NCBI GenBank assembly: GCA_964392925.1 | Contig: CAYMRP010000001.1 | Coordinates: 51,945 to 115,944 of the forward strand | Direction of reading: 5' to 3' | DNA: 64,000 bases | Source of the DNA: an uncultured Gammaproteobacteria bacterium | GTDB lineage: Bacteria > Patescibacteriota > Microgenomatia > Daviesbacterales > UBA10151 | Shown: positions 1 through 64,000 of the stretch, one piece after another | How positions within the stretch are numbered: the stretch's first letter is position 1 | How the letters are laid out: every line of letters starts with the position of its first letter | Made by a program: the position numbers and the translations under genes | Notes under the pieces: model-generated | What the model saw: only the letters and a program-made list of their open reading frames with translations | Database searches by the model: none | What the model was told of the DNA's origin: nothing

Positions 1-1
1 T

Positions 2-496
2 TTGGTTGCCGACAATGCCATAAATTTTTGGGGAATGTACTCTGGTTTTAACCAGCTCGATGCCGGGCAAACAGACTTTCTTCTCAGCTATGAGCATTGG
101 GGTTTCTTAATCTTCGGCCTTATCTTTTTACCCATTCTTATAAAATTCTTAAAGACTAAGTTCTCCTCGGAACTTCTGTTCTATTTCTTATTCCTATCTT
201 CGATAACCTACTTTTTTATCTTTACCCGTATGCATGAAAGATATCTTTTCTTCGGAGTCGTATTTGCTCAAATTCTAATGATGACGAATAAAAAATATTG
301 GTACAATTTATTCTTCTTCTCAGTGCTTTATTTTCTTAACCTATACAGGGGGCTTTATCAACCTGGTCTTCCATACCTTCCGGATCTATTAAAAAACATC
401 ACATTCTTGAACATATTTGTTATTTGTTACTTGTTACTCATTCTTTATAACCTCTATTACTTTATGTTTAAATTAAAAGGCAATGAAAAAAACTAG
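2..496 (+). CDS. C-terminal fragment (5' end lies outside the window) of a polytopic membrane protein, probably GT-C-like and related to the 12303-13457 and 62046-63185 paralogs
   Basis: The reading frame is open from the window edge. The protein is strongly hydrophobic with TM-like segments. Its C-terminal region (TRMHERYLFFGVVFAQ) has the same R-Y-hydrophobic pattern as the C-termini of the 12303 ORF (LPRYVLILFP) and the 62046 ORF (LPRYLIVIFP). The stop overlaps the next start by 14 nt. Confidence 0.45.
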   Translation: MVADNAINFWGMYSGFNQLDAGQTDFLLSYEHWGFLIFGLIFLPILIKFLKTKFSSELLFYFLFLSSITYFFIFTRMHERYLFFGVVFAQILMMTNKKYWYNLFFFSVLYFLNLYRGLYQPGLPYLPDLLKNITFLNIFVICYLLLILYNLYYFMFKLKGNEKN

Positions 497-2177
497 TTTA
501 ATTATCTTTCTTCTCATTCTTGCACTCGCCATATTCCTACGAGTCTATAAATTAGACGCTATTCCTACAGCACTTTTTGGTGATGAGATTGATGTTGGTT
601 ATCAGGCTTATTCTCTTTGGGAAACAGGCCGGGACCTGACTGGAAGGTTCATGCCTTTTTATCTTAGATCACTTTCTGAATTTAGAACTCCGCTTTATAT
701 TTATTCCGCAGTTCCTTTCGTCGGCATCTTTGGCCTGAACGAATGGGGGGTTAGGCTTCCGGCCGCTTTTTGGGGTCTAGTCTCAATAGCTGGAATATTC
801 CTGCTGGCCCGAAAACTCTTCAACACTCAAACAGCCCTTATTGCAATGTTTCTTACCTCAATTTCACCTTGGCATCTTCAATACTCCAGAGCTTCCTTTG
901 AAGTCACAATGCTGTTAAGTTTTATCATTTTTGGCGTATATTTTTTCTTACTTGGCCTGCAAAAAAACCGTTATCTTTTTCTCTCAGCAATCCTCTTAAT
1001 CTCAAGCATTTATATTTACTCCACAGCAGTAGCCTTCATCCCTCTCTTAGGTCTCTTACTTCTGATTATCCATTTTAAAGAAATCATCAAAATTAAAATC
1101 AAAAATATTCTTCTACTTATTCTAACCGTAGTCATAATTCTTATACCGGTTATTATGTCGATGTATACCGGCGAGGCAAAAGAACGATTTAGTTTAATTA
1201 GTATTTTTCAGGATTCAGTTTTAATAGATAAAATAAATCTCTCAAGAAAAGGCCAGGAGTTTTATAGTCCGGAGGGCGATGTCCAAAAAGCAAATCCTGA
1301 ATTTGAGAAAATTTTTTATAATAAACCTTTAATTTTTGCTCAGGTATTTATTACTAATTATTTTAAATCTCTTTCCCCAAGTTTCCTATTCTCAGAAGGT
1401 GATATTAATTTCCGCCACTCTATTCACGAAATGGGGGAGGAGTATTACTTTGAGGCAATCCTCTTTCTACTAGGTTTATTTGCCCTTATAAAACTTGATC
1501 CCAAAAAATCTGCTTTAGTTTTTGGCTGGCTGCTGCTGGCTCCAATTCCATCAAGTCTTACCGATGGGGGAGGATTCCACGCCACTCGGTTATTTATCAT
1601 GCTTCCTCCAATAGTGATGCTTTCAGGAGTCGGCGGCAGCTGGATTATAAATAACTTCAAATCAATTCATGTTAAATTAGTTGCCGCCTTTGTTATCGTT
1701 CTTTTTATCTTCAATTTTACGTTCTACCTTCACCGCTATTATGTTCATTATGGTCCCGAGTCTTGGCGCTGGTGGCACGTCGGCTTTAAAGAAGCCATGC
1801 TCTATATAAAATCAGAAGAAAATAATTATCAACAAGTCGGCTTCAACAATAGCTACGAGCCTTCTTTGATTAGATTCCTATTTTGGAATAAGGTAGACCC
1901 AGCACAATTCCATAAAAACTACCCTCAAACAATGGAAAAGTCAGAAATATTTAATACTTTTGAAGGATTTAAATACACTGATAAATACTTCTTCGGCACA
2001 ACCAACAAACCGATTTTTGAAAATCTGCCTCAGAATACTATTTATATGGTCTCTGCCAGAGATGAAGTTCCAGGTGATTGGGATTGGTCTAAAACTCCTC
2101 CAGCCGGCATAAAAGTTCTAAAAACTGTCTATAATCCTTTAGGCCAGCCCATTTTCTATGTTATTACCAAAGATTAA
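483..2177 (+). CDS. GT-C fold membrane glycosyltransferase, PMT/ArnT-like (GT39-type); paralog 1 of a six-gene tandem array
   Basis: 564 aa. An N-terminal TM helix is followed by a first-loop acidic motif (FGDEIDVGYQAYSLWETGRD) and then a VRLPAAFWG motif. There are at least 10 predicted TM segments and a hydrophilic C-terminal domain of about 150 aa. Confidence 0.75.
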   Translation: MKKTSLIIFLLILALAIFLRVYKLDAIPTALFGDEIDVGYQAYSLWETGRDLTGRFMPFYLRSLSEFRTPLYIYSAVPFVGIFGLNEWGVRLPAAFWGLVSIAGIFLLARKLFNTQTALIAMFLTSISPWHLQYSRASFEVTMLLSFIIFGVYFFLLGLQKNRYLFLSAILLISSIYIYSTAVAFIPLLGLLLLIIHFKEIIKIKIKNILLLILTVVIILIPVIMSMYTGEAKERFSLISIFQDSVLIDKINLSRKGQEFYSPEGDVQKANPEFEKIFYNKPLIFAQVFITNYFKSLSPSFLFSEGDINFRHSIHEMGEEYYFEAILFLLGLFALIKLDPKKSALVFGWLLLAPIPSSLTDGGGFHATRLFIMLPPIVMLSGVGGSWIINNFKSIHVKLVAAFVIVLFIFNFTFYLHRYYVHYGPESWRWWHVGFKEAMLYIKSEENNYQQVGFNNSYEPSLIRFLFWNKVDPAQFHKNYPQTMEKSEIFNTFEGFKYTDKYFFGTTNKPIFENLPQNTIYMVSARDEVPGDWDWSKTPPAGIKVLKTVYNPLGQPIFYVITKD

Positions 2178-3906
2178 ATTCACTCCTCTTCTAAAACCTC
2201 TTTTAGCTATTATTCTGGCATTAAGCCTGTTGGTCAGGGTTTGGCAAATTGATTCAACACCTCCTTCTCTCTATTGGGATGAAATGGATGTCGGTTACCA
2301 AGCTTATTCAATTTTAAAAACTGGCAAGGATTATTATGGTAATTATCCATTCTTAGTCGTTCATTCATTCGCTGATTTTAGAGCCCCTGTCCTAATCTAT
2401 ATAACTGTTCCTTTTGTCGCTATTTTCGGCTTAACGCCTTTGGCTGTCAGACTTCCCGAAGCTGTTCTCGGGACTCTTTCCGTTCTGCTAATTTATATTC
2501 TCACCCGCCAACTTTTTAAAAGCCAAAAAGCAGCACTTTCAGCAGCTCTCCTAACAGCCTTTGCTCCTTGGAGCATTCAGTATAGTCGGATCGCTTATGA
2601 AGCCATGCTTATGCTGGTTGTTTTCTTGGCCGGATTGATCTTTTTCTATAAAGGTCTTTCAAAACCAAAATATTTAATCATTTCAGCGGCACTTTTTTCT
2701 TTAGATCTCTTTGTCTACAACACTATGAAATTGTTCATTCCATTCATAGCAGCTTCTCTAATCGCGATTTATTATAAGCAGCTAACTCTTAACCGGTCAT
2801 CAATAATTGCCTCAATGATCTTAATCATCTCTTTGACTGCTGGCTTATACGGGACAATCTTTATGAACGGAGGTCAGCGTTTTAATGAGATTTCAATTTT
2901 TACTGATCCCCAAAATTCTAAGCAAGTCGATTATCTAAGGCATAATTCTCAACTTTCTTATAATGACAAACCATTAATCGGTGAAACACCTAGGTTTTTT
3001 GATAGGCTTTTTTATAATAAACCTGCACTTTTCATTGATAGGATTACTCAAAATTATCTCACTGCTTTCTCCTCTGAGTTTTTATTCGTTAAAGGCGATG
3101 CTAATCTCCGTCACTCTACGACCATAGTTGGCGAGCTCTATCGCATTGAAGCTTTAGCGATAATATTAGGTCTCGGTTTTCTACTAATTAATCTTAAAAA
3201 AAATCCCCGTGAATCTTTATTAATAATAATTTGGGTAATCATAGCCCCGCTTGCGGCCATCATCACCAGAGAAGGCTCAAACCATGCCACCAGACTCTTC
3301 ATGTTATTCCCTGCACTTACTATTGTGGGGGCATTAGGCGTTGAGTATCTTTCTCAGATACTGCCCCCAAAACTTAGATATTATGTTCTAACGCTACTTT
3401 TCGCTGTCTGGTTATTTTGCGTAGGCTCATTTTTAAATTTCTATTTTGGTGCTTATAACCTTGAAAGTGCAGAATCTTTCCAGTTTGGTTTTGACGAGGC
3501 TGTCCAAAAAGCTACAGAGAACAAAAACAGATACGATTATGTAATAATTGATGATAGGACAGATTCCGCTTTAATGAACTACTTATTCCTTACAAAACAC
3601 GATCCAGCTTTATTTCATACTCAAATCTCAACCCTAAAGTCCGATATTGCCGGATTCCCAGGCGATCAAATTGATAATGTCATTCTTATGAAGCCTTTAA
3701 TGAAGAATTGGGACAATGCTTTTAGTATCAATCAATTTGACCAAAGATACTTACTTATCGTTTCAGCAGAACAAATGAGTGAGCAAACTCCTGAAAAGCT
3801 GTATAAAAAACTCTCTCCAAATCAAACATTAATAGATACTATTTATTATAAATCCGGCCTGCCAGCATTTTATGTTATCTCCAGTCAAAAACCATCTCAA
3901 ATATGA
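2158..3906 (+). CDS. GT-C fold membrane glycosyltransferase, PMT/ArnT-like; paralog 2
   Basis: 582 aa with the same architecture as paralog 1 (YWDEMDVGYQAYSILKTGKD; VRLPEAVLG). It overlaps the upstream gene by 20 nt. The true start may be an internal Met. Confidence 0.75.
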   Translation: MLLPKIKFTPLLKPLLAIILALSLLVRVWQIDSTPPSLYWDEMDVGYQAYSILKTGKDYYGNYPFLVVHSFADFRAPVLIYITVPFVAIFGLTPLAVRLPEAVLGTLSVLLIYILTRQLFKSQKAALSAALLTAFAPWSIQYSRIAYEAMLMLVVFLAGLIFFYKGLSKPKYLIISAALFSLDLFVYNTMKLFIPFIAASLIAIYYKQLTLNRSSIIASMILIISLTAGLYGTIFMNGGQRFNEISIFTDPQNSKQVDYLRHNSQLSYNDKPLIGETPRFFDRLFYNKPALFIDRITQNYLTAFSSEFLFVKGDANLRHSTTIVGELYRIEALAIILGLGFLLINLKKNPRESLLIIIWVIIAPLAAIITREGSNHATRLFMLFPALTIVGALGVEYLSQILPPKLRYYVLTLLFAVWLFCVGSFLNFYFGAYNLESAESFQFGFDEAVQKATENKNRYDYVIIDDRTDSALMNYLFLTKHDPALFHTQISTLKSDIAGFPGDQIDNVILMKPLMKNWDNAFSINQFDQRYLLIVSAEQMSEQTPEKLYKKLSPNQTLIDTIYYKSGLPAFYVISSQKPSQI

Positions 3907-5558
3907 AATTCTTTAAAAACACCAGCCTGGTTCTCATTTTAATTATTGTTCTAGCCTCTTTTCTTAGACTGCCTTTATTAAATCTATATCCTGTGGGCGT
4001 AACCGGCGATGAAGCGGGTCAAGCTTATTCTGCCTATTCTATTTTAAAGACCGGAGCTGATGAATGGGGGGACTTCCTACCTATAAATCCCCGGGGCTTT
4101 GGTGACTATAAACCGCCGCTATTTATGTATCTGCTGGTCCCTTCTATCGCAGTCTTTGGTTTGACTGAATACGCCATCCGCCTTCCTTCCGCAATCGCCG
4201 GAATTCTGACAGTTTTAGTTATGTTTTACTTAGTAAAAAGATTATTTAACAATCGCACTTTGGGTTTGATTGCCAGTTTTCTTTTAGCAATTTCTCCGTG
4301 GCATGTTTATTACTCCAGACTAGGTTGGGAATCAAATATCGGTTTGTTATTTTTTATAATTGGAATTTGGTTATTTATAAAAGGTCTGGAGAAAACGAAA
4401 TTACTAAGTTTAAGTGTTTTAACCTTTGGCCTTGCCGGAATGTCCTATCATTCATTTAAACTCCTAGTTCCTCTAATCTTCATCGCTTTAATTATTATTT
4501 TTTGGAAACAGTTTAAATCCATAAATAAAAAATCTTTAATTGCCCCTCTCGCCGTCACCACAATTTTTGTTTTAGTTCTCGGTTATGGATTGGTATTTGC
4601 CGGAGCCTCAAGAAGAGCCGCAGATCAATCAATTCTAAAAGAAGAAAATCTTAGCGTCCTTCGTCAGAATCAGGTAGAAGACGGCCTCCCTCAACCCTTT
4701 AACAGAGTCGTTTTTAATAAATATCAATTCTTTATTTCTAAAGTCTCAGATAATTATTTGGGATATTATTCTCTCTCATTCCTTTTTGGTCCCCACCGAA
4801 GCGACGGCTCCATTTTAAATTTCCCCTCCATGGGACTTCTGTATATTTGGCAGCTGCCGCTTATTTTACTTGGCTTGTTTTATTTACTCAAAAACAAATC
4901 AAAAGGCAGCGCCGTAGTATTCGCTTGGACTTTACTTGCCCCAATTCCAGCCTCACTAACCCAGGATTACATGCATGCCGGACGGGCTCAAGCATTATTC
5001 CCAGCCCTAACAATAATTTCAGCCATTGGTCTATATTCCATATTCGAATTAATAAAAAATCCAAAATACCAAAACGCTTTCAAAATAATTACTGCCCTGG
5101 TAATAGTCCTCTCAGTTCTTTGGAGAGTAGATAACTACCTCTTTCATACATTTAATAAGAATTTAGGCGGGCTTCAGCCAGGTTATAAAGAAGTGATCAA
5201 TTTTACTGAAAACAACAAAAATTCTTACGATAAAATAATTTTCACCAAACACGGCTCTGAGCCTCATGCTTTTGTCAGTTTTTATGCCTCGACCGATCCA
5301 AAAGAGGTGCAATATGAATCACAAGACTGGAAAAGATTTGAAACTGAAGGTCTAAGATTCCTAGATATGATAGATTATAAATTAGGGAAGTATCACTTCA
5401 AAAATGTTGATTTCAACAGAGATAGAAACGAAATAAATGCTTTACTGGTCGCCCCACCAAAAGATATTCCTTCGGATATAATCCCTAAATTTGAAGCTAA
5501 AGATTCAAATGGAAAAGTTATGTTTGTAGTGATTGATACCAATGAAATTCCTAAGTAA
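3903..5558 (+). CDS. GT-C fold membrane glycosyltransferase, PMT/ArnT-like; paralog 3
   Basis: 551 aa (TGDEAGQAYSAYSILKTGADEWG; IRLPSAIAG). The start overlaps the upstream stop as ATGA. Confidence 0.75.
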   Translation: MKFFKNTSLVLILIIVLASFLRLPLLNLYPVGVTGDEAGQAYSAYSILKTGADEWGDFLPINPRGFGDYKPPLFMYLLVPSIAVFGLTEYAIRLPSAIAGILTVLVMFYLVKRLFNNRTLGLIASFLLAISPWHVYYSRLGWESNIGLLFFIIGIWLFIKGLEKTKLLSLSVLTFGLAGMSYHSFKLLVPLIFIALIIIFWKQFKSINKKSLIAPLAVTTIFVLVLGYGLVFAGASRRAADQSILKEENLSVLRQNQVEDGLPQPFNRVVFNKYQFFISKVSDNYLGYYSLSFLFGPHRSDGSILNFPSMGLLYIWQLPLILLGLFYLLKNKSKGSAVVFAWTLLAPIPASLTQDYMHAGRAQALFPALTIISAIGLYSIFELIKNPKYQNAFKIITALVIVLSVLWRVDNYLFHTFNKNLGGLQPGYKEVINFTENNKNSYDKIIFTKHGSEPHAFVSFYASTDPKEVQYESQDWKRFETEGLRFLDMIDYKLGKYHFKNVDFNRDRNEINALLVAPPKDIPSDIIPKFEAKDSNGKVMFVVIDTNEIPK

Positions 5559-7158
5559 TCATCTAATAATATTCATTTTTGTATTGGCCCTTTTTCTGAG
5601 ATTTGCAAATTTCTTTCAGGACACTCCGCCATCTATAAATTGGGATGAAGCATCCCTCGGCTACAATGCTTTTTCAATATTAGAAACTGGTAAAGATGAA
5701 TGGGGTAGAGTATTACCTTTAACATTTGAAGCTTTTGGTGACTATAAACTGCCAGGATATATTTACACTCTCGTGCCTTTTATTTCAATCTTTGGCCTAA
5801 ATGAAAATTCTGTAAGGTTTCCTTCAATAATTTTTGGATCGTTATCTGTGATATTTTTATATTTAGTAGTTCTGGAACTATCAAAAAAAAGAAACTGGGC
5901 TATTCTCTCCGCCATACTTTTAGCAATTTCTCCCTGGCACTTTTTTCTTTCCCGGATTGCTCTTGAAGCGAACTTAGCCTTAAGTTTTTTCTTGATAGGT
6001 TTATATTTTCTAGTCAAAGGACTTCAGAAAAATCTATATTTAATTCCATCATCACTAATGTTCGGTCTTTCAATTTTTACCTATAATTCCGCTCGAATCT
6101 TTGTCCCACTCTTCCTTTTCGGATTTTTAGTTCTTTATTGGAGGCAAATAAAATTAACAAAAACCTCAATCCTCTCAGCACTTATTCTGACGATATTTTT
6201 GTCAGTCGGTTTTTACCTTGCAGTCTTCCAGGATTCTAGCGCCCGTTATTATTGGGTTAGAATTCTAGATGAAGGTGCGATTAGTTTTCTTGATCAGGCT
6301 CGTAATACCTCGGCGTACCCAGATTTAATAACCAAATTAATTTATAATCGCCCCACCTATTTTGTATACAATTTTGTTTTAAATTATTTTAAACATTTAT
6401 CAGCGCAGTTCTTACTATTCTCGGGCGGCTCAAACTATCAATTCTCATTGCCAAATTGGGGACTTACGTACTTTATAGAAATACCATTCTTAATCTTTGG
6501 ACTCTTTAAACTTGTCAAACAAAAAATTGGTTGGGTTTTCATTCTATGGTTTTTAGCGGCCCCAATCCCTTCAGCTTTAACCAGAGAAGCGCCTCATGCA
6601 TTGCGTTCAATATTTATGCTGGGCAGTCTTCAAATAATAACCGCCTTTGGCATGATTCAGTTCTTCAAACTTCTGGAACATAAAAAATTATTCTCTAAAA
6701 TTTCTTATTCCATTATCGGTTTGTTCATTCTAATTAATGCCGGTCTCTATTTTAATAATTACTTTATGGAATACCCCAAACAATACTCTCAGGCTTGGCA
6801 ATATGGCTATAAACAAGCCATAGATGAAGTTAGGGCAGAATACGATATGTATCCCAAGATCTATTTCACAAAGTATTATGGTGAACCGCACATTTTTTAT
6901 CTTTTTTTCTCCAAGTATGATCCCTCTTTGTATCAAGCGAATGAAACCCTACTAAGAGACAGCCACACTAATTGGCGTTGGGTCGATAGATTAGATAAAA
7001 TATACTTTATAAATGATTGGGAAATGGTTGAGAAAATGAAATCAGAAAGTAATGCTCTGGTTATAGCTTCTCCAGGAAATGTCCCGGAGAACAGTCGGAA
7101 ATTAAAAACCATTTATTTTCTGGATGGGAGTATAGCATTTGAAATCGTCGAAATTTAA
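5533..7158 (+). CDS. GT-C fold membrane glycosyltransferase, PMT/ArnT-like; paralog 4
   Basis: 541 aa (NWDEASLGYNAFSILETGKDEWG; VRFPSIIFG). An alternative start at Met4 (position 5542) is possible. Confidence 0.75.
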   Translation: MIPMKFLSNHLIIFIFVLALFLRFANFFQDTPPSINWDEASLGYNAFSILETGKDEWGRVLPLTFEAFGDYKLPGYIYTLVPFISIFGLNENSVRFPSIIFGSLSVIFLYLVVLELSKKRNWAILSAILLAISPWHFFLSRIALEANLALSFFLIGLYFLVKGLQKNLYLIPSSLMFGLSIFTYNSARIFVPLFLFGFLVLYWRQIKLTKTSILSALILTIFLSVGFYLAVFQDSSARYYWVRILDEGAISFLDQARNTSAYPDLITKLIYNRPTYFVYNFVLNYFKHLSAQFLLFSGGSNYQFSLPNWGLTYFIEIPFLIFGLFKLVKQKIGWVFILWFLAAPIPSALTREAPHALRSIFMLGSLQIITAFGMIQFFKLLEHKKLFSKISYSIIGLFILINAGLYFNNYFMEYPKQYSQAWQYGYKQAIDEVRAEYDMYPKIYFTKYYGEPHIFYLFFSKYDPSLYQANETLLRDSHTNWRWVDRLDKIYFINDWEMVEKMKSESNALVIASPGNVPENSRKLKTIYFLDGSIAFEIVEI

Positions 7159-8797
7159 AATAATAGTCTTATCTTTAATTATCCTTTTAGGGCTCTTTCT
7201 TAGAGTTTATAAACTAGATACTATTCCGCCTGGACTCACTTGGGATGAAGCAGCCCTAGGCTATAATGCTTACTCAATTACTCAGACTCTTCGAGACGAG
7301 TACGGAAACTTTCTCCCCCTAACTTTGAAGTCTTTTGGTGACTACAAACCAGCTCTTTATGCCTATTTAACAATCCCATTTATCATGATTCTTGGCCTAA
7401 ATGAAATAGCAGTCAGGTTGCCGTCAGTTCTAGCTGGTATAGGTTTAATAATCATTATATTCTTATTAGTTAGGCGAATATTTGGAAATGACTGGCTCGC
7501 TATATCAGCCGCTTTCTTTACAGCAATTTCTCCTCTTTCAATTCAATTTTCAAGAGCGGGTTGGGAGTCAAACGTTGCCGTTTTTCTTAACGTAACCGGT
7601 CTTTATTTATTTCTTAAAGCCCTCCAAAAACCAAAATATTTTATTTTCTCAGCAATTCTGTTTTCGCTTTCCCTGGTTTGTTATCAGGCCTCTAAGATCT
7701 TTGTCCCCATTATTTTATTTGGATTATTCATTCTTTACAGAAAACAAATTTCTTTCACCAAACCATTTATCAGTGGCTTACTTATTATCATCTTTAGTTT
7801 AATTTCTGTTTTTACCTCAACTTTTATTCTTGGCCAATCCAATCGCTTAGCCGCCCAAAATTATTTTGCTTATGCCCGGCCCGAAGAACGAATTCAAACT
7901 ATAAGTAATGAAGATAGTAAAAGTATTAATAGTCCAGAGTTTCAAATTCTCCACGGCGAATGGTGGAGTTTTCTCACCGGAACTTTTGAAAGATATTTAA
8001 CTTATTTTTCACCTGATGTCCTTTTTATTAAAGGCGATTACTCTCCGCGCCATAATGTTCCGGATCTTGGAATATTCAGTTTATACGGTTTAATACTTAT
8101 TCCTTTTGGCTTCTATTTACTCTGGCGGAAAAAAGAATCAGACAGGAAAATAATATTCTTTTGGTTGTTTACAGCTTCAATTCCAGCTGTACTCTCGAGA
8201 GACTTAATAAGCATGGTCAGAGCATTAAATCTAATTTTCCCAATCATCATCCTTGAGGCATTTGGTCTCTATTTCCTTGTAAATAAACTCTCTCAAGTTC
8301 TCCGGATTTATAGATTAATCCCTCTATCAGCGTTTCTAATAGTTATATTCTTAAATCTCGCTTTGTTTTTAGATTTCTATTTCGTCCATATGCCGAAAGA
8401 GAGCTCCTCAGATTGGATGTCCGGCTATAAGCAAACAATAAAAGATTTGCCTGAAATATCTAAATATAATCAAGTAGTTTTCTCTGACAAATACGGCCAG
8501 CCCTACATCTATTATCTTTTTTATACAAAGTATCCTCCTGAAAAGTTTCAAACTCAGGCTGTTTTAGAACAAAAAACAGTTGATGTAGGTACGGTCCGTA
8601 AAATTGATAATATAGAATTCAGACCAATTAACTGGCCCGTCGATAGAGGTTTAGAGAACACTCTTTTGATTGGTACCGGTTTCGAGATCCCTGAAGAGGA
8701 TGTTGTAACAGAAAAAAAATCTAAGAAATTATCAGAAACAAATTTTTTTGATGGAGAAGTAGCCTTTAAAGTTATTGAAAACAGTTATGATCAGTAA
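7139..8797 (+). CDS. GT-C fold membrane glycosyltransferase, PMT/ArnT-like; paralog 5
   Basis: 552 aa (TWDEAALGYNAYSITQTLRDEYG; VRLPSVLAG). Confidence 0.75.
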   Translation: MKSSKFKIIVLSLIILLGLFLRVYKLDTIPPGLTWDEAALGYNAYSITQTLRDEYGNFLPLTLKSFGDYKPALYAYLTIPFIMILGLNEIAVRLPSVLAGIGLIIIIFLLVRRIFGNDWLAISAAFFTAISPLSIQFSRAGWESNVAVFLNVTGLYLFLKALQKPKYFIFSAILFSLSLVCYQASKIFVPIILFGLFILYRKQISFTKPFISGLLIIIFSLISVFTSTFILGQSNRLAAQNYFAYARPEERIQTISNEDSKSINSPEFQILHGEWWSFLTGTFERYLTYFSPDVLFIKGDYSPRHNVPDLGIFSLYGLILIPFGFYLLWRKKESDRKIIFFWLFTASIPAVLSRDLISMVRALNLIFPIIILEAFGLYFLVNKLSQVLRIYRLIPLSAFLIVIFLNLALFLDFYFVHMPKESSSDWMSGYKQTIKDLPEISKYNQVVFSDKYGQPYIYYLFYTKYPPEKFQTQAVLEQKTVDVGTVRKIDNIEFRPINWPVDRGLENTLLIGTGFEIPEEDVVTEKKSKKLSETNFFDGEVAFKVIENSYDQ

Positions 8798-10415
8798 AAC
8801 TAAAATATTTCTAATACTAATTGTTACTTTGGGATTCTTCCTAAGAGTTATTGCAGTAGATAAATTTCCTGCTGGCTTTAATGCTGATGAAGCAGCCATC
8901 GGTTATAACGCTTATTCAATTATCAAAACTGGCAGGGATGAATATGGGGAAATTCTTCCGCTAAGTTTTAAATCATTCGGGGATTACAAGCCAGGTCTCT
9001 ATTTTTATTTCGTTTTGCCTTTCGTTGCTGCTTTGGGTTTAAATGAATTTGCCGTTAGAATTCCCTCAGTCTTACTCGGCACCGGAATGATTATCCTTGT
9101 TTATTTAATTGCAAAACAAATATTCAAAAGTCCAGCATCGGGTGTTGCCGCCGCCCTTCTTCTGGCCATTAATCCTTGGGCAATTCATTTCTCAAGAGGT
9201 GGTTGGGAAGCAAACGCTGCTACCTTCTTTATCACTCTAGGAGTCTATTTATTCATCAAAGGCTTAGAAAAATTTAAATACATTTTCTTCAGTTTATTGT
9301 CGTTTCTAGTTTCAATATATTTATATCAATCTCCAAGATTAGTAGTTCCTCTTTTAATTCTTGGATTCATAATTATTTTCTGGAAAGAGCTTTTCGCTCT
9401 CATAAAAAAGCACTACAAAAGAACTCTTATTTCGTTAGTAATTCTTTTTTTCCTCAGTCTGCCTGTGGCATTTCAATTTCTATCCGGCGGCGGTAGTGAA
9501 AGGTTTCAGGGACTTTCTTTTTTATCTGATGGTGGACCATCACTGAGAGTAAATGAATTGCGAGGGGAACACGCTGATCCAAATAGCTTAATTGCAAAAT
9601 CAGAACATAATAAAATAACTGCTTACGGCTTAAGCTTTTTAGGCCACTACTTAGACCATTTTTCCTCTGATTTTCTTTTTGTCAATGGTGATCCCTTAAT
9701 TCGCAATAAAACTCCAGAAACTGGCCAATTCTTCGTCATACAATCTCTCTTTTTGATAATCGGTCTTTTCCTTTTAATAAAACTTGAAACAAAACTTAAG
9801 TTCTTATTAATAATCTGGATTCTGGTTTCTCCGCTCGCCTCATCGTTAACCTATCAAACCCCAAATGCTATCAGAGCACTCAGCATGGTAGTTCCGCTGA
9901 CTTTGATTATGGGGTACGGATTTGTGGGTCTATTTAAAGTACTAAACAAAAAACCTTTTCAAATTCTGGCGGGTGTAATAGTTGTGCTATTCCTGAGTTT
10001 TGAATTTACGCACTACGTCGAGAGTTATTATATCCACGCTCCTAAAAGATATCCGCTTTCCTGGGAATATGGCTTCTCTGAAATGGTCGAAAAACTCAAT
10101 GTATATGAAAATAATTTTAATAAAGTTGTCATCACTGATAGATATGATCAGCCTTACATCCTGCTGCTATTCTACAAACGTTATGACCCCCAAAAATATC
10201 AGCCCCAGGCAGTTTTAAGTTCCCGGGATAAATTCAATTATGGAACAATCAGAAATTTTGATAAATACGAATTTAAAAAAGTCACTTCTGAAGAAATTAA
10301 GCAGAACAAAGATACCTTATATATTGTCACACCAGAGGAGGCAGGTGATAACATTGTGATTGATCGGATAAACTTTCCCAACGGAGAACCGGCATTTCTA
10401 TTTGTAAGATCATAA
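8775..10415 (+). CDS. GT-C fold membrane glycosyltransferase, PMT/ArnT-like; paralog 6
   Basis: 546 aa (NADEAAIGYNAYSIIKTGRDEYG; VRIPSVLLG). Confidence 0.75.
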   Translation: MKTVMISKTKIFLILIVTLGFFLRVIAVDKFPAGFNADEAAIGYNAYSIIKTGRDEYGEILPLSFKSFGDYKPGLYFYFVLPFVAALGLNEFAVRIPSVLLGTGMIILVYLIAKQIFKSPASGVAAALLLAINPWAIHFSRGGWEANAATFFITLGVYLFIKGLEKFKYIFFSLLSFLVSIYLYQSPRLVVPLLILGFIIIFWKELFALIKKHYKRTLISLVILFFLSLPVAFQFLSGGGSERFQGLSFLSDGGPSLRVNELRGEHADPNSLIAKSEHNKITAYGLSFLGHYLDHFSSDFLFVNGDPLIRNKTPETGQFFVIQSLFLIIGLFLLIKLETKLKFLLIIWILVSPLASSLTYQTPNAIRALSMVVPLTLIMGYGFVGLFKVLNKKPFQILAGVIVVLFLSFEFTHYVESYYIHAPKRYPLSWEYGFSEMVEKLNVYENNFNKVVITDRYDQPYILLLFYKRYDPQKYQPQAVLSSRDKFNYGTIRNFDKYEFKKVTSEEIKQNKDTLYIVTPEEAGDNIVIDRINFPNGEPAFLFVRS

Positions 10416-10418
10416 ACT

Positions 10419-11285
10419 ATGACAAAAATAAAATTATCAGCCGCCATAGCCACATATAATGAAGAAGAAAATATAGCCGAGTGTTTGGACTCCATTAAAG
10501 ATATTGTCGACGAAATTGTTATCGTTGACGGCTCTTCCACAGATAAAACCGTAGAAATAGCCCGTAAATATAATGCCGTCATTGTCATTACTGACAATCC
10601 TCCAATTTTTCATATTAACAAGCAAAAAGCCTTTGATAAGGCATCAGGTGAATGGGTCCTTTATTTGGATGCAGATGAGAGGGTTAGCAAGCCATTGGGT
10701 CAGGAGATTTTAAGAGTAATTTCTATGGACAATTCTCAAATTGAAGATTACCAGCAGAGCATTAATAAAAGAAAACTATTCTTAAGACATCAGCATCTCC
10801 TGGAAGAGAGAGATGGAAAAATAGGCACTGTTGACGGAGATTATGTCGCTTTTTTCTTCCCCCGTTTAAACTACTTTTTAGGTAAATTCCTCAAATATGG
10901 CGGAGTTTACCCAGACGGGGTTATCAGGCTTTTTAAAAATAACAAAGCTTATCTGCCCGCCAAAGATGTTCACGAGCAAATGGTAGTTGACGGCAAAGTT
11001 GGTTGGCTGGCAAATGATCTAGTTCATTACGATTCCAAAACTTTCAGCAGATATTTGCAAAGAAACAGCCGCTACATCGATTTACTGGCTGCTGATCTGA
11101 GAGAACAACATTTGAAGAAAACATTATTTAATTTTGTTGATTATACTTTTATTAAGCCAACTCATTGGTTTCTGATGACTTCAATACGCAACAAAGGAAT
11201 TCTTGATGGCCCTCAAGGTTTAATCTTTTCATTCTTTTCTGCTCTCAGATTCCCAAGAGCATATTGGAGGTATATAACTAAGTGA
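10419..11285 (+). CDS. Family 2 glycosyltransferase (GT-A), possibly a polyprenyl-phosphate sugar synthase
   Basis: 288 aa. The N-terminal GT2 signature reads AAIATYNEEENIAECLDSI ... VIVDGSSTDKT ... LDADE. The protein is soluble with no TM N-terminus. Confidence 0.7.
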   Translation: MTKIKLSAAIATYNEEENIAECLDSIKDIVDEIVIVDGSSTDKTVEIARKYNAVIVITDNPPIFHINKQKAFDKASGEWVLYLDADERVSKPLGQEILRVISMDNSQIEDYQQSINKRKLFLRHQHLLEERDGKIGTVDGDYVAFFFPRLNYFLGKFLKYGGVYPDGVIRLFKNNKAYLPAKDVHEQMVVDGKVGWLANDLVHYDSKTFSRYLQRNSRYIDLLAADLREQHLKKTLFNFVDYTFIKPTHWFLMTSIRNKGILDGPQGLIFSFFSALRFPRAYWRYITK

Positions 11286-12316
11286 AAGTCGGTATCGATA
11301 TTTCCTCACTTCATTCGCTAAGTAAGGGCCGTGGTATAGGCTTCTATACTCAAGCGCTGATAGATTCTCTAAAAAAGTATACTGATGTTGAAATAAAAGT
11401 AATTGAATCCATCAATCAGCAGCAGAATGTAGATCTCATTCATTATCCCTTTTTTGATTTTTTCAGACCAACTCTAAAAATTAATAATTATATCCCCACA
11501 GTAGTCACCATTCATGATGTAATCCCTTTATTATTCCCTAAGAATTATCCCCCGGGGATTAGAGGCCGGGTAAATCTATTCCTCCAAAAACAATCGCTAA
11601 ATAAAACTAAAGCAATTATCACCGATTCTAAATCATCAACCAACGATATTACTAAAATTTTAAAAGTCCCGCAAAATAAAGTTCACACCGTTTACTTAGC
11701 GAGTTCTGAGCATTTTACAAAACTTACTGAAAAAGAAATAAACGAAAGAACCAAAAAGTTCAATCTTCCTGAAATATTTGCGCTGTACAGCGGCGGTGTA
11801 AATTGGAATAAGAATCTTATTAATCAAACCGAAGCTGCCCTAAAAAGCGATATCGATCTGGTTTTAGTCGGTGGAGGTTTTGATAACAAAAACAATTTAG
11901 ATCATCCAGAGATGAAAGAATTCAAACAATTTCTTAATAAGTATCAAAACAATCCTAAAATCCATATCTTAGGTTTTGTCTCAGATGAAGAACTAGTCGG
12001 GTTAATGAATAGAGCAAAAGCACTCCTATTTGCCTCTCGTTATGAAGGATTTGGTCTCCCAATCTTGGAGTCACAAGCCTGTGGCACTCCTATAATAACT
12101 GGAAATATATCATCAATGCCGGAAGTTGCGGGTGACGGGGCAATTCTCGTTGATCCCAACTCTGTTGATCAAATTAGCTTAAGTCTAAGTAACATTATTC
12201 ATGACGAAGATAATCGTAAACTAGTAATAAAAAAAGGATTTGAGAATTTAAATAATTTTTCCTGGAAAAAAACAGCAGTCGAAACACTAAAAGTTTACCA
12301 AAATGCGCTGGGATAA
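11282..12316 (+). CDS. Family 4 (GT-B, GT1 superfamily) glycosyltransferase
   Basis: 344 aa. The C-terminal GT4 motif reads EGFGLPILESQACGTPIITGNISSMPEVAGDGAILVDP. Confidence 0.75.
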   Translation: MKVGIDISSLHSLSKGRGIGFYTQALIDSLKKYTDVEIKVIESINQQQNVDLIHYPFFDFFRPTLKINNYIPTVVTIHDVIPLLFPKNYPPGIRGRVNLFLQKQSLNKTKAIITDSKSSTNDITKILKVPQNKVHTVYLASSEHFTKLTEKEINERTKKFNLPEIFALYSGGVNWNKNLINQTEAALKSDIDLVLVGGGFDNKNNLDHPEMKEFKQFLNKYQNNPKIHILGFVSDEELVGLMNRAKALLFASRYEGFGLPILESQACGTPIITGNISSMPEVAGDGAILVDPNSVDQISLSLSNIIHDEDNRKLVIKKGFENLNNFSWKKTAVETLKVYQNALG

Positions 12317-13457
12317 ATTTCTAAAATTCGATTCAAATTACTCGGCTATTATCTGCCTTTTTATAATTTGGAAAATCGTACTTTTACTTGTTCTCCTCGC
12401 CTCATTTGAATTCATTCCTCTCTACAGCAAACACCTTCTCGGTGGAGGCTTTGATAATTATCTAGTCAATTTTTACTCTCTGCCATGGGCAAATTTTGAT
12501 GGAGAACATTTTACTTCAATTGCCCAATTCGGTTACAGACAATACCAGCAAGCATTTTTCCCTCTATATCCAAATCTTATTTCCATTGGTATGAATATAT
12601 TTGGCGAGAATATTAGAATTGCCGCAATTAGCGGATTGATAATATCATCAGTCGCTTTTATATCAGCTCTCGGACTTTTCTATAAATTATTAAAACTAGA
12701 TTACAACAGAAATTTTTCTTTGGGTGTTATTCTTATTCTACTTTTATATCCCGCCTCCTTTTACTTTAATGCTGTATATACTGAATCAATCTTTTTATTT
12801 TTAGTAGTAGCCTCATTCTATTTTTTTAGAACTAAAAGCTATTTTTGGGCTGGAATTTTTGGCTTTTTAGCCTCAACAACCAGAGTGTTCGGCGTATTAT
12901 TATTCTTAAGTTTTATCATTGATGCCCTAGCAAGTAAAACTCCTTTAAGAAAAATTTATTGGATTCTGTTAATCCCTGCAGGTCTTATAAGTTACATGGC
13001 CTATCTTTATTATAGCGTTGGTGATCCGCTGGCATTCTATAGTCTTCAGCTAATAGTTGGGGAGCAGCATCAGCGGGGTATTGTTCTCTTTCCTCAAGTA
13101 GTCTTCCGTTATCTAAAAATCATAGTAGATGTAGATTCTATTTCTCCACTTTTGACGACAATTCTTTTCGAATTAGCAACCGGAATTGTTTTTATGCTTC
13201 TGCCCATAATTGGTTTATTCAAAAAAGTCAGACTCTCTTATTTATTCTTTGCTTTTGCCGGTTTTGTTTTGCCAACTATCCAAGGAAGTTTTTCTTCCCT
13301 TCCCCGCTATGTTCTGATATTATTCCCTAGCTTTATAGTCCTGGCACTTATGGTTAAAAATTTACCAACCTCAATAAAAATTCTACTGGCTCTTATTAGC
13401 TTCTGTCTGTTGATACTTGAAACTGCCTTTTTCTTAAGAGGGTATTGGGTAGCCTGA
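12303..13457 (+). CDS. Polytopic membrane protein, putative GT-C glycosyltransferase (PIG-V/GT87-like); paralog of 62046-63185
   Basis: 384 aa with about 10 TM segments. It shares the motifs WANFDGEHF and FSSLPRYVLILFP with the 62046 ORF (WANFDGVHY; FSGLPRYLIVIFP). Confidence 0.55.
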   Translation: MRWDKFLKFDSNYSAIICLFIIWKIVLLLVLLASFEFIPLYSKHLLGGGFDNYLVNFYSLPWANFDGEHFTSIAQFGYRQYQQAFFPLYPNLISIGMNIFGENIRIAAISGLIISSVAFISALGLFYKLLKLDYNRNFSLGVILILLLYPASFYFNAVYTESIFLFLVVASFYFFRTKSYFWAGIFGFLASTTRVFGVLLFLSFIIDALASKTPLRKIYWILLIPAGLISYMAYLYYSVGDPLAFYSLQLIVGEQHQRGIVLFPQVVFRYLKIIVDVDSISPLLTTILFELATGIVFMLLPIIGLFKKVRLSYLFFAFAGFVLPTIQGSFSSLPRYVLILFPSFIVLALMVKNLPTSIKILLALISFCLLILETAFFLRGYWVA

Positions 13458-14128
13458 TGAAAACCGCTGTTGTTTTACCAATATTCAACGAACAAAAGAA
13501 TCTTAGCAGTTTTCTAAACACTCTCGCAAAAATCACACTTCCTGTTTTTCTAGTTAACGATGGATCAACTGACAAAACCCTCGAAATAATTAATAAAAAG
13601 CACCTAACAAAAAAAGTCACTCTAATGTCGCACAAAATTAATCTTGGCAAGGGCTCAGCAATGAGAACTGGCGCAGAGGCTGCTTTTCAGGCTGGATATG
13701 AAGCCGTCATATTTATGGATGCCGACGGTCAACATAGCACCGAAGATCTAGAAAAATTTACCAAACAATTAAATACCGGAAACTATGAGGTAGTGTTGGG
13801 ATCACGTAATCTACATCACGGCGTGCCCCTAATTAGGTTTCTAGGCAATAAATTTGCTTCAGTTTTGATATCCTTATTGTTTGGGATTTATGTATCAGAT
13901 ATACTTTCTGGATTCAGGGCAGTGACAAAAACTGGATATAAAAAAATGAATCTTGAGTCAGCCGGATACGGGATTGAAACAGAAATAATCGTAAAAATTG
14001 CCAAACTTAATTTAAAAAGTACCGAGGTTCCAATCCAAACGATCTACCATGATAAAAATAAAGGCGTAACAATTTTGGATTCTATAGGAATTCTTGCAGA
14101 TGTTTTTAAGTGGAAATTGAACTTATGA
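13445..14128 (+). CDS. GT2 polyprenyl-phosphate sugar synthase (Dpm1/GtrB-like)
   Basis: 227 aa (VLPIFNEQKNL ... LVNDGSTDKT ... DADGQH). It is immediately followed by a small DUF2304-like membrane protein, which is a known two-gene module. Confidence 0.7.
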   Translation: MGSLMKTAVVLPIFNEQKNLSSFLNTLAKITLPVFLVNDGSTDKTLEIINKKHLTKKVTLMSHKINLGKGSAMRTGAEAAFQAGYEAVIFMDADGQHSTEDLEKFTKQLNTGNYEVVLGSRNLHHGVPLIRFLGNKFASVLISLLFGIYVSDILSGFRAVTKTGYKKMNLESAGYGIETEIIVKIAKLNLKSTEVPIQTIYHDKNKGVTILDSIGILADVFKWKLNL

Positions 14129-14472
14129 TAATTGGTCTACAACTCATCGCCATAATATTTTCATTAATTATGATCTACTTCGCTTACCTTCACTTCATGA
14201 GAGGTGAACTAAATAAAGGCGAAATTGCTTCATGGTGGGTAATATGGACCGCTACAATAATCGTTACAATCTTCCCTGATTTACTAAGCGGCTTTGCTAG
14301 AACTATTTCAATAAATCGCGTTTTCGATTTAATGGTCGTCGGTGGATTTATCGTAGTTATTTTTATGTCATACAAAGCCTATGTCGGAACAAAAAAAATT
14401 CAGCGGAAAATTGACGAATTCATCCGCAAAGAATCCTTAAAGGACCTCCAAAATGGCAAAAAAAGTAAGTAA
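14110..14472 (+). CDS. Small membrane protein, DUF2304-like partner of the polyprenyl-phosphate GT2
   Basis: 120 aa with 3-4 TM helices. It overlaps the 3' end of the GT2 gene. Confidence 0.5.
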   Translation: MEIELMIIGLQLIAIIFSLIMIYFAYLHFMRGELNKGEIASWWVIWTATIIVTIFPDLLSGFARTISINRVFDLMVVGGFIVVIFMSYKAYVGTKKIQRKIDEFIRKESLKDLQNGKKSK

Positions 14473-15253
14473 TAATTCTCTGCCAAAAATCTCCATCGTC
14501 ATGCCTGTCTTTAACGGTGAAAGCTATATAAAACAAGCGATCGACTCTATCCTAACGCAGGATTACCCTAATTTTGAGCTATTTATAAAAGATGGCGGCT
14601 CCAAAGATTCGACAATCAAAATTCTTAAGGAGTATGCCAAAAAGTATCCATTAAAAATTAGATGGATCTCAAAAAAAGATCAAGGTCAGGCGGATGCGAT
14701 CAATTACGGCTTAAATCAGATAAATGGGGAAGTGATAGCCTACTTAAATGCAGATGATGTATACAAGCCAGGCACTTTTAAAATAGTGGGAGAGTATTTT
14801 ATGAATAATCCTCGTAAACTTTGGCTTATTGGTAAATGCGATATCATAAATAATCAAAACAAAGAAATTAGAAAACTAATAACTTTCTATAAAAACTTTT
14901 GGCTCAGTATCTATTCATATAATGTCCTTCTGGTTTTGAATTTTATATCTCAAATGGCAGTTTTTTGGCGAAAAGAAGCATTTGAAAAAGTTGGCAATTT
15001 TGATGCTTCGCAATACTATGTTATGGATTATGATTATTGGCTTCGCTTAGGAAAAGTTGGAAATCCCGGAATAATTGATAAATACCTGGCTAGTTTCAGG
15101 GTGATAAATTCCTCAAAAAGTTCAACCGGTTTTATAAAACAGTTTGCTGACGAGTACAAAGTTGCCGGAAAATATACTAAAAATAAATTACTTTTGAATT
15201 TACATCTTATTCATACTAGAATAATAACTTCAGTCTATAGAATTCTTAGTTAA
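14453..15253 (+). CDS. Family 2 glycosyltransferase
   Basis: 266 aa ([24 protein letters not shown] ... KDGGSKDST ... NADD). Confidence 0.75.
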
Positions 15254-15254
15254 G

Positions 15255-16205
15255 ATGATCAGTAAAAATAAACCAAATTCTTTCTGGCACAATAAAAAAG
15301 TCCTTCTAACTGGCGGTTCTGGCTTCCTTGGAAGTGTGATAACTAAAAAACTTCGTGAAATGGGCGTAGAACCAATTATTCCTAGATCCAAATCTGAAGA
15401 CTTAAGAATTCAATCTGTAGCGAAAAAAGTTGTTAAAGGTATCGATATCGTAATTCATGCAGCTGGCAATGTTGGCGGTATAGGCTATAATCGTGAACAT
15501 CCTGGAACTCTTTTTTACGACAATTTAATGATGGGAGTTCAATTAATGGAGGAAGCCAGACTTGCAGGAGTAGATAAATTTGTCGCGATAGGCACAATCT
15601 GTGCTTATCCTAAATTTACCCCAATACCTTTTAAAGAAACCGACATTTGGAATGGATACCCAGAAGAAACAAATGCCCCTTATGGACTTGCCAAGAAAAT
15701 GTTATTAGTCCAGTCAGAATCATACCGTCAGGAGTTCGGATTCAATTCAATATTTATTTTGCCTGTTAATCTTTACGGCCCAGGTGATAATTTTGATCCC
15801 GAATCAAGTCACGTTATCCCGGCCCTTATAAAAAAATTCACCGAAGCGGTAAATAATAATGATAAGTCAGTTACTGTTTGGGGTTCTGGAAATGCCACCA
15901 GAGAGTTTCTCTATGTCGATGACTGTGCCGACGGAATCCTAAAAGCAGCCGAACTCTATGACAAATCCGATCCCGTAAATCTTGGGTCTTCTTTTGAAAT
16001 CTCAATTAAAGATTTAGCGAGTTTAATTGCAAAACTCACTAATTTTAACGGAGAAATTATTTGGGATAAATCAAAACCCGATGGCCAGCCCCGAAGAAAA
16101 TTAGATACCGCAAAAGCCGAAGAAGAATTTGGATTTAAATCCAAAGTAAATTTTGAAGAAGGTCTCAGAAAGACTATAGAATGGTATAAGAATACAAAAC
16201 CATAA
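15255..16205 (+). CDS. fcl: GDP-L-fucose synthase (GDP-4-keto-6-deoxy-D-mannose 3,5-epimerase-4-reductase)
   Basis: 316 aa SDR with [12 protein letters not shown], the catalytic YGLAKK and the Fcl-typical ICAYPKF / [14 protein letters not shown] regions. Confidence 0.75.
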
Positions 16206-16220
16206 ATCCTCACAATATAA

Positions 16221-18050
16221 ATGGCATTATCCATAATCCCTAAACTATTACTGCTTATATACGGTTATATTTTTTTATCCACAGAATTTTTCTCCCTTTT
16301 CAATCTGATTTCAAGACAATGGCTATTACCTCTTGATTCTCTTTTTATAATTTTTCTATTCTATTTTTACAGAAATGACATTCAGAATCTATTCAATTCG
16401 ATAAATTTCAAATCTCTGCCCATTCAAATTCTAATATTACTTTTCTCTGTCACTTTTGTTCAGGGATTGTTTAGTGCACCGAGCACTACAGACAGTATGG
16501 TCTATCACATTCCCCGGGTCATGTACTGGATGCAGGAGCAAACTCTCTTTCAAAATGTAATTAGAGGCTCACATGACTTTATGGCACCCTTCGGTGAATA
16601 TATCACGTTGCATCTCTATTTCATTTCGGGCAGCGATAGATTTCTTTTTCTTTCCCAATGGCTAGCATATTTATCTTCTGTAGTTCTTTGCGTTTTAATA
16701 TCCAAAGAATTCTTTGATAAAAAAATCAGGTCTGACTACCTAGCCCTATTCGCCGCCGCGCTTCCAATAGCAGTTCTTCAGTCCTCAAGTACGCAGACTG
16801 ATTTGGTAACTACTGTTATAGTTCTTCTCAGTACCTACTATGCGCTGCGTTTTAGAAAGATGCCTAGTCTCAGAAACTCACTCGCCGTTGGATTATCAAT
16901 TGGTCTTGGAATTTTAACTAAAGCGACATTTGTAATCTTTAGCATAATTCCAATCGCCATTTTAGTTTTAATGATTTGGGAAAACAAAAAAAACTGGAAA
17001 AAAATAATCATCCTTCTGGCAGTTGCAGTACTATTATCCCTAACTCTTCAACTAAGATTTTTTTCTCAAAACCTATCTCTTTTCGGCAGTATATCTGGCC
17101 AACCAATTATTGAAGAGGGGAGTGGTTACACGAATGAACTTTTATCTGGACCAATAATTATCTCAAACTTAATTAGGAATTCTTTTATAAATCTTCCACT
17201 GCCTCTTATTAATATTCCCGTTCAAAGTTTTATATACATATTTCATGATCTAATTAATCTCGACCCAAATGATCCCAAAACTACCTATTCAGGCACGATT
17301 TTTAAAGTTTCCCCCATTATCTATCCTCAAGAGGATATAGTAGCCAGTCCGATACATTTCATTTTGATTCTAGTAGGAGGAGTATATATTTTGTTTAACA
17401 GAAGAAGTTTTAAAGATTCTAAACTGCCTATATTTATCTACACAATTTCAATCGCCTCATTTTTTATCTTCTCATCACTCTTAAAATGGCAGCCCTTCCA
17501 TTCAAGACTGTTAATTCCTTTCCTCTTAATTGGATCTATTAGCTCATACGTAATATTAGCCAAACAGAAATATCTCGAATTGCCTTTAAAAATAGTTGTA
17601 TCTATAAGTGTTATCTTGGCTTTTCTTTTAGCGATTCTAAATGTCTCAAGAAGTTACTTGCCGTATAAAGTATTCATTCAGTACATTAACCATTTCACTC
17701 TGCCTTTGGCTTCTGTCCCGGAGCCATTTTTCCAAAAATCTCGCATTAGTCAATATTTTAATTCCCGGTATTATTGGGAAAAACCATATCGTCAGGTCAT
17801 AGATCAACTAGAAATCAATAATTCCTCACAGGAAATCTCATTTCATCTTATGGATGAATTTGAGTATCCTTTTTGGGTTCTGCTAAAAGATGCGGGCTTA
17901 AATTTCCATATCACACCTCATGCTGACGCATCGGACAACACTATACTAATAACAACATCCAAAGAATCTTTTAAAAAAGATGGCTTTGTTACCAGCTGTT
18001 ATAAAACAGAACTAGAATACGGGTTTGCCTGCATTTCTCAAAAAAGATAA
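16221..18050 (+). CDS. Large polytopic membrane protein (609 aa), possible GT-C glycosyltransferase or polymerase-like protein
   Basis: At least 12 predicted TM segments over the N-terminal ~480 aa, followed by a soluble C-terminal region. No soluble-enzyme motif was seen. Confidence 0.4.
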   Translation: MALSIIPKLLLLIYGYIFLSTEFFSLFNLISRQWLLPLDSLFIIFLFYFYRNDIQNLFNSINFKSLPIQILILLFSVTFVQGLFSAPSTTDSMVYHIPRVMYWMQEQTLFQNVIRGSHDFMAPFGEYITLHLYFISGSDRFLFLSQWLAYLSSVVLCVLISKEFFDKKIRSDYLALFAAALPIAVLQSSSTQTDLVTTVIVLLSTYYALRFRKMPSLRNSLAVGLSIGLGILTKATFVIFSIIPIAILVLMIWENKKNWKKIIILLAVAVLLSLTLQLRFFSQNLSLFGSISGQPIIEEGSGYTNELLSGPIIISNLIRNSFINLPLPLINIPVQSFIYIFHDLINLDPNDPKTTYSGTIFKVSPIIYPQEDIVASPIHFILILVGGVYILFNRRSFKDSKLPIFIYTISIASFFIFSSLLKWQPFHSRLLIPFLLIGSISSYVILAKQKYLELPLKIVVSISVILAFLLAILNVSRSYLPYKVFIQYINHFTLPLASVPEPFFQKSRISQYFNSRYYWEKPYRQVIDQLEINNSSQEISFHLMDEFEYPFWVLLKDAGLNFHITPHADASDNTILITTSKESFKKDGFVTSCYKTELEYGFACISQKR

Positions 18051-18051
18051 C

Positions 18052-18840
18052 TCACTTTATCAGGTATTTTTCCCAAAAACTTCTCTCGTACTTTGCCCAA
18101 GCATGGCAACCAAACGGTATTTGTTTATGATTTAATTCAAAACATTTTCCAGGATATTTTTCGATAGAAAATTTTAAAGCTTCATTAAAAGGTGCAATTT
18201 TAAATTTAGGAGAATACTTAATTGCCTCAAAGGACCAAAACCCATCCTCATTAAAAGGATAATCTTTCGCTGGTGCATTCAGCCATTGACCATGTGTCTT
18301 CCTTTCAAAAAGGGCCTTCAAGAACCAAAATTTACGTATCATTGGGTTGACTGACTGTCTCTTAGCCGATTCCTTCGTAATTTGAATCACTTTAATAAAT
18401 GATGAAACTTTCCTCAATGAAAGTCCGCCATTCCCTCCAGTAAATTTCTCACCCATTTTATGAGTTAACCTACCAATAATTGATTCAAACAAAGGAGCCC
18501 CGATATAATCAAATCCTCGTCCGCACCAGTCGTTTAACTTATCAGAAAATACTAGAGCATCAAGCTGGTATATTAGTACATATTCATATTTACTAAAGCG
18601 CTGATAAAATTCCTCGCTATTCATAAGTTCAGAATACTTACTTAAAGATTGGAAAAAATATGATGGAAAATGTTCAATCTTTAGTCGTGATAAATCCAAA
18701 GTTATGTTAGGAATTGAATCAGGAAGAACTAGATATTTATCATAATTATTTAGATATTTATTCAAATGCTTTACAGAAGTTTTTTCATCCGGTGTTAACT
18801 TCTTTCTGTAGTGGGGGATTATTATTGCAACTTTCTTCAT
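18052..18840 (-). CDS. Hypothetical soluble protein (262 aa), possibly a glycosyltransferase-like or DUF-type enzyme
   Basis: A long ORF that abuts the 3' end of the previous gene on the opposite strand. I recognised no family motif. It has a YQLDALVFSD region. Confidence 0.5.
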   Translation of the reverse strand: MKKVAIIIPHYRKKLTPDEKTSVKHLNKYLNNYDKYLVLPDSIPNITLDLSRLKIEHFPSYFFQSLSKYSELMNSEEFYQRFSKYEYVLIYQLDALVFSDKLNDWCGRGFDYIGAPLFESIIGRLTHKMGEKFTGGNGGLSLRKVSSFIKVIQITKESAKRQSVNPMIRKFWFLKALFERKTHGQWLNAPAKDYPFNEDGFWSFEAIKYSPKFKIAPFNEALKFSIEKYPGKCFELNHKQIPFGCHAWAKYERSFWEKYLIK

Positions 18841-18954
18841 CAGATTTACTTTATACTAAATTCATTTACTAAATTTAGCAATTCCCAAATCTAGAGATGG
18901 TAAATTTCCTAGTTGTAAAAAAAAAGAATTTAATCAAAAATATGCATATCTATA
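18841..18954. promoter_or_regulatory. Divergent intergenic region with an AT-rich near-palindrome (TTACTAAATTTAGCAA); candidate bidirectional promoter/operator
   Basis: This is the only sizeable non-coding gap in the island (114 bp), lying between divergently transcribed genes. The imperfect inverted repeat and the duplicated ACTAAATT were read directly from the sequence. Confidence 0.2.
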
Positions 18955-19674
18955 ATGAGTAAATACATCAAACATCTAACAGACCTATCTAGTAATAAAA
19001 CTTTTGGCAGAAAAAAAGATTATATAGATTATAATCTTGGCAAATATTTTAGAAAAACACCTCTAAGTCATTTAAAGGTTTTAGAAATAGGTCCTGGCTT
19101 CGGCGAATTTGAAAGTTATTTAAATGACAAAAATATCTACAATATCGACATTATTGATAATGATAAAAGTGTATTGGGTCATGTTTCAAAAAACTTCAAA
19201 ATTAAAAACAGTTATCTATCCAGTAATTTTTTGAACATTAAGACGAAATTAGGTCCCTACGACTTTATATTTCTCATGCAGGTCCTAGAACATCTACCAG
19301 TCGATAAACTCGGTCAGGTTGTTAATTTCTTATACAATAATCTAGCTCCAAACGGAGTGCTTATCTTCGTTGTTCCAAACGGTAATAATCCTTTAGGATT
19401 AATTGAAAGATATGCCGACCTCCAACACACTACCTGTTTTACAGAGCAGTCCCTCAAGGATTTAGTCAATCTCTCAAAAATAAAAAACTACAAAATAGAA
19501 ATAACTGGTTATCAAATCCCTCCCTATGATTTAATAAATCTAGTTAGAATAGTCGCCCAAAAAATTCTCCATTTTTTCCTGCTGCTGATCTTGATTATTA
19601 ACGGAGGTGTTTTCTTTAAGACAATGACACCCAATATTATGCTTACGATTAGAAAAAATAACGCCTCAAGATGA
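18955..19674 (+). CDS. Class I SAM-dependent methyltransferase
   Basis: 239 aa. Motif I reads LKVLEIGPGFGEF. It also has a LMQVLEHL region. Confidence 0.65.
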   Translation: MSKYIKHLTDLSSNKTFGRKKDYIDYNLGKYFRKTPLSHLKVLEIGPGFGEFESYLNDKNIYNIDIIDNDKSVLGHVSKNFKIKNSYLSSNFLNIKTKLGPYDFIFLMQVLEHLPVDKLGQVVNFLYNNLAPNGVLIFVVPNGNNPLGLIERYADLQHTTCFTEQSLKDLVNLSKIKNYKIEITGYQIPPYDLINLVRIVAQKILHFFLLLILIINGGVFFKTMTPNIMLTIRKNNASR

Positions 19675-20703
19675 TTAGGTAAGGATATGATCACTTTTAA
19701 ATTCTGTGTACAGCTTTTCTGTTTGTAAAATAATCTTTTTCAGTTCAGCTTTTGTCCTGGTTCTATCCGAACCCCAATACTTTGTGATTAAATTCTTTTG
19801 TTTCTGTGTTATTTTATAATTAAGTTTAGAAAATTCTTCAAGTACCTCTACATAACCTTCAGATTTAAAACCTTCATTTATTCTTTTATTCCAATTCCGG
19901 CTTGTCTTCATTTTTAATTCCTCACTAATTACGATATGAGGCTTGTTCATGTATATACAAAATCCTACATGAGAACTGACAATATTTGAGGCTGTAAGAT
20001 CCGAAATACTAATCAAACTTTTCAGTCTTGGTAAAAATAATGGATCAAGCATATGTCCTGCAGTTACGCACTCGAATCCAAAATCCTGGTAGGTTTTATG
20101 TCTTCCCAGCAGAATATCTTTCCAATAGAGACAAATTCTCACTGTTCGGTCACCTGCAATCTTTTTAATTTTCCTGCATAATTTTTTAATATCGTACTCA
20201 AATCCAATAACTGGAGTCGAATGAGCCGGGAAAAAAAGTAAAGATTCTCCTAAGCGCTTTTTCTCTTTTTCGATTTCCCCATCAGTTAAATAACTCTTCG
20301 CATAATGAATAAATGGTCCAATGCTAAACATATTCGGCCGGTATTCTCTTAGAATTTTTAATCTGTAATCTGAGTAAGTGATAATAGTAGGCAAATCAGC
20401 CTCGACATCAAGATTATCGACTTGATCATTGAGATAAAGTCCGTGTTCGAGTATAAATTTAAATTGATAATTCTTCTCAAGTCCTAAATATGTCTTCAAA
20501 TTACTTGCATGCCCATACCAATCATTTGGTTGATGGATTTCATTCGTAAAAGGAGCAAACATGCTGATCTTTTGTGAAAGCGGAACAATAGATGTCAAAG
20601 GCATTCTCGCTCGTTCGCTAAGACTATTATTATGTATAAAAACCGATAAAGGATTTTTATTTGCAGCGTAAAGTAATTTTTTTACCGGTTTTCTAAAGTT
20701 CAT
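19675..20703 (-). CDS. Hypothetical protein (342 aa)
   Basis: A long ORF with no recognisable motif. Its 3' end abuts the MTase gene on the opposite strand. Confidence 0.5.
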   Translation of the reverse strand: MNFRKPVKKLLYAANKNPLSVFIHNNSLSERARMPLTSIVPLSQKISMFAPFTNEIHQPNDWYGHASNLKTYLGLEKNYQFKFILEHGLYLNDQVDNLDVEADLPTIITYSDYRLKILREYRPNMFSIGPFIHYAKSYLTDGEIEKEKKRLGESLLFFPAHSTPVIGFEYDIKKLCRKIKKIAGDRTVRICLYWKDILLGRHKTYQDFGFECVTAGHMLDPLFLPRLKSLISISDLTASNIVSSHVGFCIYMNKPHIVISEELKMKTSRNWNKRINEGFKSEGYVEVLEEFSKLNYKITQKQKNLITKYWGSDRTRTKAELKKIILQTEKLYTEFKSDHILT

Positions 20704-20705
20704 TT

Positions 20706-21812
20706 TTATATCCTGCTATCTAAAACAGATTTTCGAATTGCATCAAACTCCTTATAATACTTTGAACTAGGAGTATCAATTGGACCTATTAGTCCTTGCT
20801 TGTCTTTTGATAACAAGTACTTAGCGTGAAGCAGAATTAAAGTGTCATATATTATTGTTGGGGCGTTTCTTAAACCGCGGTAAATTTTATTTGTTAGATA
20901 TTCCTGGTTAGAATTCTTTAAGTACGTAACCATTGCCTGATCAATGCACACTTGAGCATCCTTCTTAGATATATCCTCGTGTCTTTGCAAATTATTCACG
21001 ACACTGTCTCTAAATTTTTGGTATTCACTCTCATACTTTCCAGTATTGATCCCATCTTGAAAAGTTGCATAGTTACTAGCCACTCGGGAAAAATATTGCC
21101 GGCCGCCGTAAAAAGTATTCAGATACTTTATCTTTCCAAAAGTAGAAATTAGTATATCTGGTAAAAGTTCTCCAAACATTAAAAGTAAATAAGGATCAAA
21201 TTTTACTTTCTGAAATTCTGCATAACTTTTTTTAACATCACTCGTTCTTCTTACGGCCCATGTTGTTAAATTAAAATTTTCTAAATGATCTTTTACTCTT
21301 CTCGAAGCCTTTGTCTCAGAAATAGTATGATTGCTGTAACGGAAGTTCCACCAAAATTCCCTATAATCAAATAATCCTTTAAAAAGATGAAAGCCTATGT
21401 AGCCGCCGTGGGCTGCACTGTAATCAGGATTCTTCTCAAGAAATCTCACACAATCAAGTATTCCGGTTGGGGTGATAAAGTCATCATCCGGACAGAATAC
21501 TGAATACTTATTATTTAAATATTTAACCATCTGAGAAAATTTAATGTGCTGGGTTAGTTTTGAAGAGAAATTAGTAATGTGTGTGATATTCAGATTGGGG
21601 TAATTATTGATTATCTGTTTATTCTTTTTCTTATTAGTCACGGTGCTTGAATCGGTTACTACAATGTGGCATTTTACTTTTCGATAATTATAAAAACTTA
21701 ATATTCTATTTAGAAAATCTATTCGGTTATGGGTGGGTATTACGATGTCAACGATAGAAGTTAAATCTGTAGCATTATTATTCATATTTATACCGCTCCT
21801 TAAAATACTCAA
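20706..21812 (-). CDS. Family 2 glycosyltransferase
   Basis: 368 aa (VDIVIPTHNRIDFLNRIL ... VVTDSS ... CPDDDF). The start is probably at the internal Met10, which reduces the overlap with the upstream gene. Confidence 0.7.
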   Translation of the reverse strand: MSILRSGINMNNNATDLTSIVDIVIPTHNRIDFLNRILSFYNYRKVKCHIVVTDSSTVTNKKKNKQIINNYPNLNITHITNFSSKLTQHIKFSQMVKYLNNKYSVFCPDDDFITPTGILDCVRFLEKNPDYSAAHGGYIGFHLFKGLFDYREFWWNFRYSNHTISETKASRRVKDHLENFNLTTWAVRRTSDVKKSYAEFQKVKFDPYLLLMFGELLPDILISTFGKIKYLNTFYGGRQYFSRVASNYATFQDGINTGKYESEYQKFRDSVVNNLQRHEDISKKDAQVCIDQAMVTYLKNSNQEYLTNKIYRGLRNAPTIIYDTLILLHAKYLLSKDKQGLIGPIDTPSSKYYKEFDAIRKSVLDSRI

Positions 21813-22752
21813 AATAATTCCTGACTGTTTCCTTCAGTTCAAATTCTGGCTCCCAACCTAACTTTCGCAATTTCTCAGCCGAGAAGCGGAAATAATTTGA
21901 CTTTTCTTCATTTTGAGAAATAATTTTATATTCCTCAGGTTTAAGTTCAGCAGTCTCAAGAAAGACTTTAATCAAACTGGCCACAGTCTCTGGTGAACCT
22001 GAACTTAAATGATAGATCTCTTTATTCTTTCCCCTTTCAACTAGTGCTAATAAAGCCCTAGCTGCATCCCGAACATCTACAATATCTACCTCACCCATTT
22101 TATTCCCAATCTGTATTGTTCTCTTAGTTTCATCATGAACTGCCGATATTACTTCTTTAGCAATAAAGTATTCTACGACACCAGGAATTTTACCCGGTCC
22201 AGTTATTTGTGTAGGCCGGACAATTATATACTCAAGATTATTCTCTGCCGCTAATATTTTCTCCTGTTCAATTCTGCTGGATCTGTAAGGCTGTTCTAGA
22301 GTATCTACCAATGGAAGTTTATCAACTCCCATTTCGGTTACAAAATCCTTTGAAGATAATCTGTCATATACAATACAACCGCTAACCAAAATAAACCGCG
22401 GCAGATTACTTAATGTTTTTACAGCAGATAACGTATTTTTGATAATTGCTGTATTCTCATCGAAGACTTTCTTATTAGTTACATTGCTATCCTGACTTCC
22501 TAAAACTCTTCCTGCTAAATGTATCGCAATATCAGGCTTGAAATCTAAAATAGCCTTTTTAATCTCGTGGGGTTCAATTAAATCTAAGAAGTAGGATTTA
22601 ATAATTCCGTTCTCGCAAAGTTTTTTTATTTCAGATGGTGTAGATGTGTGAAGGGTGCCCCCAACTTCGTAGCCTTCTTCAATGGCTTTGCTTGCCAAGA
22701 ATCTTCCTAGCATTCCACCCATGCCAGTAATAAAAAGTCTCCCTTTACTCAT
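21778..22752 (-). CDS. NAD(P)-dependent epimerase/dehydratase family protein (SDR)
   Basis: 324 aa (LFITGMGGMLGRFL). It sits in the operon with the GDP-heptose genes. Confidence 0.65.
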   Translation of the reverse strand: MSKGRLFITGMGGMLGRFLASKAIEEGYEVGGTLHTSTPSEIKKLCENGIIKSYFLDLIEPHEIKKAILDFKPDIAIHLAGRVLGSQDSNVTNKKVFDENTAIIKNTLSAVKTLSNLPRFILVSGCIVYDRLSSKDFVTEMGVDKLPLVDTLEQPYRSSRIEQEKILAAENNLEYIIVRPTQITGPGKIPGVVEYFIAKEVISAVHDETKRTIQIGNKMGEVDIVDVRDAARALLALVERGKNKEIYHLSSGSPETVASLIKVFLETAELKPEEYKIISQNEEKSNYFRFSAEKLRKLGWEPEFELKETVRNYFEYFKERYKYE

Positions 22753-23969
22753 CAGAGTATTTCTTCAGGATTATTAGGTAAGGGGATAATATATTTTCCC
22801 TGATAGTTATATTGCTTCTTTAAAAATTCAATTATTTCATCTTTAAAATTCCAGGCTAAGATTATTACGGTGTCCGTTTTTCTTCGCATTACTTTTTCAG
22901 CACTTTCAATCAGTATATGAGTTCCTGCTGTATACTTCTCCTGCTTTAACGGATTCTGATCTATAATCACAGAGATTTCTTTAGGACCAATTTGACAATA
23001 GTTAAGAAGCGTTGAACTTCTTGCGGAGGCCCCATACCCAACAACTCGGCCTTTGCTTTTTGATATTAAATCAATTAATAGTTTTTTATGTTCAACAACT
23101 TTTATAGAAAATTCCTGCCAGCTTTTAAGTTCATTAATTTTAATCTTCTCCTCATTATCTCTATACTTTTGGACTATCGGCAATTCTTTAATCTCACCTT
23201 TTCTTGCATAAATTACCAGTGATCCACCACTAATCGGACTAGTCTTGATGTCTTCTATAAACATCCCATTATTATTCAGAAGAGTCTCAAAACTTTTCAC
23301 CGTGAAGTAACATAAATGCTCATGATAGACCGAATCATAATGGAGCTCTTCGTATATTTTTTTAGCATAATGAACTTCCAAAGCCAGCAACCCTTCATCT
23401 TCTAAAACAACCGACATACCTTTTACAAAATCATGCAGGTTGGCAACATGCGGCATAACATTCCGGGCTATAAAAACTTTTGCCGGCCCATACTTCTTTT
23501 TAATTTTACGTGCTTCTTTAGTTCCAAAGAATTCGGCTCTGGTTGGAATTCCTTCTGAATCAGCCTGTTCAGCAATATTTTTTGCCGGGTCAACACCCAA
23601 CACTTTATATCCTTTTTTTAGAAACGGAATTAAGAAGGTCCCATCGTTACTTGCAGCTTCAAGAACATATCCTTTTTTTAAATCCTTAACTTTTGTAATT
23701 ATATTTTTAGCAAAAACTTCTGCATGATTTTTAGCTGTTGAGGATGTCGCAGTCACCCACACATAACTTTTAAATAGTTCTTCGGGGTCTGCGGTGTGAT
23801 TAAGTTGAACCAATGAGCATTTTACGCAAAAACTAAGCGATAGTGGATAAAATTTTTCTTTCTGAGTAGGGGAATCAAGTAGCGAATTAGCTAATGGTTG
23901 TTTTCCTAAGTCTAAAAATTCTACTAATTTTTTACTTTTACATACCCGGCACTGATCAATTCTTTTCAT
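22752..23969 (-). CDS. NDP-sugar C-methyltransferase (TylCIII/NovU-type: N-terminal Zn-ribbon, SAM MTase domain, C-terminal C-methyltransferase domain)
   Basis: 405 aa. The zinc ribbon reads CRVCKSKKL ... CVKCSLVQL, the MTase core reads VLEAASNDGTF and the C-terminal domain is about 150 aa. Domain order and length are typical of this family. Confidence 0.6.
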   Translation of the reverse strand: MKRIDQCRVCKSKKLVEFLDLGKQPLANSLLDSPTQKEKFYPLSLSFCVKCSLVQLNHTADPEELFKSYVWVTATSSTAKNHAEVFAKNIITKVKDLKKGYVLEAASNDGTFLIPFLKKGYKVLGVDPAKNIAEQADSEGIPTRAEFFGTKEARKIKKKYGPAKVFIARNVMPHVANLHDFVKGMSVVLEDEGLLALEVHYAKKIYEELHYDSVYHEHLCYFTVKSFETLLNNNGMFIEDIKTSPISGGSLVIYARKGEIKELPIVQKYRDNEEKIKINELKSWQEFSIKVVEHKKLLIDLISKSKGRVVGYGASARSSTLLNYCQIGPKEISVIIDQNPLKQEKYTAGTHILIESAEKVMRRKTDTVIILAWNFKDEIIEFLKKQYNYQGKYIIPLPNNPEEIL

Positions 23970-24034
23970 TTTAAAAACGAAATCTTTCTATCAAATATAG
24001 AAAAAGTATTTCCTCTTTTTCTTTCAGAAATATA

Positions 24035-25252
24035 TCACTTAGTTAATGAATATACAATCTTCAAGAGATTATTATTTGGATTAACTAAAATGGTTCTAAC
24101 CCCGGCCGCCATCCCTGCCTTTTCGTCTCTTTCGTCATCACCAATAAACACTGACTTTGTTAAATCAAATTGGTTTTCATCAGCTGCCCGATATAAAAGC
24201 CCTGGTTTTGGTTTGCGGCAAACGCACCCCTCATCCCAACCATGGGGACACCAGTAGATTCCTGATATATTCGCTCCAGCATTTTTTAGTTCGCGAAGCA
24301 TTCGCTTATGAATATCCTCTAAATCCTTAGTACTCATCATCCCTCGGGCAATTCCTGCCTGATTAGTAATGATAAAAATCTTATATTTGGCTAAAGTTAA
24401 CAATCTGATTGCTTCGATTGATCCAGTTAGAAATTCAAATTCACTCCATTTCTTTATGTAATCTGCCTTACTAGCTTTTTTATTAATCACCCCGTCCCTA
24501 TCAAGAAAAATAACTTTCTTACTCCTTAAAAATTTCGCAGTTTTCTTAACTCTCTCCATATCTCCGATACTGTAATACTTGTGATTTGTCAAAAATCCCG
24601 CCAGATTTTTCTTCCTAATCAGAGATGGAAAAACAATATCTTCAAATTTACAATTCTCCTTTGGTAAAAGACTTAAAACTTTCTTTTTAACAATCATAAA
24701 ACCGATATCAACGCCGTTCAATTCTTTCTCAGTTCTGGATTTATCATAATTTTTAATAAAACCATTTTGATCAACGAGAGTATTATTCTTAGTCGAATTA
24801 TCTCTATTAGTATAAACAGTTACTAAAGTATCAACCTCTGTTTTTGAAAATAATTGCTGAAGCTTGGCTAAGTTTAGAGGCCAGTAATTATCGCAGTACA
24901 ACAAAAGAAATTGATCTTCGAGTAATTCATGAGCATTCAATATTCTTATTCCACTCTTAATTTCCTCACCGGAATAATCTTTAAATGGGGTGTAGGAATA
25001 CTTTATCTTTATCCCAAAATCCCGGCCATCTTTAAAATGTTTACTAATTTTATCTCCCAAATATCCAGTCAATATAACCACCTCTTTGATACCGTTTAAT
25101 TTTAAAAGATTAAGTAAGTGTTCCAAAAAAGGCTTACCATTTACCAAAATCATTGGCTTGGGATTTTTATTCGTGAACGGTCTTAAGCGGGTACCTGCAC
25201 CGCCAGCAAAAATGACAGCTTGAGTTATTTTTGAAGAATTCAACTTTTCCAA
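24035..25252 (-). CDS. Bifunctional D-glycero-alpha-D-manno-heptose-1-phosphate guanylyltransferase (HddC-like) fused to D-glycero-D-manno-heptose-1,7-bisphosphate phosphatase (GmhB-like)
   Basis: 405 aa. The N-terminal nucleotidyltransferase reads AVIFAGGAGTRLRPFT. The C-terminal HAD-IIIA phosphatase has FLDRDGVIN, the Zn-site CPHGWDEGCVCRKPKPG and GDDERD. Confidence 0.75.
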   Translation of the reverse strand: MEKLNSSKITQAVIFAGGAGTRLRPFTNKNPKPMILVNGKPFLEHLLNLLKLNGIKEVVILTGYLGDKISKHFKDGRDFGIKIKYSYTPFKDYSGEEIKSGIRILNAHELLEDQFLLLYCDNYWPLNLAKLQQLFSKTEVDTLVTVYTNRDNSTKNNTLVDQNGFIKNYDKSRTEKELNGVDIGFMIVKKKVLSLLPKENCKFEDIVFPSLIRKKNLAGFLTNHKYYSIGDMERVKKTAKFLRSKKVIFLDRDGVINKKASKADYIKKWSEFEFLTGSIEAIRLLTLAKYKIFIITNQAGIARGMMSTKDLEDIHKRMLRELKNAGANISGIYWCPHGWDEGCVCRKPKPGLLYRAADENQFDLTKSVFIGDDERDEKAGMAAGVRTILVNPNNNLLKIVYSLTK

Positions 25253-26277
25253 AACAATTTATTGTCCAATCTTTTGTTATCAAGCAGATACTTTAGTCTT
25301 GGCAGCCGGTTACATTTTTGACCCCGGAAATCTTCCTCACTAAGTTCTATTTTCTTGAAAAAGTTCACTAATTCCTTACCGCCTCGATCTAAGTCCCACT
25401 CAGGTTTAAAATAGTCTTTTAGCACTGTAAGTATTTTATTAAAAGATACTTTATAAGTCCTGGCATCCTTACCATGTTCTCCTGTAAAAACTAATTTACT
25501 TCCGGGAACTGCTCTTTGCGCGGCTTCAGCTAAATCTTTTACTGTAAAATTACCATTTGGAATTCCCACATTAAATGATTCGCCCGCGACCAATTCTTTA
25601 GGGGATTCAAGACCCGCAACATAAGCGCTGCAAACATCCCTAACATGCACCACCGGTCTCCATGGAGTTCCGTCACTTTTAATTTCAATTTGTTTAGCCG
25701 TAAATGCACAGGCGACCAAATTATTAAAAACAATATCACATCTTAATTTTGGGCTAACTCCAAAAACGGTCGATGGCCTAAAGCAGACTACAATAAACTC
25801 ATCATTAGCTAATTTTTTAAGTTCCTGTTCAGCTTTCCATTTTGTCTTAGCATATGCTGTGATAGCTTTCTTTTTACTATTGTCCTCATCAAGTTCTTCT
25901 TCAGAATCTGAAACCCCGTACATACTTTGTGATGAAGAGTATATAAATCTTTTAACGCCCGACTTTTTTGCCAGTTTTGCTAATATGATTGTAGCTTTGT
26001 AGTTAATATCTTCCGTTAGAGAAGGATCAAATTCTCCTAGCGGATCATTAGAAAGTGCTGCCAGATGAATTACACTGTCAATTCCCTCTAAATCCGAAAT
26101 ATCAACGTTCCTGATATCTTTGCTAATTTGTTTAACTAATAATTTACCATCATTATCTGGAGAGATTCCTTCGTAGTAACCAGTATCAAGTCCAACAACC
26201 TCATATTTCTTAGAGGCCAAAACTTCAGTCAACACACTTCCTATATATCCTTGATTACCGGTAACGAGAATTCTCAT
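25240..26277 (-). CDS. NAD-dependent epimerase/dehydratase (SDR)
   Basis: The track ORF runs to 26340. I place the start at Met22 (MRILVTGNQGYIGS) because that puts the Rossmann motif at the N-terminus. Confidence 0.65.
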   Translation of the reverse strand: MRILVTGNQGYIGSVLTEVLASKKYEVVGLDTGYYEGISPDNDGKLLVKQISKDIRNVDISDLEGIDSVIHLAALSNDPLGEFDPSLTEDINYKATIILAKLAKKSGVKRFIYSSSQSMYGVSDSEEELDEDNSKKKAITAYAKTKWKAEQELKKLANDEFIVVCFRPSTVFGVSPKLRCDIVFNNLVACAFTAKQIEIKSDGTPWRPVVHVRDVCSAYVAGLESPKELVAGESFNVGIPNGNFTVKDLAEAAQRAVPGSKLVFTGEHGKDARTYKVSFNKILTVLKDYFKPEWDLDRGGKELVNFFKKIELSEEDFRGQKCNRLPRLKYLLDNKRLDNKLFWKS

Positions 26278-26281
26278 ATTT

Positions 26282-26911
26282 CTAAGCCTGTTTCTTCTGT
26301 CGTTTTTTAGCTGAATTACTTTGTTTTTCAATATAATCAAAAGAATTTTTAAAATAAAGAGTCATCATATGCAGTATAACAGAGTGAATTCCTTCGACCA
26401 ATTCATAAGCCCCTTTTTCAGATTTAACTAAAACTTTTGCATCCGCTAGTTTATTTAACATTCCACCATCAAATCCTGTAACTCCAATAACTGATGCTTT
26501 AAACTCAAGCGCTAACTCAACCGCTTTTATAACATTAGGAGAATTACCTGATGAAGAAATTGCGATAATTGTATCTCCTTCGCGGATATAATTTCTTAAC
26601 GGGCCTGCAAAAATCATATCAAACCCCACATCATTAGCCCATGCCGTAATCTCTGATTCCGTTGTAGGCAGTCTGATTGCCTGAAATCGTCTGATGTTCT
26701 TATCTAAGTGACCGCTAAATACAGTTTTATTAAAATCAGCCACCCAATGAGTTGCCATAGCCAGTGATCCTCCGTTCCCAAAAACATAAATTCTGCCATC
26801 CCTCTCATAAGTTGCCTGAAGAATATTTATCGCCTTTGCGATTTCTTTAACCGGCAAATTCTCAATAAGTTTTGTGCTCTTTTTAATATATCCGTTAATA
26901 AATTTATCCAT
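26282..26911 (-). CDS. gmhA: Sedoheptulose-7-phosphate isomerase (SIS domain)
   Basis: 209 aa (YVFGNGGSLAMATHWVADF; ISSSGNSPNV). Confidence 0.75.
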   Translation of the reverse strand: MDKFINGYIKKSTKLIENLPVKEIAKAINILQATYERDGRIYVFGNGGSLAMATHWVADFNKTVFSGHLDKNIRRFQAIRLPTTESEITAWANDVGFDMIFAGPLRNYIREGDTIIAISSSGNSPNVIKAVELALEFKASVIGVTGFDGGMLNKLADAKVLVKSEKGAYELVEGIHSVILHMMTLYFKNSFDYIEKQSNSAKKRQKKQA

Positions 26912-26920
26912 ACGAAGGCC

Positions 26921-27928
26921 TCAATTAAAACAAGTGTTAGAAACAATTTCAACACCGCTGTGGACAAACTTCACAGGTACTTCTTTGAAATCCCTGAGTT
27001 TTAACTCTTCGGCCTTTTTATTTAAAGATTCTCGTACTTGCTCTTTCTTATTTCGGGGGACAAGAAACATTACACATCCGCCGCCGCCAGCTCCTAATAT
27101 TTTTCCACCCCAAGCTCCGTTTTTAATTCCTGTAGCATAAAGTTTATCAATTACCTCATTTGAAATTTTTGATGCCAGTTTCTTTTTAATTAACCAACTT
27201 TCATGTAGTAATTCTCCCATCGCCCGGAAATTTCCTTTAACTAATTTTCTTTGGAATGAATCCACTAACTTTACTAAAGAGTTCAATGATTTTATATTGC
27301 CGGCACTGTTAGCTTTCTGTTCAGTCAGTACGCTTTTTGCAGTTCTGGTTATTCCGGTGAAAAATACCAGCATACTGTTTTCCATATCCAGCCGGGTTTT
27401 ATAATCTAAAAGAATTGGCTCTGTCTCAACACTGCCATCAGGATTGAATGTGAAAGTGTTAAATCCTCCGAGAGCCGCCGCATATTGGTCTTGTTTGCCG
27501 ATCGGTTCTTTTAAAGTTTCAATTTCTATTTCACAGGCAATTTGAGCAATCTCTTTCTTATCAAGCCGTTTACCTGCATAAGTTGATAGACCCTTTATCA
27601 ATGACACAGTAAATGCTGACGATCCTCCAAGTCCAGTTCCAACCGGCATATGTGAGAATATTCCTATTTCTAAATTTTCTTCAACTCCAAACTTAAGCAT
27701 CACCTCTCGAATCCGGTCATTCTTCAAATCTTTAACTTTAGATACTGTCTCAATACTGGAATATCTGGCAGTGATACCTTTTAGTAAGGGAGCCGGGTTA
27801 ATTGCGGCCAAAACATATTTATCTATCGTCGCCGAAATTACTTTTCCAGGTGAATTTTTATAATAATCAGGTAAATCAGTTCCTCCTCCGACAAAACTAA
27901 TTCTCAGCGGTGCTTTAACAATTATCAT
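26921..27928 (-). CDS. hddA: D-glycero-alpha-D-manno-heptose-7-phosphate kinase (GHMP kinase)
   Basis: 335 aa. It has the GHMP ATP motif PVGTGLGGSSA and the N-terminal APLRISFVGGGTDLPDY. Confidence 0.7.
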   Translation of the reverse strand: MIIVKAPLRISFVGGGTDLPDYYKNSPGKVISATIDKYVLAAINPAPLLKGITARYSSIETVSKVKDLKNDRIREVMLKFGVEENLEIGIFSHMPVGTGLGGSSAFTVSLIKGLSTYAGKRLDKKEIAQIACEIEIETLKEPIGKQDQYAAALGGFNTFTFNPDGSVETEPILLDYKTRLDMENSMLVFFTGITRTAKSVLTEQKANSAGNIKSLNSLVKLVDSFQRKLVKGNFRAMGELLHESWLIKKKLASKISNEVIDKLYATGIKNGAWGGKILGAGGGGCVMFLVPRNKKEQVRESLNKKAEELKLRDFKEVPVKFVHSGVEIVSNTCFN

Positions 27929-28938
27929 TACAAATTCTTATAGCCTTTTTTCATAACATAATCAACTGTTCTCTCAAGTCCCTTTTTAATTTTAACTATG
28001 GGTGCCCAACCTAGTAATTCTTTCGCCTTACTAATATCTGCATGAGTAAATTTATTAACCTCATTTGTTAGTAGCTGAGTATTAAATTTATACTTACCCT
28101 CAAATTGCCTTGGAAACTTTTCCCAGTGCATTTTTGGATCTCTAAATATTGGTTTAATTTTCTGCAATTTCAAAATCTCCGCAAGCAAATCGTAAATACC
28201 CTGAACTGAAATAATTTCCCCAGAACCTACATTAAAAGTTTGATTCTTAGATTTAGGATTGGTCATCACAATCTCACATAAACGAACAACATCATCAACA
28301 TAAACAAAATCTCTTGATTGTTTCCCATTTGAATGTAAAATAGGTTTCTCTTTTTTTAACAAACAGCCAATTAAATAACTAATTAAATAAGATGGTGGAC
28401 GGTAATCCATGTGCGGGCCATAAACATTAAAAAACCTAAAAATTGTTATATCCATTCCGTACATTTCTCTAAATGAATCACAAATTCCTTCAGCATCTTT
28501 TTTACTTCTGGCATAAATTAAAGTGGGATTAGCAGGCAAAGATTCCCTAAAAGGAGTATCAGTTTCTTTTTCATAAAGCGCAGCCGTAGATGAGAAAACA
28601 ATTTTCTTTACACCAGCTCTTCTAGCCATCTCCAAAACATTAGCTGTTCCGGCGGTATTAACGCTATACGCCTCTCCTGGATTATCATTACAGCCTGGCA
28701 AAGAAACGTACCCGGCGATATGAAAAACTACATCCACACCTTTCATCACATTCTCAAGTTTCAAATCTCGGATATCCATACAAACAAAATTCTTCAACAG
28801 TCTTTTGCTATCCATAAAATTATAAATATATCCGGAACTTAAATTATCAAGAATAATAACCTCATGATCTTTCTTGTCCAAATATAAAGCTAGTTGTGAC
28901 CCGATAAACCCAGCCCCGCCAGTAATCAAAATACGCAT
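27928..28938 (-). CDS. NAD-dependent epimerase/dehydratase (GalE/WbpP-like SDR)
   Basis: 336 aa (MRILITGGAGFIGSQLALYL). It is the first gene of the minus-strand heptose operon. Confidence 0.65.
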   Translation of the reverse strand: MRILITGGAGFIGSQLALYLDKKDHEVIILDNLSSGYIYNFMDSKRLLKNFVCMDIRDLKLENVMKGVDVVFHIAGYVSLPGCNDNPGEAYSVNTAGTANVLEMARRAGVKKIVFSSTAALYEKETDTPFRESLPANPTLIYARSKKDAEGICDSFREMYGMDITIFRFFNVYGPHMDYRPPSYLISYLIGCLLKKEKPILHSNGKQSRDFVYVDDVVRLCEIVMTNPKSKNQTFNVGSGEIISVQGIYDLLAEILKLQKIKPIFRDPKMHWEKFPRQFEGKYKFNTQLLTNEVNKFTHADISKAKELLGWAPIVKIKKGLERTVDYVMKKGYKNL

Positions 28939-29016
28939 AAGCGACTACAATACTATAGCTGAGCCTATCGCACGTCAACCCTTAATATAGGCGTTATTTT
29001 AATCTATACTTAGTAG

Positions 29017-30114
29017 GTGATTAAGAATTATTTATTCCAAGCAGACCTTGTTAGAGCGCTCGCAATCCTGGCTGTCATCGGCATCCATCTCGTTATCCCC
29101 ATAACCCCCAGACCCGATTATTTTGGAGGTACAATCTGGTGGTTAGCATTTCTTTTAAACTGTCTTTTTAGAATAAGTGTTCCTCTATTTGTAATTCTAA
29201 GCGGCTATTTGGTATTAGGAAAACCCTCATCTATTCATGAAAATTTCAAACGTATTACCCAGCGGATTCTAATCCCATTAATCGCTTATTATATTATCTT
29301 CAATATTATTTATGCTTTAATGGCCTGGTTGAGATTTGAGCCCTATGATTACGCCGGAATTTTTCACAATCTCAGTAAAAACACTCACACCAGCTTATAC
29401 TTTCTTGTTGTCCTATTCTTTATTCAATTTTTAAATCCTCTATGGAATTTATTAACCGAACCAAAAAATGAAAAGGTACTAAAGTATACTTGTTACTTCT
29501 TCCTAGGTTTAGGTGCAGCTTCCTATATTTTTTATTATCTGAGTTTAAGAGAAGGGGAGGTCTTTAGCACATTTACCTATTGGATCATGTGGATAGGCTA
29601 TTATTTATACGGTTATCTGGTTAAATTAAAATCAACTATTCTTTCCAAAGCTGAAACTATCGTTTACTCATTAATATTCATCGCCAGTTTTATTTTTACT
29701 GCTTTTTTTGGCTATTTAACACTCTGGTTGTTTCATAATAACGTTAGTGATCTTTTCTATATTGGCGGACAAACTTATGCAGACTCCTATCTCAGCATCA
29801 GTGTGATGTTGATGTCATTAAGCGCTTTTAATTTACTAATGAGAGGTAGCTGGGTTCAAAAATTAGAAACCATCAGCTGGATAAAAAAACCAATCTCTTT
29901 TATTGCCGTATTGAGTTTTGCTCTCTATCTGAATCATCTTTTAGTTATTGATACGTTAAGTAAATTCTTCGGAATAAATCCCGACAGCCCTTCAATGCCA
30001 AGTCTGGCAATTTATCTAATCATCAGTACTATCCTAACCTTCCTAATAACAATACCTCTGGTATTGCTGATTCAAAAAACGCCTTATCTTAGAAAAATAG
30101 TTGGCCTTAAATGA
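29017..30114 (+). CDS. Acyltransferase family 3 membrane protein (probable glycan O-acetyltransferase)
   Basis: 365 aa with about 10 TM segments. The N-terminus (ADLVRALAILAVIGIHL) is typical of Acyl_transf_3. The start is probably GTG. Confidence 0.6.
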   Translation: MIKNYLFQADLVRALAILAVIGIHLVIPITPRPDYFGGTIWWLAFLLNCLFRISVPLFVILSGYLVLGKPSSIHENFKRITQRILIPLIAYYIIFNIIYALMAWLRFEPYDYAGIFHNLSKNTHTSLYFLVVLFFIQFLNPLWNLLTEPKNEKVLKYTCYFFLGLGAASYIFYYLSLREGEVFSTFTYWIMWIGYYLYGYLVKLKSTILSKAETIVYSLIFIASFIFTAFFGYLTLWLFHNNVSDLFYIGGQTYADSYLSISVMLMSLSAFNLLMRGSWVQKLETISWIKKPISFIAVLSFALYLNHLLVIDTLSKFFGINPDSPSMPSLAIYLIISTILTFLITIPLVLLIQKTPYLRKIVGLK

Positions 30115-31661
30115 AAAATTTTTTAGCAATAATTTTTATTATCGCTGTTGCTCTACGCTTTATTTACTTCCCAGATAACGTCTATTTTGGATACGACCAA
30201 GCTAGAGACGCTTATACTTCGCAAGAAATTATCGCTGGTGATATTATAATCAAAGGTCCTTCTGCTTCGTTTGACTCCAATATCTTTCATGGGGCTCTCA
30301 GCTATTATATTCTCGCCCCTTTGTATTATTTCTCTGGTGGTGATCCAACTCTTTTCTCTGTTGTTCTTAGGTTTTACAATGCTCTTGGAGTCATCCTGGT
30401 TTTCCTTATTGCAGCTTTGCTTTTTAATAGAAAAACTGCTCTTATAGCAGCAACTTTGTATGCAGTCTCCTACGAGCAGACTCAGTATGCCCTGTTCCTA
30501 AGCCACCCTTCATTCGCCGTTCTAACTGTTCTCCTGTTTTACTACGGCTGTGTCAAATACTTTTTTCAAAACAATCTAAAAGGTTTAGTTCTCTCAGCAA
30601 TTGGACTTGGATTATCAATTCAATTCCATTTCTCGCTAATTATTCTTGCCTTTGTTTTCTTAGTTATGTTTATTCTATTTAAAATTCCCTGGAATTTAAT
30701 TTCTACCGCTAATACTAAATTCTTTTCATTAGTAAAGAGTAGATTGCCAGATTATTTAAAGTACGCACTGATTTCAATAATCTGTTTTATACTCACTACT
30801 GCCACTTTCATAATCTCCGAGTATAAATACGGCGATTTTTTGAAAATCCTAACCTCCTCAAATCAGAATTCTTTAATAAACGCTAACAATACTATCGAGA
30901 GCGCCATCTTTCATATAACTACAATTACCCATGATAATCTAAACGCATTTCCGGGTAATTTTGCAGTCATTCTAACTTTAGCGCTGTTATCGACAGCCGC
31001 CCTAATCTACAGGAATAATCACAAGAAACAATTAGTATTTTTACTGATTTGGATTATTGGAGGAATTGTTCCTTATCTATTAAGCTATTCCAAAATTTAT
31101 TACTACGGAATTGGCGGCTCAATCGGTTTATTAGTCCTAACCGCTTTTATCATCGACAGGCTGTTTATAAAGCATCGAATCTTGGCAACCGGCCTTTTGG
31201 TTTTAATCATTAGCTCAAATCTCTATTTAATTATCACCCTCAATCAAACTAAATTTAATCAAAATATGATCGTTCAGGAGGGTTTAGTATTGCCAGTAGA
31301 AAAAGAAGTTTTAGATTTTATCTATCAAAGATCAGAGAATCAGCCATTCTCAGTTAATGCTGTAATGATTCCTTATAATGTTAATACAACTTGGGATTAT
31401 TTATTTAACTGGTATGGCTATAAAAAATATGGTCGTCTTCCTGTCTGGGGTGGGGATGCAGCCCCTGGCTATAAAGGCAAGTTGGAAGTAGTAACATCAA
31501 GAACCAATTTGCCAAAACGAAGATTTTTAATAATTGAACCCTCAAGAAATATTCCTTCATACATGATTTCAGGTCTTATCACAGAAGAGAATTATTTTTC
31601 TAAAGTTATCGAAGAAAAAAGCTTTGGTAATATTACTGTCCAAGTGAGAGATGCTATCTAA
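30111..31661 (+). CDS. Polytopic membrane protein, ArnT-like GT-C glycosyltransferase
   Basis: 516 aa. After TM1 the first-loop acidic motif reads YFGYDQARDAYTSQEI. There are at least 11 TM segments and a C-terminal soluble domain. Confidence 0.55.
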   Translation: MKNFLAIIFIIAVALRFIYFPDNVYFGYDQARDAYTSQEIIAGDIIIKGPSASFDSNIFHGALSYYILAPLYYFSGGDPTLFSVVLRFYNALGVILVFLIAALLFNRKTALIAATLYAVSYEQTQYALFLSHPSFAVLTVLLFYYGCVKYFFQNNLKGLVLSAIGLGLSIQFHFSLIILAFVFLVMFILFKIPWNLISTANTKFFSLVKSRLPDYLKYALISIICFILTTATFIISEYKYGDFLKILTSSNQNSLINANNTIESAIFHITTITHDNLNAFPGNFAVILTLALLSTAALIYRNNHKKQLVFLLIWIIGGIVPYLLSYSKIYYYGIGGSIGLLVLTAFIIDRLFIKHRILATGLLVLIISSNLYLIITLNQTKFNQNMIVQEGLVLPVEKEVLDFIYQRSENQPFSVNAVMIPYNVNTTWDYLFNWYGYKKYGRLPVWGGDAAPGYKGKLEVVTSRTNLPKRRFLIIEPSRNIPSYMISGLITEENYFSKVIEEKSFGNITVQVRDAI

Positions 31662-33201
31662 AAAACCCATTGCTCAGAAGCAGTAGTGAAGGGTTAGGCG
31701 GGTTATTAATTTCTTCCTCAGACAATCTGTATTTTTCAATTCTGTAATGCTTAAACTGTAAGATTTTTTCAGCTTGAGAGCTTATTTTTACATCCACATT
31801 TTTCCAGTTCTCGGGAGTAAGATCAGCTCTCCCAGTATTAAAATCAGCAATAATCAGGTAAGTGATTGGCTTCTTAATAAAAGCGAATGATTCAAGATGT
31901 TTATACTTGGCAGCCTCATACTCCATAGCATATCTCTGACTATAACCAAACAAATTCGGCGTATAAATAAAGTATCCAAAATCTTCATCAGAATCCTCAT
32001 AAACTATCTGCGCCATTTCTAAGTTATAATTCCAGCTGGTAAAATCCTGCTTTTCCTGAGTGTACGGATAATCTGTCACAATTCTTAATCCGAGCAAAAG
32101 ATTGTAACCGACAAGTATAAAAATGATTACGGCAGCTACTCTTTTTGAAATATTCATTAGTAGCGCACTAAATATAATTACCATCAAAGGTAAAAAAGGC
32201 CAGTAATAATTTACAATCTCTCCTTTAAATAAAAATGTTATTAATCCAAATCCAAAATAAAAATACCCAAACAACCAAAAGGGATCAGAGTATGAAAAAT
32301 GATTTCTTCTTAGTTGATAAAAAAGTAAAACAAAAAAGGACAGTGAAAATAGAACTTGCAAAGGTAAACTATTCTCAGCCAGCATTCTAAAATTATCCAT
32401 AAACAATTGATCAATTCTCGAGAATATAAAATTCCTAAAATTCATTTGAGTATTTTCAGTCACTAAATATAAAAGTACAGTCTTAACCTGCAAGAAATTA
32501 TTCTTCAATTCGAAAATAATAAAAGTTGAAAGTGGGAATACAATCAAAAGTAAATTCATTAGATGATATAACTTGTTTTTTCTGAAATTATAAATAGTTA
32601 GGTATATCGAAGTTAAAATAAAAATTGGCACTCCAAAAGCCATTTGAAACTGAATTATCAAGCCAACAATCAGTACTGATAATTGAAGATATATTGGCTT
32701 TAAACTCTTAATATATTTTTGAAAAAGATAGAAAAAAACCGGTACCAATATTACCGCCCCATAAGGGTTATAAAAATACTTTTCATCATCCGTAAAGTTT
32801 GTGATTGAGTTAGCAGACAAGATAAGAATGCTCAGAATTGCAGTCTTCCAATCAAATATCCTTGATGCAGTAAAAAAGACTAGATAAAGAAACACTCCTG
32901 AAAGTATCATCCAAAACCAGCCGAGTGCTACAGGATTTCCATTACCTATTAAAAGAGCTGGTAAGTTGAGATAGTACCAAAGTGGTCCGTGAAATAAGCC
33001 GGGGATAGTGCCTGAATGCGGACCAATCAAGGTTATATGATTATTATGAATAATCTCATACCAAAGTATTAAATCCCTCGAGATGTCAAAATTAATAAAA
33101 AAATTGTTATTAAGAACCCACCACCAACTCAGAACGAAACAAAATCCAATCAGAAAGATAACTGAAAATTTAATAATCTTACTAAAGCCTAAAGAGCTCA
33201 T
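31654..33201 (-). CDS. Polytopic membrane protein, ArnT-like GT-C glycosyltransferase
   Basis: 515 aa (INFDISRDLILWYEI after TM1). Its 3' end overlaps the convergent neighbour by 8 nt. Confidence 0.55.
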   Translation of the reverse strand: MSSLGFSKIIKFSVIFLIGFCFVLSWWWVLNNNFFINFDISRDLILWYEIIHNNHITLIGPHSGTIPGLFHGPLWYYLNLPALLIGNGNPVALGWFWMILSGVFLYLVFFTASRIFDWKTAILSILILSANSITNFTDDEKYFYNPYGAVILVPVFFYLFQKYIKSLKPIYLQLSVLIVGLIIQFQMAFGVPIFILTSIYLTIYNFRKNKLYHLMNLLLIVFPLSTFIIFELKNNFLQVKTVLLYLVTENTQMNFRNFIFSRIDQLFMDNFRMLAENSLPLQVLFSLSFFVLLFYQLRRNHFSYSDPFWLFGYFYFGFGLITFLFKGEIVNYYWPFLPLMVIIFSALLMNISKRVAAVIIFILVGYNLLLGLRIVTDYPYTQEKQDFTSWNYNLEMAQIVYEDSDEDFGYFIYTPNLFGYSQRYAMEYEAAKYKHLESFAFIKKPITYLIIADFNTGRADLTPENWKNVDVKISSQAEKILQFKHYRIEKYRLSEEEINNPPNPSLLLLSNGFFR

Positions 33202-33229
33202 ATATGTGACAGAAATGTTTTAATTAAAT

Positions 33230-34177
33230 CTATCCCTCAAGAATCTTCTTATAAAATTTGAGGTTGCTTACCTGTTCTTTTATTGTACATAGATTCTTTT
33301 TATTTCCCAAAAAAGCCGTAATTTCTTTATAAATTCCTGGTTTATAATCCAAATCCAACTTGTCATCTATGCTGTAATCCTTAACCTTAAAACTTCCTAC
33401 ATCCTGAATCTGCAATTTCTCCAATGGTTTAAAAATTAATTTATGTTTGGCGGTATGTATCTCAACAGCCCATCTTCCTGCCGATTTCCAATTCGCATGA
33501 TATGAAAAAGGGATTCCTTTTTCTAGCAATCCAGAACCAGTAAAGATTGCTCCAGCTGGATGCCATGACAATGTTCCTGAAACTTCACAATTCATTTTTA
33601 CAGGAATACCAGCTATGTAGAATGCCATATCAATAACATGAGTAGAGTTATGTAGAAACCAGTTTTCCTTAACCCCTGGAGCTCTGACTAAAGGCACAAT
33701 TTTGTGAACAGCTTCTGTAAAATCAAAATAAAGCGATAGCACTCCGCCGTCTTTTTTAATGATCTTGGAGGCTTCCTCAACTGAAGCATAAAACCTTCTG
33801 TTGTATCCCAAGTAAACATTAGTCCCTTTTTCCTCAGCTGTCTTTGCTACTTTCTTGATTTCCTGAAAATCTGCTCCTCCTGGTTTTTCAGCTAGGATCT
33901 CTTTAGTCCCGGCCTTTATCAACTTAATTGTAGTCAATCCAATCTGATCTTCGCTTACTGCCACGATTGCACTTTTTGGAACATTTAAATTCTCAGCTAA
34001 ATATTTTTCAATCCCTCCTCTGAATACTTTTACTCCAATTTCCTTTTCAAAATTATTAGCTGATTCTTCTCCTCGTCCAACAACAATAAATTCCTGTTTT
34101 AAAGCTCTCAATACCTTTGCAAATTCAACGCCCATGTAACCTGATCCGATTAGTAATATTGGTTGATTATTTTTCAT
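33230..34177 (-). CDS. Gfo/Idh/MocA family oxidoreductase
   Basis: 315 aa. The N-terminal Rossmann motif reads ILLIGSGYMGVEFAKVL. Confidence 0.65.
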   Translation of the reverse strand: MKNNQPILLIGSGYMGVEFAKVLRALKQEFIVVGRGEESANNFEKEIGVKVFRGGIEKYLAENLNVPKSAIVAVSEDQIGLTTIKLIKAGTKEILAEKPGGADFQEIKKVAKTAEEKGTNVYLGYNRRFYASVEEASKIIKKDGGVLSLYFDFTEAVHKIVPLVRAPGVKENWFLHNSTHVIDMAFYIAGIPVKMNCEVSGTLSWHPAGAIFTGSGLLEKGIPFSYHANWKSAGRWAVEIHTAKHKLIFKPLEKLQIQDVGSFKVKDYSIDDKLDLDYKPGIYKEITAFLGNKKNLCTIKEQVSNLKFYKKILEG

Positions 34178-34179
34178 TT

Positions 34180-35157
34180 TTAAGTAAAAGGATACAAATT
34201 CTGTTTTTTATCAGAATTCCTATTTATAAATCTTAACAGCTCCTCAAGTAGTTCTAAATGCACTTTTACAGATTGTTGGTAAGTCGGGAGACCACAACTT
34301 CCTGTTTTAAGAATATCTTCAACAACAATATTTGTCATATCACTTTGAAAGAGTAATGATTCTGGTGAGGGTTTAATCTCCCATTTTGGGGAATTAGAAA
34401 TAAATGTTTCTCTGGTCGTCTCATTAGCAGTTGCTTGAAAACTATCTGAACTAATTTGAGCTATGATCGGAGCTTCGCCTTCAGGGAAATCTGAGAAAAC
34501 TCCGGTACTGCCATTACTAAAATTAACTATCATAGTCCCAGTCAATTCTAGAAAGCCTGCTCTTTTGCTTTGCAAAAGATTCTTATCAAGTCCGGTTGTA
34601 TCAACTTTAAATTCATAATCATCTAGAAGAAAGGCCATATGATCAATAAAATGTATGGCTTGAGTGGCGATACCAAACCGGCTGCCAGTTAACAGATAAA
34701 CAATTCTCTTCCCTTTAAATTTGTCCTTTAACTTTTGATAAAAAGGGGTAACTCTCATACTGCAATTAACCCAGGCTTTAATGTTTTTCTTCTCCAGCAA
34801 TCTATTAACAAAATCGTAATCATTCTTTTTCTGAAAAAGTAATTTCTCAAAAATAATGTTTCTCACCTCAGATTGGGTTAGTAATTCCTCAGTAACTTTA
34901 CGGCGGATATTTGAACTAGTAGCGATTATAGCCACATCAACCTGAGTCGATATCATCCTGGAATCTGTCAAAAAAATAATCTGATGTTTACTATGATTTG
35001 GTATTTGCTTGAATCTTTCTTCAGCAACTTTTAACGATTCGATAGAAGGATCAAAAACCTCAATAGATAGAGGACTATTTATCTTAGCCAGCCCCTGCAG
35101 ATGCCGGCTGCCGATATTACCTGCACCAATAAGAACAATATTCTTAGGCGGTTTCAT
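34180..35157 (-). CDS. Gfo/Idh/MocA family oxidoreductase
   Basis: 325 aa (IVLIGAGNIGSRHLQGL). Confidence 0.65.
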   Translation of the reverse strand: MKPPKNIVLIGAGNIGSRHLQGLAKINSPLSIEVFDPSIESLKVAEERFKQIPNHSKHQIIFLTDSRMISTQVDVAIIATSSNIRRKVTEELLTQSEVRNIIFEKLLFQKKNDYDFVNRLLEKKNIKAWVNCSMRVTPFYQKLKDKFKGKRIVYLLTGSRFGIATQAIHFIDHMAFLLDDYEFKVDTTGLDKNLLQSKRAGFLELTGTMIVNFSNGSTGVFSDFPEGEAPIIAQISSDSFQATANETTRETFISNSPKWEIKPSPESLLFQSDMTNIVVEDILKTGSCGLPTYQQSVKVHLELLEELLRFINRNSDKKQNLYPFT

Positions 35158-36433
35158 TTTTCTCCCAAACAGGGTGTCTTAATTCCCATTGATTATTCTC
35201 CAATTTCCAAAGATGGGGAGAGCGTCCTCTATTAATTAACTTCCAAAATTCTTCTTCAGTTAATTCCATATACTCCAAAATCTGTTTAAAGTACTTAGCA
35301 GGAAACTCTGTATCAAATTTTTTGACTAGAGCCACCCCTTCTTCCCGGGTAATCTTTCTGTTTCTAATTTCTTGTGATGAATCATAAGAAGCCCTTCCTA
35401 AGCCAAACTTTATCAGTGTTGTGTAATAATGAAACGGATCTATTCTGTCATCAATCGAAGAGTACTTTGAGTAAGATCCTTCTGTGCGTTCAGTATTTGG
35501 TTTAAAACCTGTGTGTTCTGCAGCATAATAGTAACATTCCTGTGGGTCCCATTTTAAATAGTACCCAAGATAATGAACTGTCGTCCCGACCTTTTTAATC
35601 AGCGACTTGTCGGCAGGTAAATAGGGAAGTAGATCATTCTCCTGCAATTTATATTCCTTAATAAGATCACGCGCTTTTACCCCTCCTAAAAATACTTTAT
35701 TTAAATCAATATCGTCCTCATAAAATTTTGGATCCATAGTCGGTTTAAAATTTTCCTTAATATTATGCCCGTACTCTGCCTGGTTTTCTCCGTAAAAAAT
35801 TAATGGCACCTTATGTAAAACTGATTGCTTTGAAGCAATATGTCTTTGTCCAACAATAAAAGGTTGAAATGGGTGAAGCAGATTCACAAACGCCAGTTTT
35901 GTTAAAAGTCTGTGCAATTTACCGTTAGGCGAAAATAATACATTATCAAAACCACTATGAATCCAAGATTTAAAATTTTCAAAACCAATATCAGTATAAA
36001 TATGTGGAGCCCATGTCACAGTTAGCGGATTCATTTTATACTTGTATTTAAGTATGTGTGAAGTAAAAGCACTGTCTTTACCTCCTGAACCAGGAACTAT
36101 GCAATCATAGTTGCCTTTTTTACTTCTATAAAAGTTACACAGCTTAATCAATTCTTTTTCTCTTTTTTCCCAGTCAATCTCCTGATCTTTAATATCTGCA
36201 TATCTGCATGCTGAGCAAACACCTTCTTTGTCCATTGCGATTGTCTCTTTTTTATTCGCCTGCTTATTCTTAAATTCGACTGTCGAGTTTGGTCTTTGAT
36301 TTGAAATAATGCATCTTGTACAAAATTTAACTTGAGACGGAAGTCCATAAAGAGCCTTTAAGTTTTTAGTTTTAGTAGGGGAGAATTGAGTTAGTTCTGA
36401 TTTTTTAAGACCGGCTGTTATAAAGTTATCCAT
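35144..36433 (-). CDS. N-acetyl sugar amidotransferase (WbpG/WbuX/PseA family, PP-loop ATPase)
   Basis: 429 aa. The PP-loop reads CIVPGSGGKDS and the N-terminal cysteine-rich region reads CTRC ... CSAC. Confidence 0.7.
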   Translation of the reverse strand: MDNFITAGLKKSELTQFSPTKTKNLKALYGLPSQVKFCTRCIISNQRPNSTVEFKNKQANKKETIAMDKEGVCSACRYADIKDQEIDWEKREKELIKLCNFYRSKKGNYDCIVPGSGGKDSAFTSHILKYKYKMNPLTVTWAPHIYTDIGFENFKSWIHSGFDNVLFSPNGKLHRLLTKLAFVNLLHPFQPFIVGQRHIASKQSVLHKVPLIFYGENQAEYGHNIKENFKPTMDPKFYEDDIDLNKVFLGGVKARDLIKEYKLQENDLLPYLPADKSLIKKVGTTVHYLGYYLKWDPQECYYYAAEHTGFKPNTERTEGSYSKYSSIDDRIDPFHYYTTLIKFGLGRASYDSSQEIRNRKITREEGVALVKKFDTEFPAKYFKQILEYMELTEEEFWKLINRGRSPHLWKLENNQWELRHPVWEKNETA

Positions 36434-36439
36434 TAGTAG

Positions 36440-37138
36440 TTAATCTCGCACAATTTTTTTATCAGAACATCTCTCTACAAATTTTCCAAAATTTCTATAA
36501 ATCTCGGGGCCATCTTTACCACTCTTTTCAGGGTGAAACTGAACAGCAAAAACATTATTCTTTGAGACAGCACTTACAAACTCAAACCCCTCGTAATTTG
36601 TAGTCGTAGCGATAATATCACGATCCTCAGGAATGCAAAAGTAGGAATGTACAAAATACATATAATCGCTATTTTTAAATCCTTTAAACAATGATGTTTC
36701 CTTTTTGATTTCAATTTTATCCCAGCCAATATGAGGTATTCTCATTCTCTCAGTCGTATCAGGTGTATTGTTAAACTTCTTAACAGATCCCTTAAAAACT
36801 CCCAAACCTTGATGTTCTCCAAATTCCGTACTCGTCTCAAACAACAACTGCATTCCTAAACAGACACCCATAAACGGTTTATTCTTCTGAATGTGATTTT
36901 TTATAGCCTGTGTTAAACCCAGCGAATCCAGATTCTTCATGGCATCCGCAAAGGCCCCAACCCCAGGCAGTATTATGCCATCGGCCTCATCTAGATCCTT
37001 AGGATCAGAAGTTATCTTTACATCGATTCCTACATATTCGCAAGCATGTGCCACTGAAAAAAGATTACTCAATTTAAAATCAATAATCACAATGTTCAAT
37101 TTTCTAAATGTATTACTGTCTTTATTTAAGATCGGCAT
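36440..37138 (-). CDS. HisH-like glutamine amidotransferase (WbuY-type, paired with the amidotransferase above)
   Basis: 232 aa class-I GATase (GVCLGMQLL, catalytic Cys; HVQFHPEKS). Confidence 0.75.
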   Translation of the reverse strand: MPILNKDSNTFRKLNIVIIDFKLSNLFSVAHACEYVGIDVKITSDPKDLDEADGIILPGVGAFADAMKNLDSLGLTQAIKNHIQKNKPFMGVCLGMQLLFETSTEFGEHQGLGVFKGSVKKFNNTPDTTERMRIPHIGWDKIEIKKETSLFKGFKNSDYMYFVHSYFCIPEDRDIIATTTNYEGFEFVSAVSKNNVFAVQFHPEKSGKDGPEIYRNFGKFVERCSDKKIVRD

Positions 37139-37968
37139 GAAACCCCATTTCTTTTTAAATACTTTTTCACTTCCTCAACAGAACTTATTTTTATATTTTT
37201 ATTCGACAACCCGCTTTTTATAAAATTATTACTTCCTTGTTCAAGATCAACATCTCGGCTCATTCTCTCAAGAGCACCATAGTGAAGCATTGAGGCAATA
37301 GCAATTCCACCGACTCCATTAATCAAACAAGCATCCTTTATGTCATCCAATTTTCCTGCACCTCCGTGTACCACGATCGGAACATTCACAGCCCTTGCAA
37401 CGGCTTTGATTAAATCGGTATCAAAACCCTTTCCTGTACCCTCCTTATCAACCGACGTAAGAATTATTTCTCCGGCTCCCAGACTCTCCACCTGTTTTGC
37501 CCATGCTATAACCTCAAGTCCTGTCTTTTCTCTGCCATTATCAGTAAATGCATAATAATTACCATCGCTTTGTTTGATTGCCTCAATCGAAACGACAAGA
37601 TTAGCTGACCCAAAAAGATTGGCCGCTTCAGAAATTAGTTGCGGATTCTTGACAGCAGCAGTATTAATAGAAACTTTATCTGCTCCGGCCCGAAACATAG
37701 CTTGCATATCTTGAATACTTCTAATGCCTCCTCCAACTGCCAGTGGTATGAAGATCTCCTTAGCAGTTCTGGTAATTATTTCCTGCAAACTATTTCTTCC
37801 GTAAAGAGAAGCCACCACATCCATATACAAAAGTTCATCAGCTCCATTATCAAAATAGTATTTTGCATATTGCTCGGGTCGACCTAGAATTCTCAGACCT
37901 TCAAGATGCATACCTTTCACTAAATTCGGCCCTTTAATATCAAGTCTTGGGATAATTCTTATATTCAT
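37126..37968 (-). CDS. HisF-like cyclase subunit (WbuZ-type)
   Basis: 280 aa TIM barrel (RIIPRLDIKGPNLVKG; VGGGIRS; HGGAG). Confidence 0.75.
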   Translation of the reverse strand: MNIRIIPRLDIKGPNLVKGMHLEGLRILGRPEQYAKYYFDNGADELLYMDVVASLYGRNSLQEIITRTAKEIFIPLAVGGGIRSIQDMQAMFRAGADKVSINTAAVKNPQLISEAANLFGSANLVVSIEAIKQSDGNYYAFTDNGREKTGLEVIAWAKQVESLGAGEIILTSVDKEGTGKGFDTDLIKAVARAVNVPIVVHGGAGKLDDIKDACLINGVGGIAIASMLHYGALERMSRDVDLEQGSNNFIKSGLSNKNIKISSVEEVKKYLKRNGVSCRS

Positions 37969-38813
37969 AATGATTCTTTCCGAAGAAAATTCTCAAAAGT
38001 TTTCTTAAGTCCTGATTCCAAAGAATACTCGGGCAAAAATCCGGCAGCTTTTATAATTTTCCCATTATCACCAACAATGGACTTTTTTTCCAACATTTCT
38101 ACTCCTTCAATCCTCTTTAATTTTATTTGTCCTGTCTTTTCTACTTCTGATATTAATTCGTTTATAGAGTATCCGCGCCCGCTGCAAATATTGAATATCT
38201 CGACTTGAAATTCTTGATTATTAATAATCAAGAATTTGAGATACTTCGCCACATCTTCAACAAATATATAATCCCGGATCTGATCTCCACTATTATTTAC
38301 CGAGAACGGTAATTTATTGTAAGTAGCGCTAACTATTTTTTGCACAATGCCTAAATTCTTCACATCACCATAAACATTCCCAATTCTCGCAATAGTTAAT
38401 AGCTTATTTTGTTTCCTAACAAATTGAATTAACAATGTCTCTTCCTTAGCTTTTTGCTTTTCGTAATCTGTAATAGGATTAACTTCTGATTCTTCAGAAT
38501 GCTTTCTTAAACTGTCCTTATATAGGAGTAGGGTAGAGCCAAAAATTATTCTCTTTATATCCTGACTATAATCCTGAATATATTTGATTAATTCTAGATT
38601 TGGCTGAGTCAAAATTATAACTAAATCGCACTGATCTAATAAATTCTCCTTCGAACTAAATTTTATATATTTGACATTTTTAAACCTAAACTTCGGTGAG
38701 CTTTTGTTATAGATAACCCTAACTTTTAATTCTGGAGTTTCCTGCAACAGTTTAACTAGATACCCCCCAATAAATCCATTCCCTCCAAACACCGCTACAT
38801 TTCTTAACGCCAT
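37965..38813 (-). CDS. NAD(P)-dependent sugar reductase/epimerase (short SDR, RmlD-like size)
   Basis: 282 aa (VAVFGGNGFIGGYLV). Confidence 0.55.
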   Translation of the reverse strand: MALRNVAVFGGNGFIGGYLVKLLQETPELKVRVIYNKSSPKFRFKNVKYIKFSSKENLLDQCDLVIILTQPNLELIKYIQDYSQDIKRIIFGSTLLLYKDSLRKHSEESEVNPITDYEKQKAKEETLLIQFVRKQNKLLTIARIGNVYGDVKNLGIVQKIVSATYNKLPFSVNNSGDQIRDYIFVEDVAKYLKFLIINNQEFQVEIFNICSGRGYSINELISEVEKTGQIKLKRIEGVEMLEKKSIVGDNGKIIKAAGFLPEYSLESGLKKTFENFLRKESL

Positions 38814-38816
38814 AAT

Positions 38817-39968
38817 CTAGTATGTTATCACTTTTTGGATCGGCGGCAGCTCGATAGTTTCTAAAATCCTAACCACCTTCTCCGCAGTATTCCCAGCATC
38901 ATACGGATTCTTACCATTATGTACCTTATTTATAAATTTCTTATCAAACAAACATCTTTCAATCGCATTCATAATTTCTTTTTTATCATAATCAACATCA
39001 ATTGTATTAACTCCTTTTTCTCTAAATTGTTCACGCGTTCCGATATTAACTGTTGGTAATTTTAACGAAGGAGCTTCGTGAATCCCGGCTGAAGAATTGC
39101 CCACCAAGACTGACGCAATATTCATTAGTCTCAGAAAATCTTCATAATCAATATGAGGAAAAGAATTAATTCCTGATTTTTCTATATACTTAACAATTCT
39201 GCCTCCTCCAGCATCATTATTTGAATAAACAGCCAAAGCCTCTGTGTCATGTTTCTGATTCATTTCTTTCACAGCATCAATAGTTTCTTTAATTTGCGAC
39301 TCCACTTTATCAACCTCAGTCGTAACCGGGTGCTGCAAAATAATAATTAACGGTTTTTTATAATCAAAGTTATACTTTTTGGCTAAAGATTCTTTTGATG
39401 AATACGAAATATTATGAATGGTATCCAAACTTGGACTTCCAACATTAAATACATATTTAGGATTCTCACCGAGTTTAATAATTCTATTTTTACTTCTCTC
39501 TGTCGCCGCAAAATGAATATGGGCAAACTTTGTCATACCATGTCTAATAACTTCATCAACGGTTCCTGACACTTCACCTCCCTGGATATGAGACACAACA
39601 GTATTAATATGCATTCCTGTAATTGCGGCCGCAAAGTTAGCACCAATATCAAATCCAGAAAAAATAACATCGGGTTTTAATTTCGGGAAAATATCCGCAA
39701 ATGCAACTAAAGCTTTACCCATCCCCCTAACCATAGACGCACCATCATCGTGATCTTTCTCGCTAAATATAGGCACTAACTTATCAATTCTAAATCCATC
39801 CTGAAGGATATTCTTTTTTGTTTCACCATACTTTTTTAATAAATGCATCCCTGTCACAACTAATTGGAGCTCTAACCTCGGAGATTTTTGAACCGCTTTC
39901 ATAATTGGTTTTAAACGGCTGTAATCAGCCCGTCTTTCTGTGATAAATAATATTTTTCTTTTTTTCAT
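38817..39968 (-). CDS. UDP-N-acetylglucosamine 2-epimerase, hydrolysing type (NeuC/LegG family)
   Basis: 383 aa. The N-terminus ILFITERRADYSRLKPI matches the NeuC-type TGTRADxxKLxP region. HIQGGE is also present. Confidence 0.65.
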   Translation of the reverse strand: MKKRKILFITERRADYSRLKPIMKAVQKSPRLELQLVVTGMHLLKKYGETKKNILQDGFRIDKLVPIFSEKDHDDGASMVRGMGKALVAFADIFPKLKPDVIFSGFDIGANFAAAITGMHINTVVSHIQGGEVSGTVDEVIRHGMTKFAHIHFAATERSKNRIIKLGENPKYVFNVGSPSLDTIHNISYSSKESLAKKYNFDYKKPLIIILQHPVTTEVDKVESQIKETIDAVKEMNQKHDTEALAVYSNNDAGGGRIVKYIEKSGINSFPHIDYEDFLRLMNIASVLVGNSSAGIHEAPSLKLPTVNIGTREQFREKGVNTIDVDYDKKEIMNAIERCLFDKKFINKVHNGKNPYDAGNTAEKVVRILETIELPPIQKVITY

Positions 39969-39980
39969 GTTGTGAAAATA

Positions 39981-40829
39981 CTAAAGAGGTTTTTCTAAAA
40001 CAAATCCAACAGCTCTGTTTCCAAATCCTCCAATATTATAATTCACAAACACCTCCGGTAAATTTGCATCATTCTTAACTTTGCGGTTTTCCGGATTGTC
40101 TGTTTTTATAATAATTTCTTGAATAATTTTAAATCCAGATTTCTTAATAAATTTCTCCCATTCAAATAGTCTATATTCATGTTCGCCATTTTCCCTTCTG
40201 GTTAGTTTAATTCCTGCCGGTCTAAAATTATTCTTTAAAAATTCTTCGCTATAAACTATATTTAACATTCTCTCGATCTCTTTATCCGGCGTATCATTAT
40301 TATGAAACTTATCAACAAAGATAAATCTACCTCCCGGTTTTAAAACTCTTAACGCTTCTTTTAAAGTTACAACAGGATTCAGTGAGTGATGCATCGAGAA
40401 CCAGCAAGTTGCAAAATCAAGAGATGAATCTTTGATATTTAAATTATCAAAGTCGCCAATAACTGATACAACTTTATTTCTTTGGGGTTCATCTAGAATC
40501 TTATTAATTACAATTGGTTGACAAAGAGTCACTACACTTTCCACCAACTCTACACTATAAATTTTCTTGACCTGTTCCTTTTTAGCGATAGTAGCGCTTA
40601 TGCATCCAACACCAGATCCTAAGTCGATACCTTTACCATAAAATGATTCCCAGCCTTCCGGGATATGCAAAAAAGTTTTTTTGACATCATCAGGCGAAAT
40701 ATAAACATAGTCCGAAATTAGCGCGTTATAACCTTTTTTGGATAATTTTTGCGCCAGCAACTCATTCCCTTTATATTCCTGATTATCTATATTAAAGCCA
40801 ATTTTCCATCTTTGAATTTTAGACTTCAT
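39981..40829 (-). CDS. Class I SAM-dependent methyltransferase
   Basis: 282 aa (GIDLGSGVGCIS ... LKPGGRFIFVD). Confidence 0.6.
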   Translation of the reverse strand: MKSKIQRWKIGFNIDNQEYKGNELLAQKLSKKGYNALISDYVYISPDDVKKTFLHIPEGWESFYGKGIDLGSGVGCISATIAKKEQVKKIYSVELVESVVTLCQPIVINKILDEPQRNKVVSVIGDFDNLNIKDSSLDFATCWFSMHHSLNPVVTLKEALRVLKPGGRFIFVDKFHNNDTPDKEIERMLNIVYSEEFLKNNFRPAGIKLTRRENGEHEYRLFEWEKFIKKSGFKIIQEIIIKTDNPENRKVKNDANLPEVFVNYNIGGFGNRAVGFVLEKPL

Positions 40830-41878
40830 TTTTTTATCTTCAAATCACTCCATTTTATTTGAACATCATTAGGAATATCTTTTAGAGCCACTTTCCCCAG
40901 AACTTTTTTGAAATCAACAGCTTTTATCTGACCAGTTCCAGGCCTTTTAACCCAAATATTATCTTTAGTGAATTTCTCTCCTTTTTTTATTTCCTTTATC
41001 GAAACAACACAGGAATAAGCAAAATCTATAGTCGGCTGTTCTTCTTTTAGAATCTCCTTTTTACCGCCTAATGATTTATGAATAGCTGCAGACCCAATTA
41101 TTAAATCTTTTAATTCAGCGGGATCAATTGAAATAGCAATATCCGGCCCTGCCCATTTTTTACTAGAAGTAAAATGTTTCTCTATTAAAGAAGCCCCAAG
41201 TGCCACAGCTCCAAAAGAAGTATAGTTGCCGATCGAATGATCCGATAAACCAATTGGAATTCCCGGAAAAGCTTTCATAAGTTCTGCAATCCCTCCCAAT
41301 CTTACTTTTTCATAAGGGGTAGGGTAGAGCGAGGTACAATGAAAAAGCGCCAGCGGAGTATTGTGTTTTTGAATTGTTTTAACCGCAATTTTAATTGAGG
41401 GAATATCATTCATTCCAGTTGAAAGAATAATCGGTTTCCCAAAAGAAGCAATATGATCTATCAACGGATAATTATTGCACTCACCAGATCCTATTTTAAA
41501 CGCCGGCACCTTCATTCTATTTAACCTGTCAGCTGCGGCTCTGGAAAATGGTGATGATAAATATATCATTCCTAAATCTTCTACATACTTTTTTAATTTA
41601 ATTTCCGCTTCCTCCGAGAGAGCGCATCTCTGCATGATTTCATAAATTGATTCTTTAGTATGACCGGGAACTACTTTCTTAGCCTCTGCAATCATCTCAT
41701 CATCTATAACATGAGATTGAAATTTTACACACTCAGCCCCAGCCCTTTTAGCGTCATCAACCATCTTAATAGCCTTTTTAAAACTACCTTCATGATTAAT
41801 ACCGATTTCTGCAATCACAAATGGGGTAAAATCAGGTCCAATTTTTCTTTTAGAAATAGTTATAAATGGTTTTGCCAT
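40826..41878 (-). CDS. N-acylneuraminate-9-phosphate/nonulosonic acid synthase (NeuB/LegI/PseI family with C-terminal SAF domain)
   Basis: 350 aa (PFVIAEIGINHEGSFKKAIKMVDDAKRAGAECVKFQSH; C-terminal SAF-like region). Confidence 0.75.
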   Translation of the reverse strand: MAKPFITISKRKIGPDFTPFVIAEIGINHEGSFKKAIKMVDDAKRAGAECVKFQSHVIDDEMIAEAKKVVPGHTKESIYEIMQRCALSEEAEIKLKKYVEDLGMIYLSSPFSRAAADRLNRMKVPAFKIGSGECNNYPLIDHIASFGKPIILSTGMNDIPSIKIAVKTIQKHNTPLALFHCTSLYPTPYEKVRLGGIAELMKAFPGIPIGLSDHSIGNYTSFGAVALGASLIEKHFTSSKKWAGPDIAISIDPAELKDLIIGSAAIHKSLGGKKEILKEEQPTIDFAYSCVVSIKEIKKGEKFTKDNIWVKRPGTGQIKAVDFKKVLGKVALKDIPNDVQIKWSDLKIKK

Positions 41879-41942
41879 ACAATATTGATAGTTCTAACAT
41901 GTTTAGATTTTCAGTTCAATATGAAAGTGTATAATCTCCCTA

Positions 41943-42890
41943 ATGAAAATTGTATTTTTCGGACTGGGATCAATAGGCCAACGACATGCCCGGCTTCTAA
42001 AAGAAAATTATCAGCATCAGCTTTTCGCTTTCCGTTCCGGAATTAACAAATCCCCAAACAATTTAGGAATAACTGAATTAAATAATTGGCAGCAAATAAA
42101 AAAAATTAACCCCGAAGTGGTTTTTATCACTAACCCGACATCTCTTCATATAAAAACTGCTTTAAGGTGCGCTCATCTTGGAGCCAAGCTTTTCATCGAT
42201 AAACCAATCGGTAGTAGTCTAACAGGACTTGATGAGTTACTAAGTGTTATAGAAAGTAAAAAACTAGTCTCATATGTTGGTTACAATCTCCGTTTTCATC
42301 CGGTAATCATCAATCTGAAAAAATATTTTAAAACCAATAAATTTTTGCATATGCGAATTACTGCGGCTTCATATCTCCCTAATTGGAGACAGGGAACTGA
42401 TCACAAAAAAAGTTATCGTTCAAACAAACAAATGGGTGGGGGGATTATTCTCGATCTGTCACACGAAATTGACTATGCTGATTTCTTGTTGGAAGGCATT
42501 ACAACGATTAGAGGTCAATTTTCAAAAAGAAGTAATTTAACAATTAATGCCGAAGACTATGCTGATATTTTGATAAATTCAAAATTGGGTCCAGCAAACT
42601 TACACATCAATTTTTTAAGTCACCAAAATCAAAGAACAATCGAAATCGATTTTGAAAAAATGACTATCTCAGCCGATCTGATTAATTCAACAATCAAAAA
42701 ATTTAAAAAGGAGAAATTGATTAGTGAGCAAAGTTTTAATGTTGAAAGAGATTCAATTTTTAAGAAACAGCTTGAATATTTCTTTAAAAATATTGATAAT
42801 CCCAAAATGACTAACAATCTCACCGACGCAGCCAGACTTTATAAAAAAATAATCTCATTTAAGAATAGTGAAATTAACAAAAATGGATAA
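41943..42890 (+). CDS. Gfo/Idh/MocA family oxidoreductase
   Basis: 315 aa (IVFFGLGSIGQRHARLL). Confidence 0.6.
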   Translation: MKIVFFGLGSIGQRHARLLKENYQHQLFAFRSGINKSPNNLGITELNNWQQIKKINPEVVFITNPTSLHIKTALRCAHLGAKLFIDKPIGSSLTGLDELLSVIESKKLVSYVGYNLRFHPVIINLKKYFKTNKFLHMRITAASYLPNWRQGTDHKKSYRSNKQMGGGIILDLSHEIDYADFLLEGITTIRGQFSKRSNLTINAEDYADILINSKLGPANLHINFLSHQNQRTIEIDFEKMTISADLINSTIKKFKKEKLISEQSFNVERDSIFKKQLEYFFKNIDNPKMTNNLTDAARLYKKIISFKNSEINKNG

Positions 42891-44391
42891 TATTTTAATA
42901 ACAATTTGCGCCCGGGGTGGCTCAAAAGGTGTAAAAGGTAAAAACATCCGCAATCTAAACGGTAAGCCGCTTATCTACTACACAATTAAACAAGCTTTGG
43001 AATGGGGAAAAGCATCGAAAATCGTAGTCACTACCGATTCAAAAATTATTGCTGAAATAGCAAAATCTTTTGGAGCCGAAGTTCCTTTTCTCCGCCCTAA
43101 GAATCTATCAACCGACACCGCCCCGACACTTCCGGTTCTAACCCATGCCTTACTTGAATCAGAAAGAATATATAAACAAAAATTTGATTTACTTATAGAC
43201 CTGCCCGTAACAGCTCCTGTTAGATCAATTAAAGATATTGAAAATTCCTATAAACTTTTTAAGAAGAAAAATCCCAAAAACCTCGTCACTGTTACACCGT
43301 CTCACAGAAATCCTTACTTTAACATGTTGGAAATAAACAAAAAGGCTAGAGTTGAATATTCCAAACAAGGATCTTTTACCCGCCGCCAGGATGCGCCGCA
43401 AGTTTACGATATGAATAATTCAATCTATATTTATCAAAGTGATTATCTCCGGACTGATGGGATTAAGGATAAAATTTCTGACGACACAATTGCTTATGTG
43501 ATGGATCCAATATCTGCAATTGATATCGATACCGAAACAGACTTTAGAATTCTGGAAGCCTTAGTAAAAGATTCTGTAGTTAAAATTGATAATCAGAATC
43601 CTAAAAATGACTCGACTAAATTCTCTCTTTACGGCAAAGTCGCATTTGTAAATGGTGGAGCCGGATTAATCGGTGAGCAAATCGTTAAACAGTTTACTGA
43701 AGCTGGAGCTAAAGTAATTTTGCTGGATATAAATAAAAAGAAATCCGTTCAAATCGCAGAACAATTAAATGAAAAAGGCGGCGATGTAAATTTTGAAATC
43801 TTTGATATTACTAAACTTGATTCAATAGACAAAACAATCGATGCTTTATATAAAAAATATGGCCGGATAGATATTTGGGTTAATACTTCTTTTCCTAGGA
43901 CAAGTGATTGGGGCAAGAAAATTGAAGATTTTCCACTCGAGTCTTTCCAAAAGAATGTTTCAATGCATCTAAATAGTTATAGCTGGATCAGCCGTAAAGT
44001 TTGTTTAGTTATGAAAAAACAAAAAGGCGGCAGCTTAATTAATTTTGGTTCAATCTACGGAGCTGTTGGCGCAAACTTTAATATTTATGAAAACACAAAA
44101 ATGACGAGCGCCTTTGCTTATTCTGCAATAAAAGGCGGCATAATTAACCTCAGCCGTTATTTGGCCTCATACTTTGGACAATATAATGTTAGAGTCAACA
44201 CAATCTGTCCAGGCGGAATTTTTGATAACCAGGATGAAACATTTGTTAGTAACTATTCTAAACAAACACCATTAAAAAGAATGGGCCAGCCGGAAGAAAT
44301 CGCTCCCGTCGTTTTGTTTCTGGCATCAGAAGCCGGATCGTATGTTACCGGCGCAACCATAATGGTCGATGGGGGATGGACAGCTATATGA
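42868..44391 (+). CDS. Fusion protein: N-terminal CMP-nonulosonic acid synthetase (acylneuraminate cytidylyltransferase family, ~235 aa) joined to a C-terminal short-chain dehydrogenase/reductase (~255 aa)
   Basis: 507 aa. The N-terminal half has NILITICARGGSKGVKGKNIRNLNGKPLIYYTI. The C-terminal half has AFVNGGAGLIGEQI (Rossmann) and YSAIKGG (YxxxK). Confidence 0.7.
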   Translation: MKLTKMDNILITICARGGSKGVKGKNIRNLNGKPLIYYTIKQALEWGKASKIVVTTDSKIIAEIAKSFGAEVPFLRPKNLSTDTAPTLPVLTHALLESERIYKQKFDLLIDLPVTAPVRSIKDIENSYKLFKKKNPKNLVTVTPSHRNPYFNMLEINKKARVEYSKQGSFTRRQDAPQVYDMNNSIYIYQSDYLRTDGIKDKISDDTIAYVMDPISAIDIDTETDFRILEALVKDSVVKIDNQNPKNDSTKFSLYGKVAFVNGGAGLIGEQIVKQFTEAGAKVILLDINKKKSVQIAEQLNEKGGDVNFEIFDITKLDSIDKTIDALYKKYGRIDIWVNTSFPRTSDWGKKIEDFPLESFQKNVSMHLNSYSWISRKVCLVMKKQKGGSLINFGSIYGAVGANFNIYENTKMTSAFAYSAIKGGIINLSRYLASYFGQYNVRVNTICPGGIFDNQDETFVSNYSKQTPLKRMGQPEEIAPVVLFLASEAGSYVTGATIMVDGGWTAI

Positions 44392-45386
44392 GAGATTATA
44401 AAAAAGCATTTCAAAACAAAAGAATATTAGTAACCGGAGGAACCGGCTCAATTGGTACTGAAATCGTCCGTCAACTTTTAAAATACAGTCCAAAACAAAT
44501 TAGAGTTTTCTCCAGAGATGAGCACAAACAACATCTCATGCAAAACGAGCTTGGCAACCCTAAAAACAACAAGATTCTTCGTTTTCTAATAGGAGACATT
44601 CGGGATAAAGAGCGTTTGAATCGGGCCTTCAATGACATAGATATCGTTTTTCACGCCGCCGCTTTAAAACATGTCCCTTTTTGTGAAGCAAATCCTTTTG
44701 AAGCTATGAAAACCAACGTTTTGGGAACCCAAAATGTTATTGAACTAGCAATTGATCACCGAATCGAAAAAATGGTTTCTATCTCAACTGACAAAGCCGT
44801 CAATCCCAGTACTTTTATGGGAATTACCAAATTAATGTCAGAAAGAATGGTCATAGCCGCACCTAACTATTCAGGCCATCCGGAAATAAAATTTGCTGTA
44901 GTCCGTTTCGGTAACGTTATAAATTCCCGTGGTTCTGTAATTCCTTTATGGATCGATCAAATTAAAAAAGGCGGCCCTGTTCTTGTCACCGATAAAACCA
45001 TGGAACGGTTCTTTATGACCATCCCCGATGCTGTAAATCTGGTGTTTTCTGCTGCATCTCAAATGTTAGGCAGCGAGATCTTCGTCCTAAAAATGCAAAA
45101 GTATAAAATCTATGATATCGCCCAGGAATTAATTAAAAAATACGCAGCTGGTGGAAAAGTGAAAATAAAAATAGTAGGAGCCCGAGACCGTGAGAAAAGT
45201 GATGAGTATCTCTTCACTGAAGACGAAGCCAAACTAATGCTGGAATCCGGTCCCTTCCACATCATCCTTCCCAATAAGGACCTCTATCAAAAAAGACAAA
45301 ATAAATATAATTCCAAAATAAAATCCCCCAATCAAACCAGCATCTTCAGCGCCCTAGAGCAGCTTGACCTGACAAACCCACTCTAG
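44376..45386 (+). CDS. UDP-N-acetylglucosamine 4,6-dehydratase (PseB/FnlA/CapD family)
   Basis: 336 aa (RILVTGGTGSIGTEIVRQLL; VFSRDEHKQ; FHAAALKHVP). Confidence 0.7.
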   Translation: MDSYMRDYKKAFQNKRILVTGGTGSIGTEIVRQLLKYSPKQIRVFSRDEHKQHLMQNELGNPKNNKILRFLIGDIRDKERLNRAFNDIDIVFHAAALKHVPFCEANPFEAMKTNVLGTQNVIELAIDHRIEKMVSISTDKAVNPSTFMGITKLMSERMVIAAPNYSGHPEIKFAVVRFGNVINSRGSVIPLWIDQIKKGGPVLVTDKTMERFFMTIPDAVNLVFSAASQMLGSEIFVLKMQKYKIYDIAQELIKKYAAGGKVKIKIVGARDREKSDEYLFTEDEAKLMLESGPFHIILPNKDLYQKRQNKYNSKIKSPNQTSIFSALEQLDLTNPL

Positions 45387-45419
45387 ACAAACAAAAAAAT
45401 CCTGTTAGAATCCCATTTA

Positions 45420-46672
45420 ATGAGTTACAACGACCGAAGAGAAGCTTTTGTAAGTAAGAGAGTAGCAAGTGACCCTACTTTTGAAAAAGTAACACAACTT
45501 TCAATCCCGCAGAATATTTCATTTGATAAATTAGGAGCTTGGGAGGGAATGCTTGCCAGAGAACCTTTTACGACACCTACAATATTGGCATCTAGCCGTG
45601 ACACTGGAGAAACAAAAGTAGTTAGCAAAGCTATGGATGAATTCCATAGACGGGGATGGAAGACTGAGTTTATGGCAGTTGGAGACGGCTTGCCTTTATT
45701 AGAAGAAAGTGGGTACTCGAATAAACGGGGCGGAGAACCAAGGGTGCAGTAGTCACAGGATTTTCAGAACAAGATAATCTTGCAGCAGCAATGCATCTTA
45801 CAAGCCATAAAATTGGGGTAGAACATTATAGGATTGAAGACTTTGATGGAGCTCTAGGGGGTAATATGCAGGACTACTATGGTGCAGACTTTGGTCTGTT
45901 TGTACCCACAAAAGTCTTTGTGGCAAATGAATGGGCTGCGCAGCAGAACAGAAAATACTTTCATGAAAGCACAGTTGTAGTTTCTGGTCCGACTGGCATA
46001 CCAGCCCTTGACCTCGAACAGCAGTCAGCTACAAGAAACAATCTAAGAAGAAAGCTCAATATTCCTTTAGACGCTACAACTGGAGCTTGGTTTGGGCAGG
46101 TAGGCGAAGCTACTGTAAAAGCGCTTGAAATATATGTTAATGCATTAAATGAATCAGGCGCTACTCAGGATTTATTAGTAAGGTTTCACCCCAAATTCAT
46201 AAGAGCAGGTGATGTCCCCGCAGCCCTCCCCATTCTCGATAGATTTAATGGTAGGGTTCATCACGTTTCAGGGATAGATGTACCCGGAGTTAGAAATGAA
46301 AAAGTAGGCAATGTAAATGATGTTATCGACGCTATGAGTTTTGGAGGAAATGAACGCTCAACTACAGCAAATGAGTCCGCAGCACGTAGAAGACTCATGT
46401 TTAGTCTGGATATTGATGGTTTTGATACTCTGTATGGTCAGGATAAAAGTTTTGCTGTTGGGGCAATAGACAGAGGAGCCAGTCCTGTGATTAGAAGGCC
46501 GTATCAAGCAGCTGGCGTTATTAGAGAAGCCCTTTATGACAGAGCAGCCAGAGAAAAGTACTTTGGCCAAATGCAAGAATTTGAATCTGACGGGCTTGGG
46601 GCTTTTAATATTGTAAATGTCGTAGAAAAAGATATCTTCTTAGAAAGACATAAAATGCAGCCATTAAAGTAA
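45420..46672 (+). pseudogene. Compositionally atypical gene for a ~415-aa protein of unknown function, split by a 1-nt frameshift at a G4 run near position 45727 into ORFs 45420-45752 and 45791-46672
   Basis: The frame of the second ORF stays open upstream to 45725 (TGRRTKGAVVTGFSEQDNLAAAMHL), so it overlaps the end of the first ORF. Inserting one nucleotide at CGGGG joins the two frames. Local GC (~45%) and Ala/Gly/Arg-rich, Lys/Ile-poor composition differ from the flanking genes. The two parts may still be expressed, and a sequencing error is possible. Confidence 0.4.
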
Positions 46673-46701
46673 TTTAGATATTCTGTTATATTTGTTATTG
46701 A

Positions 46702-47076
46702 ATGTCAGATTCATTAATTAACCCAAACCCTTCTGCAATTTTCTACGAAAACCAAAACCTCTATGCTTGCCTCGCAGATTATCCGTTAAGCAAAGGCCAC
46801 TCTCTTGTCGTTTGGAAAAAACCAATCCCTGATCTCCATCTCCTAAACCCCAAAGAATATGAATCCCTCATGGAAATAGTTGATAAAGTTCGAAACGCCC
46901 TAATGAAAACTCTGAAAGTCGAAAAAGTTTACTTGATGTACATGGACGAAATAAAACATGTCCATTGGCACCTAATCCCGCGTTACAACAAACTTGGATT
47001 TAACATTCTTAAACATTCACCAAAAAAACTAGAGAATTATGATTTAGCAAAAAAGCTCAAACTTTCAATTACCTGA
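46702..47076 (+). CDS. HIT (histidine triad) family nucleotide hydrolase/transferase
   Basis: 124 aa with the HIT motif HVHWHLIPR. Confidence 0.65.
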   Translation: MSDSLINPNPSAIFYENQNLYACLADYPLSKGHSLVVWKKPIPDLHLLNPKEYESLMEIVDKVRNALMKTLKVEKVYLMYMDEIKHVHWHLIPRYNKLGFNILKHSPKKLENYDLAKKLKLSIT

Positions 47077-47108
47077 TAACTAAATTATACTTTCTTCCAG
47101 GCTAAATT

Positions 47109-48593
47109 ATGGTCAAAGAAAAAAACCTTGGAGAAAAAATTCTTAAAGGCAGTGTTATAGTCCTGATTCTCACTTTCTTAGGTTCGATTTTTGCTTACCT
47201 TATTAGGATAATCTTCTCCCGTTCTCTCTCCATCGAGAGTTACGGTTTATTCTACGCGGTCTTAGGACTTTTTAACGTCTTAACTACGTATATTGATTTA
47301 GGATATGGGTATTCAGTAGTTTATTTACTACCTAAATACATCAGGGCAAAAAAGTATAAAGAAGCCTGGAATGTTTTTATTCACGGCCAAACAGTTTCAT
47401 TAACAATTACAATTCTAGTTTCAATATTACTAATAATCTTCGCTCCATTTCTATCAAATAATTATTTTAAAGTCCCAGGCTCTGAAGCTCTCATCTATAT
47501 TTTTTGTTTATACCTAATTTCATACGTTATCTTAAATGGTCTAATCCAAATATTTGCCAGTCTCCAGCAGGCTTCTTATTTCGCTTCAATCACCGTTGTG
47601 AAGTGGTTCCTAACGCTTATTATTTCGTTAATATTCATTGGAGCCGGAATCCAAAATGTCTTGGTATTTGCCGCTGCGTTGGCAATAGCCCATCTTCTAA
47701 CTGCTGTCAGTTACACCTATTTGCTAATCATTAAGCATCCATTGTTAATCAAAAATAAGATCACTATTGAAAAAAATACCTACAAAAAAATGACAGCCTT
47801 CGCTTTACCAGCAATACTTGAGACAGTTGTCTATTCGGCTGTAATTGCCACTGATACTTTCTTATTAACCCTTTTTAGGGGAGTCAGGGATGTTGGTATC
47901 TACAATATAATTTATCCGCTTGCCTCGATTCCTGTGGTTTTATTCAACCCAATTAACGGCTTAATATTACCCCTGGTATCTCACCTCATGGAAGGGGATA
48001 AAACCCGGTTAACTTATTTAATGGAAAAAATTCTTGAGGTCATTCCTTTTATCAGCTTCTACTTCGTGCTCTTTATCGTTATCTTCCCTTCGGCAATAGT
48101 CAAATTAATTTTTGGTGATCAATGGAACGGGATGGTTGGATTACCGCTCAGTATATTATCAATGGGCGCGATTCCTATATTAATGTCTGCTATTTTGGGA
48201 GCAATATTACTCGGAACAGGCAGAGTTAAAGAAAAGCTGAAAGCTGCCTCAGTAATCGCCCTTCTCGGAGTTTCGATGAACACATTCTTAATCTGGACAT
48301 ACGGCGTTTTAGGAGCTGTTATAACTTCCACATTTGTCGCCACAACTCTCTCAATACTGTTTGTTATCCTTATCAAACAAACAATCAACTTTAAGATTCC
48401 TTTTTTGTTTTACACAAAACTTCTGATCTTTGGGGTAGTATTATTCGCAGCTGCCAGATTGCTTTCTCTCAATCCGCTTTCATGGACTTTAATAATATTC
48501 TACGGGTTATGCTACTCAGGTCTATATTTTGGCTTAGGCTGGTTATTAAAAGTTTATGATAAAGACTTAATAAAAATGTTGATTAAAAGATAA
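47109..48593 (+). CDS. wzx: Oligosaccharide/polysaccharide flippase, Wzx-like (MOP superfamily)
   Basis: 494 aa with about 12-14 TM segments. The N-terminal region (GSVIVLILTFLGSIFAYLIRIIFSRSLSIESYGLFYAVLGLF) is typical of polysaccharide biosynthesis flippases. Confidence 0.6.
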   Translation: MVKEKNLGEKILKGSVIVLILTFLGSIFAYLIRIIFSRSLSIESYGLFYAVLGLFNVLTTYIDLGYGYSVVYLLPKYIRAKKYKEAWNVFIHGQTVSLTITILVSILLIIFAPFLSNNYFKVPGSEALIYIFCLYLISYVILNGLIQIFASLQQASYFASITVVKWFLTLIISLIFIGAGIQNVLVFAAALAIAHLLTAVSYTYLLIIKHPLLIKNKITIEKNTYKKMTAFALPAILETVVYSAVIATDTFLLTLFRGVRDVGIYNIIYPLASIPVVLFNPINGLILPLVSHLMEGDKTRLTYLMEKILEVIPFISFYFVLFIVIFPSAIVKLIFGDQWNGMVGLPLSILSMGAIPILMSAILGAILLGTGRVKEKLKAASVIALLGVSMNTFLIWTYGVLGAVITSTFVATTLSILFVILIKQTINFKIPFLFYTKLLIFGVVLFAAARLLSLNPLSWTLIIFYGLCYSGLYFGLGWLLKVYDKDLIKMLIKR

Positions 48594-49202
48594 CTAATCC
48601 TTAGCCGGAGTAATTCTAATGATATCATCCTTAACTTCTAAGTTGTACTTAAGTCCTTTGATCATTTTCCTAATCTGGTTAACTTTTGGATAATCTTCCC
48701 GGCCATTAAAAAGTCTGGCATCATCAATTAAAATTACATGTCCTGACAATTTATGCGACAGAATGGCTTTTAATTCATCAATAACCGGTGTATTAACCTT
48801 AGTTTTAGCAGTTTTCCCACCAGAAAAATGTCCATCCAACCAAAATAAAGCTGGCGCTTTTAATTCTTTCAGTAATTTCTTAATTTCTTTTCCGCTGTCT
48901 CCTAAAACTATACTAATATGTTTATCACTCTTAAATTTATTTACGGCATTCTTATAATAGAATTCGCTAAGCTCAATACTGGTTAGCTTGTCAAAAGTTT
49001 TCTTTAGCGCCTCTATCATGTCTCCTTTGTATGTTCCAGTCTCGACTAAACTTTTTAAACTAAAATCCTTAGCATATTTTTTTAATACAAACTGCTTATA
49101 AATATGTGGTGGCGGAATTTTGCTGCCCGAAATTTTCCAATATATTAAAACTGCCGGTGATCTTTTTGCTTTGTTGACGAAATTACTGATTAAATTATTC
49201 AT
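48594..49202 (-). CDS. Putative SAM-dependent O-methyltransferase (TylF/MycF-like)
   Basis: 202 aa. ETGTYKGDM is a glycine-rich motif I-like segment and LFWLDGHF is a LDGD-like region. Confidence 0.4.
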   Translation of the reverse strand: MNNLISNFVNKAKRSPAVLIYWKISGSKIPPPHIYKQFVLKKYAKDFSLKSLVETGTYKGDMIEALKKTFDKLTSIELSEFYYKNAVNKFKSDKHISIVLGDSGKEIKKLLKELKAPALFWLDGHFSGGKTAKTKVNTPVIDELKAILSHKLSGHVILIDDARLFNGREDYPKVNQIRKMIKGLKYNLEVKDDIIRITPAKD

Positions 49203-49245
49203 TGTTGTTAAATATATGGTGTATAAGTAAAATACCTGATTACTG

Positions 49246-50040
49246 ATGAAAATTCAAAGGTTCATTTTAATTAATCTAAATTCTCTCTTCCCATTTCTCT
49301 ATCCAATCCTAAAATTGCTAAAAGGCGGCATTTACTTTAAAGGCATTGCCGCATTTATAAATGACTATCAAGAATACTCAAAATTGAATAAAAAATCCCC
49401 CAGTCCTTTTCAACTAGATATTCTCAATAATCATCCCATATATTTCGACCGCTATGATGAAGCAGGTCATATTCTCCAGCACTATTTTCATCAGGATATT
49501 TGGGCCGCCAAAAAAGTTTTTAAATCTGGCGTTAAAAATCACTATGATGTTGGTAGCCGTTTAGACGGTTTTATCTCTCATTGCTTAACATTTTGCAAAA
49601 TTACTATGCTGGACATAAGAGGCCTAGATAAAACTATACCTAATCTGGATTTCATCCAAACTGACTGTACTAATATGAAAAATATTAAAACAGGCAGTAT
49701 TAAATCTATCTCATCTCTTCACGCAATAGAGCATTTTGGGTTAGGCCGATATGGAGATCCAATTGATCCATGGGGCTATAAAAAAGCAATTGATGAATTG
49801 AAAAGAGTCACCAAAAAAGGCGGAGATATTTATTTTTCTGTTCCAATCGGAAAACAAAGACTTGAGTTTAATAACCAGCGGGTCTTCAGTCCGAAGTATG
49901 TGTTAGAACTTTTTTCAGGAATGAAATTGAAAGAGTTTAGCTTAGTTAACGATAGAAACGATTTCGTCGAAAATGTAAAACCGGAAAAGCATCTTAATGT
50001 TAAATATTCCTGTGGCCTGTTTCACTTTCAAAAAATCTGA
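49246..50040 (+). CDS. Methyltransferase-like protein (DUF268-like, class I SAM MTase clan)
   Basis: 264 aa. It has HYDVGSRLDGF and a SLHAIEHFGLGRYGDPIDPWGY ... KKGGDIYFSVP region. Confidence 0.4.
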   Translation: MKIQRFILINLNSLFPFLYPILKLLKGGIYFKGIAAFINDYQEYSKLNKKSPSPFQLDILNNHPIYFDRYDEAGHILQHYFHQDIWAAKKVFKSGVKNHYDVGSRLDGFISHCLTFCKITMLDIRGLDKTIPNLDFIQTDCTNMKNIKTGSIKSISSLHAIEHFGLGRYGDPIDPWGYKKAIDELKRVTKKGGDIYFSVPIGKQRLEFNNQRVFSPKYVLELFSGMKLKEFSLVNDRNDFVENVKPEKHLNVKYSCGLFHFQKI

Positions 50041-50927
50041 TTTTGTTTAACAAATTTCTTATCTCTATCAAAGAAATAAAGTGTTTTCTTTCCGTAATAA
50101 GAAGCGAATGACCCATATGTGCTGTTTGATCCAATAATTAAATCGCACATTGATAGCGCAAATAAATCTTGGATAACCTGTCCCGGGCCGTGAACAACAT
50201 CCAAATCTTTAAATAAACTAAATTCTATCAACCCATCAGAGAATATAACAAATCTTGTTTTACTTGTTTCAAAACGTCTAACTTTAATAAAGTATTTTAA
50301 GATTTCATAAACCTCTTTTGGGGAAAAGTACAGCGAACCACCTAAGAAAATTTTATAATCTCCCTGGCGGATATGAACTCCAATCAACTTTTTACCACCC
50401 TTACGATTGTCTGAAATAAATTTTTCTACAATCTTTATTATCTCTTTCTTCGGAGTAAGAAATTGTGTGATCTCCGTATGATACTTATCAATCCCGACCG
50501 GATTTCTGAAATTCCATCCCTCCGTGTAGACTCGGTTAATTGTGGAATTTTCAATATTCTTCAAAGCATTCTGCTGTTCTCTATTTCGCACTTTTGAAGG
50601 CGGCAGCAGAAAAACTTCAGAAGGGTCTTCCTTAAGTAGAGCGCCCTTCCAGAAAAAAGGAATAGCAGTCGTTAAAAACTTATACAATAAATAAGTAATC
50701 GCATGTGACTTGTAAAAATTTAAATCTTTTATAAATCCGAAAAATGCTGAATAAAATCTAGGATTTGGCAAATTGAAATATTTGTCATACTCATAAAATG
50801 AATAATTAATCAGATGATAATTTTTCTCCAAACAAAAAGCGTACATACTGCTATACAAAATCAACTGATTTCCTAGTCTACCGCCATTGTGTCTTAAGAT
50901 TACGACTTCTTTTTTCGGATTGCTCAT
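50028..50927 (-). CDS. Alpha-1,2-fucosyltransferase (GT11 family)
   Basis: 299 aa with the GT11 motifs RHNGGRLGNQLILYSSMYAF and GVHIRQGDY. Confidence 0.7.
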   Translation of the reverse strand: MSNPKKEVVILRHNGGRLGNQLILYSSMYAFCLEKNYHLINYSFYEYDKYFNLPNPRFYSAFFGFIKDLNFYKSHAITYLLYKFLTTAIPFFWKGALLKEDPSEVFLLPPSKVRNREQQNALKNIENSTINRVYTEGWNFRNPVGIDKYHTEITQFLTPKKEIIKIVEKFISDNRKGGKKLIGVHIRQGDYKIFLGGSLYFSPKEVYEILKYFIKVRRFETSKTRFVIFSDGLIEFSLFKDLDVVHGPGQVIQDLFALSMCDLIIGSNSTYGSFASYYGKKTLYFFDRDKKFVKQNQIF

Positions 50928-50986
50928 TACTGTAATTATATCCTGATAACCCTAACAACAAAAAGCTGTATAATCAAAAAATCTTA

Positions 50987-53134
50987 ATGAAAAAAATAAT
51001 TATTACTTTCTTTATTTTTCTATTCTCTTTTCTTTCAGTTTTTTCATCAGGTGTTATTGATTCAATTGATGGTTTTCTTTATCTCGGTGTGGCCAGAAAT
51101 ATTTATTACGAAGGTGAGCCAGTCGCGCCGGAATATAAATACAATACCAGACAAAATATTCATTTAAACGTTTATAAAGGTAAAGATGGTAAAACTTACA
51201 GTCTGACTGGTTTAGGCTATTCATTGGCAATGATGCCAGCTGTTTTATTAACCGATATTATATATAAGTTTTATGATGTTTCTCCTCCGATTAACTTTCC
51301 CTTAGAAAACGATTGGTTAATTCTTTTAACCGCCAGTTTCACTAATGTTTTCTTTGGTGCAATGTTGGGTACTATTTTATTGATCTACTTTGGGTTACTG
51401 GGTCTAAATAAGAGATCATCAATTCTCTTAAGTCTTATTTCAATTTTTACCACCAATCTTTTTCCTTACACCAAACATTCAATGGCTCACATGATGTTTA
51501 TCGCCTTCTTGATGCTATCTTTTTTAATGTTCAAACTTCATTCTCAAAGTAAGAAAAGAGTTCAATTAATAATCGCCGGTGCTTCATTTGGTGTTGTTTG
51601 TCTGACGTATAACGCCACTTTCGGATTGGCAGCCATACCTTTAATTGTTTATTATTTCTTACTCAATCAGCCAAGAAAAAAACTGACTTATCTTAAAACA
51701 GTTATTTCAGATATCGGTCTTTTTATAATCGGTGTATTACCTCTGCTGGCAATTTATATTTGGTTTGAAAACGTTAGGGCGCTTGATTATTACAATGGAG
51801 CTGTCGATATAGCTAGTGTCGGCTTTACTTATATAACCTACACACTTCCGGTGTCTGTATTTATCGAAGGCATTTATGGGCAGTTGTTTAGTCCTGGAAG
51901 AAGTATTTTTCTCTACAGTCCATTGCTCATGTTACCCATACTTTTTTGGCATAAAATAAAAAAGAATTTTTATCCAGAAGCAATAATTTTTGTTTTATAT
52001 TCGATAATTTTAATTTGCTTTTATGCTAAAGCCTACAGTGTCGGAAGCAGTGAACAGGGAGTCGCAGCTTTGTGGCATGGAGAATCGAGTTGGGGACCAA
52101 GGTACCTAACCCCAATAATTCCTTTGGGAATGCTGGTGGTGGCTGGAATTTACAAGAAAATTTCCCGTAAAGCGCACATCTTTGTTTTTTATCCGCTTGT
52201 CGGAGCCGGTATCTTTGTTCAGATGCTTGGTGTATTAATGCCATATCAAACTAAATTTGCCGGACTACAGCCTAATTTCTTTCTAAACGGCACTGAATAT
52301 ACCTCCTATGCATATTCAAACCTCCTTCCCCGCTATATGCCAATTCTTGCCCAATCCAGAAACTTATTTAAATTAGTTAAAAATTTTCCTCAAACATTTC
52401 TAACAGGACCAAATGATCTCCGCTTTATGGATGGCGTAGATTTTCCTTTTTTTGTCGGTAACGAGAGGTGGCGGACAATAGAAAGTAATGGCTATATAAC
52501 TTTTAACAATTCTGAGGAAGTAAAAAAAATATCTTTAGGTCTGGCCAATCATCCTTTGGAGGAAGGTTCCGATTCTGCTCAGATTATGGTTTTTTTAAAT
52601 GGAGAAAAATTATTACCTAGTGAAATTATAATTCCTATTTCTGAGAGAAAACTACTTGAGTTAAATATCCCCAACTCTCTTAAAGATAGTAACAACCAAT
52701 TAATTATTGCAAATAAATTTGTTTCCAAAGATGGATTAGTTAGCAGCGATTCAATTTTCCTGGATGATCCCTCAAAGTATCAGAATAAAACAGTTACCCC
52801 GGCTAAAAATACTGCCCAAATACTTGGGTTATATTCATTTCAAATAAACGACATTCCCCAAAATCTCGAGTCAATTACAGTTCCTTATGTCTCGGATCTT
52901 GGCCCTAAAATTCTCGGATTTAAATATAATAATTGGGGAGGGGAGAATAAAGATCCCTGGAAAACATGGGATATTCATACTCAAACTTTTGAAAGATTGC
53001 CTGATTTTTGGTGGCTAAGAAATCTATATTATTGGGATATTCCAAAGGCTTGGATTCTCACGGCGTTTTTCCTGAACGTCGTAGTATTAATCTGGTCAGG
53101 AATTAAACTCAGAATATATCTCCGCAAAACTTAA
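50987..53134 (+). CDS. Large membrane protein (715 aa): ArnT-like GT-C membrane domain plus a ~300-aa C-terminal extracytoplasmic domain
   Basis: A first-loop acidic motif (GVIDSIDGFLYLGVARNIYYEGEP) follows TM1. There are about 12 TM segments in the first 420 aa, then a hydrophilic region and a final C-terminal TM segment. Confidence 0.5.
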   Translation: MKKIIITFFIFLFSFLSVFSSGVIDSIDGFLYLGVARNIYYEGEPVAPEYKYNTRQNIHLNVYKGKDGKTYSLTGLGYSLAMMPAVLLTDIIYKFYDVSPPINFPLENDWLILLTASFTNVFFGAMLGTILLIYFGLLGLNKRSSILLSLISIFTTNLFPYTKHSMAHMMFIAFLMLSFLMFKLHSQSKKRVQLIIAGASFGVVCLTYNATFGLAAIPLIVYYFLLNQPRKKLTYLKTVISDIGLFIIGVLPLLAIYIWFENVRALDYYNGAVDIASVGFTYITYTLPVSVFIEGIYGQLFSPGRSIFLYSPLLMLPILFWHKIKKNFYPEAIIFVLYSIILICFYAKAYSVGSSEQGVAALWHGESSWGPRYLTPIIPLGMLVVAGIYKKISRKAHIFVFYPLVGAGIFVQMLGVLMPYQTKFAGLQPNFFLNGTEYTSYAYSNLLPRYMPILAQSRNLFKLVKNFPQTFLTGPNDLRFMDGVDFPFFVGNERWRTIESNGYITFNNSEEVKKISLGLANHPLEEGSDSAQIMVFLNGEKLLPSEIIIPISERKLLELNIPNSLKDSNNQLIIANKFVSKDGLVSSDSIFLDDPSKYQNKTVTPAKNTAQILGLYSFQINDIPQNLESITVPYVSDLGPKILGFKYNNWGGENKDPWKTWDIHTQTFERLPDFWWLRNLYYWDIPKAWILTAFFLNVVVLIWSGIKLRIYLRKT

Positions 53135-53140
53135 TTTAGC

Positions 53141-53875
53141 TCACTTAGTTAATTTGTGATATTCCTCAAATACCTTAGAAGTCTCTCCATCGATAACTAT
53201 TTTCGATTCATTTATTAGAATTGCTCTATCACAAAAACTCTTTATCGAGTGCTCATCATGACTTACAAATACGATCGTTTTCTCCCCCGATGCTTTTATC
53301 TCTTTTAATCTCTTCATGCATTTCTCCTGAAATGCAACATCCCCAACAGCTAAAACTTCATCAATCAAAAGTATCGGCGCATTAGTATTTATTGCAATCG
53401 AAAACCCCAGCCTCATATACATCCCGCTTGAATATTTTTTAACCGGGGTGTGAATAAATTCCTTAAGTTCACTAAATTCTATAATCTCCTCAACTTTCGC
53501 TTCAATCTCTTTTTTATGCATCCCAAGAATTGCAGCATTCAAAAAAATATTTTCATATCCGGATAATTCATAATGAAACCCTGCTCCTAATTCTATTAAA
53601 GGGGCTACTTTTCCTTCAATATTAACTTTCCCCGAAGTGGGAAAAGTAACTCCGGCTATTAGTTTCAAAAGTGTAGATTTACCAGATCCATTTTTACCAA
53701 CAACTCCAACAGTTTCCCCTTGTGCAATTTCAAAACTCATATTTGATAATGCTGTAAACTTTTTTGCCCAAGGCTTACCAGTCAATAAATTAGGTAAAAG
53801 TTCTTTAAAAGTTCTGTCATCCTGCAGATAAAAACTCTTAGTTACATTTTTAAATGATATAGTCGTGTTTCCCAT
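53141..53875 (-). CDS. wzt: ABC transporter ATP-binding protein, polysaccharide export type (Wzt/TagH/KpsT-like, no C-terminal carbohydrate-binding domain)
   Basis: Walker A (GKNGSGKST), ABC signature (YSSGMYMRLGFSIA), Walker B (ILLIDE) and H-loop (VSHD) are all present. I trimmed the start to Met49 (MGNTTISF) at 53875 so that it abuts the wzm stop at 53877. The track ORF extends to 54019. Confidence 0.75.
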   Translation of the reverse strand: MGNTTISFKNVTKSFYLQDDRTFKELLPNLLTGKPWAKKFTALSNMSFEIAQGETVGVVGKNGSGKSTLLKLIAGVTFPTSGKVNIEGKVAPLIELGAGFHYELSGYENIFLNAAILGMHKKEIEAKVEEIIEFSELKEFIHTPVKKYSSGMYMRLGFSIAINTNAPILLIDEVLAVGDVAFQEKCMKRLKEIKASGEKTIVFVSHDEHSIKSFCDRAILINESKIVIDGETSKVFEEYHKLTK

Positions 53876-53876
53876 A

Positions 53877-54656
53877 TTAAACCAAATCTGCAAAAACTCT
53901 CTCCGATCTCTTAAAAGTAATAAACCCAACAACAAAAATAACCAGTGAAAACACAAATGACCAGGCAATAGTCCCCAAATCAAAGCTTTGCCCAAAAAGT
54001 GCCGATCTATAACCTTCAATTATGCCGACCATCGGATTTAACTTATAAATTCCAATCCACTCCGGCGGCACCATTGACAGCGGATAAACCACTGGCGAAA
54101 CATACATCCAAAGCATCAACACTAAATTAGCTAAATATTGAATATCCCGGTAGAACAAATTTGCGGTAGAAAAAATAAATCCGATTCCGGTTATCAACAT
54201 AATTTGAATCCCCAGCAGTGGAATAATCCAAAAAGCACTTGGAGAAATAGAAACCTGATAAAAAATCATAAATACTCCTAAAACAATTGATGCAAAAAAT
54301 AAATCGATTAACTTAGCTGTCACAATCGAGTAAATAAAAACTTCTCTTGGGAAAGCGACCTTTTTCAAAAGTTCCCGATTATCAACCAAAGCTAAAGTTG
54401 AATTAGCAACCACTGTTTGAAGATATATCCAAGGCAATAGTCCTATGAATAAAAATACCGGATAGGGGATACTTGTCGGAAACCTGAAAACAACTGAGAA
54501 AACAAAAGAATAAACTAGTAACTGAAGTAAAGGATTCAAAATAACCCAGGCATATCCAATAATCGACTGCTTATACCTGGCTTTAATTTCTCTCTGGATG
54601 AGTTGATACAACAAATACTTATAAGAAGTAAACGGTAAAAGAAAAGACTTCAGCAT
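53877..54656 (-). CDS. wzm: ABC-2 type polysaccharide exporter permease (Wzm/TagG-like)
   Basis: 259 aa with 6 TM segments. The N-terminal LIQREIKARYKQSIIGYAWVILNPLLQ signature is typical of ABC-2 permeases. Confidence 0.7.
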   Translation of the reverse strand: MLKSFLLPFTSYKYLLYQLIQREIKARYKQSIIGYAWVILNPLLQLLVYSFVFSVVFRFPTSIPYPVFLFIGLLPWIYLQTVVANSTLALVDNRELLKKVAFPREVFIYSIVTAKLIDLFFASIVLGVFMIFYQVSISPSAFWIIPLLGIQIMLITGIGFIFSTANLFYRDIQYLANLVLMLWMYVSPVVYPLSMVPPEWIGIYKLNPMVGIIEGYRSALFGQSFDLGTIAWSFVFSLVIFVVGFITFKRSERVFADLV

Positions 54657-54733
54657 TAACTATTATTATATTGCATACCTGTCCGTTTCACACTAATTTC
54701 ATTTATCCGCAACTTATGGTACTTTATTCGTGA

Positions 54734-55648
54734 ATGCAAAATACTAAGCCAGAAATTGAATTCACCGGTGAACGCATGGTGCCTGAATTAAATCAGGGAA
54801 TGACGCTCTATTACGAGCACCTGCTTCGCTACATGATGGCTTCCCGCTTTGTTAAGAACAAAAAAGTTCTAGATGTAGGCTGCGGAGTCGGCTATGGATC
54901 ATGGATGCTAAAAAAATCTGGAGCCTCCGAGGTCTATGGAATAGATATTTCAAAAGATGCTGTTAGTTACGCTGATAAAAAATTCGCCGAGTCAAAATTA
55001 CAATTTGAGATTGGTGATGGCGAAAATCTTAAAAACTATCAAAGAAATGTTGATGTCATAACCGCTTTTGAGTTCATCGAACATATCCATAACCAAAACG
55101 CATTTCTCAAAGGCGTAAAAGAAAATCTTAAACAAAATGGTCTATTCTTTGTCTCAAGTCCCAATAAAAATACTTATCAAAACCATAATCATTTCCATGT
55201 CAATGAATTAACCCCTGCAAACTTCGAACAGCTTTTGAAAAAATACTTCAAACACGTGCTTATCTTAGATCAGCGATTTTTGTTCACTAATTATATTATT
55301 CCTACTCATTCAAAAAGTGATATTAATCTGGATAAATTACACGACAATTTTGTTAAAGAAAAAATCGAATCAATATTGCCTTTAAATAAAATAGAAGATT
55401 CGCGTTACATGATCGCTATTTGTTCGGATAAAAAGCTCGACTTAAATCAAGAATATTTTTCAATCTCCTCTTATGATGTAGATAAATTTTCTTTAAAACA
55501 CGGCATTGAAGGGCTCTATGAAGACTGGCATTCCCAGTCCCAAGCCTCAGCAAAAGATAAAGAATTATTAAATCAAATCCGCGATTCCTGGTTTTTTAAA
55601 TTATGGGAGTTTTACTGTCTTATTAAAAAAACCTTAAAAGGAAAATGA
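54734..55648 (+). CDS. Class I SAM-dependent methyltransferase (possible glycan chain-terminating/modifying MTase)
   Basis: 304 aa (VLDVGCGVGYGSWML ... ITAFEFIEHI). Confidence 0.6.
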   Translation: MQNTKPEIEFTGERMVPELNQGMTLYYEHLLRYMMASRFVKNKKVLDVGCGVGYGSWMLKKSGASEVYGIDISKDAVSYADKKFAESKLQFEIGDGENLKNYQRNVDVITAFEFIEHIHNQNAFLKGVKENLKQNGLFFVSSPNKNTYQNHNHFHVNELTPANFEQLLKKYFKHVLILDQRFLFTNYIIPTHSKSDINLDKLHDNFVKEKIESILPLNKIEDSRYMIAICSDKKLDLNQEYFSISSYDVDKFSLKHGIEGLYEDWHSQSQASAKDKELLNQIRDSWFFKLWEFYCLIKKTLKGK

Positions 55649-57045
55649 AAAAATCTCAGTTTCCTTTTGTCTCAATAATAATTCTTAATTACTTCGGGGA
55701 GAAAGTCATAAAGAATGTTATTAATTCACTTGTTAATCTAAATTATCCGTCCGGGTCTTTTGAAATAATTGTTGTCGATAATAACTCTCAGGATAAAAGT
55801 TTAGAGATTCTAGAGCAGTTAAAAACAAAACTTCCAAATTTAACAGTTATGCCTCTCAGTAAAAATCTTGGTTTCTCCAGAGGCAATAACGTTGGTATTA
55901 AAGTGGCCAAAGGCGAATATGTAGCACTATTAAATAACGATTGTGTAGTTTCCAAAAACTGGCTCTCGAATCTGGTTAGTACCGCTCAAAAAAATTCAAA
56001 AGTCTTTGCCGTCGCTTCAAAAATTCTTCTCTATCAAAAATATTATGAATTGAACGTCCCCATCTCTTCTGACATAGAGCCTTTTTATTCTTATGTCTCT
56101 AAATCCGCGCTTTATAATTTTGGCGGGAAAAGACTCTATTTCAATTCCTATCTTGAAAATGGTTCTTTACAGGCTCAAATTCCTTATGATCCGGTTTCCG
56201 ATACTCTGCTTGAAATCCAAATGCTGATACATTATAAAAAAAGCCCAACTCGGAAAATTAAAGATATTTTTTCTGGCCTCTCAAAAAGCATCACAGTCAA
56301 GGACTATAAAATCCAAAAGAAAGATATTCTTTTTACTCTTGAGATAGATCTTAAAAGCAAAATCTCGATTGGAAAATCAATCAGTAAAATTCAAAATGCC
56401 GGAATAATTCCCTTTCAAGATGGGTATGCCAGAGACATAGGGGCTATAGTCCGCGATAGAACCCAATACTATGAATATGACGAGGGTCAGTTTGATAAAG
56501 AAACAGAAGTTTATGCTTTTTGCGGAGCTGCTGTTTTGTTAAGCAAGGAGGGTCTGGATAAAATTGGACTGCTTGATGAGACCTTTTTTATGTACTATGA
56601 AGACGTTGAGATTTCTGAGCGCGCCCGTTTAAATGGCTACCAAATCATCTATAGTCCAAAAGCAGAGGTCCGGCATATTCATGCCCTTTCCAGTAAAGAA
56701 GGTAGTAAATTTTTTATCTACCAGGTTGAAAAGGGAAGATTACTGCACGTTTTCTATAATTTCCCTTCAAGAGTTTTTATCCGTCAATACGTCACCACTA
56801 TATTTATAGTTATTTATGGTCTTATGAATATCCTAATGAGTCTCAAATATTTGAAAGCGATCTATAAAGATAAAAGCCAAGATAAGCCAAATTTTGGTCG
56901 TACTTTTCAATTGTTAAGGGTAAGCATGTATTTTCTGATAAATTTGCCTTATTTAATTTTAAAAAGATATAAAAAGAAATCTAATAAAAATATTATAGAG
57001 AATAATTACCAGCAAATAACTAGCGGAAAGTGGTATTTTAATTAA
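55645..57045 (+). CDS. Family 2 glycosyltransferase (466 aa, with C-terminal membrane-associated extension)
   Basis: FVSIIILNYFGEKVIKNVINSL ... VVDNNSQDKS ... LNNDC. The C-terminal region has hydrophobic segments. Confidence 0.7.
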   Translation: MKKSQFPFVSIIILNYFGEKVIKNVINSLVNLNYPSGSFEIIVVDNNSQDKSLEILEQLKTKLPNLTVMPLSKNLGFSRGNNVGIKVAKGEYVALLNNDCVVSKNWLSNLVSTAQKNSKVFAVASKILLYQKYYELNVPISSDIEPFYSYVSKSALYNFGGKRLYFNSYLENGSLQAQIPYDPVSDTLLEIQMLIHYKKSPTRKIKDIFSGLSKSITVKDYKIQKKDILFTLEIDLKSKISIGKSISKIQNAGIIPFQDGYARDIGAIVRDRTQYYEYDEGQFDKETEVYAFCGAAVLLSKEGLDKIGLLDETFFMYYEDVEISERARLNGYQIIYSPKAEVRHIHALSSKEGSKFFIYQVEKGRLLHVFYNFPSRVFIRQYVTTIFIVIYGLMNILMSLKYLKAIYKDKSQDKPNFGRTFQLLRVSMYFLINLPYLILKRYKKKSNKNIIENNYQQITSGKWYFN

Positions 57046-58622
57046 TGAAAAAAGCAGTAGTTTATGATAGGTGGCTTCAAACACTCGGTGGCGGAGAAGT
57101 GGTTGCTTGCAATATAGCCAGAATCCTTAAGCAGTCAGGTTATGATGTGCTGTTAGTTAGTGGTAAAAAAGTCACAAAGGAAACAATCTACGAAAAGCTC
57201 CACATTGATGTATCTGGCATAGAATTTGTTGAAATTTGGAATGATGAATATGCATTAAAAAAACTCACCCAGGGCAAGGATTTGTTTATTAACATTTCTT
57301 TTATGGATTATTCCCGGGGGTTTGCCAAAAAGAATTTATACTATGTAAACTTTCCCACTAAACCCTATGTTACTTTTAAAGGCTTAGTTTTTTCGTTAAC
57401 TGCACCTTTTGTGGCCGGCTTCATTAAGCCAATAGAATCAATGAGTACAACAGATGCTCCTGTAATAATCAGAGGCCGCCCTGCCTATCTACTAGAAAAT
57501 ACTAATAGATATGCGATTTATAATCTTCAGTTAGGTAAAACTCAAACTATCGAATTCAGTCTTCTTATCGAGAATTTTAGTAAAACCCAACTTAAAAATA
57601 TATCACTGACACTCGATAATGCCGAACTCTTAAATACTTGGACAGCAGTTTTCCACGAAAGTAATATTCTCACTTATATACTTAGATTTACTCCAAAATC
57701 CAACACCGTCTACTTAAATATTATGATCGGGGATTTTGGTAAAAAAACTTTTGAATTAGAGCAGGGACGAATCTATTTGCTTTATCCAAAAATTGAATTG
57801 AAAAAAATTTCGACATTCTTATTTAGTGATTTTCTAAATAAATTTCAAATCAGAATGAGAGCTGGAATATTTGTAAATATTCTCGGTCGCCTAAGGAGCT
57901 ATCAATCCATTCTTACCTATTCATCATTCGCTCAAAAGTGGATAAAAAGATATTGGGGTAGAAATTCTGTAATCATCGCCCCTCCGGTCTCGTTTATCTT
58001 CGATGATTACGATCTATCAAAGTATAAAAAGAAAAATTGGATTTGTTCAGTCGGTAGATTCTTCACTTTGGGACATGGGAAAAAACAGGAAATAATGATC
58101 GAGGCTTTTAAGAAAATTTATGATCAGGGTTATAAAGATTGGGAGCTTCATCTTGCAGGAGGCTTAGGTAATGAGCCTTCCAGTATTGAATTTTTCCAAT
58201 ATTTAAAAGATCAATCCGAAGGATATCCAGTTTATTTCCATGTAAATGTCTCCAGAAAAGAAATCGAAGAAATTTACCTGAATTCCAAAATATACTGGCA
58301 CGCTACTGGGTTTGATGAAAATGAAAATTATCAGCCTGTAAGGTTTGAGCATTTTGGAATATCTCCAATAGAAGCCGTTAGTGCCGGTTGTATACCAATC
58401 CTTTATCGCGGCGGCGGCTTACCGGAAATAATTAATCAACTGGAATTAAATCCTGATGATTATTTATTTGGAAATACCAAGTCGCTCATTGCTTTAACAA
58501 TATCTCAAATTGAGAAAAAGACTGAGCCTTTAGACTGGAAAAAAATCTTTAAAATATTAAATAACTCTTACTCGAAAGCCGTCTTTAAGACGAAATTCTT
58601 AAAACTAATTAATTCCCTTTAA
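57045..58622 (+). CDS. Family 4 glycosyltransferase (GT-B; 525 aa)
   Basis: The C-terminal GT4 motif reads EHFGISPIEAVSAGCIPILYRGGGLPEI. The start overlaps the upstream stop as ATGA. Confidence 0.65.
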   Translation: MKKAVVYDRWLQTLGGGEVVACNIARILKQSGYDVLLVSGKKVTKETIYEKLHIDVSGIEFVEIWNDEYALKKLTQGKDLFINISFMDYSRGFAKKNLYYVNFPTKPYVTFKGLVFSLTAPFVAGFIKPIESMSTTDAPVIIRGRPAYLLENTNRYAIYNLQLGKTQTIEFSLLIENFSKTQLKNISLTLDNAELLNTWTAVFHESNILTYILRFTPKSNTVYLNIMIGDFGKKTFELEQGRIYLLYPKIELKKISTFLFSDFLNKFQIRMRAGIFVNILGRLRSYQSILTYSSFAQKWIKRYWGRNSVIIAPPVSFIFDDYDLSKYKKKNWICSVGRFFTLGHGKKQEIMIEAFKKIYDQGYKDWELHLAGGLGNEPSSIEFFQYLKDQSEGYPVYFHVNVSRKEIEEIYLNSKIYWHATGFDENENYQPVRFEHFGISPIEAVSAGCIPILYRGGGLPEIINQLELNPDDYLFGNTKSLIALTISQIEKKTEPLDWKKIFKILNNSYSKAVFKTKFLKLINSL

Positions 58623-60324
58623 TTACAAAAATTGTAGTTTCAATCTGTTCAATACCCGCAGTTTTAGTAAGGGTTGTTAGGAAAGTTTGGAGCGCTGGCT
58701 GCTTTAATGGCGTAAAGCTCTCTGGATTAAATTTAACAATACCAATACCTTTTTCCCTCATAAGCGTAACGAATTGTTCGCTATTATTCTGTTCAATGTT
58801 TAGATTTACCTTTTGAGAAAGTTCGCTTATTGAGGGCAAATCATAACCGCTATATCCGTTAAACATTGGACAGTTATGAACAGTAGATGATAGTTGTGAT
58901 TTAGTAATATAACTTAGCCCTTCAGCGATATTATTTCCCGCCTCCAAATGAGTAACCGGAATTTCCAAGAGCATCTTTTTCTGATTAAGACAAAGATCCT
59001 GGACAGTGAAAGTTCTATCATCATAATAACTTTCCGCAGTCGATTTTAGGTTAAGTGGAATAAATTCTAAAATCAGAAACATAAAAACCAAAACATAAAT
59101 CACATTCGAATTTCTCCCTTTAGCCAATTTTTGCAGTCCAATTAACGAAAAGAATATTAAACCAAAATACAGTAAATAACTCCATCTTGCCGAAACTCTT
59201 ACTGATTCAAAAAGAGGGACAATCTTCATTATAATTGTATATGGCAAAGGAATTTGAGCATAAGTCCCATTAAAATTAAGCCGCGGCCCTAAAGAAAAAA
59301 TAAATCCCGTCAAAGCAGTTGTCAGGAAAAAAGCTTTATTCCAATCAAGCGTCATAAATAATGAGAGTCCTAATTTCTCCCTTTTAATACTAAATAACCC
59401 AATCGTACTTAGTATAATTATCAGAAATCCGGGAAAAGCAGCATGGCCGCCCCAGCCATTCTTATTAAATGAATTCCACTTTTCAAGCGGACTTAAATTA
59501 TATAAAAGAGAATTAACTGAAAAAGAAAACACATAATCACTAAGGCTGGCAGAATAAGTAATATACTCTCCGATATCTCTTTGGACATCATAGTAATTCT
59601 TCATATCAAAGTATCCCTTTATAAAAATTCCGGAAGTTACAATAAATGTCACCAGGATAATCAAAACCCCACTTACTTGAATATTTAAATTCTTACGATT
59701 CAAAAATTTAACAAAGAAATAAATACTTATAGCAGTCAGCAAATATACCGACAAATAAACACTCGAAAGAAATTGAACGGTTACAAATAAACCGCATAGT
59801 GCATATGTTTTTAGAGACCTATTCTCCGCAGTCTTAAATAGAAAATACAAACTAAAGAAAAATGGCCAATAACTCAACATTTGAAAGTGACTGATATTTA
59901 AATGAAAGAATGGCGAGAAAATAAATAACACTGCTCCTAAAAATGCCAGAATATTATTCTTAAATATAATCCTCCAAAATAAAAATAGTGAAAAGTAGTT
60001 CAAAATAAAAGTCAGAATAAAAACTATATTAAAAGTTAAAATTAAATTTTTAGTTATTAAGTAAAAGGGTAAAGCCATAATCGACTGAGGCAATAATAAA
60101 TCTGAAAACAAAAGCGAGTAGGGGTTTGGATAAAAAGCTGTCGTATTAAAAAAATTTGCAAAATCCAAACTAACAATTTTTGAAACATTCTGAAAAATAA
60201 TCCACACCATTAAGGCATAATCCCGCCAATCTATAAGATTAGTATCAAGATTAAATATTAGTGACCTAAAAACAAACAAAAGTAATACTAAAAAAACCAG
60301 AAAATATATGAGAGTGCTTTTCAC
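58609..60324 (-). CDS. Polytopic membrane protein (571 aa), probable GT-C glycosyltransferase
   Basis: At least 13 TM segments. An acidic loop motif (NLIDWRDYALMVW) follows TM1. The 3' end overlaps the convergent GT4 gene by 14 nt. Confidence 0.45.
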   Translation of the reverse strand: MKSTLIYFLVFLVLLLFVFRSLIFNLDTNLIDWRDYALMVWIIFQNVSKIVSLDFANFFNTTAFYPNPYSLLFSDLLLPQSIMALPFYLITKNLILTFNIVFILTFILNYFSLFLFWRIIFKNNILAFLGAVLFIFSPFFHLNISHFQMLSYWPFFFSLYFLFKTAENRSLKTYALCGLFVTVQFLSSVYLSVYLLTAISIYFFVKFLNRKNLNIQVSGVLIILVTFIVTSGIFIKGYFDMKNYYDVQRDIGEYITYSASLSDYVFSFSVNSLLYNLSPLEKWNSFNKNGWGGHAAFPGFLIIILSTIGLFSIKREKLGLSLFMTLDWNKAFFLTTALTGFIFSLGPRLNFNGTYAQIPLPYTIIMKIVPLFESVRVSARWSYLLYFGLIFFSLIGLQKLAKGRNSNVIYVLVFMFLILEFIPLNLKSTAESYYDDRTFTVQDLCLNQKKMLLEIPVTHLEAGNNIAEGLSYITKSQLSSTVHNCPMFNGYSGYDLPSISELSQKVNLNIEQNNSEQFVTLMREKGIGIVKFNPESFTPLKQPALQTFLTTLTKTAGIEQIETTIFVIKGN

Positions 60325-60405
60325 TCTTCTAGAATAATTCTCTATTAGTTTTTAAGCAATACTGCTAAATGTAAAAAAGTAAATTTACTGATATTATTAT
60401 CTACA

Positions 60406-62049
60406 GTGAAAATTAAAAATTTCAAACTAAATTATCTGCTTGTTGCAGCCTGCTTTGCTCTATTCATCCTGCTTCTTTTAAAGAATCCTTTTTCAACTCG
60501 TAATCTAATTGGGAATCTTGAGCCTTATCCCGATACCATCCACTACTTATCTCCCGCAATAAATTTTACGAACGGGGAAGGATTTTATATCGAGCGGGGA
60601 GGAAGAATTAAGAATCCAAATGTCCCTTTGCTATATTCTGTTTCTCTTATGCCGGTCTTTCTCTTTACAGACGACCCCAGAGCCTTCTATTTGGTTAATA
60701 TTTTCCTGGCATTACTCAGTCTAGGTTTTCTTTATAAAATTTCATCTAAAATTTTTTCCAATTCCTACATAACTTTCATCGTGATGTTTCTTTATATAAC
60801 TAATTATTTTGTTTATTGGTATCCAAATCTGGCTATGGCGGAGAATTTAATAATACCGATATTTTTGGGATCAGTTTGGCTTTTACTTGAGAAAGTATCA
60901 ATCCGAAATGTTTTAATTGCCGGATTCTTAGTTGTCAGTTTTTATGCCACCAAATATGCAACGATTCCCTTATCATTCTCACTCTTTCTTCTTTATGGCC
61001 TAAAACTTCTGATCGGTGAAAAAAATAACCGGCTAAAATACCTCTCTATATTTTTAATTTGGGTCACCGGACTCTTTTCCGCATTTGCTCTTTTCGAATA
61101 TCTGACAAAAGGCTTCAATATATTGAATTCTTTTGGCTCACTATATTCTCTAATTTTTTCCGGTGTAATTACTGGTGTTAATTCAGGTGAATCAGCTCCT
61201 TCTAATCCTTGGTTTTCGCTCAAATATCTCTCATCAAACTTAAATATTTATCTTGATGCAATTACTGGAAGTCCAATGAGATTTCTGTGGGACAGCACTC
61301 CACTGGTTCCTAAATTTGTAGGCATCTTCGGAATATCAGCACTTATATTTGGTCTATTCACCAAAAAGTTTAGATACCTTTCTTTCTCTCTCTTATTGTT
61401 CCTCTTCAGCCAAATTCTTTTTATGTCGACTTTTTATAGCACTGATGCTAGATATATTTATCACGCAATACCGCTGCTGCTTATTAGTTTTGGCTTATTT
61501 CTCAAGTTTCTCAGCGACTTAATCCGCAGGCTCTCTCCTAATAAAGGTCACCTTATATTTTATTCAATCCTCATCCTTATATTTGCAGGTTATCTTTTAA
61601 CAAGTGCCTATCGAATTAAATATCAAGTAGCCTTAAATCTTAAACACACCGAATCTCCTTGGTACTATATTTCTGTAGATGAAGCAAATAAATATTTTGA
61701 TACTTTGCCAAAAACAGATAAAAAACCTATTTTAATAACCGCTCTGCCTCCTTATTATGTCGATTATTTCTCAAAAGACAGATATACTCTTTTGCCGCTC
61801 TCATTAAGCCAAGAATTCCAAAAAGAAATGCCAGTTACTTGGGGTGATCACAATTTTACCGATCTGTTAGCGCTTTACAGTAGCTATATGAATAATGGTT
61901 ATTCTCTTTATATCTCCAATTACGGGTTAGGCAACGAAGATCATCTTCATAAAGATTTTGATAAAATCAAAGCCGCATTTAATATAGAGAAAGTCCACGA
62001 AGGTTGTTTTAATGCTTGTAACATTTTTAAATTGAATCCACCTCAATGA
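60406..62049 (+). CDS. Polytopic membrane protein (547 aa), probable GT-C glycosyltransferase
   Basis: About 12 TM segments with a C-terminal soluble domain of about 150 aa. Confidence 0.45.
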   Translation: MKIKNFKLNYLLVAACFALFILLLLKNPFSTRNLIGNLEPYPDTIHYLSPAINFTNGEGFYIERGGRIKNPNVPLLYSVSLMPVFLFTDDPRAFYLVNIFLALLSLGFLYKISSKIFSNSYITFIVMFLYITNYFVYWYPNLAMAENLIIPIFLGSVWLLLEKVSIRNVLIAGFLVVSFYATKYATIPLSFSLFLLYGLKLLIGEKNNRLKYLSIFLIWVTGLFSAFALFEYLTKGFNILNSFGSLYSLIFSGVITGVNSGESAPSNPWFSLKYLSSNLNIYLDAITGSPMRFLWDSTPLVPKFVGIFGISALIFGLFTKKFRYLSFSLLLFLFSQILFMSTFYSTDARYIYHAIPLLLISFGLFLKFLSDLIRRLSPNKGHLIFYSILILIFAGYLLTSAYRIKYQVALNLKHTESPWYYISVDEANKYFDTLPKTDKKPILITALPPYYVDYFSKDRYTLLPLSLSQEFQKEMPVTWGDHNFTDLLALYSSYMNNGYSLYISNYGLGNEDHLHKDFDKIKAAFNIEKVHEGCFNACNIFKLNPPQ

Positions 62050-63185
62050 TCAAAGTGCTAAAAATCCTCATCACCTGGAGATTACTGCTTTTTATACCTG
62101 TTATTCTTTCTCAATATCTATTAAATTACGGCACTTCTGTCCCTTTCTTTGAAATAACTTTTTATAAAGATTTACCTAAATATTTAGACTATCCATTCTT
62201 AACCGCTTGGGCAAATTTTGATGGTGTCCACTATTTAAATATCGCTTCTGACGGTTATGAAAGTGCCGGTAGATTCTTCCCCTTTTTTCCGCTGATCCTC
62301 TGGATCTTTAGTATGGGAAATATATATTTCCCTTTAACATTTATTATCTCTTTGATTATTCCTAACATAATTTTTATTCTCGCAGTTTATATATTTCTAA
62401 AACTGCTAAGGTTGGATTATTCAGAAAAAGTCTCTTGGCAGGCATTCTTATATTTAATAATTTTTCCCACCTCATTCTTTTTTATATCCGTCTATAGCGA
62501 AGGAATTTTTCTTCTCCTAACTCTTTTAAGTTTTTATTTGATGAGAAAAAAGCAGTGGTACTTGGCTGCCTTAACTGCCATGCTTTTATCAGGAACTAGA
62601 CTCGTTGGTCTGGTTATAATCCCCGCACTAGTATTTGAATATATTATTATCGTAAAACCCCGCGACTTCAAAGCATTTTTCACACTCGCTCATTTGACTT
62701 TTATATCTTCTCTCGGCCTTGTTGGATACTCTGTCTTTAGTTTTCTTCATTGGGGAGATTTCCTCCATTTTCTTAATGCCCAAGGCGAGCTTAATAATGG
62801 ACGTAGCACCTCTTCCCTTATTTTTCCTCTTCAAACAATTTATCGTTATTTCAAAATACTAACTACTTTACCAATAAGTTTATTTGAGTGGTGGGTAGCA
62901 CTCCTGGAACTCGCCTCATTTATTTATGGAGCCTTCTTCTTACTTCTGGCTTGGAGACGAAAAGCGAGACTCTCTTATTTAATATTTGGTGCACTCGCAT
63001 TTTTAGTGCCTTCTCTTAGTGGAACATTCTCCGGATTGCCCCGCTATCTTATTGTGATTTTCCCTATCTTTATTGCTATGGCCCAAATCAAATCCAATAA
63101 ATTTAAAAACTTATATTATCTGATCTCTGCATCTCTGTTATTCTTGTTAATGATGTATTTCACAATGGCATACTATATCTCATGA
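62046..63185 (+). CDS. Polytopic membrane protein, putative GT-C glycosyltransferase (PIG-V/GT87-like); paralog of 12303-13457
   Basis: 379 aa. It shares WANFDGVHY and FSGLPRYLIVIFP with the 12303 ORF. Confidence 0.55.
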   Translation: MIKVLKILITWRLLLFIPVILSQYLLNYGTSVPFFEITFYKDLPKYLDYPFLTAWANFDGVHYLNIASDGYESAGRFFPFFPLILWIFSMGNIYFPLTFIISLIIPNIIFILAVYIFLKLLRLDYSEKVSWQAFLYLIIFPTSFFFISVYSEGIFLLLTLLSFYLMRKKQWYLAALTAMLLSGTRLVGLVIIPALVFEYIIIVKPRDFKAFFTLAHLTFISSLGLVGYSVFSFLHWGDFLHFLNAQGELNNGRSTSSLIFPLQTIYRYFKILTTLPISLFEWWVALLELASFIYGAFFLLLAWRRKARLSYLIFGALAFLVPSLSGTFSGLPRYLIVIFPIFIAMAQIKSNKFKNLYYLISASLLFLLMMYFTMAYYIS

Positions 63186-64000
63186 TTATTTTAATTATCT
63201 CCATCGGACTAATTCTTAGGTTAATAAATTTAAATCAAAGTTTTTGGCTCGATGAAGCTATCTCTGCGCTCGCCGCCCGTGATTTTTCTTATTATTCTAT
63301 AACTTTTGAATTTCTTAAAATCGATAATCATCCACCTCTTTTCTATTTACTTCTTAAGTTTTGGGGACAACTTTTCGGCTTCACTGATTGGATTCTTAGA
63401 ATATTACCGGTAATTATGGGAACGGTTCTAATCTACGTCATTTATAAAATTTCTTTATTACTTACCACCAATAAAAAAATCGCTTTAACATCCGCACTGC
63501 TGGTTTCTACCTCTCCGCTTCTGGTTTATTACTCGCAAGAAGTTAGAATGTATATTCTAATCTCGCTTCTTTGTGCACTTCAAATTTATTCATTCCTTAA
63601 TTTAGTAAAAAAACAGAAATTTTGGAAATGGTCTCTTTTCTCTTCACTAACCGTACTTATTTTCTTCTCAGATTATATTACTGTTTTCTTCCTACCCATC
63701 TTTTTCTTATATCCTCTTCTAATAAAAGATAAACAATTATTTATTAGAGTATTGTTAGCTTTTATTCCACTCTTAGTGATATTTGGTTCTTGGTCTCCGA
63801 TGTTTAATGAACAACTATTAAAGAATAAGAATATTGTTGATTCTTTCCCCGGTTGGCAATATGTAGTCGGCGGTGCAACATTCAAGAATCTGGCTGTTAT
63901 CTGGATGAAATTTGTTTTCGGCAGAATTTCTTTTGATCCAAAACTTCTCTATTACAGTCTTGTCGCAATTGCTTCAGTCCCAATTTTACTTGGCTTGTTT
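63182..64000 (+). CDS. ArnT/PMT-like GT-C glycosyltransferase; N-terminal 273 codons only, 3' end beyond the window
   Basis: I checked by hand that the frame is open from ATG at 63182 (ATGA overlap with the upstream stop) to the window end. It reads MIILIISIGLILRLINLNQSFWLDEAISALAARDF ... with the first-loop WLDEA acidic motif. Confidence 0.6.
   Translation, partial: MIILIISIGLILRLINLNQSFWLDEAISALAARDFSYYSITFEFLKIDNHPPLFYLLLKFWGQLFGFTDWILRILPVIMGTVLIYVIYKISLLLTTNKKIALTSALLVSTSPLLVYYSQEVRMYILISLLCALQIYSFLNLVKKQKFWKWSLFSSLTVLIFFSDYITVFFLPIFFLYPLLIKDKQLFIRVLLAFIPLLVIFGSWSPMFNEQLLKNKNIVDSFPGWQYVVGGATFKNLAVIWMKFVFGRISFDPKLLYYSLVAIASVPILLGLF

Follow-up and report, generated by a model that had tools for sequence, protein, structure and literature searches.

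Which glycan-building system is encoded by a DNA stretch so rich in membrane glycosyltransferases? The 64-kb window (the whole stretch that we analysed, 64,000 nucleotides) contains 16 genes for glycosyltransferases of the GT-C fold, which belong to at least six sequence families and jointly cover 24,072 bp (37.6% of the window), a density far beyond chance. The initial annotation had counted at least 13 GT-C membrane proteins; an intact ORF is present at each of its coordinates, and each of the membrane proteins is polytopic, with 6 to 10 hydropathy peaks. Pfam PMT_2 matches and profile evidence uphold its view that they are GT-C enzymes rather than transporters, and the acidic residues of loop 1 are kept by all GT-C members. 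The relatives of the window are Daviesbacteria and other Microgenomates, in agreement with the CPR origin suggested earlier. As a CPR bacterium, the organism would have a genome of the ~1-Mb class. We consider it fairly probable that the window forms the central part of a supercluster for cell-envelope glycans, at least 85–90 kb long, from a Daviesbacteria-like Microgenomates (CPR/Patescibacteria) bacterium, operating by the mechanism proposed below.

The first 15 genes form a single overlapping run on the plus strand, dominated by a tandem array of six overlapping PMT_2 genes encoding ArnT/PMT-like GT-C enzymes (483–10415; individual genes at 483–2177, 2158–3906, 3903–5558, 5533–7158, 7139–8797 and 8775–10415). 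Each of the six paralogues matches Pfam PMT_2 above the gathering score (3e-9 to 2e-16), their mutual identity is about 30%, and the pair D34-E35 in loop 1 is invariant in their alignment. Directly 5' of the array, here as in about 30 related loci, lies a gene (2–496) for the C-terminal 164 aa of a PIG-M/ALG6-like GT-C enzyme of 403–425 aa. It was recognized by phmmer against the full-length orthologue in a related locus, L059 (2e-96), and by its family profile, which matches GPI mannosyltransferase 1 (5e-7) and ALG6 (3e-5) and aligns with the PMT-like profile (hhalign 97%). This additional GT-C gene, included in the total of 16, was absent from the initial annotation.

In the comparison across related genomes, which had been proposed as a check, the order of the array and its PIG-M-like leader is kept in 26 of 32 Microgenomates loci, these loci having been retrieved with patterns from the first array gene, so that the count describes them and not the prevalence among all Microgenomates. 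Five of the array genes are position-specific orthogroups conserved across Microgenomates, and their order spans several candidate phyla of this group; the copy at 2158 is confined to close relatives. Orthologues are 45–79% identical, against about 30% for paralogues, with bit-score ratios of best to second paralogue of 1.15–1.6, and every array copy across the loci keeps the loop-1 Asp-Glu. As far as sequences can tell, the conserved order shows retention of each copy and does not imply sequential action on one product. Because the paralogues are old, ordered and all equipped with intact catalytic residues, each most likely performs a distinct step, using a different linkage or acceptor, in the manner of the ALG series of the ER lumen or of the mycobacterial GT-C series for arabinan/mannan.

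The other GT-C enzymes are spread over the window. Two are PIG-V/Gpi18-like, at 12303–13457 (plus strand; 384 aa, the motif NFDGEH in loop 1 being invariant) and at 62046–63185 (plus strand). The run of 15 genes ends with a 609-aa enzyme matching PMT_2 and DUF2142 (16221–18050). The enzyme at 30111–31661 (plus strand) matches PMT_2 weakly (29.6 bits for a cut-off of 26.1); its neighbour at 31654–33201 (minus strand), which has no Pfam match, belongs to the same paralogue family (homology at 5e-10), and its family profile aligns with that of the tandem array over 422 columns (98.4% probability, E 5e-15). The PMT-like enzyme at 50987–53134 (plus strand; 715 aa, invariant D28) has no Pfam match of its own, and PMT_2 is matched by 36 of its 69 homologues. 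The enzyme at 58609–60324 (minus strand), with invariant D32 and D35 and lacking the WWDYG motif, has an AftA/AftD/STT3-like fold, the nearest folds to its structural model being AftA and AftD. The polytopic protein at 60406–62049 (plus strand) is classed as GT-C-like from profile similarity to the 50987 family (hhalign 94.6%, E 7e-8, as compared with at most 6% for control membrane proteins). Finally, the gene at 63182–64000 (plus strand; PMT_2, 5e-15) encodes the N-terminal 272 aa of an enzyme which continues past the window end and whose complete form in locus L054 has 475 aa.

To our knowledge, the donors of every characterised enzyme from the PMT/ArnT, PIG-M, PIG-V, ALG, YfhO and Aft families are polyprenyl-monophosphate sugars, which they use on the non-cytoplasmic side of the membrane. 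Two Dpm1-like synthases of such donors had been proposed in the window, and one of them stands. The short GT2 enzyme at 13445–14128 (plus strand, 227 aa) is a candidate synthase of polyprenyl-phosphate sugars and belongs to the PpgS/GacI/DPMS type: its best PDB matches are DPMS (5mlz, 5e-11), GtrB (7e-9) and ArnC (9e-6), and it matches the NCBIfam models PpgS (1.6e-28) and AglJ (2.5e-28) over their full length, below the equivalog cut-offs. Its gene overlaps by 19 nt that of a small DUF2304 membrane protein of the GacJ/Rv3632 type (14110–14472, plus strand; Pfam 9e-17), and together they are a predicted synthase pair of the PpgS/GacI–GacJ type. In characterised pairs, GacI is stimulated by GacJ and PpgS by Rv3632 (bioRxiv 10.1101/180810). 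The window thus presents one clear polyprenyl-phosphate sugar synthase versus 16 GT-C genes; a second, DPMS/ArnC-like GT2 lies beside two YfhO genes just upstream of the window in relatives and probably also loads sugars on polyprenyl phosphate.

The other proposed synthase (10419–11285, plus strand), conserved directly after the array, is a GT2 enzyme without TM helix from a GmaR/SunS-like subgroup. Its DPMS alignment is confined to the generic N-terminal 100 residues, and the Dpm1-like assignment was rejected; the profile of its family finds GmaR (1e-35 over 190 residues) and SunS (2e-22), both of which glycosylate proteins or peptides. It is followed on the same strand by a cytoplasmic GT4 (GT-B) enzyme (11282–12316; Pfam Glycos_transf_1, 2e-29), and further along by a cytoplasmic TuaG/EpsE-like GT2 with an NAD-dependent sugar epimerase/dehydratase (14453–16205).

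Wzx, Wzm/Wzt and cytoplasmic glycosyltransferases are the customary hardware for glycans initiated on the inner face of the membrane. The window encodes a Wzx-type MOP flippase with 12 TM helices (47109–48593, plus strand; Pfam Polysacc_synt, 2e-21), a candidate for flipping a lipid-linked oligosaccharide or, like GacK, a polyprenyl-phosphate sugar, and an ABC-2 polysaccharide exporter pair made of a Wzt-like ATPase and a Wzm-like permease (53141–54656, minus strand). Seven candidate cytoplasmic glycosyltransferases (four GT2, two GT4, one weak GT11-like) are present, including a large GT2 (466 aa) and a large GT4 (525 aa) next to a SAM methyltransferase (54734–58622, plus strand) and the GT11-like enzyme, a marginal match of 25.6 bits (50028–50927, minus strand). 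The flippase, the exporter, these seven enzymes and a membrane O-acyltransferase (Acyl_transf_3; 29017–30114, plus strand) had all been missed. Judged by its genes, the locus is a hybrid of GT-C enzymes and classical export hardware. The description of the locus as unlike a classical O-antigen or capsule locus was therefore overstated, although the reported lack of phosphoglycosyltransferase, Wzy and Wzz in the window was correct: Bac_transf, Glycos_transf_4, Wzy and Wzz families gave no match with E<=0.01 in any window ORF of at least 100 aa. In relatives 94–99% identical, the cluster continues for at least 20 kb upstream and 4.7 kb downstream and comprises at least 22 GT-C genes in ~89 kb. 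A canonical initiation and polymerization set just outside the window would speak against the system first proposed, and the precomputed Pfam matches of called genes in these flanks include no phosphoglycosyltransferase, Wzy or Wzz. The cytoplasmic arm is without its first enzyme across ~89 kb, and the initiating transferase is possibly encoded elsewhere in the genome.

Between these genes lie the nucleotide-sugar pathways. After a DUF5672 protein (18052–18840, minus strand; Pfam 1e-53), a nine-gene run on the minus strand (19675–28938) encodes a nucleotide-heptose pathway with modifying enzymes: a 342-aa protein without assigned function, a TIGR00180-family GT2, SDR enzymes, a sugar C-methyltransferase, an HddC-like nucleotidyltransferase fused to GmhB, GmhA (SIS) and a GHMP kinase. 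Genes for nonulosonic/acetamidino sugars occupy both strands at 33230–46672 (GFO oxidoreductases, WbuX with HisH- and HisF-like proteins, an SDR, a NeuC-like 2-epimerase, a methyltransferase, NeuB, a cytidylyltransferase-SDR fusion, a PseB-like dehydratase and two unassigned ORFs). The heptose (GDP-heptose) and nonulosonate pathways announced by the initial annotation are thus represented by gene sets, but its fucose pathway comes down to the marginal GT11, generic SDRs and no match at the level of Gmd/Fcl.

Beyond fold and family assignment, we infer the following mechanism from gene content. Nucleotide sugars would be produced in the cytoplasm, and GT2 and GT4 enzymes would start a glycan on a polyprenyl carrier with the help of an initiating transferase encoded elsewhere; the glycan would then be exported via Wzx and/or Wzm-Wzt. 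In parallel, the GacI/PpgS-like synthase, and probably the upstream DPMS-like GT2, would put single sugars on polyprenyl phosphate. After flipping of these lipid-linked sugars to the outer face, the GT-C enzymes would add them one by one to an acceptor, which may be the exported glycan, a wall polymer or surface proteins.

An alternative which we regard as unlikely is protein O-glycosylation: the PMT_2 paralogues would transfer mannose (or another hexose) to secreted, S-layer or pilus proteins, and the remaining GT-C enzymes would extend the O-glycans. Five of the six array members also exceed the cut-off of the Pfam PMT (GT39) model and all carry the PMT-type loop-1 Asp-Glu, the 50987 family profile matches yeast Pmt2 (6p25, 1e-7), and the conserved neighbour at 10419 is nearest to GmaR and SunS. 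In fungi, PMTs work only as dimers or heterodimers according to two articles (PMC12705809, PMC4055783), and the array proteins may likewise form hetero-oligomers with differing substrate ranges, as Pmt1/2/4. However, Pfam revealed neither a MIR domain nor another protein-binding module in the window ORFs, the window encodes no candidate acceptor protein, the array profile has a single PDB sequence match, to the lipid A-modifying enzyme ArnT (5ezm, weak at E 0.004), and Wzx, Wzm/Wzt and the many cytoplasmic glycosyltransferases point to a polymer or oligosaccharide as acceptor.

The same export hardware, with the GT2, GT4, methyltransferase and acyltransferase genes, is what one would expect of an ordinary, very large surface-polysaccharide region holding several Wzx- and ABC-dependent loci with an initiator elsewhere. 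Its GT-C enzymes would only decorate side chains (Gtr, CsbB-YfhO or GacL type), diversifying the polymer against phage or host recognition rather than building the backbone. The YfhO genes with DPMS-like GT2 neighbours just upstream in relatives favour this explanation, and GacI/J-GacL is a decorating system of exactly this kind (bioRxiv 10.1101/180810). We hold it to be slightly less probable than protein O-glycosylation, since the search over ~89 kb yielded no phosphoglycosyltransferase, Wzy or Wzz and several candidate phyla share the order of the five genes. Decorating modules usually vary between strains, and we know of no decoration system with as many as 16–22 GT-C genes. It is very improbable that some of the GT-C-fold proteins are polymerases, ligases or oligosaccharyltransferases moving whole units from polyprenyl diphosphate (Wzy/WaaL/PglB-like) and filling the missing Wzy/ligase roles. 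For the preferred stepwise assembly outside the membrane, the GT-C cluster with its order-conserved array points to an uncharacterised, lineage-wide machine building the cell surface.

Several known systems share parts of this design. ArnC/ArnT, GtrA/GtrB/GtrC and CsbB/YfhO combine, as here, a GT2 polyprenyl-phosphate-sugar synthase with a GT-C transferase; the array shares its PMT_2 family with ArnT, and relatives carry YfhO genes just upstream. Unlike in these systems, no flippase of the GtrA or ArnE/F type was detected here, and they offer no counterpart to the GT-C multiplicity and conserved order of the window. With the Dol-P-sugar pathways of the eukaryotic ER lumen (ALG3/9/12/6/8/10, PIG-M/PIG-V, PMT1-7), kinship exists only at the level of fold or remote profiles, the window genes being bacterial and operon-encoded, with no MIR domains or OST (WWDYG) found. 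Parts are shared, too, with GacI/GacJ/GacK/GacL of Streptococcus pyogenes and PpgS/Rv3632/Rv3779 of M. tuberculosis, which perform side-chain glycosylation via polyprenyl-P-HexNAc and in which a TM-less short GT2 is followed by a DUF2304 membrane partner, like 13445/14110. As in the Gac system, a Wzx-family protein and GT-C transferases share one locus with an ABC exporter whose polymer is assembled inside. Unlike these systems, which have one GT-C enzyme per synthase, the window has 16, a number that rises to at least 22 with its flanks; no GacO/WecA-type initiator was detected nearby, and the similarity of 13445 to PpgS is under the equivalog cut-off. In mycobacteria, GT-C enzymes work one after another on a single wall polymer outside the membrane. 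The window resembles the mycobacterial assembly of arabinogalactan and LAM (AftA-D, EmbA-C, PimE, MptA/B, decaprenyl-P-sugars) in its many GT-C enzymes of different families, known here from their genes, in the model fold of 58609, nearest to AftA and AftD, and in donor synthases of the PpgS/Ppm1 type. Unlike the mycobacterial genes, with which sequence identity is only 8–12% and which are scattered over a 4.4-Mb genome, those of the window include a fixed tandem array.

GT-C-type genes take up 37.6% of the 64-kb window (16 genes, 24,072 bp), in which 58 tightly packed ORFs are separated by intergenic gaps of at most 114 bp, the GC content is ~35% and no tRNA gene is found. The initial annotation, which had described such enzymes as numerous, was right on this point and missed only one of them, the ORF at 2-496. 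In a Pfam scan of every window ORF of at least 100 aa, complemented by an NCBIfam scan of selected ORFs, nine proteins matched PMT_2 (PF13231) above the gathering score: those of the six overlapping tandem genes at 483-10415 (483, 2158, 3903, 5533, 7139 and 8775, each gene being named by its start coordinate), 16221, with an additional DUF2142 match, 30111, and 63182, which is cut by the window end. Six other polytopic proteins (12303, 31654, 50987, 58609, 60406 and 62046) had no Pfam match, PMT_2 included. Comparison within the window revealed that 12303 and 62046 are paralogues (5e-41), as are 30111 and 31654 (5e-10), and that 63182 is related to the family of the tandem array.

Hydropathy profiles showed 6 to 10 peaks in 15/15 listed membrane proteins, all of them polytopic like GT-C enzymes (8-13 TM helices), and structure comparison identified the GT-C fold. 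In structural models, 58609 and 12303 form helical bundles, and these two proteins were classified by fold comparison only, their family profiles having no sequence match in the PDB. The 58609 family is left without the name PF19830, since the precomputed tags carried by its homologues were not reproduced in the Pfam scan. For 50987, an exhaustive HMMER search recovered 1,629 relatives, and among a sample of 69 of them PMT_2 was matched in 36 and PMT in 17; its profile, with an invariant D28, matches yeast Pmt2 (1e-7). Using families built from the fetched loci, the 31654 profile matched that of the tandem family over 422 columns (98.4%, E 5e-15), and the profile of the family to which 2-496 belongs matched GPI mannosyltransferase 1 (5e-7), ALG6 (3e-5) and a PMT-like profile (97%); this ORF is the end of a protein of 403-425 aa, and a homologue search with the 164-aa fragment 2-493 had given two weak matches only. 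The 60406 profile matched the 50987 family at 94.6% (E 7e-8) and the 31654 family at 87.5%, while control membrane proteins (Wzx, acyltransferase, ABC-2 permease) stayed at or below 6%; on this profile evidence 60406 is probably of the GT-C type. Fold and profile comparisons with these controls thus rule out that the membrane proteins are transporters, in agreement with what had been proposed at first sight. An oligosaccharyltransferase identity is ruled out on motif grounds, the WWDYG motif of STT3, PglB and AglB being in none of the proteins. Comparing N-termini, we found that the first extracytoplasmic loop of every GT-C member carries one or more acidic residues a short distance past TM1: D34-E35 are invariant in the array, as are D28, D32 with D35, D33 and D66 in the families of 50987, 58609, 2-496 and 12303, respectively. 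By analogy with characterised members of these families, the GT-C proteins are predicted to use polyprenyl-phosphate-sugar donors on the non-cytoplasmic face of the membrane.

The array was then compared across 49 related loci, recovered by patterns from its first gene, a sample which is biased toward the array and does not give its prevalence across all Microgenomates; the order of the downstream genes is independent of this mode of recovery. Named by best match, five genes occur in the order 483, 3903, 5533, 7139, 8775 in 26 of the 32 loci with at least three confidently assigned array members, and in the remaining six the core order is unchanged and additional copies are present. The 2158 copy is confined to close relatives. 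A PIG-M-like gene lies directly upstream of the array in ~30 loci and a GT2 gene of the 10419 type follows it in ~20. Orthologues share 45-79% identity, whereas the window paralogues are only ~30% identical to one another, and 48 positions, D34-E35 included, are invariant in 6/6 window copies. Because the paralogues are old, ordered and catalytically intact, these observations argue for a distinct step for each of them.

Two small GT2 enzymes had initially been taken for Dpm1-like donor synthases, and this probably holds for one of them. The 13445 protein has 227 aa, within the range of about 225-230 aa of short PpgS/GacI-type GT2 enzymes, and its closest solved structures are Pyrococcus DPMS (5e-11), GtrB and ArnC. 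It matches positions 4-220 of 226 of the NCBIfam PpgS model (1.6e-28), where it scores 99.7 bits (equivalog cut-off, 370); the AglJ match is just as good and likewise below its cut-off. Its gene overlaps by 19 nt the adjacent ORF 14110-14472, a DUF2304 protein (9e-17), and a pair of this type is also present in three of the fetched loci (L007, L052 and L053). Judged from sequence, this is the arrangement of GacI/GacJ and PpgS/Rv3632, in which the small membrane protein, bound to the synthase, makes it more active, the GT-C enzyme GacL then using polyprenyl-P-HexNAc outside the membrane (bioRxiv 10.1101/180810). The other enzyme, 10419, is closer to GmaR (1e-35 over 190 residues) and SunS (2e-22) when a profile of its 37-member family is used, and the single-sequence comparison agrees. 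Its similarity to DPMS (1.6e-10) is confined to the generic N-terminal 100 residues and does not extend over the whole catalytic domain, so that the Dpm1-like assignment was rejected.

The window also contains functions which the initial annotation had overlooked: a Wzx-type MOP flippase with 12 TM helices (47109-48593), a Wzm/Wzt pair typical of the ABC-dependent pathway (53141-54656; ABC2_membrane 4.5e-20, ABC_tran 2.3e-22) and an Acyl_transf_3 protein. As the two exporter ORFs share 143 nt, the true start of Wzt probably lies further downstream. Candidate cytoplasmic glycosyltransferases comprise four GT2, two GT4 and one marginal GT11-like protein; together with the exporters, they provide the locus with the standard hardware for exporting glycans assembled on the inner face. 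Wzm/Wzt adjoins a SAM methyltransferase, a GT2 (466 aa) and a GT4 (525 aa), both unusually large, and this stretch (53141-58622) looks like a self-contained polysaccharide module of the ABC-transporter type, in which the methyltransferase may cap the chain. As had been noticed from the start, initiating phosphoglycosyltransferases (PGT), Wzy and Wzz gave no match: no window ORF of at least 100 aa matched the PGT families Bac_transf and Glycos_transf_4, and no PGT, Wzy or Wzz family was matched within the ~89 kb formed by the window and the flanks of near-identical relatives, which were covered through precomputed Pfam matches of called genes, 20 kb upstream and 4.7 kb downstream. The canonical PGT/Wzy/Wzz set that would have spoken against the initial reading thus did not turn up in these flanks. 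Of Wzx, Wzy and Wzz only the first was matched, but Wzy proteins are poorly captured by profiles and may have escaped the scan.

Among the nucleotide-sugar pathways originally proposed, those for heptose and nonulosonate are represented by sets of genes, whereas a fucose pathway is not supported. The heptose genes encode GmhA, a GHMP kinase and, in one fused gene (24035-25252, minus strand), an HddC-like sugar-1-phosphate nucleotidyltransferase and a GmhB heptose-bisphosphate phosphatase; this fusion adjoins GmhA, the kinase and a sugar C-methyltransferase (22752-23969). The nonulosonate/acetamidino set comprises PseB-like, NeuC-like and NeuB proteins, a CMP-sugar cytidylyltransferase domain fused to a full short-chain dehydrogenase domain (42868-44391, plus strand) and, embedded among these genes, an acetamidino-sugar trio (35144-37968, minus strand) of the WbuX amidotransferase (TIGR03573, 8.7e-105) with HisH-like and HisF-like proteins. 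Acetamidino-sugar pathways normally require a DegT-type aminotransferase, for which no match was obtained anywhere in the window. Between the GT-C and heptose operons lie, on the minus strand, a DUF5672 protein (18052-18840, 1e-53) and a 342-aa soluble protein of no matched family (19675-20703). Two plus-strand ORFs of 110 and 293 aa (45420-46672), with no Pfam or NCBIfam match, lie in the sole stretch with raised GC (0.388 versus ~0.35). All 4-kb bins show a negative GC skew whatever the gene strand, and the window is thus probably inside one replichore.

The relatives of the window are Microgenomates (Daviesbacteria, Shapiro-, Ames-, Collier- and Woesebacteria), which bears out the CPR origin suspected from the sequence style. 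Among the closest MAGs, many bear the title 'uncultured Gammaproteobacteria', 'Spirochaetia' or 'Mariniplasma' yet share the Microgenomates-type array of the named Daviesbacteria and Shapirobacteria MAGs; such titles are apparently placeholders or taxonomically wrong. The flanks of the window could be read from contigs of 94-99% identity to it, which raised the count to at least 22 GT-C-type genes in ~89 kb. Downstream, in a contig of 99% nucleotide identity (L054), the full-length 63182 protein has 475 aa, and beyond it come a GT-C-like protein of 422 aa (4e-7 to 30111), a GT4 and a polytopic protein of 514 aa (L054:315-1859, minus strand, ~2.9-4.4 kb past the window end). The latter shows 'HFVDEED' near its N-terminus; it reached 5% by hhalign against the PMT-like profile and was left out of the count. 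Upstream (contigs L056, L057 and L059), the order is GT2, a PTPS_related protein, a second Wzx, a 1113-aa protein, a 524-aa relative of 30111, a 513-aa PMT_2 protein, GT2, two YfhO proteins (~800 aa), a DPMS/ArnC/GtrB-like GT2, GT2, GT4 and the PIG-M-like gene, then the array; copies of the upstream GT2 and YfhO genes at least 90% identical are recorded on the window's own contig. The PTPS_related protein, which we take to be a member of the GT-C clan in Pfam, reached 87% by hhalign against the PMT-like profile. The 1113-aa protein (L059:3424-6765, plus strand, ~13-16 kb upstream of the window start in a relative of 94-97% identity) consists of an outside domain of ~480 aa and, after it, 12 TM helices, and bears a weak DUF3863 tag only; with at most 27% by hhalign it was not counted either, and its role may be that of a polymerase or of an enzyme that processes glycans. 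The DPMS/ArnC/GtrB-like GT2 (254 aa, L056:6002-6766, minus strand, ~3.7-4.5 kb upstream; 5mlz, 1e-16) stands beside the two YfhO genes and is a candidate for a second polyprenyl-phosphate sugar synthase.

Fold and family identities, gene order and conservation make it, on balance, probable that the GT-C enzymes add sugars from polyprenyl-phosphate carriers, outside the membrane, to an exported glycan or to surface proteins. The steps of this scheme are inferred from characterised members of the PMT/ArnT, PIG-M, PIG-V, ALG, YfhO and Aft families. The carriers would receive their sugars from 13445/14110 and from the DPMS-like GT2 upstream, then be flipped, perhaps through a Wzx-type protein, the role proposed for GacK, and the GT-C enzymes would take single sugars from them on the outer face; the acceptor would be either surface proteins or a glycan that GT2 and GT4 enzymes begin inside and that Wzx or Wzm/Wzt then exports. 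That protein O-glycosylation is the main role appears unlikely. No window protein has a Pfam match to the luminal MIR domain of eukaryote-type GT39 PMT enzymes, but bacterial Pmt is likewise devoid of it, so that protein O-mannosylation may occur in its absence. It is rather improbable that the GT-C enzymes merely decorate classically made polymers, a reading for which the locus offers two exporters and no matched PGT. That some members act as polymerase, ligase or oligosaccharyltransferase is most improbable; no protein carries WWDYG.

CPR bacteria (Patescibacteria) account for much of bacterial diversity; their genomes are minimal, and for the most part they live attached to other cells. To our knowledge, essentially nothing is known of the chemistry of their envelope. 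Devoting ~38% of 64 kb, and at least 22 genes in ~89 kb, to GT-C enzymes suggests that something important is made at the surface, and the order of the five genes is maintained in several candidate phyla. Tentatively, one can go further and imagine that Microgenomates, and perhaps other CPR, share a lineage-defining surface glycan or glycoprotein coat built almost wholly outside the membrane by a fixed-order line of at least six GT-C enzymes (PIG-M-like, five PMT_2 orthogroups, PIG-V-like) fed by polyprenyl-phosphate sugars. If true, this would be a bacterial counterpart of the ALG/GPI pathways of the ER lumen, would take up several percent of a genome of roughly 1 Mb and would plausibly serve to attach the cells to hosts. 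The GacI/J-like donor synthase, the ordered GT-C array and the two exporters are concrete, testable parts, which lend themselves to heterologous reconstruction, to the design of glycan or lectin probes for uncultured cells and to studies of host recognition by episymbionts, and in the ordered array nature provides a series of divergent PMT_2 enzymes with which to follow the evolution of GT-C specificity.

In the literature, CPR genomes have received passing remarks on copies of 'dolichol-phosphate mannosyltransferase' (PMC4736985, PMC6031116), and we found no description of this array in CPR, an absence which is no proof that none exists. The GacI/J/L, PpgS/Rv3779, ArnC/T, Gtr and CsbB/YfhO systems are of the same kind, each combining a polyprenyl-phosphate-sugar synthase with GT-C transferases. 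The three-component Gtr and CsbB-YfhO systems differ by their small GtrA-family flippase, which had no match in the window, where no small multi-TM ORF is unassigned and the largest gap is 114 bp. Assembly by multiple GT-C enzymes is already known from mycobacterial walls and the ER lumen; what is new here is the density of 16 GT-C genes in 64 kb, the combination, within a single cluster, of at least six GT-C families and the tandem PMT_2 array, whose order is conserved across Microgenomates.

Follow-up and report, generated by a model that had tools for sequence, protein, structure and literature searches.

A conserved tandem array of PMT_2-family glycosyltransferase genes in a Microgenomates-group genome and its relatives

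Why would a Microgenomates-group bacterium keep six membrane glycosyltransferase genes of the same family directly behind one another, and does each of the encoded proteins have a task of its own? The question is raised by the first part of a 64,000-nucleotide stretch of DNA, further referred to as the window. A sequence-only reading had described a six-gene array there and knew of no functional description of a tandem array of this size; literature searches gave no description of the array. The GT-C fold family is already known. It is the conserved array that is new.

Genes, fold and active site

The six PMT_2-family GT-C glycosyltransferases are encoded on the + strand by consecutive, co-directional open reading frames of 541-582 aa, located between positions 483 and 10415 exactly as the sequence-only reading had placed them. 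They are G1 (483..2177, 564 aa), founder of the ortholog group of the same name; G2 (2158..3906, 582 aa; PMT_2 44.1 bits, PMT 30.2 bits); G3 (3903..5558, 551 aa; PMT_2 60.9 bits); G4 (5533..7158, 541 aa from TTG 5533; 53.5 and 35.7 bits for PMT_2 and PMT); G5 (7139..8797, 552 aa; 52.4 and 34.7 bits) and G6 (8775..10415, 546 aa from TTG 8775; 37.8 and 25 bits). For G4 and G6, the codons ATG 5542 (538 aa) and ATG 8787 (542 aa) are more likely starts than the TTG codons. They were chosen when genes were called independently on a 98%-identical relative; in the gene call of the close relative L051, G4 starts at the ATG.

Membership of the GT-C/PMT_2 family is borne out by HMM searches and by fold. 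All six copies exceed the Pfam gathering cut-off of PMT_2 (37.8-60.9 compared to 26.1 bits), and five of them pass that of PMT (PF02366) as well. ArnT or Pmt orthologues they are not, with NCBIfam equivalog scores of 16-24 bits against cut-offs of 567-800. The AF2 model has a pLDDT of 89.9, and the fold hits of the array proteins include the EmbA-EmbB and Pmt1-Pmt2 structures.

The acidic motifs that had been quoted for the first loop (DEIDVGYQAYS and its variants) are present in all six copies, as is the V/I-R-L/F/I-P motif. In G1 numbering, D34, E35, R91 and P93 are invariant in the array. So are D51, R136, E140, R235 and R369, which, together with D34, E35 and R91, are 94-100% conserved per ortholog group. 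In a HMMER alignment, array residues correspond to D55/E56, E84/K85 and D158 of ArnT, and one residue maps to the carrier-phosphate-binding Arg before TM10 of the GT-C/PMT clan (residue roles according to PMC7801869). The catalytic residues are kept in every ortholog group and no copy has lost them.

The predicted topology has about 11 TM helices; the N-terminus lies inside and the C-terminal domain outside. Among the active-site residues, outer loop 1 holds D34-E35, outer loop 2 R136/E140 and outer loop 4 R235, and R369 lies immediately ahead of TM10; these residues and E66/R68 are predicted to face outward. An extracytoplasmic acidic loop had been anticipated, and this orientation is strongly supported because the positive-inside rule is obeyed: across 53 homologues, K+R density is 0.34 in the predicted cytoplasmic loops versus 0.10 (0.096) in the short outer loops. 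The C-terminal soluble domain is real and spans about 140 aa (about 150 had been estimated), with helices and strands from about residue 430. This alpha/beta domain belongs to no recognised family, and the copies contain no MIR or TPR domain. Identity between the copies peaks around the catalytic loop (46%) and falls to its minimum of 25-26% in outer loop 4 and the C-terminal domain, a profile that would fit a common chemistry with differing acceptors.

With the longest ORFs, the five junctions overlap by 20, 4, 26, 20 and 23 nt, which reproduces the 4-26 nt reported before; with the likelier ATG starts the overlap is 17 nt (5542) and 11 nt (8787), and all five junctions still overlap. These overlaps had been read as a sign of translational coupling. 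The overlaps themselves stand, but the array shares them with much of the window: among its other same-strand junctions, 62% overlap too (median -4 nt with longest-ORF starts). Because overlapping junctions are normal in this genome, they argue only weakly for special coupling.

Age, order and selection

With G1 as query, 49 related loci were retrieved, and those with a specific taxon name are mostly from Microgenomates-group CPR bacteria. Nearly all carry such arrays, with 4-8 copies in nearly all loci that are long enough to show them. Best-hit assignment and a neighbour-joining tree (without support values) yield five ancient ortholog groups, G1, G3, G4, G5 and G6, mostly with one member per locus. 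The clades contain 33 (G3), 31 (G4), 28 (G5) and 22 (G6) loci, and the order G1-G3-G4-G5-G6 is kept in most complete loci. Protein identity is 32-36% for every pair of the six copies compared to 36-79% between orthologues, so that orthologues are closer in most loci, although the margins are small in the most distant ones, above all for G3 and G5. G2 is sister to the G1 clade. Besides the window, just L001 and L002 of the retrieved loci have it, and so does L051. Judged by this placement, G2 is a lineage-specific duplicate of G1, and the ancestral array had five members, not six. With this qualification, the idea of an old, maintained expansion is supported. Extra or inverted copies are found in L002, L004, L010, L014 and L048.

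The copies had also been described as strongly diverged in nucleotide sequence. Indeed, the copies share 43-49% of their codon-aligned nucleotides, with saturation at the third positions (31-37%). A repeat search of the array returned only stretches of 21-62 nt with 60-86% identity, mostly at conserved motifs. Low nucleotide identity and the lack of long repeats therefore exclude a recent or assembly duplication. The six genes are additionally present in the independent assemblies L001 (60-79% nucleotide identity) and L051 (79-94%).

All copies are under strong purifying selection, with a dN/dS of about 0.03-0.10 (G2 0.081, G3 0.083, G4 0.105, G5 0.058, G6 0.055). The dS of G6 (1.63) is far above that of G1-G5. 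Compared to the close relative, G6 and the adjacent gene GT2a differ far more than G1-G5 do, a pattern suggestive of recombination.

Neighbouring genes

The co-directional block extends beyond the six genes on both sides. Upstream, the last 164 codons of a GT-C-type gene cut by the window start, here called X (2..496, + strand), overlap G1 by 14 nt. In most related loci, an X homologue directly precedes G1; in L002 and L051 the full-length protein has 425 aa and is a polytopic membrane protein. The X profile matches the PMT_2 array profile in hhalign (92% probability, E 5e-7) and, in the PDB, GPI mannosyltransferase 1 (E 2e-6) and ALG6 (E 2e-3), while Pfam gives only sporadic sub-threshold ALG3/GT87 matches. 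From these profile matches, X is a divergent GT-C glycosyltransferase of PIG-M/ALG-like type. In relatives, two YfhO GT-C proteins are encoded upstream in the same cluster.

Downstream, all genes are on the + strand as well. GT2a (10419..11285; Glycos_transf_2 77.3 bits) is a soluble family-2 glycosyltransferase in which no hydrophobic segment was found. Its homologues come right after G6 in more than 20 loci, and most loci that reach this far have the gene in that place. In many related loci it is followed, as here, by a cytoplasmic GT4-family (GT-B) glycosyltransferase gene (11282..12316; Glycos_transf_1 102.5 bits). Next comes a 384-aa polytopic membrane protein (12303..13457), a PIG-V-like/PMT_2-like GT-C candidate that also follows GT4 in L005, L019 and L021. 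The window copy has no match in a Pfam search; of four homologues, two match PMT_2 (best E 1e-6) and one PIG-V (PF04188, E 4e-4). The candidate has a conserved NFDGxH...AFFP.YP motif.

The following GT2 (13445..14128; Glycos_transf_2 82.8 bits) resembles polyprenyl-phosphate-sugar synthases of the PpgS/AglJ/GacI type; in NCBIfam it scores best with PpgS (99.7 bits) and AglJ (99.3 bits) but stays under both cut-offs. It adjoins a gene for a small DUF2304 membrane protein, an activating partner of GacJ/Rv3632 type (14110..14472; PF10066 61.7 compared to 25.5 bits). This arrangement matches a precedent, as GacJ (DUF2304) binds GacI and stimulates it, and PpgS is served in the same way by Rv3632 (bioRxiv 10.1101/180810). 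The cluster ends with a third GT2 (14453..15253; Glycos_transf_2 99.7 bits), an NDP-sugar epimerase/reductase resembling GDP-L-fucose synthase (15255..16205; Epimerase 171 bits, NCBIfam Fcl 278.6 bits where 500 are required) and a seventh PMT_2-type GT-C of 609 aa (16221..18050; PMT_2 41 bits, DUF2142 32.7 bits). An HMM built from the six copies does not match this last protein, which belongs to another subfamily. No gene of the cluster was recognised as a GtrA/GtcA-type flippase or as an initiating phosphoglycosyl transferase. Elsewhere in the window, there are sugar-nucleotide pathways, a Wzx flippase and an ABC-2 exporter.

A putative glycan assembly pathway and its alternatives

We lean towards a glycan that six polyprenyl-phosphate-sugar-dependent GT-C enzymes with non-redundant roles assemble step by step outside the membrane. 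The cytoplasmic GT2 and GT4 enzymes of the cluster would provide a primer, and the GT2-DUF2304 pair, possibly also GT2a, would load sugars onto polyprenyl phosphate. The glycan would be flipped and then extended or decorated outside by X, G1-G6, the PIG-V-like protein and, in relatives, the two YfhO proteins. All six copies would be catalytically competent and act at the outer surface of the cytoplasmic membrane, and each, we infer, would make a different linkage or step on one conserved cell-envelope glycoconjugate. Acceptor candidates are a lipid-linked glycan, a wall polymer or a protein.

Such a pathway would resemble the building of mycobacterial arabinogalactan and LAM by Emb, Aft and Mpt enzymes; the mycobacterial and corynebacterial envelope GT-Cs (the EmbC-EmbA-EmbB tandem, AftA-D, MptA-C, PimE) are among the closest systems. 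It would also resemble the extension of the lipid-linked oligosaccharide in the ER lumen by ALG3/9/12/6/8/10. However, the genes of these ALG enzymes and of PIG-M/PIG-V are dispersed, the enzymes belong to GT22, GT57, GT58, GT50 and GT76, and identity is about 12%, whereas G1-G6 have the DE motif of the PMT/ArnT/STT3 class. ArnT (GT83, undecaprenyl-phosphate-L-Ara4N:lipid A transferase, PDB 5ezm/5f15) is 12-14% identical to the array proteins, matches its equivalog model in one copy only (16 compared to 567 bits), has 13 TM helices instead of about 11 and is encoded by a single gene; none of the arn operon partners was seen among the genes scanned. CPR bacteria are generally considered to lack lipid A, and the acceptor of the array would therefore differ from that of ArnT.

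Firstly, the copies may be protein O-glycosyltransferases with differing protein or sequon specificities, like PMT1-7, TMTC1-4 and actinobacterial Pmt, each modifying its own targets among the secreted, S-layer or pilus proteins during their passage out of the membrane. This is unlikely. The NCBIfam protein O-mannosyltransferase equivalog gives 22-24 bits against a cut-off of 800, and where the GT39 PMTs (yeast Pmt1/2/4, actinobacterial Pmt) have MIR and the TMTCs TPR acceptor-binding domains, the array proteins have their C-terminal alpha/beta domain. Among the fold hits, ALG12 and ArnT, whose acceptors are lipid-linked, score equally well or better. Moreover, PMT genes are not known to form conserved ordered arrays or to have GT2, GT4 or PIG-like partners, and the GT2, GT4, PIG-M-like, PIG-V-like and YfhO-type partners found here are typical of glycan or lipoglycan assembly and not of the attachment of single sugars in protein O-glycosylation.

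Secondly, and with a rather small chance of being correct, the copies may be parallel side-chain decorators, each being the GT-C arm of its own GT2, flippase and GT-C system through which a wall or teichoic-acid-like polymer receives an optional sugar, mainly to vary the surface and so evade phage or host. The GacI/GacJ-type pair and the YfhO-type neighbours in relatives recall the Gram-positive systems GacI/GacJ/GacL, CsbB-GtcA-YfhO and GtlA/GtlB, in which a GT2 synthase and a DUF2304 helper serve a GT-C that transfers outside. The lineage-specific gains (G2 and the extra or inverted copies) and the possible recombination at G6 and GT2a also speak for decoration. However, these Gram-positive systems have one GT-C per decoration, are often strain-variable or patchy, and include a flippase, of which the GtrA/GtcA type was not recognised beside the array GT-Cs. 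Here, five to six paralogues stay in fixed order, with five groups kept down to orthologue identities of 36-45% and every copy under purifying selection, and candidate polyprenyl-phosphate-sugar synthases in the cluster are far fewer than GT-Cs.

Thirdly, the six proteins could be subunits of one hetero-oligomeric membrane complex, with gene order and overlaps ensuring stoichiometric co-production and some subunits being mainly structural or substrate-channelling. The conserved order and the overlapping or abutting junctions agree with this, and both EmbA-EmbB (PDB 7bvf) and Pmt1-Pmt2 (PDB 6p25/6p2r), precedents for heterodimers of tandem-encoded GT-C paralogues, are among the fold hits. As an account of the array it is nevertheless improbable: catalytic residues are kept in all copies, therefore none looks purely structural, and overlap is a genome-wide habit. 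A complex is compatible with stepwise assembly and does not exclude it; the retained gene order and close spacing would agree with a hetero-oligomeric complex too, or with action in parallel and not in sequence.

Lastly, an assembly artefact or recent undifferentiated tandem amplification, for which the repeated architecture and nothing further speaks, is practically inconceivable and is refuted by the saturated third positions, the lack of long near-identical repeats and the recurrence of the genes in independent assemblies.

Stepwise assembly remains the explanation that we prefer. The recurrence of five of the copies, in unchanged order, in lineages related to this tiny-genome CPR bacterium points to an undescribed multi-step extracytoplasmic sugar-assembly line.

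The array genes and their divergence

The array consists of six GT-C genes, referred to here as G1 to G6. All of them lie on the forward strand and the ORF list places them exactly where a sequence-only reading had claimed six head-to-tail PMT/ArnT-like paralogs with overlapping junctions: G1 at 483-2177 (564 aa), G2 at 2158-3906 (582 aa), G3 at 3903-5558 (551 aa), G4 at 5533-7158 (541 aa), G5 at 7139-8797 (552 aa) and G6 at 8775-10415 (546 aa). The first-loop motifs and the V/I-R-x-P motif quoted in that reading can all be seen in an alignment of the six proteins. This alignment has 48 invariant columns, including D34, E35, D51, R91, P93, S135, R136, E140, R235 and R369 (residue numbers are those of G1).

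The junctions do overlap, by 20, 4, 26, 20 and 23 nt from G1 to G6 when the longest ORFs are taken. For G4 and G6, translation more likely begins at an ATG a few codons further on, which shortens the G3/G4 and G5/G6 overlaps to 17 and 11 nt; these starts were also picked by an independent gene call, made on a relative with 98% identity. The overlaps are not peculiar to the array, however. Among the remaining same-strand junctions of the window, 62% overlap as well when the longest ORFs are used, and overlap was therefore dropped as a specific sign of coupling. A promoter and terminator scan of positions 1-19000 was uninformative, with counts at shuffle level. Across the junction of G6 with GT2a, the GT2 gene directly after it, lies an antisense ORF of 119 aa (10238-10597, reverse strand), which is probably spurious because forward-strand coding is gene-dense there.

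All pairs among the six proteins are 32-36% identical. At the nucleotide level, codon-aligned identity is 43-49%, with 31-37% at third positions, and the DNA repeats in the array are limited to stretches of 21-62 nt with 60-86% identity, mostly over conserved motifs. The strong nucleotide divergence that had been claimed for the copies is thus real, and together with the absence of long repeats it excludes an assembly artefact or a recent amplification.

Fold, topology and active site

The proposed family assignment was supported by HMM searches. All six proteins score above the gathering cut-off of Pfam PMT_2 (PF13231; 37.8-60.9 bits vs 26.1), and five of them also exceed that of PF02366 PMT, which is a looser model. 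By contrast, the NCBIfam matches are all far sub-threshold, including those to the Agl23-type model TIGR03663. The ArnT equivalog NF009784 is matched by G3 alone (16.4 bits vs a cut-off of 567) and the Pmt equivalog NF058602 by G2 and G3 alone (22.1 and 24.4 bits vs 800), which rules out ArnT or Pmt orthology. An arn operon context is not seen either: the scanned genes of the window lack ArnA/ArnB/ArnD-type domains, and the GT2 neighbours reach 32 bits with the ArnC model, vs a cut-off of 529. Since they pass Pfam PMT_2 and remain far below the NCBIfam thresholds, G1 to G6 are, as judged by these scores, members of the superfamily and orthologues of no named enzyme.

A GT-C fold is also predicted by structure modeling. 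An AlphaFold2 model of G1, built from a 53-sequence alignment (pLDDT 89.9, pTM 0.89), matched STT3A/B, ArnT, AglB, ALG12, PglB and Pmt4 in a Foldseek search of the PDB (E 4e-8 to 2e-4), while a sequence search of solved structures detected ArnT alone (E 0.004). As Kyte-Doolittle windows broke the TM helices into fragments of no use, the topology was taken from the helices of the model and a positive-inside count over the alignment of 53 homologues. We propose 11 TM helices, a cytoplasmic N-terminus and an extracytoplasmic C-terminal domain. In the homologues, the K+R density is 0.34 in predicted cytoplasmic segments vs 0.096 in the short outer loops, where nearly all basic residues are the invariant R136 and R369. 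These densities back the earlier suggestion that loop 1 and the C-terminal domain are extracytoplasmic, and every invariant charged residue would face outward in this predicted topology.

The roles of these residues can be proposed from a HMMER alignment to ArnT and from the functions compiled in PMC7801869. D34 and E35 correspond to the catalytic pair in outer loop 1 (ArnT D55/E56, Pmt1 D77/E78), E66 and R68 to ArnT E84/K85 (metal and carrier phosphate), E140, located before TM4, to ArnT D158 (contact with acceptor and sugar), and R369, just before TM10, to the conserved arginine of STT3, PglB and AglB that binds the carrier phosphate. By analogy with ArnT K85 and the STT3/PglB/AglB arginine, R68 and R369 would bind the phosphate of the polyprenyl carrier (PMC7801869). 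D34 and E35 do not vary among the six copies and reach 100% conservation in each of the six clades (178 sequences). R68, which is K in G3-G6, and R369 are likewise kept in every clade, and D34, E35, D51, R91, R136, E140, Y179, R235 and R369 are 94-100% conserved per clade. Because of this conservation of the catalytic residues, no clade looks like a dead enzyme. The idea that some copies are pseudoenzymes was rejected, as every clade retains D34, E35, R136, E140, R235 and R369. Computationally, G1 to G6 are thus predicted to be six outward-facing, catalytically intact GT-C enzymes. Identity among them peaks at 46% around the catalytic loop and drops to its lowest values, 26% and 25%, in outer loop 4 and the C-terminal domain, a pattern as would be expected for shared donor chemistry and diverged acceptor recognition.

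Conservation of the array and its neighborhood

In a scan of one genome per species, 49 loci encode relatives of G1. Where a specific taxon label is given, almost all are Daviesbacteria, Shapirobacteria, Amesbacteria, Collierbacteria or Woesebacteria, which belong to the Microgenomates group of the Patescibacteria/CPR; a few are labelled Parcubacteria, Patescibacteria group or Spirochaetia. Many array-bearing species-representative records (L001-L007, L012-L015 and others) carry the label ‘uncultured Gammaproteobacteria bacterium’ and single ones ‘Spirochaetia’ or ‘Mariniplasma’. These labels look like placeholders or wrong taxonomy, in the case of the ‘Gammaproteobacteria’ because their loci clearly resemble the Microgenomates ones in kind.

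With an HMM of the six copies, four to eight consecutive full-length relatives are found in almost every locus of sufficient length. Best-hit assignment and a neighbour-joining tree of 178 array members agree on five old clades (G1, G3, G4, G5 and G6), mostly with one member per locus and in the order G1-G3-G4-G5-G6 in most complete loci. In the tree, G2 is the sister of G1; outside the window it was found only in the closest relatives L001 and L002 among the loci of the one-genome-per-species set, and in L051, another close relative. In most loci the orthologues, at 36-79% identity, resemble each other more than the paralogues do, with small best-hit margins in the most distant loci, above all for G3 and G5. 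In a comparison with L051, to which nucleotide identity is 79-94%, each of the six copies has a dN/dS within 0.03-0.10. The array was thus rightly regarded as an old, maintained expansion, and the computed clades argue for five ancient, non-interchangeable lineages in fixed order. The subfamily is large and diverse: the six-copy profile retrieves 6,429 cluster representatives (50% identity, E <= 1e-30) from a library of 1.8 billion proteins.

Several local variations were observed. Relative to L051, dS is 0.27-0.47 for G1-G5, 1.63 for G6 and 0.73 for GT2a (window 8787-11285 vs L051 18305-20805); because the values of G6 and GT2a exceed those of G1-G5, a recombination or replacement boundary near the G5/G6 junction is suggested. 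Lineage-specific insertions are tolerated in a number of loci (L002, L004, L010, L014, L038, L039 and L048). L002 has an extra 248-aa ORF and a divergent PMT_2 copy between G1 and G2 (11673-14073), and an inverted G3-like copy is present in L004 (11850-13580, reverse strand) and L014 (9990-11747, reverse strand). Some Shapirobacteria-type loci have duplicated G5-like or G1-like copies. In L050, on an 838-kb contig, a gene inside the array (13341-15719) breaks the series of GT-Cs; its 792-aa product joins a GT2 domain to a large membrane domain with a faint PTPS_related match, and is possibly a fused polyprenyl-phosphate-sugar synthase/GT-C-like protein.

Around the array extends a larger block of genes that are found again in related loci. 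Directly upstream of G1 in most loci is X, a polytopic protein of about 425 aa whose C-terminal third is encoded at the window start (2-496). Following G6 are GT2a (10419-11285), a GT4 (11282-12316) and a 384-aa PIG-V-like GT-C candidate (12303-13457). Single-sequence Pfam scans were empty for X and for the 384-aa protein, and their GT-C assignment comes from profile-level searches. In hhalign, the N-terminal GT-C module of X aligns with the PMT_2 array profile (92%, E 5e-7); in the PDB, X matches GPI mannosyltransferase 1 (E 2e-6) and also ALG6. On these profile matches it is another GT-C. Next comes a GT2 (13445-14128) with PpgS (99.7 bits) and AglJ (99.3 bits) as best NCBIfam matches, well below the equivalog cut-offs of 370 and 325, overlapped by a DUF2304 gene (14110-14472; Pfam 61.7 vs 25.5). 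In the known pairs GacI/GacJ and PpgS/Rv3632, the DUF2304 protein (GacJ or Rv3632) binds its Und-P-sugar synthase (GacI or PpgS) and activates it, and the synthases supply GT-C enzymes (bioRxiv 10.1101/180810). It is plausible from these matches that a polyprenyl-phosphate-sugar synthase is encoded in the same cluster. A further GT2 (14453-15253), a GDP-fucose-synthase-like reductase (15255-16205) and a seventh PMT_2 protein (16221-18050) end this uninterrupted co-directional run of 15 genes. No GtrA-like match, which would stand for the dedicated small flippase (GtrA/GtcA family) of a three-component glycosylation system of GT2 synthase, flippase and GT-C, was found among the cluster genes; the sole flippase-type gene found encodes a Wzx-like flippase (47109-48593). 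In relatives, a GT2, two YfhO-type GT-Cs, a GT2 and a GT4 lie upstream of X. The 838-kb contig shows the same theme, with genes matching MptA_B_family and, weakly, GT87.

The window is about 97% coding and one glycan-biosynthesis island throughout. Its remainder carries pathways for nonulosonic acid, heptose-type sugars and deoxy sugars, together with methyltransferases, acyltransferases, an ABC-2 exporter (53141-54656) and more GT-C-like proteins. The nonulosonic-acid genes are a UDP-GlcNAc 2-epimerase (38817-39968), NeuB (40826-41878), a cytidylyltransferase-SDR fusion (42868-44391) and a PseB-like gene (44376-45386); a HisH/HisF-like amidotransferase pair is located at 36440-37968. SIS, GHMP kinase and nucleotidyltransferase-HAD genes of the heptose-type pathway (24035-27928), a sugar C-methyltransferase (22752-23969), an acyltransferase_3 (29017-30114) and a GT11 fucosyltransferase-like gene (50028-50927) were also annotated. 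GT-C-type genes outside the array are present at 16221-18050, 30111-31661, 62046-63185 and 63107-64000, with more candidates at 31654-33201 (reverse), 50987-53134, 58609-60324 (reverse) and 60406-62049. They include three more PMT_2 proteins (the partial one at the window end has an array-like WLDEAIS motif), a second PIG-V-like paralogue (motif WANFDGVHY...FFPFFPL) and four large polytopic proteins that have no Pfam match and look GT-C-like at the N-terminus. In total, the window may encode some 15 GT-C-type proteins. The forward strand has a negative GC skew over essentially the whole of 1-64000, irrespective of gene orientation (cumulative -3.76). A compositional disparity between strands has been reported for a complete Microgenomates genome (PMC7143001), and the skew is reminiscent of it.

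Possible function and significance

We lean towards a reading in which the array enzymes act at the outer membrane face, each with a distinct transfer onto the same conserved glycoconjugate of the envelope. Functional analogues would then be the ALG3/9/12/6/8/10 series and, in Corynebacteriales, the Emb/Aft/Mpt set. With the Emb/Aft/Mpt sets the array shares several non-redundant GT-C paralogues that are encoded together, each forming its own ortholog group, as seen in the five ordered clades with purifying selection on all. It differs in sequence family, since the array proteins fell outside the Emb/Aft/Mpt families in a sequence membership test. An unlikely alternative is PMT-like protein O-glycosylation with several specificities, for which Ser/Thr of proteins would be the acceptor; Pmt orthology is ruled out, and the fold of the C-terminal domain is uninformative on the acceptor. 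Parallel, optional side-chain decoration, disfavoured by the near one-to-one orthology and the fixed order, is less probable again. Least probable is a hetero-oligomeric complex, which would be compatible with separate transfers onto one glycoconjugate.

More tentatively, and with some doubt, the model of separate transfers can be broadened. Microgenomates CPR would build their main envelope glycoconjugate largely outside the membrane, through an ancient fixed-order line of at least eight GT-Cs fed by polyprenyl-phosphate sugars. X, G1, G3-G6, the PIG-V-like enzyme and the YfhO-type enzymes would be its members.

The fold and the family are already known, and databases label homologues ‘ArnT-like’. 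What is new, as far as we could find, is that the array is a conserved, ordered ortholog set, five-membered in general and six-membered here, across the sampled Microgenomates lineages, that the surrounding block has three or more additional GT-C types, and that the ‘ArnT/Pmt’ labels fail membership tests. A literature search on GT-C, PMT_2, ArnT and the cell envelope in CPR/Microgenomates found no description of such arrays, in line with the earlier remark that no tandem array of this size was known to have been functionally described; among the CPR papers examined, one mentions ‘29 glycosyl transferases’ and otherwise nothing relevant was found.

Much of bacterial diversity belongs to the CPR/Patescibacteria, whose genomes are minimal and whose presumed lifestyle is attachment to other cells. 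To our knowledge, their envelope chemistry is essentially unknown. Six paralogous GT-Cs take more than 10 kb in a 64-kb window made up entirely of glycan genes, and five of them are kept in order in most complete loci, in lineages with orthologues that are only 36-45% identical. Given this investment and conserved order, the product of the array is likely central to the biology of these bacteria. With its defined set of genes, its predicted catalytic residues and a candidate synthase for the donor, the array offers a testable entry to CPR surface glycans. It also lends itself to studies of how acceptor specificity is split among GT-C paralogues and of whether bacteria have a counterpart of the sequential ALG or Emb/Aft pathways, and it corrects a misleading automatic ‘ArnT-like’ name for thousands of metagenomic proteins (the 6,429 cluster representatives at E <= 1e-30). 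If the broader assembly line is real, it would be an independently evolved bacterial counterpart of the mycobacterial arabinogalactan/LAM machinery or of the ER-lumenal ALG series, maintained despite genomes of about 1 Mb, and its glycan may be the surface structure with which these presumed episymbionts contact their hosts.

Follow-up and report, generated by a model that had tools for sequence, protein, structure and literature searches.

The window, as we call the whole 64,000-nucleotide stretch that was analysed, probably comes from an uncultivated bacterium of the candidate phyla; it is a glycan island of 64 kb that also holds many further sugar genes. Its minus strand carries a run of nine co-directional genes spaced by -13 to 65 nt (Table 1), with successive junctions, from the first SDR gene to the gene for a 342-amino-acid protein, of -1, 9, 4, -13, 65, -1, -8 and 2 nt. 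An ORF check and a domain profile search bore out the positions, strands and domains assigned to these genes, and to the divergent acyltransferase gene, in the preliminary description, with domain scores far beyond chance. That description had ended the operon at the transferase gene; its genes all stand, but the block is one gene longer and includes the 342-aa protein. The transferase ORF of 20706-21812 is present, but the ATG at 21785, with AAGGAG upstream of it, is the more likely start; gene calls in relatives are 359 aa. For the second SDR, the mechanical ORF extends to a TTG at 26340, and the earlier choice of the ATG at 26277 fits the relatives, where the gene is called at 345 aa.

Table 1. 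Genes of the heptose operon and its flanks, with the principal profile or structural match.
Feature	Position	Strand	Match
Acyltransferase-3 membrane protein, divergent	29017..30114	+	Acyl_transf_3 (PF01757) 87.7 bits
SDR1, GalE-like extended SDR epimerase	27928..28938	-	Epimerase 193.6 bits
HddA-like GHMP kinase	26921..27928	-	GHMP_kinases_N + _C
GmhA-like SIS isomerase	26282..26911	-	SIS_2/SIS; SIS_2 65.7 bits
SDR2, Cj1427-like extended SDR	25240..26277	-	extended SDR; best PDB match 6vo6/6vo8
Nucleotidyltransferase/GmhB-type phosphatase fusion	24035..25252	-	NTP_transferase 67.2 bits + HAD-IIIA/GmhB-type domain
TylC3/TcaB9-family NDP-sugar C-methyltransferase	22752..23969	-	Methyltransf_13, Methyltransf_23, Methyltransf_14
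SDR3, Rmd-like extended SDR	21778..22752	-	extended SDR; best PDB match 2pk3
TIGR04440-type (GT-A) glycosyltransferase	20706..21785	-	TIGR04440 about 160.6 bits, cut-off 70
Conserved 342-aa protein, predicted GT-B/TagF-like fold transferase	19675..20703	-	
DUF5672 protein, end of conserved block	18052..18840	-	PF18922 181.6 bits

The top NCBIfam models for the SIS isomerase are phosphoheptose isomerases (100.3 and 95.8 bits, cut-offs 276 and 209), as are all of its twelve best PDB matches, led by 1tk9 (3.4e-24); its 'AAEL' motif carries Asp for the catalytic Glu and is followed by a 5-residue insertion. The GHMP kinase, with the motifs PVGTGLGGSSA and GAGGGG, matches HddA best among NCBIfam models (180 bits, cut-off 600), followed by fucokinase at 100 bits. 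Its best PDB matches (E about 1e-40) are 3k85 and 4n3o, which carry heptose kinase or heptose pathway names, and the 'putative sugar kinase' entries 4usk/4usm, which we take to be WcbL. The fusion protein, for which a search at E <= 1e-20 gives over 5000 homologs, joins a nucleotidyltransferase part (about residues 10-240; NTP_transferase match 12-156) to a GmhB-type 7-phosphatase (about 244-395) and contains the motifs GGAGTRLRP, DRDGV, CPHGWDEGCVCRKPKPG and GDDERD. Its HAD domain has a CPHx6CxC zinc loop and scores 168.1 bits with the GmhB model PRK08942 (cut-off 178); three of the four best solved relatives of this domain are D,D-heptose 1,7-bisphosphate phosphatases and the other, 3l8h, is named 'putative haloacid dehalogenase-like hydrolase', while the GmhB entries 4pnh and 2gmw are among the PDB relatives of the fusion protein.

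The nucleotidyltransferase domain is less specific: it scores 93.9 bits with a ManC-type model, 91.2 with MurU (uridylyl), 83.3 with archaeal GlmU, 79.6 with HddC, 78.3 with AglF (uridylyl) and 70.2 with glucose-1-P cytidylyltransferase, every model being far below its cut-off (300 for HddC), and its best PDB match is a UTP-glucose-1-P uridylyltransferase. The HddC-GmhB fusion proposed earlier thus holds for the fused domains and the GmhB-type phosphatase, but HddC itself is unassignable, since the ManC-type and MurU models score slightly higher. The wider proposal of a complete GDP-heptose pathway fared similarly: the four activities of the alpha-route lie in one operon, but all four miss their heptose-specific (equivalog or GmhB-subfamily) NCBIfam cut-offs, the GmhA, HddA and GmhB models each matching below cut-off, and GDP is only inferred because the nucleotidyltransferase domain is not assignable to HddC. 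Nevertheless, in NCBIfam as well as in the PDB, heptose enzymes clearly lead the matches for the isomerase, the kinase and the phosphatase domain.

The three SDRs, earlier counted together as tailoring enzymes, are all extended SDRs but are not equivalent, SDR2 being Cj1427-like, SDR3 Rmd-like with YxxxR, and SDR1 GalE-like. The best PDB match of SDR2 is 6vo6/6vo8 (128.2 bits, E 3.3e-36; runner-up 80 bits); 6VO6 is named 'putative sugar-nucleotide epimerase/dehydratase' in the PDB and is presumably Cj1427, a GDP-heptose C4-dehydrogenase. SDR2 contains the motifs SSSQSMYG and YAKTK, and motif inspection found no Asp/Glu acid pair of the kind seen in 4,6-dehydratases. We propose that SDR2 is an NDP-heptose C4-dehydrogenase that makes a 4-keto sugar; because the similarity to Cj1427 is modest, net oxidation and release of the keto sugar are an extrapolation.

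Methyltransferases of the TylC3/TcaB9 type require a 4-keto sugar nucleotide, and to our knowledge all characterised members use dTDP-deoxyhexoses. The window enzyme exceeds the cut-offs of Methyltransf_13 (76.9 bits), Methyltransf_23 (51.2 bits) and Methyltransf_14 (140.2 bits), the last marking the C-terminal C-methyltransferase domain on which the earlier assignment depended. It is matched over its full length by 4rv9 (D-mycarose 3-C-methyltransferase, which we take to be MtmC; 2.2e-63, about 31% identity), 5t6b (sugar 3-C-methyltransferase; 5.8e-56) and TcaB9 (1.1e-51), and conserves four zinc cysteines (Cys7, 10, 48 and 51) and YHEH at 215-218. C-methyl-branched sugars had been described as rare in surface glycans; the enzyme family itself, with over 7500 homologs at E <= 1e-30, is not rare in environmental genomes. 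SDR3, whose gene shares 1 nt with the stop of the methyltransferase gene, has as its best PDB match 2pk3 (GDP-6-deoxy-D-lyxo-4-hexulose reductase; 8.2e-20) and also matches 6x3b; at E <= 1e-5 only Rmd-, GalE- and dehydratase-type PDB entries were found. YxxxR replaces YxxxK, and Arg in place of the catalytic Lys is kept in orthologs. We propose that SDR3 is an Rmd-like C4-ketoreductase.

SDR3 is fused to the transferase at loci L003/L004, and in the window the two genes overlap by 8 nt. The transferase matches GT2 weakly (25.9 bits) and TIGR04440 well above cut-off, and its homologs lie near heptose cassettes at six loci (L006, L014, L016, L019, L064, L073); it is a candidate transferase for the modified heptose. 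The 342-aa protein has no family match, and the position of the DUF5672 gene is conserved in L002, L003, L005 and L006. At the other end of the operon, SDR1 scores 148.4 bits with GalE and 127.6 with heptose 6-epimerase, both under cut-off, and matches 6dnt and 4zrm in the PDB. Its gene shares 1 nt with the start of the kinase gene in the window, is separated from the kinase by an opposite-strand gene in the closest relatives (L002, L003, L005), and has homologs inside five heptose cassettes (L026, L030, L042, L065, L068). The acyltransferase adjoins SDR1 in L002 (96%) and L003 (82%) too.

Using the fused nucleotidyltransferase/phosphatase as the entry point, we surveyed related cassettes at 80 loci, each from a different species. 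The kinase occurs in 67 of the 80, the SIS protein in 49, a Cj1427-like SDR in 47, an RmlC-like cupin (epimerase) in 52 and a C-methyltransferase in 23; the Cj1427-like SDR is present in 19 of these 23, and in 13 a heptose gene lies less than 100 nt away. The order kinase-SIS-SDR2-fusion-methyltransferase-SDR3-transferase-342-aa gene-DUF5672 is kept in relatives whose methyltransferases are 99, 79 and 74% identical to that of the window. Four further window-type methyltransferases (59-62% identity) come from Parcubacteria, a Thermoplasmatales archaeon, a Hodarchaeales archaeon and a JGI metagenome, and three of them are surrounded by the kinase-SIS-SDR2-fusion-methyltransferase cassette; the Parcubacteria locus reads methyltransferase-fusion-kinase-SIS, with two untyped SDR genes upstream. 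Heptose-adjacent methyltransferases form two deep clades, 50-100% and 32-34% identical to the window enzyme, the latter being closer to the D-mycarose enzyme 4rv9. YHEH and the four cysteines are kept in nearly all of them, the exceptions being a split ORF (L056) and a second, weak copy in L015 (CHEH). Similar cassettes are spread through many bacterial and archaeal phyla, and one carrier, Magnetospirillum sp. SS-4 (locus L039), is in culture. Most related cassettes include an RmlC-like C3/C5 epimerase, which the window lineage lacks.

On balance we think that the operon makes an NDP-heptose, C-methylates it and passes the product to downstream-encoded transferases, each step being read from homology and synteny. 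According to this model, the SIS isomerase would convert sedoheptulose-7-phosphate to D-glycero-D-manno-heptose-7-phosphate, the GHMP kinase would phosphorylate O1 to give the alpha-heptose-1,7-bisphosphate, and the HAD domain of the fusion protein would remove the 7-phosphate, followed by formation of an NDP-heptose, most likely GDP-linked, by the nucleotidyltransferase domain. SDR2 would then oxidise C4 to a free 4-keto-heptose nucleotide, the methyltransferase would deprotonate the carbon beside the ketone (by analogy most likely C3, less probably C5) and add a methyl group from SAM, and SDR3 would reduce C4. Because the lineage lacks an RmlC-like epimerase, ring configuration would be set by the methyltransferase and reductase only. 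The TIGR04440 transferase would use the resulting NDP-C-methyl-heptose, and the TagF-like and DUF5672 proteins may take part.

With the HddC model outscored, the case for guanine therefore comes only from the GDP-sugar relatives of both downstream SDRs, and it is possible, though we consider it the lesser chance, that the same pathway runs through a CDP-, UDP- or dTDP-heptose. This would fit the spread of nucleotidyltransferase matches and the uridylyltransferase as best structural match, as well as archaeal relatives in which the fusion protein either bears an additional uridine-kinase/PRK-like domain (L087) or has one encoded beside it (L088); the solved relatives of the methyltransferase, moreover, act on dTDP-sugars. 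However, the best solved relatives of SDR2 (6VO6, presumably Cj1427) and SDR3 (the Rmd entries 2pk3/6x3b) are GDP-sugar enzymes. Known heptose pathways of the GHMP-kinase alpha-route also end in GDP-heptose (PMC10680097).

Supposing instead that SDR2 is an ordinary epimerase that releases no keto sugar, so that the methyltransferase obtains its substrate in another way, or that the methyltransferase or SDR3 functions otherwise, for example in combined methylation and reduction, is in our view unlikely. It would agree with the mere 128 bits between SDR2 and 6VO6, the missing canonical Lys of SDR3, and several Rhizobiales-type loci with SIS, fusion, SDR2, cupin and kinase genes, among which our limited set of queries picked up no reductase. 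In addition, the S. argillaceus enzyme, to which the methyltransferase is closest among solved structures, has reported 4-ketoreductase activity (PMC3539893). SDR2 is, however, tied to RmlC-like cupins acting on 4-keto sugars, to one of which it is fused in L023, and also to C-methyltransferases, and both linkages argue for a free 4-keto product, as in the favoured pathway.

It is more improbable still that the methyltransferase merely sits among the heptose genes and acts on a different NDP-4-keto sugar, namely a hexose produced by genes at another place. In favour of this, 6-deoxyhexoses are the substrates of the characterised family members, the island offers many other sugar genes, and L005 has a second, classical C-methyltransferase beside FdtA and an SDR. 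Against this, the gene lies between those for the fusion protein and SDR3, with junctions of 65 and -1 nt, and adjacency to heptose genes recurs in both deep clades and in many phyla, archaea included. The scanned window ORFs (14110-14472 and every ORF of 150 aa or more) include neither a hexose-1-P nucleotidyltransferase nor a 4,6-dehydratase, which leaves no competing source of a 4-keto sugar among them. Finally, that the four core activities serve a non-heptose sugar phosphate is very improbable: the missed cut-offs and the altered SIS protein are outweighed by the clear margin in favour of heptose enzymes, by a four-gene combination that is the signature of the alpha-heptose route, and by split transketolase genes downstream in one relative, consistent with a supply of sedoheptulose-7-P.

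The capsular heptose of C. jejuni is made by GmhA/HddA/GmhB/HddC, the Cj1427 C4-dehydrogenase, a Cj1430-type C3/C5 epimerase and a Cj1428-type C4-reductase, and the RmlC-like epimerase of most related cassettes follows the same Cj1427 plus Cj1430 logic (PMC10680097). The window operon shares the alpha-route via a GHMP kinase and the logic of C4 oxidation, modification and C4 reduction. It also shares an SDR whose best solved relative, 6VO6, is presumably Cj1427, but differs in its fused phosphatase/nucleotidyltransferase, the absence of an epimerase from its lineage, an Rmd-like reductase with YxxxR, and proteins that are all divergent and below heptose-specific cut-offs. It further adds a TylC3-type C-methyltransferase, which has no described counterpart in the C. 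jejuni pathways; the term 'C-methyl' is absent from PMC10680097. Another known surface-glycan heptose route has the same four activities, but with GmhB and HddC separate and without downstream oxidation or methylation.

With TylC3, TcaB9, KijD1 and MtmC, the window methyltransferase shares a three-domain architecture, the zinc cysteines, YHEH, full-length alignment (E 1e-51 to 2e-63) and the 4-keto sugar nucleotide requirement. Its predicted substrate, however, is a 4-keto-heptose nucleotide, probably GDP-linked, that keeps its 2-, 3- and 6-hydroxyls, unlike the dTDP-2,6-dideoxy or 3-amino sugars of those enzymes, and it lies in a surface-glycan island rather than an antibiotic deoxysugar or natural-product cluster. 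An in silico proposal for the LPS virenose of Coxiella burnetii invokes GDP-mannose, GMD, the TylCIII-like CBU_0691 and a reductase (PMC3539893). There too a TylCIII-like C-methyltransferase would act on a GDP-4-keto sugar for a surface glycan, followed by Rmd/GMER-type reduction; that sugar is a hexose, with the keto group coming from a 4,6-dehydratase and a 6-deoxy product, whereas the window pathway would use a heptose and a C4-dehydrogenase, and because the keto group would come from the latter no deoxygenation is expected.

In a literature search, no glycan turned up for which a C-methyl-heptose is reported, and none of the papers searched links C-methylation to heptose. Because all steps to an NDP-heptose are encoded together with a putative oxidase, C-methyltransferase and reductase, the operon probably makes a methyl-branched heptose; SDR2, as a C4-dehydrogenase, would supply the 4-keto sugar that a methyltransferase of the TylC3/TcaB9 type needs.

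Every ORF listed in the preliminary description was recovered at the coordinates and on the strand ascribed to it, and each carries the domains proposed for it. The extent of the block was also upheld, except that one further gene, a 342-aa ORF, has to be added at its end. Likewise, the transferase gene is present but its start is more likely the ATG at 21785, which is preceded by AAGGAG. From SDR1 onward, the junctions between successive genes measure -1, 9, 4, -13, 65, -1, -8 and 2 nt, showing that the genes are tightly packed. Searches of the interval 17800-30300 were uninformative on transcription units: promoter-like sites were fewer than in shuffled sequences (36 vs 48.6), and terminators occurred at chance level. 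Neither Rfam nor tRNA searches found anything in the window, which thus offers no taxonomic marker of this kind. The acyltransferase-3 protein encoded divergently from the operon may add an O-acetyl group somewhere on the finished glycan, with no tie to the heptose.

Genes of the probable heptose operon and of the surrounding glycan island (window coordinates)
Feature	Coordinates	Strand	Remarks
SDR1	27928-28938	-	extended SDR
GHMP kinase	26921-27928	-	
SIS protein	26282-26911	-	
SDR2	25240-26277	-	extended SDR
Fusion	24035-25252	-	NTP_transferase domain N-terminal, HAD-IIIA domain C-terminal
Methyltransferase	22752-23969	-	PF08421 zinc domain, class I SAM domain, PF08484 C-terminal domain (140 bits)
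SDR3	21778-22752	-	extended SDR
Transferase	20706-21812	-	TIGR04440 glycosyltransferase domain, 160.6 bits, cut-off 70; GT2 weak
342-aa ORF	19675-20703	-	
Class I SAM methyltransferase	18955-19674	+	239 aa, convergent with operon
DUF5672 protein	18052-18840	-	
Acyl_transf_3 gene	29017-30114	+	divergent from operon
Six tandem paralogous ORFs	483-10415	+	541-582 aa, all with PMT_2/PMT domains (GT-C fold, ArnT/PMT-like)
GT2-DUF2304-GT2 trio	13445-15253	+	
SDR adjoining the trio	15255-16205		
PMT_2/DUF2142 GT-C protein	16221-18050	+	
PMT_2 protein	30111-31661	+	
Nonulosonic-acid-type gene set	36440-45386		
Wzx-type flippase	47109-48593	+	
ABC-2 transporter pair	53141-54656	-	ATPase and permease ORFs overlapping
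ORFs without Pfam match (nine)	12303-13457, 31654-33201, 35144-36433, 45791-46672, 48594-49202, 50987-53134, 58609-60324, 60406-62049, 62046-63185		202-715 aa

Judged from profile and structural matches, the operon very likely encodes an alpha-route heptose nucleotide pathway. HMM searches placed the candidates for GmhA, HddA and GmhB nearest to heptose enzymes, although every heptose-specific cut-off (equivalog or GmhB-subfamily) was missed. For the SIS protein, the top models were those of GmhA (TIGR00441 and PRK13936, 95.8 and 100.3 bits vs cut-offs of 209 and 276), and the best twelve PDB matches were all phosphoheptose isomerases (GmhA). An Asp in this protein replaces the active-site Glu, which belongs to 'AAEL/AAEM' in the aligned GmhA chains 1tk9 and 5i01, and a five-residue insertion follows directly. 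The kinase contains the GHMP motifs and has HddA (NF049969) as its top model (180 bits vs a cut-off of 600), with fucokinase next at 100 bits; its best PDB matches comprise two entries with heptose kinase names, 3k85 and 4n3o, together with 4usk/4usm, which were deposited as a 'putative sugar kinase' and which we take to be WcbL. The HAD domain of the fusion missed the GmhB models narrowly (PRK08942, 168.1 vs 178; TIGR00213, 128.9 vs 149.6) and passed the cut-offs for HAD-IIIA (105 vs 44.6) and for the histidinol-phosphatase-type domain (130 vs 84). It contains a DxDG motif and a CPHx6CxC zinc loop, and three of its four best solved relatives are named D,D-heptose 1,7-bisphosphate phosphatase.

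A complete GDP-heptose pathway had been claimed; the isomerase, kinase and phosphatase are in keeping with this, but the assignment of the nucleotidyltransferase domain as HddC is not supported. This domain reached 79.6 bits against the HddC model (NF049965) vs a cut-off of 300, and was outscored there by ManC-type (93.9 bits), MurU (91.2 bits) and archaeal GlmU (83.3 bits) models; the one signature seen was the generic GGxGTRL of the fold, and the HMM scores did not settle its nucleotide specificity. The nearest solved relatives of SDR2 and SDR3 are GDP-sugar enzymes, and on this sole ground GDP would most likely be the nucleotide of the activated heptose. Among archaeal relatives, a P-loop domain of the uridine-kinase/phosphoribulokinase family is fused to the nucleotidyltransferase/phosphatase protein at one locus (L087, 5157-6995) and encoded beside the fusion gene at another (L088, 6357-6935). 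Against uridine kinase these domains scored 65 and 50 bits, missing the cut-off of 180. They may bear on the nucleotide used, hinting that other nucleotides are possible.

The methyltransferase was confirmed to have the C-terminal C-methyltransferase domain claimed for it, as PF08484 is present and above its cut-off. All three TylC3/TcaB9 domains exceed their cut-offs (PF08421, 76.9 bits; class I SAM, 51.2 bits; PF08484, 140.2 bits), and the whole protein can be aligned with 4rv9, a D-mycarose 3-C-methyltransferase (2e-63), the sugar 3-C-methyltransferase 5t6b (6e-56) and TcaB9 (1e-51). Residues Cys7, 10, 48 and 51 and the sequence YHEH at 215-218 align with 4rv9 and are kept in 27 of the 29 other aligned sequences; after TcaB9, we take these to be the zinc cysteines and the active-site motif, respectively. 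Enzymes of the TylC3/TcaB9 type require a 4-keto sugar nucleotide. By analogy with these relatives, methylation would likely occur at C3, with C5 a possible position. Two deep clades are seen among the methyltransferases linked to heptose genes: one is 50-100% identical to the window enzyme, and the other shares 32-34% identity with it and lies closer to 4rv9, an enzyme of an antibiotic pathway. That the methyltransferase acts on the heptose is argued chiefly from its position beside the heptose genes, which recurs in both clades and in more than one domain of life.

A source for the 4-keto substrate is suggested by SDR2. Its best PDB match was 6vo6/6vo8 (128.2 bits, E 3e-36; runner-up 80 bits), which is presumably C. 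jejuni Cj1427, a C4-dehydrogenase that depends on NAD. The SDR2 motifs SSSQSMYG and YAKTK align with NTNSGYG and YGIDK of 6vo6, and motif inspection found a Ser/Tyr/Lys triad and no Asp/Glu pair typical of 4,6-dehydratases, a combination that fits the Cj1427 type. Assignment of SDR2 as a 4,6-dehydratase was rejected because this acid pair is absent after the catalytic Ser and because 8v4g, which the PDB lists as 'putative nucleotide sugar dehydratase', matched at E 4e-12 vs 3e-36 for 6VO6. Cj1427 releases a free 4-keto product, its cofactor being recycled by alpha-ketoglutarate (PMC10680097). That SDR2 would likewise yield a free 4-keto sugar nucleotide is supported by its association with cupins across related loci: among the matches listed, an RmlC-like cupin was found at 52 of 80 loci, usually directly after the Cj1427-like SDR or directly after the methyltransferase, and in a Nitrospiraceae MAG (L023, 11273-12778) the Cj1427-like SDR and an RmlC-like (dTDP_sugar_isom) cupin are fused into one 501-aa protein. 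The substrates of RmlC-like epimerases are 4-keto sugars. This association mirrors the C. jejuni arrangement of Cj1427 with Cj1430 and thus provides independent support for the dehydrogenase assignment. No RmlC-like ORF was found in the window or in the close relatives L001-L005 (E <= 10).

In the window, the methyltransferase gene is followed directly by SDR3, which is nearest to the GDP-6-deoxy-D-lyxo-4-hexulose reductase Rmd (2pk3, 8e-20) and also matches 6x3b. The catalytic YxxxK is absent: YRSSR aligns with YGVSK of 2pk3 and YAVSK of 4lw8 and 6x3b, and the Arg is kept in orthologs at 52-54% identity. Because YxxxR replaces YxxxK, we term SDR3 Rmd-like and stop short of classing it with Rmd itself. 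In the relatives L003 and L004 (both 11218-13257), where the methyltransferase is 79% identical, the SDR3-type protein and the TIGR04440 transferase form one 679-aa protein, a link between the reductase and the transfer of the sugar.

The position of SDR1 is less firm. It contains SSTAALY and YARSK motifs, has 6dnt and 4zrm as best PDB matches and is GalE-like, scoring below the GalE cut-off (TIGR01179, 148.4 bits vs 262.3). SDR1 and the kinase overlap by 1 nt in the window, and no gene separates them there. In three close relatives, the two are separated by a gene of 231-251 aa on the opposite strand (L002, 5283-5978; L003, 5343-6038; L005, 5309-6064, the last with a faint DUF218 match), which weakens the membership of SDR1 in the operon. 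That SDR1 is unrelated to the heptose was not adopted, as its type occurs within heptose cassettes without SDR2 at five other loci. The genes following SDR3 encode the TIGR04440 GT-A transferase, the 342-aa protein, which belongs to a small family whose named members are from Daviesbacteria (no more than a hint that the window stems from a Microgenomates-type candidate-phyla bacterium), and the DUF5672 protein. The convergent 239-aa methyltransferase could O-methylate the glycan; together with the DUF5672 protein it is kept where the block ends in L002 and in L006, a locus from Daviesbacteria.

The cassette recurs well beyond the window. Where the methyltransferase is 99, 79 or 74% identical, the order kinase-SIS-SDR2-fusion-methyltransferase-SDR3-transferase-342-aa gene-DUF5672 is kept. 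Homologs of the fusion protein number more than 5000 at E <= 1e-20, and scanning a single genome for each species gave at least 80 loci, at which neighbours were counted by local searches with the window proteins within 10 kb. The best locus among the matches listed is from a Daviesbacteria MAG (59%), and the 80 listed loci come from candidate-phyla bacteria, archaea, Chloroflexi, Acidobacteria, Nitrospira, Verrucomicrobia, Desulfobacter, Magnetospirillum sp. SS-4, Mesorhizobium and Bradyrhizobium. Within 10 kb, a GHMP kinase was present at 67 of these 80 loci, a SIS protein at 49, a Cj1427-like SDR at 47 and a C-methyltransferase at 23; the last was accompanied by a Cj1427-like SDR at 19 and lay less than 100 nt from a heptose gene at 13. 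Four more methyltransferases of the window type (59-62% identity) were sampled from Parcubacteria, a Thermoplasmatales archaeon, a Hodarchaeales archaeon and a JGI metagenome. Each of them adjoins a fusion gene, a kinase and a SIS gene, three in the order kinase-SIS-SDR2-fusion-methyltransferase. Magnetospirillum sp. SS-4 (L039, NZ_CACVCH010000013.1, 9911-14393), whose genome record bears no MAG label, has the order fusion-kinase-SDR-C-methyltransferase with an enzyme of the second clade.

The operon lies among many other glycan genes. The tandem PMT_2/PMT paralogs and the two further PMT_2 proteins nearby suggest many different lipid-linked-sugar transfers onto surface acceptors. The nonulosonic-acid-type set comprises a HisH-like amidotransferase, a HisF-like cyclase, an SDR, a UDP-GlcNAc 2-epimerase-like protein, a methyltransferase, NeuB, a GFO/IDH/MocA oxidoreductase, a CTP_transf_3 and adh_short fusion (507 aa) and a PseB/CapD-like dehydratase. 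The arrangement of the GT2-DUF2304-GT2 trio with an SDR and a GT-C protein is also found in L002 and L003. The island encodes a Wzx-type flippase as well as an ABC-2 pair, so two export routes are present, and nine of its ORFs had no Pfam match.

According to the model, sedoheptulose-7-P would be isomerised to heptose-7-P, which would be phosphorylated to the alpha-1,7-bisphosphate; removal of the 7-phosphate would then give heptose-1-P, to be converted to an NDP-heptose, most likely with GDP. SDR2 would oxidise C4, permitting SAM-dependent C-methylation at an adjacent carbon (C3 likely by analogy, C5 possible), after which SDR3 would reduce C4 and the downstream transferases would transfer the product. 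More broadly, we put at even chances the proposal that a nucleotide-activated, C-methyl-branched (eight-carbon) heptose is a common surface-glycan building block, made by a conserved isomerase-kinase-phosphatase/nucleotidyltransferase fusion-C4-dehydrogenase-C-methyltransferase cassette in candidate-phyla bacteria, Thermoplasmatales, Asgard (Hodarchaeales), Acidobacteria, Nitrospira, Chloroflexi, Verrucomicrobia and Magnetospirillum.

Among known systems, those nearest to the operon are the capsular heptose pathways of C. jejuni (PMC10680097), the C-methyltransferases that act on antibiotic deoxysugars and the Coxiella virenose pathway, in which a TylCIII-like enzyme was placed in silico on a GDP-4-keto sugar (PMC3539893). 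None of these brings heptose and C-methylation together, as the operon is predicted to do. The literature searched contained no report of a C-methyl-branched heptose and no paper joining C-methylation with heptose; most subscription journals lay outside its coverage, so this is not proof of absence. The mechanism is not exotic: what the model predicts is a sugar for which no report was found, from cassettes whose relatives are widespread.

If the model is correct, the Cj1427-type 4-keto-heptose hub, to our knowledge so far worked out in Campylobacter alone, would be widespread, and C-methyl-heptose would be a new sugar class in the bacterial and archaeal glycome. The substrate range of TylC3/TcaB9-type enzymes would widen from antibiotic deoxyhexoses to the heptose nucleotides of surface glycans, and a gene that databases annotate in many uncultivated lineages merely as 'class I SAM-dependent methyltransferase' would gain a function.
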